From positions 1 through 38,910 of the IMG/VR virus record IMGVR_UViG_3300044844_000082: a stretch of 38,910 bases of DNA. The stretch is one strand, 5' to 3'. The DNA is from a virus. Its lineage: Duplodnaviria; Caudoviricetes. Of the stretch, positions 1-38,910 are shown one piece after another; the stretch's first letter is position 1, and each line of letters opens with the position of its first letter. Below the pieces are notes generated by a model. It did not search any database, had not been told where the DNA came from, and saw nothing but the letters and a program-made list of their open reading frames with translations. The position numbers were made by a program, and so were the translations under genes.

Positions 1-1303
1 GCAGTTTTAAAATAGAGCAGCCGATCGACTTAACGATTTTAGTAGTTCGGACACCCTTATCAACGCTTCCTCCGCCGAATCCAGTAGTAATTCTCTTTCC
101 GGATCGGCCAGCGTTTTCGGTGAACAAAACATTCTCATACCCAAAATCATAATTCAATGAAGTTGAAACCTGTTCACCAATATCATTAACCTCGACCAAA
201 ACAGAGGCATTATTATATGCCTTGGCTGTTCTGTGTATAATATCAGCATAATCAAGTGGTGTGATAGCATTATTCCTATAAACCCCGACCTGCTGATATG
301 GCATGGTTGTAACATCTACCAACTGGAAGGCTGAATAATCTAACCCCTTACCACGAGAAACGTCGCAAACCATCATATAAACGTGATTCGGTTCAACCGC
401 CCGGAACTGCGTCAAACCATCTTTTTGTAAGATGGGGTTAGAAGAAACTAATTCTTTGAGCTTCCAACCAGCAATCAGGGTGCCTGACGAACCCAAAAAT
501 TCGCAGTTATATTCCTGATCGAACTTCTCGAGGTCAAAGTTCATACCAGCCAGAGTATCTTGCTTCCACTTTTCATCACGACCAGGAACTGCTTGCCAAT
601 TAACTAGAATTGGATGATAACCGTTAGTGCCTTTTTCGGCATTGGCCCATGTAGCGTGGAAGTGATTCAAACCGTTTGGAGTGGAAACCAGAATAATCTT
701 TGACTCCGAACCCGAAGAAATAGTAGGATAAACCGAAGTGAAGAATTCATCCCAGTTATCAATGAACGCCGCTTCGTCGATGAATAGAAGGTTGATGGTA
801 TAACCACGGATGGCGCTGGCAGAAGTAGCAGCAGCCAAAACACGGCTGTTATTTTCTAGAACGAATGAACCCTTGTTCCATTCAACAACACCCTGCTGTA
901 GCCATTTAGGTAGATGCTGGTAGGCAAGCTGGACACGACCAAGAATTTCTCGAGCCGTATCACCCTTATTGGCCAGTAGAGCAACAGTTTTGTCTGGATG
1001 AAAAATGATATACCAAAGGATAAACGCACAGGTTGTAGTAGACTTACCAGCCTGTCGGGCAGTAGTAACGATAGAATAACGATTATTTTTAAATGAAGTT
1101 ACCATTTCTTTCTGGTAACCATACAATTTAAAACTTGTCAGACCCTCATTAATTGAGATGATCTTCATATAGTTTTCAGTGAAATATACAGGGTCATTCT
1201 GACATTTGATATACTCCTGAACAAGTTCCGGAGTCCATTCAATGTTCTGATTAGTTTTCTTTAGAAGAACATTACCCTTATAACCACCCACCAACTCATT
1301 CAT
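1..1303 (-). CDS. gp17: Terminase large subunit, T4 gp17-like (3' end runs off the window; not in ORF track)
   Basis: ATG at 1303 overlaps the gp16 stop and reads MNELVGGYKGNVLLKKTNQNIEWTPELVQEYIKCQNDPVYF. Walker A TARQAGKSTTT, Walker B LLFIDEAAFI and motif III IILVSTPNGLNHF are present. It lies directly after gp16. Confidence 0.97.
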   Translation of the reverse strand, partial: MNELVGGYKGNVLLKKTNQNIEWTPELVQEYIKCQNDPVYFTENYMKIISINEGLTSFKLYGYQKEMVTSFKNNRYSIVTTARQAGKSTTTCAFILWYIIFHPDKTVALLANKGDTAREILGRVQLAYQHLPKWLQQGVVEWNKGSFVLENNSRVLAAATSASAIRGYTINLLFIDEAAFIDNWDEFFTSVYPTISSGSESKIILVSTPNGLNHFHATWANAEKGTNGYHPILVNWQAVPGRDEKWKQDTLAGMNFDLEKFDQEYNCEFLGSSGTLIAGWKLKELVSSNPILQKDGLTQFRAVEPNHVYMMVCDVSRGKGLDYSAFQLVDVTTMPYQQVGVYRNNAITPLDYADIIHRTAKAYNNASVLVEVNDIGEQVSTSLNYDFGYENVLFTENAGRSGKRITTGFGGGSVDKGVRTTKIVKSIGCSILKL

Positions 1304-1706
1304 TGTTCTTCATATCCTTAAGAACTTTTTGTAATTCTGCTGTAGAACCTACGAATAAGTTATTATTAATGGTTTGTGCTTTTTCGCTAATTGGTGAGTC
1401 TTTTGCATCAATTTCACGGATCTTAGACTGAAGCTCTAACAACTCTTTATTAGTGCTTACTACTGTATCCATAAGTTTAGCTAAAACTTCGAATGCACGT
1501 GGGTGCTGAGACTGACTGGCAATCTCAGATAATTTATCTATTGCTTCTTGACCTGTTGAGATTACTTCATACAGATTAGCTCTTGCTGATTCGAAATCGT
1601 TTCTTGCAGAATCATCATGAGCCTTAGCAATAATATTATCGATTTGTTTTTCATATTCCAACGCTGGTAAATTTACCTTTTCGTTGTCATCATCTTCATT
1701 TATCAT
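1296..1706 (-). CDS. gp16: Terminase small subunit, T4 gp16-like
   Basis: DFESARANL, HPRAFEVLAKL and NNNLFVGSTAELQK motifs; position between gp15 and gp17. Confidence 0.95.
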   Translation of the reverse strand: MINEDDDNEKVNLPALEYEKQIDNIIAKAHDDSARNDFESARANLYEVISTGQEAIDKLSEIASQSQHPRAFEVLAKLMDTVVSTNKELLELQSKIREIDAKDSPISEKAQTINNNLFVGSTAELQKVLKDMKNNE

Positions 1707-2560
1707 TCAATCTCATCAGTGTTGTAGATTTGAGTTATGAAACCATAATCATCATCAGAATTTACTTCAATATAAGGAACAGTTCCTGTATTGGCGTTTG
1801 GACCACCAAAGTAATTTATAGGGTTACCATTAGCGTCTAATCCAGGTTGAACTGTTATCTTTTCTGCCATTGGGGTCACACCCTTACCTTCAGCGGCAGT
1901 GTTTGTTGAAGGTATATAGAATTGTGTTCTAACAAATTTAATGATCCCAGAAGATTTGATAGGACCATAAAGATAACCTTTAAGAACAAAATCTAGCTGC
2001 CAAATAATAGCTCTTCTCTCAGAATAGGCGCCCTCATAAGTGTCAGAATAGCTGATATTATTCAATATGATTGGAATATCCATGGTAACATTAACCTCTG
2101 GGATTAGGTTACATGTTGTTGTCCAATCTGGCGTAAAGTATGGAAGAATCTGTTCAATAATCTTTGTTCCATCTTCTGCATTCTTAGCATAAACATAAAC
2201 CTTGAAGTCTATATTATATGGAACTGGATTATATTGATATTTAAACTTATCAGCATCAGTAGCATCCCTAACAGCAACCTTGCCAATGGTGTTTAATTTT
2301 CTTGTACCATCATAAGTCATTTTACCCATTTCAAATGAAATCATGGGTAACGTTGCAACAGCACTTGATTTGTCTAGTGCTGGATCCTGTATAATACGGG
2401 CCAACATCTTATCTTTGGGTGCATATGTAATAGGCACTTTTACTAGAGATGTAACTGTACCAGAAGAATCTGTTTTGGTTATACGAATCTGATTAAGTAA
2501 GGTTCCCATAAGAATTACATATTTTCTTATAAGACCAAAATAAAACGGTGAACCAAACAT
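1703..2560 (-). CDS. gp15: Tail sheath stabiliser / tail terminator, T4 gp15-like
   Basis: KVPITYAPKDK, LPMISFEM, PVPYNIDF, IIEQILPYFTP and KGYLYGP motifs; synteny gp13-14-15-16-17. Confidence 0.95.
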   Translation of the reverse strand: MFGSPFYFGLIRKYVILMGTLLNQIRITKTDSSGTVTSLVKVPITYAPKDKMLARIIQDPALDKSSAVATLPMISFEMGKMTYDGTRKLNTIGKVAVRDATDADKFKYQYNPVPYNIDFKVYVYAKNAEDGTKIIEQILPYFTPDWTTTCNLIPEVNVTMDIPIILNNISYSDTYEGAYSERRAIIWQLDFVLKGYLYGPIKSSGIIKFVRTQFYIPSTNTAAEGKGVTPMAEKITVQPGLDANGNPINYFGGPNANTGTVPYIEVNSDDDYGFITQIYNTDEIE

Positions 2561-3288
2561 TAAATGTTACCTTCGCTAAATGGATCTAGAGAACTGAAGT
2601 CAACAAACATGTCAGACTCTTTTTGTATTTCGTCATTATCCGAAGCAGGAGATATTTGTTCTAGTGAGAATTTTTCTAATACTAGATAATCGCCGTCTTC
2701 AGTTGTAATAGCAACTTTATTTGAACTTTCTGTTCTTATGGTCCAATCCAGAATGTTTGTGTCATTCTTTCTTTGAATAGAATCAATTTCTGGAATACCT
2801 GTATTGAACAGTTCTCCAGAATATTCAAACACTTCGCAAGTCATTTCCCATGTTTGAAGTGCGCCTAGCTGATAAAACATTTCATATTTGTTAACATACT
2901 TAATCTGAAACGCTCTTTGATTCAAAGGAAAATAGATAATATCTCCTTCGTTTGGTCTTACCTGAGCAGTAAATTCACCAACTTCTTCATTAAATATTCT
3001 ACGGGCAACAGAGAATACAACTTGATTGCGAATTTCAACGCCAAACTTAGATAGAAATTCTTGATCGCCACTAAACCCGTCGATGGATTTAATATACATT
3101 TCTATAGGATAAGCTACTTCATAAGAAGATTGATCGTCCGCTCCATACACATCATCGTAATTGTTTAATTTACGAGGAACGTAATATATGTCATGTCCGT
3201 ATATTTTTATCGACTCGATAATCAAATTTTCGAGAAGCAGTTGCTCCTGAGACGCTTTGAAGTTGTTAAAAAAGAAGTTAGTGCTAAT
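2560..3288 (-). CDS. gp14: Neck / head-closure protein, T4 gp14-like; probable non-canonical ATT start at 3288
   Basis: IIESIKIYGHDIYYVPR, LSKFGVEIR, RPNEGDIIYFP and DPFSE motifs. The frame continues upstream of the ORF-track start (3225) as ATT-STNFFFNNFKASQEQLLLENL, which matches the usual gp14 N-terminus. GGAGG lies 5 nt before the ATT. Confidence 0.92.
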   Translation of the reverse strand: MSTNFFFNNFKASQEQLLLENLIIESIKIYGHDIYYVPRKLNNYDDVYGADDQSSYEVAYPIEMYIKSIDGFSGDQEFLSKFGVEIRNQVVFSVARRIFNEEVGEFTAQVRPNEGDIIYFPLNQRAFQIKYVNKYEMFYQLGALQTWEMTCEVFEYSGELFNTGIPEIDSIQRKNDTNILDWTIRTESSNKVAITTEDGDYLVLEKFSLEQISPASDNDEIQKESDMFVDFSSLDPFSEGNI

Positions 3289-3289
3289 G

Positions 3290-3916
3290 TTAGCCTCCCG
3301 CTTTCTTTTTGCGTTCGGCCCACCACAGTTTCATACGTTCGGACTGAATCTGTTTATAGTTATCTGGTCTTGCCTGCACGCTCTTTTTCCCAGCGTTTGA
3401 AGCCAGTTCTTTCAGATTTGAAATATTTTTTCTTTTTTCGCTCATTTTTCTTTTTGATTCTTCGCTGTGATTAGAACCTATTCTTGAGGCGACCAGAGCA
3501 GCTGTATGTTCAGCGCTGTTCTTTTTACCAACCCTATTATTTAATATATTTTTACGATGAGATTCTGACAGCTTTTTGCCTTTTTTAGCCTCGGACATCT
3601 TTTGTCTGTGTTCAAGGGACATCTCTCCCTTTTTCCAGCCGTCGAAATAAAATCCATCATTATCGTGTTTATTATAAAACGATTCATCCAATCTGGCGTT
3701 TGCAGCCTGTAGAATTTTAGCTTCGAGTTTTCTTATGTCTGATAGATTACCCTCTGCAATAATCTGTCTGCTAAAATCTGATGGTCTCTTATTATATTCT
3801 TTGAGCATATATTTACTTGAACAAACATAACCGTCATCCGCTGAACCTTTGTGAGATCCAACGTACAACATATTATTCTTTTTGTCTGTCCAGCAGTAAA
3901 CGAACGCTTCTGTCAT
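3290..3916 (-). mobile_element. Free-standing GIY-YIG (Seg-like) homing endonuclease with NUMOD3-type DNA-binding repeats
   Basis: N-terminal FVYCWTD...YVGSHKG...Y..SS...E...FYN GIY-YIG-type domain and basic repeats (EHRQKMSEAKKGKKLSESH, HSEESKRKMS). The likely start is ATG 3916, overlapping the gp13 stop (TGATG). Confidence 0.88.
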
Positions 3917-4653
3917 CAGCCGATAAGATCCGTACAAGGTAGAGAGTATGTGAAGATCATTTCTCTTTCAAGAGCTTCACGCTCTGCAGTGGCTTCATCG
4001 TATATTTTCTGACCATTAAATGTAAGACCACCTGGCATTTTCATACCTTCAAACTTTTTAAGGTTCTGACCCCATTGTTGTTTAATAAGACAAGAAGCGT
4101 AACGCCCCAACCAACGATCGCCCCAAGCATCAGAATAAACTGCAGGGTCTACGATTTGATATGCTTCTACGATTAGATAATTACCAACAGCAACTTGATC
4201 CCAAGACATGTCAATGTAAAGTCTATTAATATGTCTATTGTATCTTAATGGTTGCTGACCAACTAGCATCTGTTCTAGGAACTGAACATGGTTCATGGCC
4301 ATATAATATGGCACCATAGAAACTGATGTCAAAGTGTAAAGATCGTTTAGTGCAATCTGGTAACGGATATTGAATAGGTTATTCAAACCAAGCGCAGAAC
4401 CAAGAGGGAAGATATTTACCGCTCCAATTATGTTCTCTGGGAGAGTAATATATTTGTTGGCAATATCAGTTGAGTCTATTTGTCTTTTATAATAGGTCTT
4501 TTCAGAACCATCAAAATGATAATCCCAATAATATCTTAGAGCTTCGTCAATACGATCTGAAACCTGATCGTCGTCGACGTTGATTTCAACGACTGGTTTA
4601 CCTAATTTTCTTAGGCAATATTCAGAAAATTCTGCTCTAGTTGTTGGTACCAT
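3916..4653 (-). CDS. gp13: Neck protein, T4 gp13-like
   Basis: YCLRKLGKPVVEINVDDDQVSDRIDEAL, DYHFDG and KQQWGQNLKKFEGMKMPGG motifs. Confidence 0.95.
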   Translation of the reverse strand: MVPTTRAEFSEYCLRKLGKPVVEINVDDDQVSDRIDEALRYYWDYHFDGSEKTYYKRQIDSTDIANKYITLPENIIGAVNIFPLGSALGLNNLFNIRYQIALNDLYTLTSVSMVPYYMAMNHVQFLEQMLVGQQPLRYNRHINRLYIDMSWDQVAVGNYLIVEAYQIVDPAVYSDAWGDRWLGRYASCLIKQQWGQNLKKFEGMKMPGGLTFNGQKIYDEATAEREALEREMIFTYSLPCTDLIG

Positions 4654-4701
4654 TATTTCCTACCCTTTGGTGGATCTGTTTTATTCTATTTATTAATTGT
4701 T

Positions 4702-5406
4702 TTATACATATATTTTTTCCAAATTTTCATAGATAATATCAGATATAACTTTATGTTCTTCGAAACTGGGATACTCTAAACTTTGGGGCAATCCGCATAT
4801 TTCTTTAACAACGCTATTTATAGTTGTCCCTCTAACAATATATTGTAACACGTCGCCGAATAGATTCTTATCGCAATGAACCATCCATCCATCAAAAATA
4901 ATAAATTTACATTTTGATTTTTGTAAAGCGTACAAAGAACTAGTAAGCATCACCTTAAACATTTCATGATGCCATTTTTCGTTCCAGAAAGTATTGTATA
5001 CATGAAACATAAATTTCTTACTATATTCGTCGGTTGTGTGTGGTAGAATAGTTCTACACATATTTTTGGTACGAACGCCATAATCTTCTGTAGTATCATC
5101 CAATATTTTGTATTTGTTTTCTATGTCCATTGTAGATTTGTATTCATAAGTTGGATTAACACCCATTTCAATTCTGTCAAACCCGGACCATTGGACCACG
5201 ACAACATCTTCTTCGGTTAATGGTAATGATTGAATTATCCTCGCAGCACGCCAATTACTAGCGCCTGGAAATGATAAATTTTGTAATTTCATATCAAGTT
5301 TTTGCGACAGTATACCAGGCCATGTCAATGATTGGCGTTCTTTTTCTGAACATTCTTTATAAAAATTCCAACCATATGTCATACTGTCGCCAAATGTATA
5401 AAGCAT
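4702..5406 (-). CDS. SGNH/GDSL-hydrolase-like protein, possibly catalytically degenerate
   Basis: FGDSMTYG block I, NLSFPGASN block II, VVVQWS..DR, and a C-terminal YPSFEEH where HP..GH is usual. The start is set at ATG 5406 (GGAGA upstream) rather than 5451. Confidence 0.7.
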   Translation of the reverse strand: MLYTFGDSMTYGWNFYKECSEKERQSLTWPGILSQKLDMKLQNLSFPGASNWRAARIIQSLPLTEEDVVVVQWSGFDRIEMGVNPTYEYKSTMDIENKYKILDDTTEDYGVRTKNMCRTILPHTTDEYSKKFMFHVYNTFWNEKWHHEMFKVMLTSSLYALQKSKCKFIIFDGWMVHCDKNLFGDVLQYIVRGTTINSVVKEICGLPQSLEYPSFEEHKVISDIIYENLEKIYV

Positions 5407-5407
5407 A

Positions 5408-6190
5408 TCAATCTCCAAAACCAAATGGACATTTTTTCTCTCGCTTATCATTACGCCTCACAAGAGAAATAGTTCTCCTCCATCCCATAGAAGTTCCAGT
5501 GACATTATATGTTTTTGTTTTAAGTTCTTCTTCAGTAACAATATGATTGTGTATTTTGATCTTTTTATCTGTCAACGGTATAAATTGGACCAATGGAGTG
5601 CCCATTGATAAACAGAATTGATCATATCTATTTTTGTTTATCGCCAAAAACGCATTACTTCCTGTTTGGTAATGAAAATTTACCATACCAGGAAGAATAT
5701 GAAAATCAAAATTTTCCAAAGACCATTGAGCGCCGAAACAAGCAAAAGGAATATCTTCTTTGGTTTGTATTTTCCATGGGCTATTCAGCTTTAACAACCA
5801 ATGATTCAAAAACCCAGGATTTACCTGATCGTTATTGTGCAATATCGGAGGCGTACCGTTGGAATAATGAAAGGACAACCCTTTTTCGTGAACATTAACA
5901 GCTAAATCACACCAGTTTTCTAAAATAAAACCACGACTATATAGATCATGGAAACCTGGACAAGATTTTATAGACCTTAGCGATATGTGCCAATTAAAAT
6001 TTATGCCACCGTTTTCATCAACTTTATATTGAGGCCATTTGGTGTTAGATGGTTGCGTTTTTATTACCTTATCATACCATTCGGGTTTGGCTTTGCTTGA
6101 TTTTACGATGGGCGTAAATTTGTATGCGTCATTATTTGAAGTAAAACAATCAATATTCACAACAGAAGATCTGTGAAAAAAACTAAACAT
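5408..6190 (-). CDS. Conserved phage hypothetical protein (K.CPG..D / KLNSPW / GTPLVQFIP type; possibly a dUTPase-like beta fold)
   Basis: 260-aa ORF with an AAGGA RBS. The motif pattern is recognisable from accessory genes of large T4-like phages. Function not established. Confidence 0.6.
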   Translation of the reverse strand: MFSFFHRSSVVNIDCFTSNNDAYKFTPIVKSSKAKPEWYDKVIKTQPSNTKWPQYKVDENGGINFNWHISLRSIKSCPGFHDLYSRGFILENWCDLAVNVHEKGLSFHYSNGTPPILHNNDQVNPGFLNHWLLKLNSPWKIQTKEDIPFACFGAQWSLENFDFHILPGMVNFHYQTGSNAFLAINKNRYDQFCLSMGTPLVQFIPLTDKKIKIHNHIVTEEELKTKTYNVTGTSMGWRRTISLVRRNDKREKKCPFGFGD

Positions 6191-6204
6191 AACATATGTT
6201 CCTT

Positions 6205-6212
6205 TATAAATA
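6205..6212 (+). promoter_or_regulatory. T4-type late promoter TATAAATA
   Basis: Exact consensus 27 nt upstream of the plus-strand ORF at 6240. Confidence 0.7.
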
Positions 6213-6239
6213 AATAAAATCGCTTCAACAAGAGGGTTA

Positions 6240-6470
6240 ATGATGCCTAAGACAAGAACTTTTGAATTGCCAGAATTTGATGATTATAACATCAGAACCG
6301 AAACCAACCCAACTACGGGAACTGTTGCAATTCAGGAATACTTCTTGAAAGGGGAATTGGTAGCTCAAGCAGAAATTTCTTTCCACGTTATCGAAGGCGA
6401 ACCTTTAAAGTGGCCATATAAATTTGTAATCAAAGATCCAAAAGATTTGATCAAATTTACTGAGACATAA
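6240..6470 (+). CDS. Hypothetical protein (76 aa); the only credible plus-strand gene
   Basis: Fills an otherwise empty gap and has an upstream TATAAATA and a GAGGG RBS. Confidence 0.7.
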   Translation: MMPKTRTFELPEFDDYNIRTETNPTTGTVAIQEYFLKGELVAQAEISFHVIEGEPLKWPYKFVIKDPKDLIKFTET

Positions 6471-6474
6471 TAAT

Positions 6475-7155
6475 TTAAGTCCACTCAATATAGACGCTAC
6501 CGTTACCTCCTCCACTGGCCGCAGGTGCGTTTTCGCCACCGCCACCACCGCCACCACCTGCGCCGATACTTATAGCAATAGATGCTCCATAACCTGGGGC
6601 ATCGGCATCATTCCAATTCCATGTTTTAACAACTTTGCCACCAGCGCCTCCGGAATTACAACCAGTACCACCGCCAGCGCCGCCTCCTGATGTAACTGTT
6701 CCTCCAGAACCTCCTCCAGCAGCACCACTTGGTGGACAATAATCTTGACCACCGCCTCCTCCGCCAGTACCACCATTTGCAATTACGTTATTACTACTGT
6801 AGAAAGTTGTATTGCCACCAGAAGCTCCAGCCCCCCCACAATATCCATAAGCAAATCCATCGTTACCACAATAACCAGTTGCACCACCGCCCCCTGCATT
6901 TATTGTAACAGTAAGAGTTTCATATCTGGGTACAGAGAAATATTGTGTAGATCCGGTATAACTAAACGAATTATTGCCAGGTGTAACCCATCTTTTCCCA
7001 TAAGCGGTAGAAATACTTATTTGCCCAGATGGAACTCCTAATAATGTTCGAACATCAGCATCATTCAAAGATCTTTGCGAAGTAGAAGATCTTAAAATTT
7101 CTACAGAAATATTGGCAAAAGAAATAACACCAGAACCTGGTAAACCAGTAGTCAT
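6475..7155 (-). CDS. Glycine-rich fibre-tip adhesin, functional analogue of T2-type gp38
   Basis: N-terminal LPGSGVISFANI...VRTLLGVPSGQISIS.AYGK attachment module, then GGGG/GAGG repeats alternating with variable Cys/aromatic loops. It lies immediately after the S74-chaperone fibre. Confidence 0.75.
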   Translation of the reverse strand: MTTGLPGSGVISFANISVEILRSSTSQRSLNDADVRTLLGVPSGQISISTAYGKRWVTPGNNSFSYTGSTQYFSVPRYETLTVTINAGGGGATGYCGNDGFAYGYCGGAGASGGNTTFYSSNNVIANGGTGGGGGGQDYCPPSGAAGGGSGGTVTSGGGAGGGTGCNSGGAGGKVVKTWNWNDADAPGYGASIAISIGAGGGGGGGGENAPAASGGGNGSVYIEWT

Positions 7156-7158
7156 TTA

Positions 7159-9237
7159 TTAAATCCCTATTTTTAATTTCAATTCATCAATTTGTTTCTG
7201 CTGTTCTTTGATTGCTTCAATCAACAAAGCAACAATTCTATCATATTTAACCGCTTTAGTGCCGTCGTCTTTAGTTGCAACTACTTCAGGCAAAACCTTT
7301 TCAATGTTTTGAGCAATAACACCGACGTCATGTCTACGGATAAAGTATCCATCTTCACCACCACGAGCGTCCATGAATTCCTGGGTCCAATCGAATTCAA
7401 CGCCGTCGACTAACATAATCTTTTCAAGGGCGTTTTCGATGGGTTTTACGTTTTCTTTGAAGATGGCGTCTGAAGTATAATAAGCTGTGATGTTATTATT
7501 TGCTCTAATTTCGCCAGCAGTTCCGGAAGCAGCAGTACCAACACCAATTGAATTAAATTGTGAGTTCTGCGAAGTAGAAGTGAATGTTGCAGAGCTTCCA
7601 TCAATCGAGACGCCTGTAAGAGTTTGAGACCCTGTTGTTCTATTAATTGTCAGTGAAGTAGTACCAATAAACATTGTTTGATTTGTTGCTGCAGCGCCGA
7701 TCTCACCAAGAGTCCATGAAACAGCAGCAGATCCATCAACAGATTTACCAGTTGATCCGATAGTAATAGTTCTTGACGTACCCCATGTAGCAGTTGTAAT
7801 AGCAGCAGAACCATTGAAGGCGGAACCATTAATGTTTCTAGAAGTAGCCAATGTGGCTGCACTGTTGACGTTAAGATTTCCTTCAGTCTTACCATAAGCT
7901 GTTGTGGCATTATTGACGTTAAGATTTCCTTCAGCCTTACCATATGGTCCAGTACTATTACCAATTAAGGTCGTTCCTACGTAATATGATACTGCATTTA
8001 CAACAGTAGCATTGGCAGTAAATGCGGTTCCTACTGTATGACTAGCAGCGTTCATCGTTCCTGTATGATAAACGCCAGTGGCATTGGCAACAAGAGATGT
8101 TCCTACTGTATGCGAAGAACCATTAACTACGCCAGTATAAACCGGAAGATAAGCAGCGATATTAGCGTTTAATGTTGAATTGAGTTGGTAAGAAGAAGCT
8201 GCTGTACCGCCTAAATTGGTTGAGTTATTAGCAATTAATGCGCTGTTAACGTTAAGATTACCTTCGGACTTACCATTAACAAATGTTGTATTGTTAGATG
8301 AAATCGTTCCAATATATGTTGCATTAACATGAACGCCAGTGGCATTAACAACTGCACCAGTTCCTGGAGTAACAAACAAACCTGTAGAATTGGCTGTAAT
8401 ACCATTATTAGCTAGAACTGACAATGTTCCAGAACTTGTGATAGCGCCGCCAGTTAGACCGTTTCCGGAACCAACAGATGTTACAGTTCCTGCATTAACG
8501 TCGTCGACTGCCCAATAAGTGGCTGTACCATTAGAGTGAAGAACTTGGCCAGCGGTGCCGTAAGTACCATTAGCAGAAAGACCAGAACCTAACACTACGT
8601 TAGCATTATATGTATGAACGCCAGATATTGTAAATGCAGCAGTAGTATTAATAACGTTGGCTGGTATTTGAGCGTATGGAAGAACGCCTGTGGTTATATT
8701 AGTAGCATTGGTGTAAAAAGAACCAGGTTGGCTGTTTAGGTTAGTAGCATTAGTTGCCTGCACAGCACTGTTAACATTTAGAGTAGCTTCTGTTTTACCA
8801 TAAGGTCCAGTAGCATTACCGATTAATGTTGCGCCAACATAATATGAAACAGCATTAACAACAGTAGCATTAGCAGTAAAGGCAGTTCCAACAGTATGAC
8901 TAGCAGCATTAACGATACCAGTATAAACGCCAGTAGCGTTAGCAACAGTAGAAGTGCCAACTGTATGACTAGCAGCGTTCATAGTGCCAGTGTGATACGC
9001 ACCAGTAGTATTGGCGATAAAAGTTGTTCCGACAGAAACACTAGTGCTGGTATTAGCGAAACCAACAATCGTTGTATTTCCGAGATAAACATCCCCTAGA
9101 GTAGAAAGACGATGGGTGGGAGCCGAATTATTGATACCCACATTACCTGTAGCGGTAACAGTGACTGCTGTTCCTAGTAAGGTGGTATTTGAGCCTGTTT
9201 CTAGACCATTCTTGACGACGAAATTTTTATCTGCCAT
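7159..9237 (-). CDS. Tail fibre with C-terminal intramolecular chaperone (peptidase S74) domain, gp37-like
   Basis: TSDAIFKENV...FDW...GVIAQ..E.VLPEVV...V.Y..IVALLIEAIKEQQ..I..L S74 signature; repetitive shaft; N-terminal MADKNFVVKNGL. Confidence 0.88.
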   Translation of the reverse strand: MADKNFVVKNGLETGSNTTLLGTAVTVTATGNVGINNSAPTHRLSTLGDVYLGNTTIVGFANTSTSVSVGTTFIANTTGAYHTGTMNAASHTVGTSTVANATGVYTGIVNAASHTVGTAFTANATVVNAVSYYVGATLIGNATGPYGKTEATLNVNSAVQATNATNLNSQPGSFYTNATNITTGVLPYAQIPANVINTTAAFTISGVHTYNANVVLGSGLSANGTYGTAGQVLHSNGTATYWAVDDVNAGTVTSVGSGNGLTGGAITSSGTLSVLANNGITANSTGLFVTPGTGAVVNATGVHVNATYIGTISSNNTTFVNGKSEGNLNVNSALIANNSTNLGGTAASSYQLNSTLNANIAAYLPVYTGVVNGSSHTVGTSLVANATGVYHTGTMNAASHTVGTAFTANATVVNAVSYYVGTTLIGNSTGPYGKAEGNLNVNNATTAYGKTEGNLNVNSAATLATSRNINGSAFNGSAAITTATWGTSRTITIGSTGKSVDGSAAVSWTLGEIGAAATNQTMFIGTTSLTINRTTGSQTLTGVSIDGSSATFTSTSQNSQFNSIGVGTAASGTAGEIRANNNITAYYTSDAIFKENVKPIENALEKIMLVDGVEFDWTQEFMDARGGEDGYFIRRHDVGVIAQNIEKVLPEVVATKDDGTKAVKYDRIVALLIEAIKEQQKQIDELKLKIGI
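7865..7944. repeat. 48-bp-period tandem duplication encoding YGK.EGNLNVN
   Basis: ttgacgttaagatttccttcag(t/c)cttaccata occurs at 7865 and 7913. Confidence 0.85.
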
Positions 9238-9319
9238 GGTTCCCTGTCCCCTATGGTGTTGTTTTTATAATATTTAGTCATATCGAAGGTTAGATTGCTC
9301 GCTCTATGTTGGAAATAGA

Positions 9320-9499
9320 TTATTTAATGACTTTATCAGCCAAAGGTCCATCTGGGCGTGGAGCTCTCAATTGAGCGTCTGCCTGTTTCTGAACCTCTGT
9401 GAAAGTTACTAGAACAGTTTCTAATGGCAACTTTGAAAGACCAAGCATAATTACATTTAGTTGATCGATTGTCAATTCAAGTTTAATATTCTTATCCAT
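9320..9499 (-). CDS. Small fibre-associated helical protein (59 aa), below the ORF-track cutoff
   Basis: Read by hand as MDKNIKLELTIDQLNVIMLGLSKLPLETVLVTFTEVQKQADAQLRAPRPDGPLADKVIK*, with an AGGGA RBS. The IKLELT..N.I...L.KLP pattern is typical of small ORFs next to phage fibre genes. Confidence 0.8.
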   Translation of the reverse strand: MDKNIKLELTIDQLNVIMLGLSKLPLETVLVTFTEVQKQADAQLRAPRPDGPLADKVIK

Positions 9500-9511
9500 A
9501 AGTTATTCCCT

Positions 9512-9889
9512 TCAGTTATTGCTAGTTACTGTATTTGATACAGGCGTTGAATTTGTTACTGGAGCCCAAGGTAGAGAGTTATCCACAACTGGGTTCTTTT
9601 TCTCGTCAATCTGTTTCTGAATTACTTCGTTTACATGATTCTCATAAGTGTCAACAACCACTGCTTTGATCCAAGTAAGAACGTCATTTTCAGTCAAATC
9701 TGAAAATGGAATGAAAGAAGTATTAGCTGGCATATTATTAGAAGAAAATGGAGTTGCTCCAGAAAATTCTCCAACAAGATCGCCATCGGTTCCTATTTTC
9801 TTCCAATATGTCTGCACGACAACATCAGAAGTATTAGCAACAGTTGTAGTTTTTAGTCCAGTTACTTTCCATGTATATGATACTGCCAT
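9512..9889 (-). CDS. Small fibre-associated protein, paralogue of 12824..13150
   Basis: Pattern MA..Y.W.V..L...DVV...W...FIPFSDLTE.DV..W...I...KNP....LPWA, shared with the paralogue. Confidence 0.8.
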   Translation of the reverse strand: MAVSYTWKVTGLKTTTVANTSDVVVQTYWKKIGTDGDLVGEFSGATPFSSNNMPANTSFIPFSDLTENDVLTWIKAVVVDTYENHVNEVIQKQIDEKKNPVVDNSLPWAPVTNSTPVSNTVTSNN

Positions 9890-9923
9890 TTTAATCCTCG
9901 TAGTTTATGTTTTAGGTTATTTA

Positions 9924-10163
9924 TTATAATCCTAATGCTTGTTTTAATTCATCAATAGTCAGACCAGCACGCTGCAGTTTTTCCTGAACTGTTGGTTCTG
10001 GTAACGGTTCTGGTAATGGGTCAGGATCTTCTGGCGTGTTGCCTTTTTCTAACCATGCCTGATATTCAGCCCATTCTTCTTCGTGTTCTGGACCAATAAT
10101 CATATTGTCAGTAAGTCTGACTACTGCTTCTGTATCAAATCTTGATCTATAATTTAATGCCAT
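9924..10163 (-). CDS. Putative tail-fibre assembly chaperone
   Basis: EYQAWLEKGNTPEDPDP motif and C-terminal EKL..AGLT.DELK.ALGL; start overlaps the stop of the 885-aa fibre. Confidence 0.65.
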   Translation of the reverse strand: MALNYRSRFDTEAVVRLTDNMIIGPEHEEEWAEYQAWLEKGNTPEDPDPLPEPLPEPTVQEKLQRAGLTIDELKQALGL

Positions 10164-12820
10164 TAGTTATATCCGTATATTCTTACTGTTCCAGATATAT
10201 TGCCTGAATCAGAATATATCTGGAAACCTGTGATTGCTACTTGAGAACCTGTATACCATCCACCGCCTTGAACTCTTGCTGCATAACCTGTTGTATAAGT
10301 AGGACCGCATAGATTGTATTGGTATGCTTTATTAGTATTCGTGTTGTTCGTATTATATATTGTAAATGTTCCACTCATACCGGTGCCACCAGTTGCAGCA
10401 GTAATAAAATAAGCAGGATATGTCATATATATGAACGTTCCCGAAGATGAATGACCGCCAGAACTGTTGTTGTTAAAATACGTAAAGACTGCATTATAGT
10501 AGTTACCAGTCAAGAACGCACCACCACCATGTAGCTGCATACAAAGCGTTCTGGATTGTGTTATTGGAACCAAACTGTCAAATTCAATTTCATAACTACG
10601 ATAACCAGATAGCGATGTATAGTTTAGAGTAGCAACATTGGTACCAGTAACAGTGGCAACAAGTGTTCTAGAACCAGAACCTGTAACAGATAGATTACCA
10701 CTAAAGCTGGCATTACCAGAAGAATCAATAGTAAGTCTGGTAGAACCATTACTACGAATATAGAAAGGAACAGCCGAGTCTGTTCCAACGCCGCCTGCAG
10801 TTCCATCAAACCACAATGATCCCCATTGAGAGTTCTGTGCGCCATTGGTAAATTGTAGAATAGATGCTGTAGCGCTTGAACCACCGCCTGGATAAATTCT
10901 TACGCCATAGTTACCACCACCAGTTCTAGCAATAAGACCGTTAGAATCGATGGTATGTAGTCCAGCAAATGTGGCAGTATTGAATACAGACGAAGAAGCA
11001 GGATCACAATAATAAGCGCTGTTTCCACTATCATAGAATATCGGAGCCCAAAGGTTTCCGCACTGGAATGATTCGTATGCATTACCAGGATTGTTCAAGA
11101 TACTAATTTGACCAAGTGAACTCATAGCAATCTGTGATGCTACACGACCGCCCCAATGGAAACCAATACGTGGTGCATATGACCAAGAATCTGTTTGTGC
11201 GCCACCAAAGTTATATTCACGAACTTCGATGGCTGCTTGAGAGTAAGATGCTGCTAACTGGTTACTAGCCACACCACCTTCAATCATTATATTATTAAAG
11301 TTTGAGGTTGATGATGGGTCAACATAATATGCTGTGTTATTTGAATCATAGAATATTGGTGCACGCCAATCGGTAGAAGCCTGACCAGTACCATCCCAAG
11401 TTAGGTTACCATCGCCACCAAATCTTAGGACCTTTGTTCCACCGCCGCCTGTGAATGTTCTTAGATTAGCAAAAGAATTGTTGGCGCCATTACCTGTGGA
11501 TGGATAATAATGCACATATGTGTTTGTGGAATCATACATATTAGTATAATAATGCTGCGACATAACAAATGCGGCAGAAGAGAAGTTCCATCCACCTGTG
11601 ACTGAAGCAGATTCTGCTTTTCTTGGGTAATCAGTAGATACGTATGTTCCAAGATAAGAAGAATTGTTAGCAGTTGGCCAAGTACCGGAAGCGTTTGAAG
11701 CATCAGTAAATGCTAAATCTTTATATGTGCTATAAGCAGAGGTGTTACCTGTTGTTAAGTTTGACCATGCTGCTTGATAAACACGAACACCAATAGCAGA
11801 CTTATTAAACATTAAAAGGTTATCTGATCCCCCAGAAGAATCAGAATAACTTCTCATATGAAGGAAGTCGGCCCATGGTGAAGTATTATTGTTATTAAAA
11901 GAAGTAAATCCAAAACGAAGAGTTTGTGAAGGAAAATCATTTGCTATGATAATTCTATCATCAATCCTTAAAAGCACATTAGCATAAAGAGAACTGTTAA
12001 CGTTCAGATTACCTTCTGTCTTACCATTGACGTAGGTAGTATTATTAGCAGATAATGTTCCAATATATGTTGCATTAACATGAACGCCAGTAGCGTTTAC
12101 AACTGATCCAGTTCCTTGTGTTACGAATAAACCATTAGTATTTGCTGTTATACCGCTGTTTGCTAAAACAGAAACAGTTCCTGTTGTCGAAATAGTACCA
12201 CCAGTAAGACCGTTACCAGTTGCAACAGAAGTTACTGTACCTCCTGAATTATCATCAGCCGCCCAATATATAGAAGAACCGTTAGAGTGTAAAACTTGAC
12301 CAGCAGTTCCTAGACCACCATTAGCATAGATGCCAGCGCCGGCAGAAACTATCAATTCACCAGCAGCGCCAATACTAACATTAGCAGTTGTCGTTAGACC
12401 AGAGGAATTAGCAGTAAAAACAGACCCAACAGTATAAGAAGCAGCATTAATTGTTCCAGCAACAGTCAGACCGTTTAGATTTGATGTTCCCGCAGCGTCT
12501 ACATAATAAGCTGTATTGTTGGAATCGTAGAATAATGGAGCACGGAAATCCGAAGTAGCAAAAGCTGTTCCTTGAACATGTAACTTCTGTGTTGGCGCTG
12601 TGTTACCGATACCAAAATTACCATTGGCAACAGAATAAGCAGCAGTGCCAATGGTAAATGTATTGGTGGTAGTAGAATTAATAGAGACAGACGTTGCATT
12701 CAATGATGCATTTACTGTCGAGTTACCAACAGTAATAGATCCAGACACCAACAGATTATTGGTAGAAGGATCAACAGTTATTAACTGACCTAGATCGCCT
12801 AATTCTCTATTTTGTGCCAT
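10163..12820 (-). CDS. Tail fibre / receptor-binding protein (885 aa)
   Basis: GNFGIG repeat, three APIFYDS.N.AYY.D-type repeats, and a C-terminal beta-sandwich head ending ITGFQIYSDSGNISGTVRIYG. Confidence 0.85.
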   Translation of the reverse strand: MAQNRELGDLGQLITVDPSTNNLLVSGSITVGNSTVNASLNATSVSINSTTTNTFTIGTAAYSVANGNFGIGNTAPTQKLHVQGTAFATSDFRAPLFYDSNNTAYYVDAAGTSNLNGLTVAGTINAASYTVGSVFTANSSGLTTTANVSIGAAGELIVSAGAGIYANGGLGTAGQVLHSNGSSIYWAADDNSGGTVTSVATGNGLTGGTISTTGTVSVLANSGITANTNGLFVTQGTGSVVNATGVHVNATYIGTLSANNTTYVNGKTEGNLNVNSSLYANVLLRIDDRIIIANDFPSQTLRFGFTSFNNNNTSPWADFLHMRSYSDSSGGSDNLLMFNKSAIGVRVYQAAWSNLTTGNTSAYSTYKDLAFTDASNASGTWPTANNSSYLGTYVSTDYPRKAESASVTGGWNFSSAAFVMSQHYYTNMYDSTNTYVHYYPSTGNGANNSFANLRTFTGGGGTKVLRFGGDGNLTWDGTGQASTDWRAPIFYDSNNTAYYVDPSSTSNFNNIMIEGGVASNQLAASYSQAAIEVREYNFGGAQTDSWSYAPRIGFHWGGRVASQIAMSSLGQISILNNPGNAYESFQCGNLWAPIFYDSGNSAYYCDPASSSVFNTATFAGLHTIDSNGLIARTGGGNYGVRIYPGGGSSATASILQFTNGAQNSQWGSLWFDGTAGGVGTDSAVPFYIRSNGSTRLTIDSSGNASFSGNLSVTGSGSRTLVATVTGTNVATLNYTSLSGYRSYEIEFDSLVPITQSRTLCMQLHGGGAFLTGNYYNAVFTYFNNNSSGGHSSSGTFIYMTYPAYFITAATGGTGMSGTFTIYNTNNTNTNKAYQYNLCGPTYTTGYAARVQGGGWYTGSQVAITGFQIYSDSGNISGTVRIYGYN

Positions 12821-12823
12821 TTA

Positions 12824-13150
12824 TTATGCCCAAGGAAGTGGTGGTGTTACTACAGGTGGGTTCTTCTGGCCAGCAATAGCAGAAGCCAATGAAGTTTCAA
12901 ACTCTGTAATCTTTTCTTCGCCTATAGCTGCCTCGAGCCAAGCAACAACGTCGTCTTTTGTTAGATCAGCATAAGGTTTAAAATTCTTCAAACTGTCAAC
13001 GTTCAAAACCTGAGAACCATAAACGTCGGCATAATAGTCGCCGTCTTTGGCTGTGTATCTCCAATGAATGTTGAAAACAACGTCAGTCTTTTTATCTTTT
13101 TCTGGGTAGCATTCAAGCTGAGAAACAACCCAATCATATACAATTGCCAT
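12824..13150 (-). CDS. Small fibre-associated protein, paralogue of 9512..9889
   Basis: MAIVYDW...DVVFNIHW...FKPYADLTKDDVVAWL...KNPP...LPWA; AGGAG RBS. Confidence 0.8.
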   Translation of the reverse strand: MAIVYDWVVSQLECYPEKDKKTDVVFNIHWRYTAKDGDYYADVYGSQVLNVDSLKNFKPYADLTKDDVVAWLEAAIGEEKITEFETSLASAIAGQKNPPVVTPPLPWA

Positions 13151-13166
13151 GTTTTACTCCTATGTT

Positions 13167-13418
13167 TTAATTATTTAGTGGTGTGTTCATGGATGCTTGG
13201 TATGCTTCAAGAACTTCTTGAGTCCAGGCGACATTAGCAATATCTTGAACATTCTGAGGCATCTCTGAAATGTCTGAACCGGGAGCAAAAGACCAACGGT
13301 GATAGGTCTGAGCGATCTGTTCGCCGTCACGAAGGACTCTGGTAGCCTCTCTAACGAGTAGGGTGCCATTCTCGGTGACTGTGATTTGATCAATTACTTT
13401 TGTTTCTGTTAGTGCCAT
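13167..13418 (-). CDS. Small partner (putative chaperone) of the DDYEEGTWTP-type fibre
   Basis: MALTE..IDQI.V...VREAT....DG..I..TYHR...PG.DIS...V..IA...WT..V..AY pattern, directly downstream of the 552-aa fibre. Confidence 0.75.
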   Translation of the reverse strand: MALTETKVIDQITVTENGTLLVREATRVLRDGEQIAQTYHRWSFAPGSDISEMPQNVQDIANVAWTQEVLEAYQASMNTPLNN

Positions 13419-13440
13419 TGTAATTACCTTTCTGTGTCCG

Positions 13441-13461
13441 ACTACGCCAATCCAGCGTAGT
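13441..13461 (-). promoter_or_regulatory. Intergenic RNA hairpin with GGAUU loop
   Basis: Perfect 7-bp inverted repeat ACTACGC/GCGTAGT. The mRNA reads ACUACGC-UGGAUUG-GCGUAGU followed by CGGAC. No U-tract follows. Confidence 0.6.
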
Positions 13462-13470
13462 TAATTAGGT

Positions 13471-15129
13471 TTATGCTGATGTATAATAACTAAACATTCC
13501 TGTTATGATAGTACCAATACCAGCAACCATTGTTGCTACTGTGATAGTATTAGTTGCCACATCCCATACCATTGCTGTTGTTGATCCTTGATTGACATAC
13601 AATTGATCTGCTTTATAATCTGGAGAAGCGGGATGCCAACTCCATGACATAATTCTAGATGCCATACCATATCCGGGCGAAGATGCTGTAAAAGGAAGAC
13701 CACCTAGCATTAAACTTCCTGAACCACCAGAAGCTGATGATTTAACTATTTTTACGAAACAAACAACCAATCTGCCTATTTTTATATAACTACCTAATTG
13801 TTCGCTATAAGAAACAGTAGGATTACTAGTAGAACCCAAATAAGTAGGAGTCCATGTGCCTTCCTCATAATCATCAAGGGTGTTGGCGTCAGACGATGCA
13901 GATTGTGATGCTTGGAATTTGATACCTTGGAGACCAGATAAAGATAATATGGTACTATTTGCAGTAAAAATCTCAGTGTTTCTAAAATAAAACTCATGTT
14001 TTTCGGCAACATATCTAAGGTTCGTCCAAACAGCTCCGCTTCTATTATAAGAAAGAATTTGAGAAGTATTCGCTTCAGCATTAGGTATAAACTCTATACC
14101 TTTGGCGCCAGCGTCAGAAACAACTAATGGGTACGAAGGAGAAGTTGTTCCAATACCAATATAACCCGTAGAAGTTATTCTCATGCGTGCTGCGTTATTG
14201 GTGTATAATATTAAAGGAGAATTTTGTGAAGTACCAACCCAATATTGACCATTATTCGACGAATAATAAGTATATCCAATGCCGCCGCCATATATAAGAT
14301 TATATAACGATCCAGAATATGTTCCACCCACAGTAACTTTGTGGTAAGCCCAATCAGAATTTGTTCCAGAAGCGCCACCACTTACTGTGTCAGAATATAC
14401 TGTATTTGCACCATAAATTGTTAATTTATCGTTTGGTGTGGATGTTCCAATACCAACTCTGCCGGCAGAATCAATACGTACACGTTCTGTAGAATTTATT
14501 TTGAAATTTATACTTCCGCCAGCATACGTAGAAGTGTTTTCAAGCGTAAATCCTTCGTCGCCAGAGTTATAATAAATCAATCCTTGATAACCAGCATATT
14601 CACCAATAGCCAATTTGTTTTGACTGTTAGAATTAACATAACTACCAATATGTAATCTATATAATGGTGTAGATGTACCAATACCAAAGTTACCATTAGC
14701 GACAGAATAAACAGCTGTTCCTATAGTAGCAGTGTTGGTGGTGGTTGTAAGGTCTACTGACTTAACACCTTTATTAAAAACAAAATCATCAATGGAACTA
14801 TCATACAGCATGGTCGCTGAAGCGCCGTCGATAGTTAATCCTGCGCCGTTGGCAGCAGCAGCGCTTGCTGCGCCTTTAGCAATAGTAATGTTTAGATCTT
14901 TAACATCCAACACGGTAGTATTAACATACATTGTCGAACCGGTAACAGTAAGGTTACCAGTAATTGTTACGTTGTTACTAAATGTTACTGGTCCAGAAAG
15001 GCCAGATGAATTGATTGCAACGCCACCAACATTAACAGATGTGATTGAACTGGAATTGACCGTGATGGCCGAAACCAATACATTAGCACTAGTAGCGAGT
15101 CTAGCTAGATCATTTGTTAATGTTGACAT
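13471..15129 (-). CDS. Tail fibre / receptor-binding protein (552 aa)
   Basis: GNLTVTG...VKDLNI shaft module, three RI...G.(V/I/F)GIGT..P-type repeats, and a C-terminal head starting ANTLDDYEEGTWTP. Confidence 0.85.
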   Translation of the reverse strand: MSTLTNDLARLATSANVLVSAITVNSSSITSVNVGGVAINSSGLSGPVTFSNNVTITGNLTVTGSTMYVNTTVLDVKDLNITIAKGAASAAAANGAGLTIDGASATMLYDSSIDDFVFNKGVKSVDLTTTTNTATIGTAVYSVANGNFGIGTSTPLYRLHIGSYVNSNSQNKLAIGEYAGYQGLIYYNSGDEGFTLENTSTYAGGSINFKINSTERVRIDSAGRVGIGTSTPNDKLTIYGANTVYSDTVSGGASGTNSDWAYHKVTVGGTYSGSLYNLIYGGGIGYTYYSSNNGQYWVGTSQNSPLILYTNNAARMRITSTGYIGIGTTSPSYPLVVSDAGAKGIEFIPNAEANTSQILSYNRSGAVWTNLRYVAEKHEFYFRNTEIFTANSTILSLSGLQGIKFQASQSASSDANTLDDYEEGTWTPTYLGSTSNPTVSYSEQLGSYIKIGRLVVCFVKIVKSSASGGSGSLMLGGLPFTASSPGYGMASRIMSWSWHPASPDYKADQLYVNQGSTTAMVWDVATNTITVATMVAGIGTIITGMFSYYTSA

Positions 15130-15156
15130 TTAATAACCTTATTGTTTTTTAAATAT

Positions 15157-15435
15157 TTAGGTATTGGATACTGGAACAGCGGCTAGTGCTTCTTCGTTTC
15201 TCTGTGCTGCTGTCTTAACCCAACCGTTAGCAAAAGCAGCGGCTACGATTTCATCTTTTGAACCAGGAATGGACTGCCCAGCCTCTAGGAACTTCTCAAC
15301 TGCAACCTTAACGATCTCGTCAATAGCAATACGAGCACGTTCGTGAGCGGCATTCTGAATCCAATCATCAACAGAAGCGGCTGCATACTGCATTGCCTTA
15401 TCTTCTGTTTCTGTGTATTCAACTGTGTATTTCAT
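15157..15435 (-). CDS. Small partner (putative chaperone) of the C1q-tipped fibre (92 aa)
   Basis: Start reset to ATG 15435, preceded by AAGGAGA. Sequence includes WIQNAAHERARIAIDEI...GWVKTAAQRN. Confidence 0.75.
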   Translation of the reverse strand: MKYTVEYTETEDKAMQYAAASVDDWIQNAAHERARIAIDEIVKVAVEKFLEAGQSIPGSKDEIVAAAFANGWVKTAAQRNEEALAAVPVSNT

Positions 15436-15446
15436 AATTTTCTCCT

Positions 15447-18401
15447 TTAACCTAATAATGCGTAACTTGCCCAAGCAGCAGCCAAAGCAGCAGGGCTTGG
15501 ACTGTCATGATTGAAATTAAATTGGACATAATCGCTTGCCGCTAGATACCTAATATGAGATAGTGATGCGCCAAATGCTTTACCACCTGATGTATCATAA
15601 GCCCAACTCTCAACAACAGTTGAACCATTATGTAATAACGATATATTAAAATCTGAACCACCAGTACCAGCGGTTCTTCCGATACAAGTAAATAGATAAT
15701 AACCAGCAACAGGAGCAGTGAGTCTATAAGTAGATGTATTCCAAAGTGTAAATCTTTCTTGATTGACTGTAGCAAAAGGAATTATGTTTCCTCTTGTAAG
15801 AGTTCCTGACCATGATACAGATCCCGCTGGCTGATACGGAGTAGTAATACGGCCTGATCCATCAATCTGCATACGAACAGCACCAGCAGAATGATCATAT
15901 ACTTGGAAGTTCCCACCATCAATACGAATACCACGTGTATCGCCACTATTTTGACAAACGAATCCAGAAATACCCGCTCCAGCAGCGCTATTTCTTGCCA
16001 ATACAAAATTGGTTCCGTTATTATGAACTTCTAATCTACCATAAGCAGGAGTAGATGTGCCAATACCTACGTTACCGCCAGATGTTATTCGCATTCTTTC
16101 ATAAGCAGTTCCGTCTTGTGTAGTCCAGAAACTTAATCTAGCATCTTGAGTTGATGCTGTAGTATTCCATGAACTATCACCATCAGCAACAACTCTTGCC
16201 ATTTCAACAAGAGTGCCACCAGATGATGTTCTTGATTGAAATGTGATGCCAGCGCCGTAACCGTTTGTTCCACCTTCTAGTAAAAGTTGTGGTGCGTCAC
16301 TAACAGAACCAGAAGCAAAAATATGTAATTTTTTAGATGGTGATATTGTGTTTATACCGAAATTACCGGACGCATCAATTCTTCCACGTTCAATTTCATT
16401 AATACCAAATAATAAATTGTTACTACTGTTTGTAGTAACCATACCATTACCTTGTAGTATGAAGCTATTACCAGATTGGATAGTGTCTCCTGCGTATATC
16501 TTACCGTTTACTTGTAATTTTCCATATTGAGGATTAGTAGTACCAATACCAGTGTTACCATTACCATCAATATAAAAAACAGATCCACCACCAACATTAG
16601 AAATTTGAAAAGAGTTAGCTGCTGGAGAACCTAACCAAATTCCATTAGTAGAACTATTATATCTCAATCCAATAGCATATGCTTCGCTAGATGGTGCGAA
16701 TTGTGCTCTACCACCATTCAAATCGAATTTGAAAGCAGGGGAGTTAGTACCAATACCTACTTTACCATCAGTTTTAACAGTTAAACCATAACTCGAAGAG
16801 GTATCACCATACAAGGTTATAGAATTACTTCCTGTGATCCAGCCATCTACGTTTTGTAAACGAATATTACCACCATTGACTGTGAATTTATATCCAGCTA
16901 ATGGTGTTGTACAAGCTATACCAACGCTACCATTAGCTACAACATATAACGATGAACCAATAGTAAAAGTATTAGTAGCAATAGCATTAATGCTTGCAGG
17001 ACCAGTTCCAAAAGAAACATTAGAACTACTATTAGAAATAGTAAGAGTAGTTCCTGTAATAACAACATTTGATGTTGAATTACCAATTAATAAAGTAGAA
17101 CCATTAAGAGCAATATTACCAGCAGTGATTTGAGTATTAACAGTGCTATTACCAACTGTGATACTATCAGAGCCAATAGTTACATTAGAACCAACAGTAA
17201 TAGCATTAGCGCCAAGACCAACAGTTGTTTGATAACCATAAATGTCAATGATATTACCATTGCTTGGAGTGGTATAGAATCCAACGTTAGCTCCTGAAGT
17301 AATAGCAACATCTGTATTTGGCGCTTGTTTAACACCGTTTAAAAACACCAATAGAGTATTTGGTATATAACCGCCAGATATAGCAAAAGAATTAGCAGTT
17401 CCGTTGGCTGTGATCTGCTGATTAACAACAGTATTAACTCCTGTAGAATATAATCTAGATGGACCAATAACATCTATCAAAGAGCCGTTTGAAGGTGCTG
17501 GAGAAATTACAAAATTTGTTCCTGATGTTACTGTAACTTCTGAACCATTACGAAGCAACACACCATTAAGAAAAACTGAAATAGAATTGGGGATGTATCC
17601 ACCAGCTACAGCGAATGAAGTGGTTGATCCATCGCCTGTGTATTGTAGCTGTAATGGAAGAACGCCGCCAATTGGAGTAAACCAATATGTAGAAGAACCA
17701 TTAGTAGCAAGAACCTGACCATTAACACCAAGAGTTCCGTTGGAATAGATACCAGCACCATTAGCAAGAATTAGTTCGCCAGAAGTTTCAATACTAAGGT
17801 TTCCGGAAATAGAAGTTGCGCCTTCAACTCTTAGTTTATGTGCAGGAGTAGTGTTACCAATACCAAAATTACCACCGTTAAGAAACCTAGCAATTTCCGC
17901 CATAGATGTGCCATTGTTGGCATAAAAAATCAACGGAGCATTGGATGAATAGGGTAGTGATAATATTGATGCAGTACCGACACCCTGATTTTGAAATATT
18001 ACACCACCGTCACTAGTTCCGCCGGCATTCAGAACTATTCCTGCTCTACCTGCTCCATTATTTTTAACTTGAATATAATGATTGCTACCTGTATTCGCTT
18101 GAATGTCTAGTCGGTAGCTTGGAGTTGAAGTACCAATACCAACATTACCATTGGCAACCACATACATGGTTGTGCCAAATGTGGATGTGTTAGTTGTAAC
18201 GTAAAGGGTATTAATGTTGGCTGTATTTGATACGCTGAGGTTAGTTAGATTAGCGCCAGTTTCCCAAACATTGGTACCATCCGAAGAGAACAGTTTTCTA
18301 TCTGTAAGATTTAAACCAAGTTCGCCGATCGCCAGCGTGGATGTATTCGGTACTTTACCTGCGACTGATGATCGACGCAGTTTGAAAATTGTATTTGCCA
18401 T
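15447..18401 (-). CDS. Tail fibre (984 aa) with N-terminal KLRRS..GELG module, two internal beta-sandwich repeats and a C-terminal C1q-like head
   Basis: MANTIFKLRRSSVAGKVP...GELGLN..DRKLF; a duplicated F...GGYIPN...VFLNGV...PSNG..ID domain; many G.(V/F)GIGT..P repeats; C1q-type RLTAPVAGYYLF...L.ASDYV. Confidence 0.87.
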   Translation of the reverse strand: MANTIFKLRRSSVAGKVPNTSTLAIGELGLNLTDRKLFSSDGTNVWETGANLTNLSVSNTANINTLYVTTNTSTFGTTMYVVANGNVGIGTSTPSYRLDIQANTGSNHYIQVKNNGAGRAGIVLNAGGTSDGGVIFQNQGVGTASILSLPYSSNAPLIFYANNGTSMAEIARFLNGGNFGIGNTTPAHKLRVEGATSISGNLSIETSGELILANGAGIYSNGTLGVNGQVLATNGSSTYWFTPIGGVLPLQLQYTGDGSTTSFAVAGGYIPNSISVFLNGVLLRNGSEVTVTSGTNFVISPAPSNGSLIDVIGPSRLYSTGVNTVVNQQITANGTANSFAISGGYIPNTLLVFLNGVKQAPNTDVAITSGANVGFYTTPSNGNIIDIYGYQTTVGLGANAITVGSNVTIGSDSITVGNSTVNTQITAGNIALNGSTLLIGNSTSNVVITGTTLTISNSSSNVSFGTGPASINAIATNTFTIGSSLYVVANGSVGIACTTPLAGYKFTVNGGNIRLQNVDGWITGSNSITLYGDTSSSYGLTVKTDGKVGIGTNSPAFKFDLNGGRAQFAPSSEAYAIGLRYNSSTNGIWLGSPAANSFQISNVGGGSVFYIDGNGNTGIGTTNPQYGKLQVNGKIYAGDTIQSGNSFILQGNGMVTTNSSNNLLFGINEIERGRIDASGNFGINTISPSKKLHIFASGSVSDAPQLLLEGGTNGYGAGITFQSRTSSGGTLVEMARVVADGDSSWNTTASTQDARLSFWTTQDGTAYERMRITSGGNVGIGTSTPAYGRLEVHNNGTNFVLARNSAAGAGISGFVCQNSGDTRGIRIDGGNFQVYDHSAGAVRMQIDGSGRITTPYQPAGSVSWSGTLTRGNIIPFATVNQERFTLWNTSTYRLTAPVAGYYLFTCIGRTAGTGGSDFNISLLHNGSTVVESWAYDTSGGKAFGASLSHIRYLAASDYVQFNFNHDSPSPAALAAAWASYALLG

Positions 18402-18417
18402 TCTAGGCTCTCCTGGA

Positions 18418-18435
18418 ACTCAGTATATACCGAGT
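18418..18435 (-). promoter_or_regulatory. Intergenic hairpin centred on GUAUAUAC just upstream of the RBS of the 984-aa fibre
   Basis: The mRNA ACUCGGUAUAUACUGAGU forms a stem with one G-U pair and is followed by UCCAGGAGAGCCUAGAAUG. Confidence 0.55.
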
Positions 18436-18438
18436 GTA

Positions 18439-19032
18439 TTAAAATTCATCTGGCAATGTTGCCGGAGTTTCTTTCTTTTTAGGCTTTTTAGTTTCTTCTT
18501 CGCCTTTTAATTTTTGATTCTCAACATAAAGAGTATTTAGTTGGTCAACCTGATTGCGATATTCAGAATTCAATTCTGCAGATCTAGAATTACACAATGC
18601 TAATTCTTCTTCTAATTGTTTTATTCTGATTCCGGCATCATTTAATTTCAACTGCATCTCGCCTTGAGTTTCTTTAACTATTTTATCTTTTTCGGAAATA
18701 ATCTCTTGATTTTTCTGCTGAAGAGCAGTATAATTATTCTGTAACGATGATCTATCAGATTTAACTTTTTCTAACTCTTCATGAAGTTTATCTCTCTCCA
18801 CTGTAAGAGTCTCAATACTAACTGCTGCTTGACGCAGCATCTCGTTACCAATCTCTACCTGTCTCTGAGATTCCTCATAACGGGCATTAGCTTCATTGAT
18901 TGTGTTGTTGAGGGCAATAATTCTAACTTCAGCATCGATGTTCTTACGCATGAAATCTAGAAGCAATTGTTCTTGCTTCTGGATGTAATGTATTGTATAG
19001 AGGTCTACTTGTTCTTTTTTCTCTTCGTCCAT
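18439..19032 (-). CDS. Coiled-coil protein (197 aa), possible fibre assembly factor
   Basis: E/Q/K/L-rich heptads over most of its length; GAGG RBS; embedded in the fibre array. Confidence 0.7.
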   Translation of the reverse strand: MDEEKKEQVDLYTIHYIQKQEQLLLDFMRKNIDAEVRIIALNNTINEANARYEESQRQVEIGNEMLRQAAVSIETLTVERDKLHEELEKVKSDRSSLQNNYTALQQKNQEIISEKDKIVKETQGEMQLKLNDAGIRIKQLEEELALCNSRSAELNSEYRNQVDQLNTLYVENQKLKGEEETKKPKKKETPATLPDEF

Positions 19033-19049
19033 AATATATCCTCAGTTTA

Positions 19050-20888
19050 TTAGAAACTACCACCATCTAGATAATCATATACTAGATGACTGCCATTTGA
19101 CTGTAGAACGTATCCACTAGTTCCAAGTGACAATCTATCATAACCGTTTGAAGAGTTACCAACTAGCAATGCCTGGTTAATTGTTGTCTTATAACCAGTA
19201 CCACCTTCTGTACCTGCGAGAGCAGTAGAAAGAACCAATGTATTGGCAGTGATGTTAACATTACATGTTGAGTTTGCAGTAATAGTTAGTGTGGTGTTGT
19301 TAGATACAATAGCACCAGACTCTAGGAAAGTTTCTAGAATTGCTAGTGTAAAGCCGTTTGCTGCAGTATTAACAACGTTGTTTCCTGAAAGCTCTTGTAC
19401 CGAACCAGTGAAGAGCTTATAGATGCCACCATCAGAAGCATCGCGGAATAGACCAGTATGTCTTTGATTTAGACCGTCGAAGTAGTTAGCAGCAAAACCG
19501 ATATCCAAAAGATCGCTGGTATAGTTGTTACCAGCAAGATAGATCATTGGATCAGAAACGATAACAGATGATACGTTAGTTGTTACAAGGTTACCAGTAA
19601 CGATAATATCGCCAGCAACTTCAACGTTACCATCGAAGTAACCTGTTGTCGAATGTAGATTTGATGAATGGATTTCGTTCCATCTTAGAGCATTCGTACC
19701 TAGATTGTAGGTTACGTTAGCAGATGGATTGATATTGCCTGTAACTCTTGCAGCAACATTGATAACATCAACAGAACTATTACCTAATGTAGTGTTACCT
19801 TGAACAATGACGTTAAGGAATTCGGCAGTAGCTGATGTAGCGGCAATATTTGCGCCAGTAAATACGACTTTTGAAGAGTTGGCTGTGAAACTTGAACCAA
19901 CGCTGACAAGGGAAGCATTAACTGTTCCAGTAACAAACAAACCACTTGAGTTACCAACAAGGCTGGTACCTACTGAATGAGAGAACGCATTAATAGTGCC
20001 AGTAGCGAATACACCAGCGCTGTTGGCTATAGTTGCGCCGTTAACATTTAGCCCTGCAGAAGAGATAACTGTATTAACGGTGTTGTTACCAACAAAGAAA
20101 TTGGTTGTATTTTGTACGGAGCCGCCTGTACCAGTACCAATAGCGCCAGCATTGAATGAAGTTGAATTAACAACGCCAGTTACATATGCGCCAGTAGAGT
20201 TAACTACTAGGCCATTAGATTGTAAAATGGTTGAGTTAGCAATGAATACAGAGCCAACAGTATGAGAAGAAGCGTTAACTACGCCTGTGGCAAATACACC
20301 GCTGGAATTAGAAATAACATTTGTGCCAACACTGATAACAGCAGCATTAACTGTACCTGCGTCTGTCCACAAACCAGTTGAATTAGCTACTAGAGCTGTT
20401 CCAACAGAATGAGTTGCTGCGTTTACTGTTGTTGCGTTTACTGTTGTAGTGTATACGTTATTGCCAACAAATAACGTGTTCGAAACTTTATTGAACGTAA
20501 AACCAGCAGTAGCGTTAGCAACGCCTGAATCGTTAAACTGGACCTGTGTATTAGCGCCAGAAGTACCTGTACCCCAATATATCGCCGATCCGTTGGTAAC
20601 AAGAACCTGACCATTGCCTCCTGGAGACCCATTGGCCACCAACGATGTAATGACCGCATTAGCTACGATAACCTTATCGATGCCGCCAGAAGTATTAGCT
20701 ACAAGCGCATGATTATTGGTCAGGGTGCCTGGGTACTGAGCGCCGCCAATTCTGAGAACGCCTGAACCGTTTGGAAGACCTATATGAAGGGTGTTAGAGG
20801 CTTGGGTGAACGCTAATTCACCATTCGAAAGACCGCTAACTGTAACATTAGCCACCGATCTTTTAATTTGAATTCTGTTGTTGGCCAT
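19050..20888 (-). CDS. Tail fibre shaft / connector (612 aa): N-terminal IQIKRS..GELA module, C-terminal DGGSF, no obvious receptor head
   Basis: MANNRIQIKRS...LSNGELAF; VNAA.H.VG..ANS.G repeats; VSDPMIYLA...DIGF...HTGLFRDASD module; ends LDGGSF. Confidence 0.8.
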   Translation of the reverse strand: MANNRIQIKRSVANVTVSGLSNGELAFTQASNTLHIGLPNGSGVLRIGGAQYPGTLTNNHALVANTSGGIDKVIVANAVITSLVANGSPGGNGQVLVTNGSAIYWGTGTSGANTQVQFNDSGVANATAGFTFNKVSNTLFVGNNVYTTTVNATTVNAATHSVGTALVANSTGLWTDAGTVNAAVISVGTNVISNSSGVFATGVVNASSHTVGSVFIANSTILQSNGLVVNSTGAYVTGVVNSTSFNAGAIGTGTGGSVQNTTNFFVGNNTVNTVISSAGLNVNGATIANSAGVFATGTINAFSHSVGTSLVGNSSGLFVTGTVNASLVSVGSSFTANSSKVVFTGANIAATSATAEFLNVIVQGNTTLGNSSVDVINVAARVTGNINPSANVTYNLGTNALRWNEIHSSNLHSTTGYFDGNVEVAGDIIVTGNLVTTNVSSVIVSDPMIYLAGNNYTSDLLDIGFAANYFDGLNQRHTGLFRDASDGGIYKLFTGSVQELSGNNVVNTAANGFTLAILETFLESGAIVSNNTTLTITANSTCNVNITANTLVLSTALAGTEGGTGYKTTINQALLVGNSSNGYDRLSLGTSGYVLQSNGSHLVYDYLDGGSF

Positions 20889-20916
20889 TTAAATAGCGCT
20901 CCTTGAAATTTTTATA

Positions 20917-20924
20917 TATTTATA
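20917..20924 (-). promoter_or_regulatory. T4-type late promoter TATAAATA
   Basis: Exact consensus in the gap upstream of the 612-aa gene, followed by an AAGGAG RBS. Confidence 0.8.
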
Positions 20925-20927
20925 AAT

Positions 20928-21197
20928 TTAGAAAACTCCACCATCTAAATCACCGTCTATATTACCAAAATCCAAATGTTTAACTTGATAGGTGTCTGTT
21001 GTATTATCGTAGATCAGTGTGGATCCATCAGTTCTTTGCGATAAACCAACATCCCTTAACTCATCAATTGTGTCAAGACCAGAAGAAATAATCGGAGTGT
21101 TCTTCAACGTCACAGGTATAGTTGTATCGATAACGCCAGCTGTGGCGTTAGTAGAAACCTTTACATTTCTTTTTCTCGAAACAACAACATTTACCAT
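20928..21197 (-). CDS. Small virion adaptor-like protein (89 aa) ending DGGVF
   Basis: IDELRDV...DGSTLIYD...Y motif and C-terminal LDGGVF; tightly packed in the operon. Confidence 0.7.
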   Translation of the reverse strand: MVNVVVSRKRNVKVSTNATAGVIDTTIPVTLKNTPIISSGLDTIDELRDVGLSQRTDGSTLIYDNTTDTYQVKHLDFGNIDGDLDGGVF

Positions 21198-21200
21198 TTA

Positions 21201-21533
21201 TTATCTCGTAACTTGTGGTGTGACCGTCACTATACCTTCGACTACTCTAGAAATAGCGTTAGTAGATGTTTCTCTTAATTCCACATCGTAAACATATCTT
21301 CCAGCAGTTAACAAATTAGTCTGATTAGCTGATAGGGTCAAAATGATTTGGCCCGAGTTAGTATTTATCGACGTGGTAAATGCAGTAGAATTAGAAGAAG
21401 TATACCATTTTCTCATCTGAGCGTTAGCCGTAAATCCGTCAAGATTTAGGACGTCTCCAGTGTCGTCGCTTAAATCTAATTCAACCGAAAAAGTGGTTCC
21501 TTGATCTATTACTAGATTAGCTTTTGTTGCCAT
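21201..21533 (-). CDS. Single beta-sandwich virion protein (110 aa), putative fibre attachment/collar adaptor
   Basis: NLVIDQGTTF...NL.G.TA.AQMRK...GQI.L.L...QT..L.AGRYVYDV...RVVEG.VTVTP.VTR pattern. Confidence 0.75.
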   Translation of the reverse strand: MATKANLVIDQGTTFSVELDLSDDTGDVLNLDGFTANAQMRKWYTSSNSTAFTTSINTNSGQIILTLSANQTNLLTAGRYVYDVELRETSTNAISRVVEGIVTVTPQVTR

Positions 21534-24500
21534 TATCCTACAATTGTCCTAACGTATTTAACTGTGGTATTAGAAGAAACTGGAGTAAATTTCAATGAAA
21601 CGTGAGACACGTTTGGAGCAGAGAAAGAGAAAGTTCCTACGTTTGTGTTTGTTGTGATTGTAGCAAATTCTGTCATATATCCTGCACCACGGTCGTGAGT
21701 TGTAAGGATCTTTGACATGTAACGGTTGTTAGCGACATTGTCGACAACGCTGATAATATATTCAGCTGCTGGATAACTAACCATTGAATAAGCATCAATT
21801 TCCTGGGCGGTTGTACCGGTAGTAGTAATTGATGCATTTGTGGTCGCTGATGCAATAATGCTCCAAACGCCATTTGCGTTTAAGAAATACTGACCGGAAG
21901 CGATAGCTGCTGAATTTGGAGTAGTTATAGATAGATTTACAGTTGAATTGGAAATCTTAATAGTTGAAGAATTCGCAACCAAATTAGCTGTAGCAGTGCC
22001 AATGAAAATATCAGTCAATACATCAATCGAAGCAGTGTTTATGCCGCTAGAATTGGCAGTGAACGATGTTCCAATATTCAACGATGTAGCGTTAATTACG
22101 CCAGTATAAACACCAGTTGAATTTGCTATTGTTGAAGTGCCAACGGTATGACTTGCAGCGTTAATAGTTGTGACATAAGCGCCGGAAGAATTAACAACTG
22201 AAGAACCGCCAACACTTATTGTATTACCAAAAATGGCGCTCTGAGTCACGTTTGCGTTAGTAACCCAAAGCAAAGCCCATTTGTTTGATGTGTTACCTAG
22301 AGTATAAGTGTCGTTTGTCGCTGGGACAACGTCGGCAGAAGATATACCAGTATATGTTAGATTACCAGAAACTTGTAGATCTCCAAGAACGTTCAGTTTA
22401 CCAGCCACATTAGCATAAGTGCCGTTGAATTGAGCATTTCCACCAATGGTCATAACACCAGTGTGATTTATGGTAGTGGCGTTAGCGACAAAAGAAGAAC
22501 CCACAGTAACAGAAGAACCGTTAACAACACCAGTATATACACCAGTCGAATTGGCAACAGTAGAAGTACCAACTGTGTGACTAGCAGCGTTTACTGTAGT
22601 AGTATAAACGCCAGTAGCATTAACGATGCTAGAAGTTCCGACAGTGATAGAAGAACCATTGACAACTCCAGTGTAAACACCAGTAGAGTTGGCTATTGTA
22701 GAAGTTCCGACTGTGTGGCTTGCAGCATTGACCGTTGAAGTATAAACACCAGTAACGTTAGCAATAGTACTAGTACCTACGGTAAACGAAGCAGCATTAG
22801 CAGTTGTCGCATACAGACCGCTGGAATTAGCAATTGTTGATGTACCAACTGTATGACTTGCTGCATTAACGCTAGTAGCATTAACAATACCTGTATAAAC
22901 CCCGCTAGAATTAGCAATTGTGCTAGTTCCGACAGTGTGTGCAGAAGCATTAACTGTTCCTGTTGTCCAGAAACCAGTAGTATTTACGATTGTAGCTGAT
23001 GTAACCTGTAAGGCTGTTGTATTAGCAGTAAACCCACCAGCGCCAGTAGTAATAACAGTGCTATTGACTATTGAAGTGCCAACTGTTAGGCTGATTGGGT
23101 CTAGATTAGCAGAACCAGAGTTGTTTGCCATAATAAGGCGATTAATGCTCTGAACAGAATAAACTGTAGTATTACCAACAAAATATGAAGAAGTATTAAT
23201 CTGTATATTAGCAGCCACTTTAACCATGCTAGTATTAGCAATAAAACTGTTAGAACCTGTGGTAATAACAGTGCTGTTTACTAGCGATGAACCAACAGTC
23301 AAGCTAATTGGGTCTAGGTTGGCTGTACCAGAACTATTTGCTACAGTAAGACGGTTTGTATCTAGATTAGAATTTGCAGTTGTATTGCCGACAAAATATG
23401 AAGATGTGTTAATCTGGATATTTGCAGCTATTTTAACGGCGCTAGTATTGGCAGTTATACCATTAGCTCCAGTAGTAATCACAGTGCTATTTACAACCGA
23501 GGTTCCGACTATCAAACCAATTGGATCTAGATTAGCGGATCCTGAGTTATTAGCGATAGTGAATCGATTGATGCTCTGATCAGAATAAACGCTGGCGTTA
23601 CCAACGAAGTAAGAAGATGTGTTAATTTGTATATTTGCTGCTACTTTTACTGCGCTGGTGTTAGCAGTTATGCCGTTAGCTCCAGTAGTAATAATGGTGC
23701 TATTGACCAGAGAAGTTCCAATAGTTAAACTGATTGGATTTAGGTTAGCTGAACCAGTAGAATTAGCAATTCTGATTAGGGTTGCATTAGATAGTGCATT
23801 AACAGTGCTGTTACCAACATCAACAGCTATAGCGTTTACCACAACATTTGAAGTAGCAACTGCAACATAGAACTGAGAAGTATTTGCTACAACGTTTGAA
23901 CCAACGGTAATAGCAGTTGTATTAGCAATCAAACCACCAGCACCAGTAGTAATGATTGTGCTGTTTACTAGGGAAGTACCTACAGCAAAACTTACGGGGG
24001 TGATATTAGCTGAAATAGTAGAATTGGCAACCTTAACTAATGAAGAGTTAGCAAAGGTGTTTATGGTTGTATTACCAACAAGAATTGAACTAGAATTAGA
24101 TAATACATTTGTTGTTGTATTACCTATAACTATTGTTGACGTATTCATGAATACGTTTGCACCAACGGTCACAGCCTGTGTATTAGCAAAAAGACTGTTA
24201 GAACCGACCATTGAAATAGAAGTGCTATTTACTAAAGAATTACCAATAGAAAGCGAATTAAAATTCAATACAGCTAGTGCAGCACCATTTGTGATTTGTA
24301 ATTGAGTAGAATTCGCTAATGTATTGACAGTAGTATTAGATCTGAAAAGTAATGTAGTGCTGTTAGCTATTAGATTGGTTGTGGCGGCACCAGTATGAGT
24401 TATGTATAGTTGGTTGGTATTAACAACGACATTAGAACCGACATAAACAGCATAAGTGTTTAGAGATTCAGAGTCCAAATAAGAATTTACTGTAGAATTA

Positions 24501-24772
24501 CCAATAGAAATCGCCGAAGTGTTAACATATGTAAAATTGTAAATATCAACAGTATTATTGCCAATAAGTAAAGAATTATTAACATGTGCTGTGGTGTTAA
24601 TAACCAAAGAATCAGCAGTAAATTTACCAGTAATAGCTGCATTACCAGCTGCCGCATTAGAACCATTTGCTGTAACGGCCAACACTGAGAAAGTGTAAGC
24701 CAGTTCATTGGTTCTATTACGCCAGAAATCAAAAGTGTTATTTGTTCCTACATTGGAAATATTTACTGTCAT
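21533..24772 (-). CDS. Long repetitive tail fibre (1079 aa), probably the proximal fibre
   Basis: N-terminal NTFDFWRNRTNEL anchor motif; 71-aa and ~22-aa repeats; C-terminal domain QEIDAY...AEYII...THD...TEFA...LKFTP...VKY.R. Confidence 0.85.
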   Translation of the reverse strand: MTVNISNVGTNNTFDFWRNRTNELAYTFSVLAVTANGSNAAAGNAAITGKFTADSLVINTTAHVNNSLLIGNNTVDIYNFTYVNTSAISIGNSTVNSYLDSESLNTYAVYVGSNVVVNTNQLYITHTGAATTNLIANSTTLLFRSNTTVNTLANSTQLQITNGAALAVLNFNSLSIGNSLVNSTSISMVGSNSLFANTQAVTVGANVFMNTSTIVIGNTTTNVLSNSSSILVGNTTINTFANSSLVKVANSTISANITPVSFAVGTSLVNSTIITTGAGGLIANTTAITVGSNVVANTSQFYVAVATSNVVVNAIAVDVGNSTVNALSNATLIRIANSTGSANLNPISLTIGTSLVNSTIITTGANGITANTSAVKVAANIQINTSSYFVGNASVYSDQSINRFTIANNSGSANLDPIGLIVGTSVVNSTVITTGANGITANTSAVKIAANIQINTSSYFVGNTTANSNLDTNRLTVANSSGTANLDPISLTVGSSLVNSTVITTGSNSFIANTSMVKVAANIQINTSSYFVGNTTVYSVQSINRLIMANNSGSANLDPISLTVGTSIVNSTVITTGAGGFTANTTALQVTSATIVNTTGFWTTGTVNASAHTVGTSTIANSSGVYTGIVNATSVNAASHTVGTSTIANSSGLYATTANAASFTVGTSTIANVTGVYTSTVNAASHTVGTSTIANSTGVYTGVVNGSSITVGTSSIVNATGVYTTTVNAASHTVGTSTVANSTGVYTGVVNGSSVTVGSSFVANATTINHTGVMTIGGNAQFNGTYANVAGKLNVLGDLQVSGNLTYTGISSADVVPATNDTYTLGNTSNKWALLWVTNANVTQSAIFGNTISVGGSSVVNSSGAYVTTINAASHTVGTSTIANSTGVYTGVINATSLNIGTSFTANSSGINTASIDVLTDIFIGTATANLVANSSTIKISNSTVNLSITTPNSAAIASGQYFLNANGVWSIIASATTNASITTTGTTAQEIDAYSMVSYPAAEYIISVVDNVANNRYMSKILTTHDRGAGYMTEFATITTNTNVGTFSFSAPNVSHVSLKFTPVSSNTTVKYVRTIVG
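22080..22960. repeat. Array of ~22-aa repeats (VNAASHTVGTSTIANSTGVYT) in the 1079-aa fibre
   Basis: About eight degenerate copies visible in the translation. The same unit recurs in the 692-aa and 612-aa fibres. Confidence 0.85.
23030..23990. repeat. 213-bp (71-aa) tandem repeats in the 1079-aa fibre
   Basis: The ANL(D/N)PI anchor recurs at 23101, 23314, 23527 and 23740, with exact 213-nt spacing. A more degenerate fifth copy lies N-terminal to these. Confidence 0.88.
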
Positions 24773-24775
24773 TTA

Positions 24776-24991
24776 TTAACTTCTTTTTAAGAGTTGGCCG
24801 AGCATATTCTTTATCTCTTCTAAATCTTGTTCCACCTTTTGAATTCTTTCTGAGTTCTTCATACCATCCATAATCATCTGTTTTTGTTTTTTATATGCAG
24901 AAAGTTTTCGATTATCGACATTAAGTATAGCCCCGCTGGTTGGGTCTTTAACGATTCCTTCGAAATCTGTTTTATAATATTTATTTTCCAT
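24776..24991 (-). CDS. Small conserved protein following the DUF4815/VrlC-like gene (71 aa)
   Basis: GIVKDPTSGAILN.D...AYK...DL.EIK.ML..LL pattern with a C-terminal coiled coil. Confidence 0.75.
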   Translation of the reverse strand: MENKYYKTDFEGIVKDPTSGAILNVDNRKLSAYKKQKQMIMDGMKNSERIQKVEQDLEEIKNMLGQLLKRS

Positions 24992-24994
24992 TTT

Positions 24995-27727
24995 TTACAT
25001 CTGTAACGCTATGGCTCTTAAATCATCAATAATAGGCACTTTTGAGCTATCATTTGATTTAAGAATGATTTTGATTTGAAATTGTTTGAATGTAGTATAT
25101 GTCTTACCATCAGCGCTTGAATAAGTGACACCCAGAGGAGTTTCTAGATAAACATTAGCTCCGGATGCATTAGAGCTCCATGGAGTTCCTACAGACAAAT
25201 ACGTATTATTAGAAATAGAAACAACTATTTGCGAATCATTAGCAACTTGAACAATATTACCAGGTCTGAAATCTGTTACGAAAGTTGTGCCGCTACCAAT
25301 AATAGCATTATTGGTTGTTGAAACCGTTACGTTACCTGTTACCTGGGTAACATTTTGTCTTGACATGAAAGCTGTAGTTGGTGGGAAGGCCAAATAAGCT
25401 GTCTGTGCAGTAGCATTAGCACTAGGAGCGGACTCTAGAGTCAAGCTAGTGTTACTTGCAATACTAATAACTTTTCTGCTGTAAATTGTAGTAACTGCTG
25501 TATCGTTTGGTATAGAATACATATACCAACCAGGACTCAATTCTGTATTGAATAGAGTGCTTGTTCCTGTGACTGTGGTACATGCAGTGTTACAAGTAAC
25601 TGATCCTGTTAGTTTAAGAGCAGGATAATTTGAAGATGTAGTAAATGTATATTCCTTGAAATCGTTTGGATTACTTGGATCTGAATAATATTCCAAAGAA
25701 CTATTGATCAAAGGAGTCCATGTTTTCTGCGAAATTGGTTCAGGATCTTCACCATTAAGAAACTTGACCCAAACTTCTACTTCTGAACCAACTGGTCTGA
25801 ACGCAGTTAGAACAACTTGAATGTCCTCTGCATCTTGACCTGCAGCAAGGCTGACAACCTTTGATACATATTTTGATTTCGCATCGCCAGAATTAAAGAA
25901 TTCGTCGTATTGGAAATTGACCGGATCAATTTCATTCTTAATTACTAGCTGCTGATCTCTGACAGTGTCAATAGCAGGAGAAAGGAAAGCACTATCACTG
26001 ACCATTCTAGCTTTATAAGTGAACGATTTAGCGCCACTCATGCTAGTAATTTCGTTTGATCTACTAGCAACTATTCTTTCTCTGTCGTAGAATTCAGATT
26101 CATAACCAGGAGTTACTCTGTTATCTACAGTGTCTACTGAGTATGAATTACTTGTGCCTCTATAATAAAGGTCCATAGTTGTTCCTGCAGGGGTAATAAA
26201 TGCTAACTGAGGAACAACAGCGTCTACTACTGGATTATATAATGTGCCACTATTAGCGTATGCAATCAGAGTTGTGTTATTTGGGCTTGAAATCGTTGTG
26301 TTACTAAATCTATGAATCTGAACATAAGAGTTACCACTAAAATTACCAGTAGAAGAATCGCAATATAGAATGTTCTTAACAGCATCATAATAATTGATTG
26401 TAGCATAAACACTAGTATTGACCGTTCCACCAGTAGCATTTGATGTTGAATTTGTTGATTTGAATACGACATCTCCGGAAATGATACTTGCACTAGTATT
26501 GACGTAACCTACGTTATATACCGAAACATATTCGTTATTACTGTTGTAGAATACAGCCTGACCTTCATTGGTCTTAAAATTTGCTCTATATAAATTGAAC
26601 TTTACGTATTCTTCCTGAAGAGCAGTCCATTGTTTTTCGGTGGCGCCATAAAAAGCTGTCCCCACTACGGGCTGACTGTACACTTGATAACCAGTTTCAA
26701 TATCAACGTCTCCGAGATTACAAGTCCATACATGATAATCTGGGTCGTTTGCGTCAGGTCTTACCACGAAAGCATATGTTTTGCCATTCATCAAAAAAAC
26801 TGGAGATTGAAAAGTAAATGTAGTCGGATTTGTAGCATCTGCGCTAATGTTTATTTCATCGTAACTTTTATGAACTTTGGAAAATGGCAATATAACATCA
26901 CCGTTAGGATAACCGTTTTCAGTTTCGCACAAATAGACAGTAACACCGTTTTCTTTAACTTGAGATTTTTGTTTGAAGAAAAGTCTTAGAGCTGTGGCGT
27001 ATATTCCTGCTTCTCCATTTGGAGTATTAATTGTCAACGCCTGCGCTAACGGTTCTAAAAAGAACAACCAAATTGGAGGAGGTGGAGGTGGCGGAGGAGG
27101 CAGAATAGTAACGACATCTAGAATATTAGTTTGTGATGTTACTGTGTTACTCTGAATTACAGTTTGATTTACGGGAACGAAACCTAAATCCGGAGTTACT
27201 GTAGTCAAAGTAACTGCTTGTTTAGTTACGCTCAAATTAGAAGCAGTAAATACAGCAGAAGCCAAAGTTGTAAGAGCATCACTACCTAAAGCCAAACTAT
27301 CGACGTCTGCAATCTGAAATGCTCTATCGCCTGTTTTGAATTTACCGGCAGGAATATTGAACTGTCCTGCTACTCTACCCCATTTATCAGAATAGATTGC
27401 ATCTCCCCAATTACCGCCCTTTGGTACAATTGTATAATCTGCAGCATTTAGAGGTATGCTATATGTATTGCTGCCAAGAAGTCTGAGCGCTGGCGCACAA
27501 TATTGATCAACCTTAATACTATCAAAGAAAAAATGCAATCTCTGATTAGGGCGCATATTGTATGCGACGAATGAAACAATTCTATTGGCGATAAATGGTT
27601 GATTGGAAACAGAAGTAGCAAAATTACCTACCTGTTGAAGATCAGTCTGAGGCGTAACAGTAATCTGAGTACCATCTCTGGTATTAGTTACTGTTGTTGT
27701 AGTAGCTGTTGTATTTACTGCTGCCAA
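24995..27727 (-). CDS. DUF4815/VrlC-like baseplate-associated virion protein, C-terminal part (TTG start)
   Basis: MRPN.R...FFD, G.F.IP...FKTG.R.F, EPLAQ, NGYP...ILPFS, T.FTF.SPVFL, LSPAID, KYVSK.V.L and FKQFQIKI.L...P.I.DLRAIAL motifs; AGGAGA RBS. Confidence 0.85.
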   Translation of the reverse strand: MAAVNTTATTTTVTNTRDGTQITVTPQTDLQQVGNFATSVSNQPFIANRIVSFVAYNMRPNQRLHFFFDSIKVDQYCAPALRLLGSNTYSIPLNAADYTIVPKGGNWGDAIYSDKWGRVAGQFNIPAGKFKTGDRAFQIADVDSLALGSDALTTLASAVFTASNLSVTKQAVTLTTVTPDLGFVPVNQTVIQSNTVTSQTNILDVVTILPPPPPPPPPIWLFFLEPLAQALTINTPNGEAGIYATALRLFFKQKSQVKENGVTVYLCETENGYPNGDVILPFSKVHKSYDEINISADATNPTTFTFQSPVFLMNGKTYAFVVRPDANDPDYHVWTCNLGDVDIETGYQVYSQPVVGTAFYGATEKQWTALQEEYVKFNLYRANFKTNEGQAVFYNSNNEYVSVYNVGYVNTSASIISGDVVFKSTNSTSNATGGTVNTSVYATINYYDAVKNILYCDSSTGNFSGNSYVQIHRFSNTTISSPNNTTLIAYANSGTLYNPVVDAVVPQLAFITPAGTTMDLYYRGTSNSYSVDTVDNRVTPGYESEFYDRERIVASRSNEITSMSGAKSFTYKARMVSDSAFLSPAIDTVRDQQLVIKNEIDPVNFQYDEFFNSGDAKSKYVSKVVSLAAGQDAEDIQVVLTAFRPVGSEVEVWVKFLNGEDPEPISQKTWTPLINSSLEYYSDPSNPNDFKEYTFTTSSNYPALKLTGSVTCNTACTTVTGTSTLFNTELSPGWYMYSIPNDTAVTTIYSRKVISIASNTSLTLESAPSANATAQTAYLAFPPTTAFMSRQNVTQVTGNVTVSTTNNAIIGSGTTFVTDFRPGNIVQVANDSQIVVSISNNTYLSVGTPWSSNASGANVYLETPLGVTYSSADGKTYTTFKQFQIKIILKSNDSSKVPIIDDLRAIALQM

Positions 27728-27750
27728 TTTAAATTTCTCCTAATAATCAT

Positions 27751-27758
27751 TATTTATA
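27751..27758 (-). promoter_or_regulatory. T4-type late promoter TATAAATA between the two DUF4815 halves
   Basis: Exact consensus in the 39-nt gap. Confidence 0.8.
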
Positions 27759-27766
27759 GTTATTTA

Positions 27767-30700
27767 TCAAAGCAACGACAAGAGGTTAGACAAGTTTACG
27801 CCACCAGCTATAAACTGTAGCAAACGATTTCTAGTTGCATCAACTGTTGTGGTGACAGTAGTAGTATTACTTGCGGCAGTCAAACCTATTGTTCCTGAAA
27901 CTCTTTGTGCTTCGGTCAAACTTTGTTGCGCTGTTGCTGCAACTGAGCTTTGAACTGTTTGAGTGTCTCCTGTACTCCAAGAAGTAGTAGTTGTTGATGG
28001 TCCAATAATTGGTGTCGAACTTACTAATCTACCCCAAGCATCATAAACTAGACTTGATGCAGTTCCTGTGATTACCGTGGTTCTAGAAACGTCTGTTCTA
28101 GTTCTCCAAGCACCCCATTGAGTGCCGAAAGGACTTGCAGCGAATTCTTTCCATGGTGCAGTCATATCAACTGTCATATTAACTGACGCTGTTTGGTTGA
28201 TGTCAATGTTATTATCATATGAAGGTATTAATTGCGCCTGACCGTTCCAAGCGTATGCAACTAATGCAGAAGAACGATATTTGGTTGCAAATCTTTGTGA
28301 TATGAATGACACAGAATCATACTGAAGTGTTATCAATCTACCAGTTTGAACAACATTTGAAGAAGCTGCAGAATTGAAACGAATATTAACAATTTCTCTT
28401 GTGATTCTTGGTCTTGCTACACCAATATCAGAATCAATTGCAATAGCAAATTCTGGATTAGATACATCACTTAGACCGAAATCAGTAAACGGATCAACGA
28501 AGATACCATTTTTGAATCTATCAAGACCATAACTATCTGTTACAGTTAGATCCTTGGCCTTTTTTTCTAATAGAGAAAGCTGTGCATAATACTCTAGATT
28601 TGTAATTCTGTTATCTAGGGTGCCAATATCCTTCATGGTATATCTGCGATTAGTTACAAGGCTACTGGTTACAGCAGTAGAAGTATCTCTAATTAGATTT
28701 ACAGCGTTCTGATTGATTGACTGGAATTCATCAATCTGGTCACCAGAAAGAGAAGGATAAGCAGGAACATTTAATACAGCCAAAGCCATTGCATTTTCTG
28801 GATACAACGGAGTCTGTGGGCTGATACTTGATACGCCTTCCTTTACTTTCAAAGTGTTTTCTGGTGTCATTAACAACAGATCTTTTCTTGGCAAATACAT
28901 GGTATAGTCAGCTTCTAGATTCTTACCATATGTTGGGAAATTCAACCCATCAATTGGTATATTAAGAGAAACTGTTGAAGAAGGATTCAAAGTTGCATAA
29001 GAAACCGCAGTATTAATCAATGCAGCGTTTGATAGGTTTGTGATAATACCAGTATCGTTAGCTGTGATAGCACAAGGTGTTCTGAAATCTACAACATCTC
29101 TTAGATAAATTCTAGAACCAGTAGAAGCCACATAAAGCGGAATGTCTTTAGTTTGGATGGCGCTTGTATTAGCTGTATTAGCATCGTCAACGGGATAAGA
29201 TTCAACAGTGAAGAATCCAACGCCAGCTGAAGTGCTAGCAGCAAAATAATCAAGTTCGACCAATAGATATGGGTAGCTAGACTGACTATAACTAGATTTA
29301 GCGTAAATATAAGCTAGACCGTAATGAGTGTCTTGCTGACCTGTATCATAACTGAAATTGGATGTTAGATCTACAGCAATGATACCATTAGCGTTTGTAA
29401 AGCTAGTAGTTGCTGAACCGTAAATTTTACGAACTCTATGAACGTCACTGTATCCAAGGCACCATGGCCCCTTTGGATTTGTTGCAGTGTTTATCTTTAC
29501 GTATCTATTTTTACGTATGGCCTTTGAAGCTGGGTTAGCAACAGTTCTCTGCATATTAAATGAAACTTCTACACCTACTGTAGCGCTTGGGAATTCGCCT
29601 GAGTAAACGTTGAACGAAGTTGTATTTGTTACAGTAACGTATGCGTTTGGACCAACAGTTGATCTTGCAATCTGAAGAACTTTGCCCTTTGGATATCTCT
29701 TGTAATAAGTTTGACCAGCAGCATTTGCACTGAATGCAGCATCAACGTTAAGGAATGTAGCATTAGTTACACTTGTTACAGTTCTTACATCACTGGCACC
29801 AACTCTAATATTATCTCCTGGCTTGAAGTTTGTAGTAAAGGTAGTGCTAGAACCAACAACGTTTGTTGAGGTATTATATACTGTTACATTACCAGTCAGC
29901 GCAGAAGAATCTGCATTAGCTGAGAATGTAACAACAATTTCAGAAGCAGAAGAATCGGATAGAGTTGTACTTGAACCGTATGTTAATATGTCAGAACCAC
30001 CAGCCTGAGAACCAGGAGCTCTAACAACAATCAGACCAGTACTCAACATTTGACATGAAGAGTTTGTGGTTCTATATGTGTAATCAGTGTTGATAATATT
30101 TCCAGCGTCTCTTAGGTTCTTAATACCAGGAACGCCGAAACTATAAAGTTGCATCTTATTCTGAGAATCAACAGTGCCATTAGAGACAACGTCGCCAACA
30201 GCCTTATTAGTTCCATCGTAATATATTGATTTGATCTGATTGATGCTGTATCCGCTCAATAGCTGAACATCAAATACATGTAACAAATATTCTGCAGAAG
30301 CAGAACCAACAACGCCTGCATTATATGTGAAACATCTAGCTTTAGCTGTCCCAATGTATGTTCCAGCTGGTGATACTGAAGAATAGGTTCTGTTTGTGAC
30401 AGCTTGTTGAGCCGCAGAATATAGTTTTACTGTCTGTGCTTTGTCTGTTAAAAATGTTCCTGCAACTTCTTTAAGAGCAAAGAAGCTACCATAATTGAAA
30501 CTGATTATCTGCGATTTGTTAACGGTGGTGTCAACACCACGGCGCATATTAATATGAGCAGATTTTAATAGCTCAACTCTGTTACCCTGAGCGTATCCAA
30601 TACCAGGGCTTACTCTGGCTATAACGTTATTAGAACTTGAAGGAGTGATCTCGTTACCCAACACTGACGTCAAAGTATCAACTGTGAAGTTCTTAACGAT

Positions 30701-31654
30701 ATAATTACCAGATTCTTCATATGTTCTAGTAGCTAGAATATCACCAACAATAGAATAAACATTGACTGATGGATTTACTTTGGCAACCAAAGATCCATAA
30801 TTGTAGAAAGCAATAGGGTTAAAATCTTCAGTTAATGATGCTTGTTCTTGTGATAGAGAAACTAGTTTTGGAACCAGTTTTAATCTATGAGCTCCAGGCG
30901 CATTTTCATTAGGATAACCAAGAGCGTTGTCTAGCAGACTAGTATCTTGGGTTTCAGTAACAATTTGTTCCACTAGAGTGAAACCAACTACGTTATTAGA
31001 AGCGTATGTATTGAAGTTGTTGACTAGGCCAAAAGTTTCTTCAGGAACTTTAATAAAGAAACCATTAATAAAGATAATACCATTACTGCAAGTAATACCA
31101 TGAGCCTCGCCAGAAGTATATGTGTCAGTAAGAACGTTTGCCCAAGTATATACATTAGCAAGAGAAACATTACCTTGAGGTGTGACTTGATGGAAAGTAA
31201 GCAGTTCTCCATTAGAGAATACAGTCTCTCCGCCTTCGCCAGTATCAAGATACTTTATATAAAGGATATTATTGTCTGGATAATTGGTAGAAAACCCAGC
31301 ATTAGCATAAAGAACCTTGGCGGTCAAATTACTTGTTACGCTAGTTGCGACAGCGTTAATATATTCAGTAACATCTAGGGTTGCTGTATTAGCAGAACCG
31401 TTTGAAGCAAAATCCATGAGACGAATATAAGGAACTTTTGGAAGATCTGTTACAGTACAACCTTTAACGACGTCTCCGCTTCTCCAAGCCCAGCTACCAA
31501 ATGTTTCAATCTGATTCTGTAAAATAGTCTGTAGTTGTGTCAATTCTCTCGCTTGAACAGCAACAGAAGGACGAAACATAATACGATGATAATTCTTATC
31601 TACATCATAATCGTCGTAATATGGAGCTACGTTAAAATCAGTCTTTAATGGCAT
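27767..31654 (-). CDS. DUF4815/VrlC-like baseplate-associated virion protein, N-terminal part
   Basis: NVAPYYDDY...FRP..AVQARELTQLQTILQNQIE, APGAHRLK, RTYEESGNY, DFR, YLPRKD, NRRYTMKDIG.L..RI.NLEYY..LSLLE and DRFKNGIFVD motifs. Confidence 0.88.
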   Translation of the reverse strand: MPLKTDFNVAPYYDDYDVDKNYHRIMFRPSVAVQARELTQLQTILQNQIETFGSWAWRSGDVVKGCTVTDLPKVPYIRLMDFASNGSANTATLDVTEYINAVATSVTSNLTAKVLYANAGFSTNYPDNNILYIKYLDTGEGGETVFSNGELLTFHQVTPQGNVSLANVYTWANVLTDTYTSGEAHGITCSNGIIFINGFFIKVPEETFGLVNNFNTYASNNVVGFTLVEQIVTETQDTSLLDNALGYPNENAPGAHRLKLVPKLVSLSQEQASLTEDFNPIAFYNYGSLVAKVNPSVNVYSIVGDILATRTYEESGNYIVKNFTVDTLTSVLGNEITPSSSNNVIARVSPGIGYAQGNRVELLKSAHINMRRGVDTTVNKSQIISFNYGSFFALKEVAGTFLTDKAQTVKLYSAAQQAVTNRTYSSVSPAGTYIGTAKARCFTYNAGVVGSASAEYLLHVFDVQLLSGYSINQIKSIYYDGTNKAVGDVVSNGTVDSQNKMQLYSFGVPGIKNLRDAGNIINTDYTYRTTNSSCQMLSTGLIVVRAPGSQAGGSDILTYGSSTTLSDSSASEIVVTFSANADSSALTGNVTVYNTSTNVVGSSTTFTTNFKPGDNIRVGASDVRTVTSVTNATFLNVDAAFSANAAGQTYYKRYPKGKVLQIARSTVGPNAYVTVTNTTSFNVYSGEFPSATVGVEVSFNMQRTVANPASKAIRKNRYVKINTATNPKGPWCLGYSDVHRVRKIYGSATTSFTNANGIIAVDLTSNFSYDTGQQDTHYGLAYIYAKSSYSQSSYPYLLVELDYFAASTSAGVGFFTVESYPVDDANTANTSAIQTKDIPLYVASTGSRIYLRDVVDFRTPCAITANDTGIITNLSNAALINTAVSYATLNPSSTVSLNIPIDGLNFPTYGKNLEADYTMYLPRKDLLLMTPENTLKVKEGVSSISPQTPLYPENAMALAVLNVPAYPSLSGDQIDEFQSINQNAVNLIRDTSTAVTSSLVTNRRYTMKDIGTLDNRITNLEYYAQLSLLEKKAKDLTVTDSYGLDRFKNGIFVDPFTDFGLSDVSNPEFAIAIDSDIGVARPRITREIVNIRFNSAASSNVVQTGRLITLQYDSVSFISQRFATKYRSSALVAYAWNGQAQLIPSYDNNIDINQTASVNMTVDMTAPWKEFAASPFGTQWGAWRTRTDVSRTTVITGTASSLVYDAWGRLVSSTPIIGPSTTTTSWSTGDTQTVQSSVAATAQQSLTEAQRVSGTIGLTAASNTTTVTTTVDATRNRLLQFIAGGVNLSNLLSLL

Positions 31655-31669
31655 TATAAGTTCCTGTTA

Positions 31670-33205
31670 TTAAATCTCAATAACCAGCTTAAAAGATTCT
31701 GTTTGAGAATTGGATCTATTTACGTTATTTATATCTTGGACGTATAACGGTTTTATGTCTTTGGCGTAAATAGAGCCATTATCAATAATGTCTATCTCAG
31801 AGCTTATAGAAGAATCGCTAGATAAAACATATTCCCCGTTTGTGAAAGTTTTGTCGCCTACGACCTTTATTCTTGACGTATTGGCAAAGGCTACGATGCC
31901 ATAAGCATTACTAGTGTTTCCATAAACTCTATCTCCAACAGTGAATAATACAGGATTCAATAAATTTGCTTCTAAAGTTTGACTAAATGTTGCAGAGGTA
32001 TAGGCAACATTACTTTTGGCACCGTTAGCATATAGTCCATATGGATTTTTAATTATACCAACCTTGTTATACAAGATATTATCAGGAATAGTGCTGACCT
32101 CACTATTAGCAAAATGAAAATTGATACCTAATGCTTTTACATTTAGTTCTGAAACTGGGTCGGAACCATGTCCTCCTGGAGGAGGAACAATAGCATAAAC
32201 ATTAACACCAGAACCAACAGAAGATGTAATATATACATTAGCCCAAGAAACATCAGCGCCAATATCAAGCATTACAATATCGCTGATAGAATTAGTGGAA
32301 GTATTTACTAAACTATAAGCGGAAGGTTGTGTGCCTCCATCAGTAACAAACACAACTCTTGGGGAAATTTTATATTGTGTTGCTTCTGGAACGATATTTG
32401 TTGTATTAGCCTCGCCTTCTAAATATACCCATTTACCTACGCTATTAGAAACATAGTTTGAAATCTGGAATATCTGAGAAGTAGTTGCTGTAGTGTTATA
32501 GATATAAATTGCACTATTAGTATAAAACCCAGAAGCATTACTTGCAGTGTTACCAACCTGAACAACAGTACTATTGGCAGAAAGAATGATTCCATCATGA
32601 TAAGTGGAATATCCAGAACCAGCGTTTGATATAGCTACTTTTTCTACACCACAGTAAACATTAGCATATAAAGAAGTTACACTATTTGCATATACTGGAG
32701 CATAATCGTTTGTAGAAAACATCTTATAAACTCTATATGGAACAGAGGTGATGTATTTCCAAACATATCCATCAGATGTTTCGAAAGAAGTTACTTGTGG
32801 TATAGAAGGTTTTACAGTAGAAGGGGAATTGTTAGCATTATCGATACATTTATAAATGTCATAAGTCCCGCCAGTATAATCTGGAGGCGATATTACATAA
32901 AATTTATTATTTGAGTATAGATCTGCATCGTTGTTATCATACATTCTATAAACATAACCATTGGCCCAAATATTATTGTCCACCAAAGGTGCAAAATTTG
33001 ATATTATTAATTTTTTACCAAACAACATTAACCAATCTGATTCAAATTGGGTGTTATAATCGTCAGCAGTAGTGTTAGAAAGCGGTCCAACTCTTTCTAT
33101 AGGATTAGAAGCGACAGCGTAATAATATGAAGTGTTTGATTTAACATTATCAAGCATTTCATCTATTAGAGCCTTTCTATAAAAAGGTTGTAATACTCCA
33201 GACAT
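31670..33205 (-). CDS. gp8: Baseplate wedge subunit, T4 gp8-like
   Basis: IYKCIDN...STVKP...TSDGYVWKY, PPGGHG.DPV.EL, GIIKNP and R..SQTE..KLVIE motifs. Confidence 0.88.
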   Translation of the reverse strand: MSGVLQPFYRKALIDEMLDNVKSNTSYYYAVASNPIERVGPLSNTTADDYNTQFESDWLMLFGKKLIISNFAPLVDNNIWANGYVYRMYDNNDADLYSNNKFYVISPPDYTGGTYDIYKCIDNANNSPSTVKPSIPQVTSFETSDGYVWKYITSVPYRVYKMFSTNDYAPVYANSVTSLYANVYCGVEKVAISNAGSGYSTYHDGIILSANSTVVQVGNTASNASGFYTNSAIYIYNTTATTSQIFQISNYVSNSVGKWVYLEGEANTTNIVPEATQYKISPRVVFVTDGGTQPSAYSLVNTSTNSISDIVMLDIGADVSWANVYITSSVGSGVNVYAIVPPPGGHGSDPVSELNVKALGINFHFANSEVSTIPDNILYNKVGIIKNPYGLYANGAKSNVAYTSATFSQTLEANLLNPVLFTVGDRVYGNTSNAYGIVAFANTSRIKVVGDKTFTNGEYVLSSDSSISSEIDIIDNGSIYAKDIKPLYVQDINNVNRSNSQTESFKLVIEI

Positions 33206-33214
33206 TTAAATACC

Positions 33215-33799
33215 TTATCTTCCTATTGCTACGTAATATACGTTAATAGCTGTTGTGTTTGATGTTCTAATTACTGCTACTGATGTATTTGTTAGTGTTA
33301 CAGCTGCACTATATGTAGCTCCAATAGTATTAGATGTTGCTGTCACTACGTAACAGGCAGTAGCAAACGCAGAAGAAAATGTAGCATTTCCTACGCTATC
33401 ATTAGCAAACACATATCCATAGTTCATTTTAAACCCATTCGGAAGATATGTATAACCGTTTGCAGCGGCGGTGTATGTACCAACATTAATGGTGTTTGAG
33501 ATACACTTTACAGTATTGGCTGATACAGTTCCACCATTGGCCCAAAACCCAGTGGTATTAGCCACAGCGTTAACTGCTGTAGTACCGACACGGATCGTAG
33601 AACCGTTATTACCGAATGCCAAAGAGGTAGAGTTCACAAAAACGTTTACTGAAGAGTTACCGACTGTGATCGCTGTATTAACAACCGGATTGGTATAAAG
33701 TTCTAAAAAGTTATCATTGATGATAACCATAGCATCTCTAAGTGGAGTGCCAGTTCCATCATTTGGGCTACTTCCCACGTTAACTACTTGTCTTGCCAA
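33215..33799 (-). CDS. Short baseplate/fibre protein: gp9/gp10-type N-terminal trimerisation motif plus a small fibre-tip domain (TTG start)
   Basis: VNVGSSPNDGTGTPLRDAM..INDNF.ELY at the N-terminus; NGYTYLPNGF...G...F..AF...YYVAIG at the C-terminus. Confidence 0.75.
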   Translation of the reverse strand: MARQVVNVGSSPNDGTGTPLRDAMVIINDNFLELYTNPVVNTAITVGNSSVNVFVNSTSLAFGNNGSTIRVGTTAVNAVANTTGFWANGGTVSANTVKCISNTINVGTYTAAANGYTYLPNGFKMNYGYVFANDSVGNATFSSAFATACYVVTATSNTIGATYSAAVTLTNTSVAVIRTSNTTAINVYYVAIGR

Positions 33800-33820
33800 T
33801 TTAAATCCCCTATGACTAAA

Positions 33821-36800
33821 TTAAGATGGTAAATCTTCTGATATTCTATCGGAAGTTATTGTTCTGTTGTCTGAATATGTTGTATTTATATCAGCCCCAA
33901 AATAATTGTTAGCGAACACATATTGGTCCACGGTCAAAATTACACCTGGTAAAGTAGTGCCGTTTGGTAGTTCCTCGTAATAAACATCAGCGCTGACCCT
34001 GTGATCTAAAATATCACAGGTTATATAAAGAGGCCAAGAAGTATTTGCAACAGCGTCATAATTCAGTTCTATTGCGCTGGGTAGAACAAACGGCTGAAGC
34101 TCATATCTTCCGAATAGAGCAGATCCAGCTGTATGGAATGTTGAATAGAAAATATCTTTATATGTTTCTAAACTTAAACCAGTTCTTATTTCATAAGAAT
34201 AATCTTGATAAAAATAGCTATCTTGGATGACTTTATCAGAATTCAAAAGACTGTCAGTTGTAGCCCAATAACCAATACCTCTACCAATACCACCTTTTCT
34301 TACTAGTCCTCTAATTTCATTAGCTGTGTCGAATGGTATATATTTGGTAGATAGAATAGCGCCGTTTGCTGCACTGTTCACGGATCTGATTGTCATTTCA
34401 GGTAGTGAATTATAACCAACGCCGCCATACCAAGCGCCTTCAGAAGTATTAACTGAAACAACATTGCCTTGAGAATTTGTTAGAATAGAACCTCTTGCTG
34501 GGTTTTCTGTAACGCCTCCAGTGAAAACAATGGTATCACCGTTAACATATCCTCTACCAGCTTTAACAACTGTTGGGACTTGTAGAATTCCATAACGATA
34601 AGCATGAACAGATTCACCCTCAACGTAACCCTTTCCGGAATTAATAGCAGTAACTTTTTCTACGATATTATTACCACTAGAGTTCAGAGCTTCAATATTA
34701 TCATTTATGCCATTAATTGTGCCATCTAGTCTTTTCATAATATTAGCTAGATTAGTGTAATCTAAAGTACTATATGTGTAAGATAGAATACTGAAAATAA
34801 CAGAATTACCAGTTGTCTTATTTCTACCAGAATATTCAGAATCGTCAAACTGCGCTGGCATAATAACAACAGATCTACCATACAAAGAACTAGAAGTAGA
34901 ACTATTATTTGTGAAACCATACAATTGTATTGAAACATCGCTTATTATGTTTCTGATAACAGCCAACTCTAAAGTGTTTGCATTTGAGCTATTTGCTTGA
35001 AGATAGATAATATCGTCGTTGGCAAAATATTTACTGAATTTGGCTGTTTTGATAAAATGTTTTTCTGCAGCAACAGAAGACCCTGTATATATTTGAATTA
35101 CCGGACCACCAGCTGAATTACTTAAAGTAATAGCTGATGAATTGGTAGTCTTAATATAAAGCACAGAATTTGCTGATAGATTAGCTATGGCTGTATTACC
35201 AGCCGGAACGTCGTAATATACTCTATCGTTGACTGCAAAATACAAATCAGCATTTGCTATTTTGAACGCATAACTAGTATTATTAATCGATGTAGTATTA
35301 GCATAAACTGATGTTATAAATCCATTAACGTATGGATAAGTGTTACGTAAAGTATCGTTTAATAAGTAATGAGTTTCACCAGCCAATATAACACTAGTTG
35401 ATATTTCAATAGGATCTGAGTTACCAGTAAATGTATCGCTTAATGTTATTGCAGTAGAATTAGAACTTTCAACGTAATAAAAAGAATTTGGCGTGAGACC
35501 AATTATACCTGTATTTCCGCTAGGAACTAGGTAATAAACGTAATCGTCTGGGTAAAAATATGTATTGGCATTTGTTAACAGAATAGAATAGGCTGAATTA
35601 TTTACTGAAGTAGTATTTGCATAAAAACTTGTTGTCAAAGCCTTTGTTATGAAAGAATGTCTTTCTGTAGTATTAGCAGCAACAGCAGTAGTAATACTTA
35701 ATTCAGCGCCGCCCTGTGTTGCGCTCAATGTAATACCAATTGAGTTAGTTGTTTTTACATAATATCTAGTATTTGCTGTCAATCCGGTTATTGCTGTATT
35801 ACCTGCTGGAACAATATAATCAACATAAGCATTAGCGTCATAATGTTTTAAAGCATTAGGTATAAGAATTACATTACTAGAAATATAAGAAGTATTGACA
35901 TATACTTGACTAGAATACGCATTAACAAAATCGTTGCTATTATACCAAGTCAATTTACCTGGAATATTTTTAGACATAAAAGTTGATCTAACGAATACGT
36001 TTGCGGGCGCAATATATCCGTTACCAGCCAAAACGTTTGTAAGGGCTGCAATTCTTCCGAAGCTATTAGTTTCGTAACTAAAACACTCATCTAATGTGGA
36101 AGAAGCATTAGCGTTTGGGTATTTGTAGAACCCATAAATTTCGTTTAATTGAAGGTCTTGATAATCTAGAAATAAATCAGTATTATATGTCAAAGACTTT
36201 ACGTCAGCCAATTTAATATTAAAACTAGCGCCCTGACCTGTTTGATCTAATATATTTTTATATAAAAAGATAGCAGCATTAGCAGCAAAGCCAAACCCAC
36301 CGTTCTTAATATTAAAGTTAAGAGAACCATAACCACGAAACAAGGATGTAACAACTATTAATCCTTGATCGCCGAACGAATCAACTTCATTAGTATCTGG
36401 ATCTTTATATGCTATTTTTAAAATGTCACCAACGTTAAATGAATTTCCACTGTTGAAAACATCTAATCTATCAAGAGAGCCTAGAATTGTTGGGGATAGA
36501 CCAATCAAATTAGAATCTGTTTTATATCTCTCATCAACTATTTTTTCAGCAACGATGAAGTCTCCGCCTTTTGGAGCAACATGGTTAATATACATAACAT
36601 ATATTTCATTTTTGTTGAAATGTTCTTTTACAATTCTTTCAACTACTGCTGTAGTATGAGAAGAAATGCCGTATATTGTTTTACCAATCAGATCCTCTAA
36701 TACAGGACTCCAAGTTACTTCTAGGTATTTTGGTTCAACCCATTTACCGTCAGAAACTCTTAAAACATCTTGGCCTGGTAAGTAAATATCTACGTTTTCA

Positions 36801-37141
36801 TTATAAACCAATTTAAATAATAGTTTATAACCTTGTATAGTTCCTTTAGAACGATAAACGTCTAGAATATGTTTTAATAGAAATCTTTTATTAGCAATGA
36901 TATTAAACGGAATGCCGTAAAGATATTTTTTCTGAAAATACTCCAGAAATCTTTCAATGGTAGTGTCAATATCTCTATATTCAAATAATTCTCTAGCTTC
37001 TTTAATTGGCTGGCCTTCTTGTTCCATCCACTCAAAGTAAGTCTTTACGAACAAAATGAAGTTTTCACCCTCTTCTTGGTAGAATTGGGGGAACTGATTT
37101 TGAACAAAATTCGAGATTGTTTTTTCTATTGTTAAATCCAT
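33821..37141 (-). CDS. gp7: Baseplate wedge initiator, T4 gp7-like, with inserted repeats
   Basis: QFPQFY...F..FVK.Y.EW, YRSKGT..GY..LF, SDGKW, IQDSYFYQDYSYEI and H.AG..LFG motifs; position between gp6 and gp8. Confidence 0.75.
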   Translation of the reverse strand: MDLTIEKTISNFVQNQFPQFYQEEGENFILFVKTYFEWMEQEGQPIKEARELFEYRDIDTTIERFLEYFQKKYLYGIPFNIIANKRFLLKHILDVYRSKGTIQGYKLLFKLVYNENVDIYLPGQDVLRVSDGKWVEPKYLEVTWSPVLEDLIGKTIYGISSHTTAVVERIVKEHFNKNEIYVMYINHVAPKGGDFIVAEKIVDERYKTDSNLIGLSPTILGSLDRLDVFNSGNSFNVGDILKIAYKDPDTNEVDSFGDQGLIVVTSLFRGYGSLNFNIKNGGFGFAANAAIFLYKNILDQTGQGASFNIKLADVKSLTYNTDLFLDYQDLQLNEIYGFYKYPNANASSTLDECFSYETNSFGRIAALTNVLAGNGYIAPANVFVRSTFMSKNIPGKLTWYNSNDFVNAYSSQVYVNTSYISSNVILIPNALKHYDANAYVDYIVPAGNTAITGLTANTRYYVKTTNSIGITLSATQGGAELSITTAVAANTTERHSFITKALTTSFYANTTSVNNSAYSILLTNANTYFYPDDYVYYLVPSGNTGIIGLTPNSFYYVESSNSTAITLSDTFTGNSDPIEISTSVILAGETHYLLNDTLRNTYPYVNGFITSVYANTTSINNTSYAFKIANADLYFAVNDRVYYDVPAGNTAIANLSANSVLYIKTTNSSAITLSNSAGGPVIQIYTGSSVAAEKHFIKTAKFSKYFANDDIIYLQANSSNANTLELAVIRNIISDVSIQLYGFTNNSSTSSSLYGRSVVIMPAQFDDSEYSGRNKTTGNSVIFSILSYTYSTLDYTNLANIMKRLDGTINGINDNIEALNSSGNNIVEKVTAINSGKGYVEGESVHAYRYGILQVPTVVKAGRGYVNGDTIVFTGGVTENPARGSILTNSQGNVVSVNTSEGAWYGGVGYNSLPEMTIRSVNSAANGAILSTKYIPFDTANEIRGLVRKGGIGRGIGYWATTDSLLNSDKVIQDSYFYQDYSYEIRTGLSLETYKDIFYSTFHTAGSALFGRYELQPFVLPSAIELNYDAVANTSWPLYITCDILDHRVSADVYYEELPNGTTLPGVILTVDQYVFANNYFGADINTTYSDNRTITSDRISEDLPS
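35050..35910. repeat. Three ~100-aa repeats inside gp7
   Basis: Y(A/V)NT......I.NA..Y...D.V.Y.VP.GNT.I..L..N..YY....NS..ITLS.T..G....I......E.H consensus occurs three times. Confidence 0.85.
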
Positions 37142-37142
37142 T

Positions 37143-38910
37143 TTACTTTATTGTTTCTATAATTTCTATATTAACATCTACTGGATCGATCAAAAGCACA
37201 ACATTCTTTGATGCAATAATATCTTTATTCTTAGTAGTCAAAGACAATTCTATATACCCATCATAATCTGCAGTCTTAAGATTTGATATTGTTACCATAC
37301 CAGTGTTATAATCGATAGTTCCTATATCAGCTTTAAGAACTGTTCTTACGCCTTTCAAATAAGTATAAACAATAACATTTCCAACAGCGTCATCTTCCAA
37401 ATAGCAATTAGGATAGATATTATCATCTTCGTCTACGTATGAGAACGATGTGCTTCCTAAAACTCTTTCGTCAGGATAAGCGACACCATTATAATATCCT
37501 TCTTGTTCGGCGCCATTATTAAATCTTATATCAAAAGAAGTAGCAAATAGTAATTTAGGAGTTAATCTTTTAACGATTTTAACACGTGTATCGTTACTAG
37601 TTATACTTTGATCTAACGAATCAATATGAGTAACGAATCTACTATATCTAAAATCATTGCCAAATTTTTCCAAATGATCTTTACTGAAATTTATTATTCC
37701 ATCTAGAATCATACTCTTAATTTCAGTAGAATATTTTGTTGTTAGTTTAGAATTAAACTGAACAGTTGTAGTAACATCAATATAGAAATATTCAGGATCT
37801 GTAACTATAATTCTATTTGGTAATGCTATGTAATCTTGCAAATAATTGATAATATCATTTTTCAATAAAGATGAAGCAGTTATTGATGCAGTTGGTTTAA
37901 TAGATACAATAACTCTTCCATATAGTTTTGGTTCTAAATCTTGACCGCCGTAAATAATAACGTCATCTACCGCACCACCAAACTCAGCACGTACTAATGA
38001 ATAATAGTCATCTACAGAAACTGCTCTTTGTTGTGTAGCATAATATCTTGGAGCATTAAATCTTATATTCTCAATGCTTTCTTGATTTGCACCTTGTATA
38101 GAACTAGTAATAACTGTAATATCTGAAGCAGTGGCCTCGCCGCCATTACCTGGTCCAATGTTATCAGATAATACGAAATTTTCTACGCCATTACCGTCTG
38201 AACCATTTGTTACAATGTAATCAACGTTGATAGAAGCACCATTAATAGGTTTCTTACCAAATAAACCATCGCCAAACTTTATTTCATATTTCCCGCCTTC
38301 AACAGCTTGAATAAAGTAAACTGTAGAAATGTCGTTCAAACCAAAAAGCGTAGAAGCGTAAGTATATTCTGTATTAGAACCATTTTCAGCAACATAAACT
38401 GTTAAACTTGATGTATCAACATTTTCATTAGATAATGTGAATTTTTGATTTTCTATATCATAATCTACAACAAAAGAATCTGAGAAATATGTTCCTTCGT
38501 TTACTTGGATGTTATCAACCAAATATGTGTTATTCGAAGAAACAAATGTCTGTGAAAGATCGGTAACAAAGGTATATGATCCATTGGAATTATAACCAGT
38601 AAATCTAGTGCCTTTTGGTAGAGTTAATTTGTTTGATGTTAGACCAGTGGTTTCTACAGTGAATGTAATATTAGCAACAGCGCAATGTGCGCTTCTTGGA
38701 ATATAGTTCAATTCTTTGGCGTGTGAAATAACAGAATCGATTTTCTGAGCGGAGTCCAAAAACATCTCAGATGCAACCATATTCAAATAGAATGAATTCA
38801 AAAATGAATTATATGACATAACATCAAGTAGAACGTTGATGTTTGAGCCGTCAAAATTATAATCTTTGAATGCTGATTGTGTCTTAAGGAATTCTTTAAA
38901 ATTACTCTTA
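37143..38910 (-). CDS. gp6: Baseplate wedge subunit, T4 gp6-like (5' end beyond the window)
   Basis: The frame is open to the window edge (KSNFKEFLKTQSAFKDYNFDGSNINVLLDVMSYN). EMFLDSA, FGDGLFGK, ESIENIRFNAP...QQRAV..DDY and GTIDY.TG motifs are present. Confidence 0.95.
   Translation of the reverse strand, partial: KSNFKEFLKTQSAFKDYNFDGSNINVLLDVMSYNSFLNSFYLNMVASEMFLDSAQKIDSVISHAKELNYIPRSAHCAVANITFTVETTGLTSNKLTLPKGTRFTGYNSNGSYTFVTDLSQTFVSSNNTYLVDNIQVNEGTYFSDSFVVDYDIENQKFTLSNENVDTSSLTVYVAENGSNTEYTYASTLFGLNDISTVYFIQAVEGGKYEIKFGDGLFGKKPINGASINVDYIVTNGSDGNGVENFVLSDNIGPGNGGEATASDITVITSSIQGANQESIENIRFNAPRYYATQQRAVSVDDYYSLVRAEFGGAVDDVIIYGGQDLEPKLYGRVIVSIKPTASITASSLLKNDIINYLQDYIALPNRIIVTDPEYFYIDVTTTVQFNSKLTTKYSTEIKSMILDGIINFSKDHLEKFGNDFRYSRFVTHIDSLDQSITSNDTRVKIVKRLTPKLLFATSFDIRFNNGAEQEGYYNGVAYPDERVLGSTSFSYVDEDDNIYPNCYLEDDAVGNVIVYTYLKGVRTVLKADIGTIDYNTGMVTISNLKTADYDGYIELSLTTKNKDIIASKNVVLLIDPVDVNIEIIETIK

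What the first reader, a model, noticed from the sequence alone, without database searches (positions are those of the whole stretch)
6475..24772. Candidate plug-and-socket branched fibre tree: six fibres whose N-terminal tags and docking modules match in number
Seen in sequence: six large fibre genes replace the T4 gp9-12/wac block, and their ends fall into classes. (a) Two proteins end in LDGG(V/S)F (89 aa, 612 aa), and exactly two fibres begin with a K(R/L)RS...GEL-type module (612 aa, 984 aa). Each of these is the next fibre gene after a DGGxF protein. (b) The 984-aa fibre carries exactly two internal copies of a GGYIPN..VFLNGV domain, and the next two fibres begin with only a short helical tag (MSTLTNDLARLA, MAQNRELGDLG). 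(c) The 1079-aa fibre ends in a compact domain, and one fibre begins with a third tag type (MADKNFVVKNGL). Inference: 110-aa adaptor -> 89 aa -> 612 aa -> 984 aa, which branches to 552 aa and 885 aa; separately 1079 aa -> 692 aa -> Gly-rich tip. That would display four different receptor heads through three orthogonal docking pairs. Branched receptor-binding complexes are established for tailspike phages (G7C, CBA120), but I know of no description of these particular pairings.
Basis: partly seen in the sequence, partly recalled or inferred. Interest (0 to 1): 0.85.

Follow-up and report, generated by a model that had tools for sequence, protein, structure and literature searches.

The report
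T4-type joints build branched phage fibres
Six tail-fibre genes of an uncultured lake phage carry matching end pieces related to three protein joints of phage T4, so the proteins likely clip together into two fibre chains, one predicted to fork into two side branches; this extends a known design rather than being a new machine.

Summary
The three "new" pairings look like re-used T4 joints.
(a) The KRS…GEL module is the gp37 N-terminal/Mtd_N domain (hhalign 97.8%), and DGGxF resembles the end of gp36. Plug and socket counts match in 43 of 45 related gene blocks, from 0:0 to 4:4.
(b) The GGY…VFLNG domain has the CBA120 TSP4 XD2 fold (Z 9.8), a known branching site. Copy 1 travels with the MAQNRELG tag and copy 2 with the TNDLA tag. 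A predicted trimer–trimer complex scored 0.79 against 0.00 for controls, with the best run on copy 1, but the runs disagreed. Only 3 independent contrasts exist (p 0.25), and counts are not strict (3:1 occurs).
(c) The 1079-aa C-terminus has the gp9 C-terminal fold (Z 11.7); the tag resembles gp34 only weakly. Where this domain is missing, 7 of 9 relatives fuse the two fibres.
No binding has been measured, and the attachment points and orthogonality are unshown. The scan has found joints (a) and (c) before on other DNA. Verdict: new variant of a known kind.

The parts
21533..24772 (-). 1079-aa fibre: conserved N-terminal anchor of unknown partner, long Asn/Thr-rich shaft, gp9-like C-terminal domain. 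Orthologues run from 191 to 2011 aa.
21536..21850 (-). Socket (c): T4 gp9 C-terminal-domain fold, residues 975-1079
   Evidence: model pLDDT 93; Foldseek top hit 1qex gp9 E 1e-4, TMq 0.77; VIA Z 11.7, rmsd 2.2, 107 aligned to 9f4a_LA
21201..21533 (-). 110-aa adaptor; family includes the T5 collar protein that anchors the side fibres; likely root ring of chain 1
   Evidence: phrog_3304 E 5e-25; weak direct match to T5.135, hhalign E 0.002, probability 14.5%
20928..21197 (-). 89-aa linker: N-terminal anchor segment, C-terminal DGGxF plug (20931-20948)
   Evidence: fused to a 612-type end in L041
19050..20888 (-). 612-aa extension fibre: gp37-N/Mtd_N socket (about 20739-20888) and DGGxF plug (19053-19070)
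18439..19032 (-). 197-aa coiled-coil protein, usually found between the 612 and 984 types; likely a folding chaperone (inferred)
15447..18401 (-). 984-aa branching fibre: gp37-N socket, two XD domains, C1q-like tip (below the Pfam cut-off)
   Evidence: C1q E 0.008
17460..17657 (-). XD copy 1 (XD-a, residues 249-314); predicted seat of the 885-aa tag through residues 277-284 (FLNGVLLR)
17232..17429 (-). XD copy 2 (XD-b, residues 325-390); TSP4 XD2 fold; inferred seat of the 552-aa tag
15157..15435 (-). 92-aa small protein after the fibre; likely an assembly helper (inferred)
   Evidence: no family above cut-off
13471..15129 (-). 552-aa side fibre with TNDLA tag (15094-15129)
12824..13418 (-). 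83-aa and 108-aa (DUF7936) small proteins; likely assembly helpers (inferred)
10163..12820 (-). 885-aa side fibre with NRELG tag (12785-12820)
9320..10163 (-). 79-aa, 125-aa (DUF7936) and 59-aa (9320-9499) small proteins
7159..9237 (-). 692-aa fibre: FxVKNGL tag (9202-9237, weakly like the T4 gp34 start) and C-terminal S74 self-cleaving chaperone
6475..7155 (-). 226-aa Gly-rich protein; its leader family occurs only in blocks with an S74 fibre; likely tip protein of the 692-aa fibre
   Evidence: 10 of 27 against 0 of 18 blocks; no significant PDB sequence match
33215..33799 (-). 194-aa protein with gp9-type start and gp53-like C-terminus (outside the finding)

Best explanation
Six fibre genes carry end modules related to three joints of phage T4, and the fibre trimers likely clip end to end through them into two chains, one of which is predicted to fork. 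Chain 1 (inferred): a ring of the 110-aa protein holds the 89-aa linker, as the T5 collar holds its fibre. The two XD domains of 984 would each form a side-facing trimer: copy 1 takes the three N-terminal tags of 885 (predicted complex) and copy 2 takes those of 552 (co-occurrence only). Chain 2 (inferred): 1079 is a stretched gp9-type connector whose C-terminal domain holds the start of 692; after S74 cleavage 692 would carry the 226-aa Gly-rich tip. Shown here: the motifs, the sequence or fold links of the three sockets to T4-type domains, the matched counts and the fusions. Inferred: every binding step, the sites of attachment to the virion, and receptor binding by the tips.
For: Pair (a): socket profile against T4 gp37 residues 5-51, probability 97.8%, E 7e-13; Mtd chains in the PDB, E 3e-4; Mtd_N hit in 14 of 59 members at E up to 0.1. 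T4 gp36 ends DFGYY and binds the N-terminal region of gp37 (PMC3004832 passages). Counts equal in 43 of 45 blocks, including 0:0, 1:1 twice, 3:3 three times and 4:4; 80 of 90 plugs have a socket gene within 1 kb. L041 fuses an 89-type start to a 612-type end. Pair (b): the XD profile hits tandem copies in 9k4a (E 4e-8) and TSP4 (E 0.03); VIA Z 9.8, rmsd 1.4, 64 aligned to TSP4 187-250. NRELG tag in 6 of 8 blocks with an XD-a-group domain and 0 of 37 without; TNDLA in 2 of 2 with XD-b and 0 of 43 without. The tags persist while bodies change: 14 NRELG proteins have 10 unrelated head groups, 5 TNDLA proteins have 5; 103 of 105 library hits start at residue 1. Predicted complex of tandem XD x3 with 885(1-52) x3: score 0.79, best of 3 controls 0.00; the mark was reached by 116 of 157 solved and 2 of 215 mismatched pairs; partner pLDDT at least 83; runs agree in at least 0% of contacts; best run on copy 1. 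Pair (c): gp9 C-terminal fold; T4 long fibres attach coaxially to that domain. C-terminal domain and tag counts equal in 33 of 35 complete blocks, including five 2:2 and one 0:0. Of 90 distinct 1079-type starts, 81 have the gp9 domain, 7 instead run on into an S74-ended fibre, 2 have neither and none has both.
Against: No binding has been measured. Pair (b) rests on 3 independent contrasts for XD-a (same way 2.6, opposite 0, sign test p 0.25) and 1 for XD-b, so the Fisher p values (3e-6, 1e-3) overstate it. Counts fail in L031 and L141 (3 XD, 1 tag) and in L004 and L024 (XD-a-group domain, no NRELG tag). Many other XD copies (7 in L181, 3 in L068) have neither tag. The wider XD-a group has weak support (23-55), and the first XD of L015 falls outside it. 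The complex runs share as little as 0% of contacts, so the choice of copy 1 is not established, and the pass may reflect likeness to solved XD complexes. The XD fold is tied with T7-type fibre N-termini and neck proteins (Z 9.8, 9.5), and Foldseek gave no E below 0.001. Tailspike C-terminal domains score Z 10.8, within 1 of gp9; sequence support for gp9 is weak. The gp34 likeness of the tag is weak: probability 35%; 5.9 bits, where 30 of 1988 unrelated starts reach 6. Five internal gp9-like copies have no extra tag. The 1079 start did not match gp9 or gp10.
Confidence: 0.72

Rival explanations
1. The chains and the fork are real, but the sockets are not selective. Either XD copy takes either tag and either DGGxF end takes either cap, so virions carry mixtures, and gene order or assembly timing sets the layout.
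For: The complex runs disagreed on contacts. L031 and L141 have 3 XD for 1 tag. In L167 the linker's plug is followed directly by a 984-type cap, with no 612-type fibre. A non-cognate branching domain supported assembly in KP32 (PMC13352976 section 21), and the G7C XD2 had no known partner (PMC8825819 section 6).
Against: XD-b forms its own clade (support 99), and all 5 distinct genomes with TNDLA have it. L005 has only XD-a and only NRELG. In L038 two XD-a copies are each followed directly by an NRELG gene. The predicted interface lies on residues that differ between the two copies.
Confidence: 0.3
2. The serial joints (a) and (c) are real, but there is no fork. The XD domains are decoration or sugar-binding repeats, and 552 and 885 attach elsewhere on the virion or are not incorporated.
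For: XD repeats occur without these tags in many relatives. The fold also occurs in neck and anchor proteins. The phylogenetic test is not significant. Only part of the genome is in hand.
Against: No block of 37 without an XD-a-group domain has the NRELG tag; close kin lacking XD (L002, L011, L027) lack both tags. The predicted complex scored 0.79 against 0.00. XD domains are established branching sites.
Confidence: 0.15
3. The end modules are trimerisation or folding caps, and the gp9-like domain is a sugar-binding tip. Fibres attach independently, and the matching counts come from neighbouring genes moving together.
For: Tailspike C-terminal domains are structurally close to the 1079 domain (Z 10.8). 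Neighbouring genes are inherited together, and most blocks are 2:2 or 1:1 by shared descent.
Against: Fusions appear where the joint is missing. Extra plugs and sockets are gained together in separate lineages. Tags stay while bodies are swapped. In T4 the related domains are known joints.
Confidence: 0.08

Closest known systems
Phage T4 long tail fibre: gp9 socket with gp34, and gp36 with the gp37 N-terminus (PMC3004832; bioRxiv 10.64898/2026.03.06.709160)
   Same: gp37-type N-terminal cap preceded by a gene ending in a D-x-G-x-aromatic tail; gp9 C-terminal fold paired with a fibre starting with an F-x-x-x-x-G-L motif.
   Different: The gp36/gp37 joint is used twice in series and up to four times in relatives. 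The gp9 domain sits at the end of a 1079-aa shaft. No gp35 hinge was detected. The two joints are on separate chains.
Branched receptor-binding complexes built on gp10-like XD domains: CBA120 TSP4 (PMC8825819), KP32/K11 branching domain plus conserved peptide (PMC13352976), RaK2 (PMC10253068), phiKp24 (10.1101/2022.03.15.484430)
   Same: Tandem XD jelly-roll domains near the start of a primary fibre, with secondary fibres docking by short N-terminal segments. RaK2 was also modelled by counting XD domains against fibres.
   Different: No depolymerase family was detected in these fibres. The XD pair sits two joints out on a serial chain, not at the baseplate anchor. The two tag families (NRELG, TNDLA) were not matched to published peptides, and each tracks its own XD paralogue.
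T5 p132 collar anchoring pb1 (10.1101/2022.09.20.507954); branched LtfA/LtfB of DT57C (PMC4728585, search listing only)
   Same: A small adaptor gene of the same PHROG family is directly followed by the gene whose N-terminus it would hold.
   Different: T5 is a siphophage with the ring around p140; here the phage is T4-like and the ring's position (neck or baseplate) is unknown. The direct sequence match is weak.
Bordetella phage Mtd N-terminal domain (Pfam PF18454; PDB 1yu0-1yu4)
   Same: Same N-terminal cap family as the 612 and 984 starts.
   Different: Here it starts long shafts; the window member itself scores below the Pfam cut-off (13.6 against 26.3 bits).

Membership tests
T4 gp36-gp37 joint | Downstream fibre starts with the gp37 N-terminal (Mtd_N-like) domain | tested here: met
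   hhalign 97.8%, E 7e-13; PDB Mtd E 3e-4; tblastn hits to annotated distal long-fibre subunits
T4 gp36-gp37 joint | Upstream protein ends in a gp36-like terminal peptide | tested here: inconclusive
   T4 gp36 ends DFGYY; window ends DGGVF and DGGSF; bridging forms DLGTY and DFGGVA in relatives. Five residues cannot prove homology.
T4 gp36-gp37 joint | Physical binding of the two trimers | not tested
   The single complex job went to pair (b); needs a bench test
T4 gp9-gp34 joint | gp9 C-terminal domain fold | tested here: met
   Top hit in both searches: 1qex E 1e-4, TMq 0.77; Z 11.7, rmsd 2.2, 107 aligned; a tailspike domain is tied within 1 Z
T4 gp9-gp34 joint | Partner starts with a gp34-like N-terminal motif | tested here: inconclusive
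   hhalign probability 35%, E 4e-4; best of 11 T4 proteins but only 5.9 bits
T4 gp9 (whole protein) | gp9/gp10 N-terminal segment that binds gp7 | tested here: not met
   The profile of 1079-type starts gave no hit at the start of gp9 or gp10; the gp9-type start is on the 194-aa gene
XD-domain branched RBP systems | gp10 D2/D3-like (XD2/XD3) jelly-roll domains in the primary fibre | tested here: met
   Z 9.8, rmsd 1.4, 64 aligned to TSP4 187-250; profile hits 9k4a and TSP4; 9f4b_FA TMq 0.76
XD-domain branched RBP systems | Secondary fibre docks through a short conserved N-terminal peptide | tested here: inconclusive
   Predicted complex 0.79 against 0.00 with disagreeing runs; co-occurrence 6 of 8 against 0 of 37, but only 3 independent contrasts
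XD-domain branched RBP systems | Branches are polysaccharide-degrading tailspikes | tested here: not met
   No depolymerase family in Pfam or PHROGs scans of the six fibres; the heads were not folded
T5 p132 collar | Sequence relationship to p132 | tested here: inconclusive
   phrog_3304 E 5e-25; direct hhalign to the two T5 record pieces E 0.002 and 0.07; no T5 chain in the PDB profile search
T5 p132 collar | Twelve-membered ring holding the fibre's first 50 residues | not testable with these tools
   Needs a virion structure
T2/S16 gp38 adhesin tip | Gly-rich protein capping an S74-processed fibre | tested here: inconclusive
   Leader only in S74-positive blocks, 10 of 27 against 0 of 18; no PDB sequence match to gp38. 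The gp38 comparison is recalled.

The most novel reading that the evidence does not exclude
Tandem XD paralogues are orthogonal sockets: the few residues after the VFLNG motif read one 12-residue tag each. Together with the serial T4 joints and a T5-type collar standing in for fibritin, this makes the full fibre tree of uncultured aquatic T4-like phages readable from sequence and gives a kit of selective trimer-to-trimer connectors.
Probability: 0.35. Interest if true: 0.7.

Novelty: new variant of a known kind. Interest (0 to 1): 0.45.

Why it matters
If true, the host-recognition apparatus of abundant uncultured lake phages can be drawn from gene sequence: which fibre sits on which, and where a lineage gained or lost a branch. 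It narrows three T4 joints, known mostly at domain level, to short testable peptides. It also offers small trimer connectors for protein design. The principle itself (XD branching sites plus short docking peptides, serial fibre joints) is published, so the gain is in scope and specificity, not a new mechanism.

Tried and rejected
- Whole-protein searches missed the modules: the PDB search with 984 and the Pfam scans found neither socket. Profiles and folds were needed.
- PDB sequence searches with the gp9-like profile, the FxVKNGL tag profile, the 226-aa tip and the 984 head gave nothing significant. The adaptor profile hit only 26dk_M (E 0.002), which I could not identify.
- The idea that the 1079 start is a gp9/gp10 anchor was rejected.
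- A likeness of TNDLA to the T4 gp11 start scored only 6.0 bits and is not claimed.
- More independent XD/tag contrasts were sought, but the alignment queries were unusable and single-protein scans returned only the same or one close phage.
- A search of gp34 relatives gave only close T-even sequences.
- No RNA holder was listed.
- The literature search for DGGxF, DGGTF, FxVKNG, 'DGG motif tail' and 'PDB 26DK' found 0 papers. The search for T4-like cyanophage neck or collar cryo-EM listed 2 papers on other phages. The library is open-access only, and supplements were not opened.
- Rows left out of the 45 blocks: duplicates (L001 and other records of this phage, L028, L034; G044-G047, G049 and G083 were judged duplicates by gp13 identity and not extended), L018 (split over contig ends), L079 and L149 (no fibre block between adaptor and gp13), and all loci that do not reach gp13. 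The last were used only as extra positives and and the head-group part of 134.
Full report
Setting. The window is a 38.9-kb piece of a T4-like phage. On the minus strand it runs from baseplate genes (gp6, a gp7-like gene, a 194-aa gene with a gp9-type start, gp8, and two large genes of phrog_358) through the fibre block to gp13, gp14, gp15 and the small terminase. Near-identical DNA occurs in lake and freshwater samples. The adaptor's cultured relatives include Melnitz, HTVC008M and T4-like cyanophages.

Observation. Every stated motif is present in the stated number. The statement that these genes replace gp9 needs care, because gp9-like parts are present.

Comparison set. From four collection scans I extended loci to gp13 and kept 45 blocks including the window. 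Thirty-five run from the 71-aa gene to gp13; 10 are incomplete upstream. Several are close kin (L020/L061, L068/L078, L168/L177, L184/L189/L214, L031/L141). Dropped rows are listed under Tried and rejected.

Pair (a). The KRS…GEL start aligns with T4 gp37 residues 5-51 (97.8%) and with Mtd. T4 gp36 ends DFGYY, and trimeric gp36 binds the N-terminal region of gp37 (PMC3004832, passages). Plug and socket counts are equal in 43 of 45 blocks. Most are 2:2 by descent; the informative ones are 0:0 (L072), 1:1 (L167, L223), 3:3 (L023, L058, L069) and 4:4 (L038). The misses are L075 (1:2; its 72-aa gene ends IGGTY, outside my pattern) and L181 (2:3). I widened the plug pattern after seeing the data. 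Antisense frames give 0 of 1713 matches. L041 encodes one protein with an 89-type start and a 612-type end, as expected if the two are joined end to end.

Pair (b). The repeated domain folds with pLDDT 94 and matches TSP4 residues 187-250 (Z 9.8, rmsd 1.4, 64 aligned), tied with T7-type fibre N-termini and a neck protein. Foldseek lists TSP4 and a 607-aa chain of the KP1 baseplate (gp10-sized) but none at E below 0.001. XD2 and XD3 trimers of gp10 bind gp12 and gp11 (PMC8825819, abstract and section 6 part 1). In KP32 a branching domain and a short N-terminal peptide are both needed (PMC13352976, abstract and section 21). RaK2 and phiKp24 trees were proposed on the same logic (passages).

What is added here is a split by paralogue. 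Tag profiles grown from the window seeds give clean families (scores 35 or more against 10 or less). Copy 2 belongs to a clade (support 99) present in all 5 distinct genomes with TNDLA; the clade also occurs in 3 truncated loci where no TNDLA was seen. Copy 1 belongs to a clade (97) inside a weakly supported wider group. NRELG occurs in 6 of 8 blocks with that group and 0 of 37 without. Against this: only 3 and 1 independent contrasts (p 0.25 and 1), 3:1 ratios in L031 and L141, no NRELG in L004 or L024, and many XD copies of other clades with neither tag. The tags outlast their bodies (10 head groups among 14 proteins, 5 among 5), and 103 of 105 library hits begin at residue 1. The one complex job, tandem XD x3 with 885(1-52) x3, scored 0.79 against 0.00 for the best of 3 controls. 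The mark was reached by 116 of 157 solved and 2 of 215 mismatched pairs, counts that hold only roughly for this job. Partner pLDDT was at least 83, and runs agree in at least 0% of contacts. The best run puts tag residues 1-12 on residues 277-284 and 304-310 of 984, which is copy 1, the copy predicted beforehand from co-occurrence (note). The disagreement between runs means selectivity is not shown, and likeness to solved XD complexes may help the score.

Pair (c). The last 108 residues of 1079 fold with pLDDT 93. The top matches are T4 gp9 and residues 175-298 of a 303-aa KP1 baseplate chain (Z 11.7), with a tailspike C-terminal domain within 1 Z. T4 long fibres attach coaxially to this gp9 domain through the start of gp34 (bioRxiv 10.64898/2026.03.06.709160, passages and section 6). 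The FxVKNGL tag resembles the gp34 start only weakly. C-terminal domain and tag counts are equal in 33 of 35 complete blocks by pattern; one miss (L042) is recovered by the profile. Five blocks are 2:2 and one is 0:0; five internal copies have no extra tag. Of 90 distinct 1079-type starts (some are truncated repeats of one protein), 81 have the domain, 7 lack it and continue into an S74-ended fibre, 2 have neither and none has both. I take this as the best evidence for the 1079-692 link. The leader of the 226-aa protein occurs in 10 of 27 blocks with an S74 fibre and 0 of 18 without.

Roots. The 110-aa protein matches the PHROG family named for L-shaped fibre assembly and weakly the T5 collar gene. 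In T5 twelve p132 hold about 50 N-terminal residues of pb1 (10.1101/2022.09.20.507954, passages). The link to the 89-aa protein is by analogy and gene order only. The 1079 start is conserved but did not match gp9 or gp10, so its partner is unknown.

Tips. 984 ends in a C1q-like domain below cut-off; 552 and 885 have no Pfam match. Receptor binding is assumed, not tested.

Other papers seen: PMC5537660 and PMC12143355 (passages), PMC4728585 (search listing). Plattner 2019 was seen only as a reference. A search for the motifs found no paper (open-access library only).

Earlier scan notes reached the gp36/gp37 and gp9/gp34 readings on other genomes. I had formed these readings before looking and do not count them as support.

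Verdict. A real, coherent set of docking modules, each of a published kind, combined into two likely chains with one predicted fork. New variant of a known kind; interest 0.45. The open point worth testing is whether the two XD paralogues are selective.

Noticed in passing
L002 13267-21400, L003 12927-17509, L011 12725-20500, L027 13891-21050: A further candidate joint: 984-type fibres ending KxKLEE are followed directly by a gene starting MxxFxGNST in 5 of 5 loci (4 distinct genomes), and the start was seen only there.
   Followed up: partly
L004 14065-15703, L040 3552-4774, L042 13017-14215, L058 15748-19064, L081 3890-5611: Fibres ending in a greasy helix (AIALG type) are followed by a 105-120-aa protein and then a gene starting MAY(I/L/V)G, often with an N-terminal XD domain.
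   Followed up: no
L020 13244-17950, L061 13219-15993, L038 19362-27190: A third XD clade may go with an 'M..QKI' tag: L020 has both, its close relative L061 has neither, L038 has both.
   Followed up: partly
L069 23408-35800 (extended locus): Five genes start with an R(D/N/T/S)(L/V)S/A-type tag in a block with six XD domains of its own clade.
   Followed up: no
L008 12668-16013, L013 13327-16559, L022 11016-14200, L050 15619-21300: Fibres ending in a GPxTI…(R)xxIV module are followed by genes starting MSTLxV or MSEI; another candidate pair.
   Followed up: no
window 24995-31654: The phrog_358 protein (about 2,000 aa, single in L003, L007, L013) is in two genes here (1295 and 910 aa), as in L227 and L231.
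   Followed up: no
window 3290-3937: GIY-YIG/NUMOD3 homing endonuclease between gp13 and gp14.
   Followed up: no
window 4702-6190: A GDSL-like 249-aa gene and a 260-aa gene of phrog_7084 lie between the fibre block and gp13; relatives carry varying sets of small enzyme-like genes at this spot.
   Followed up: no
window 18439-19032: The coiled-coil gene between the two gp37-type fibres is kept in nearly all relatives at 63-197 aa; a gp57A-like chaperone role is a recalled analogy, untested.
   Followed up: no
L053 10331-11420: A 1079-type start directly follows the 110-aa adaptor gene, in the place usually held by the 89-aa linker.
   Followed up: no
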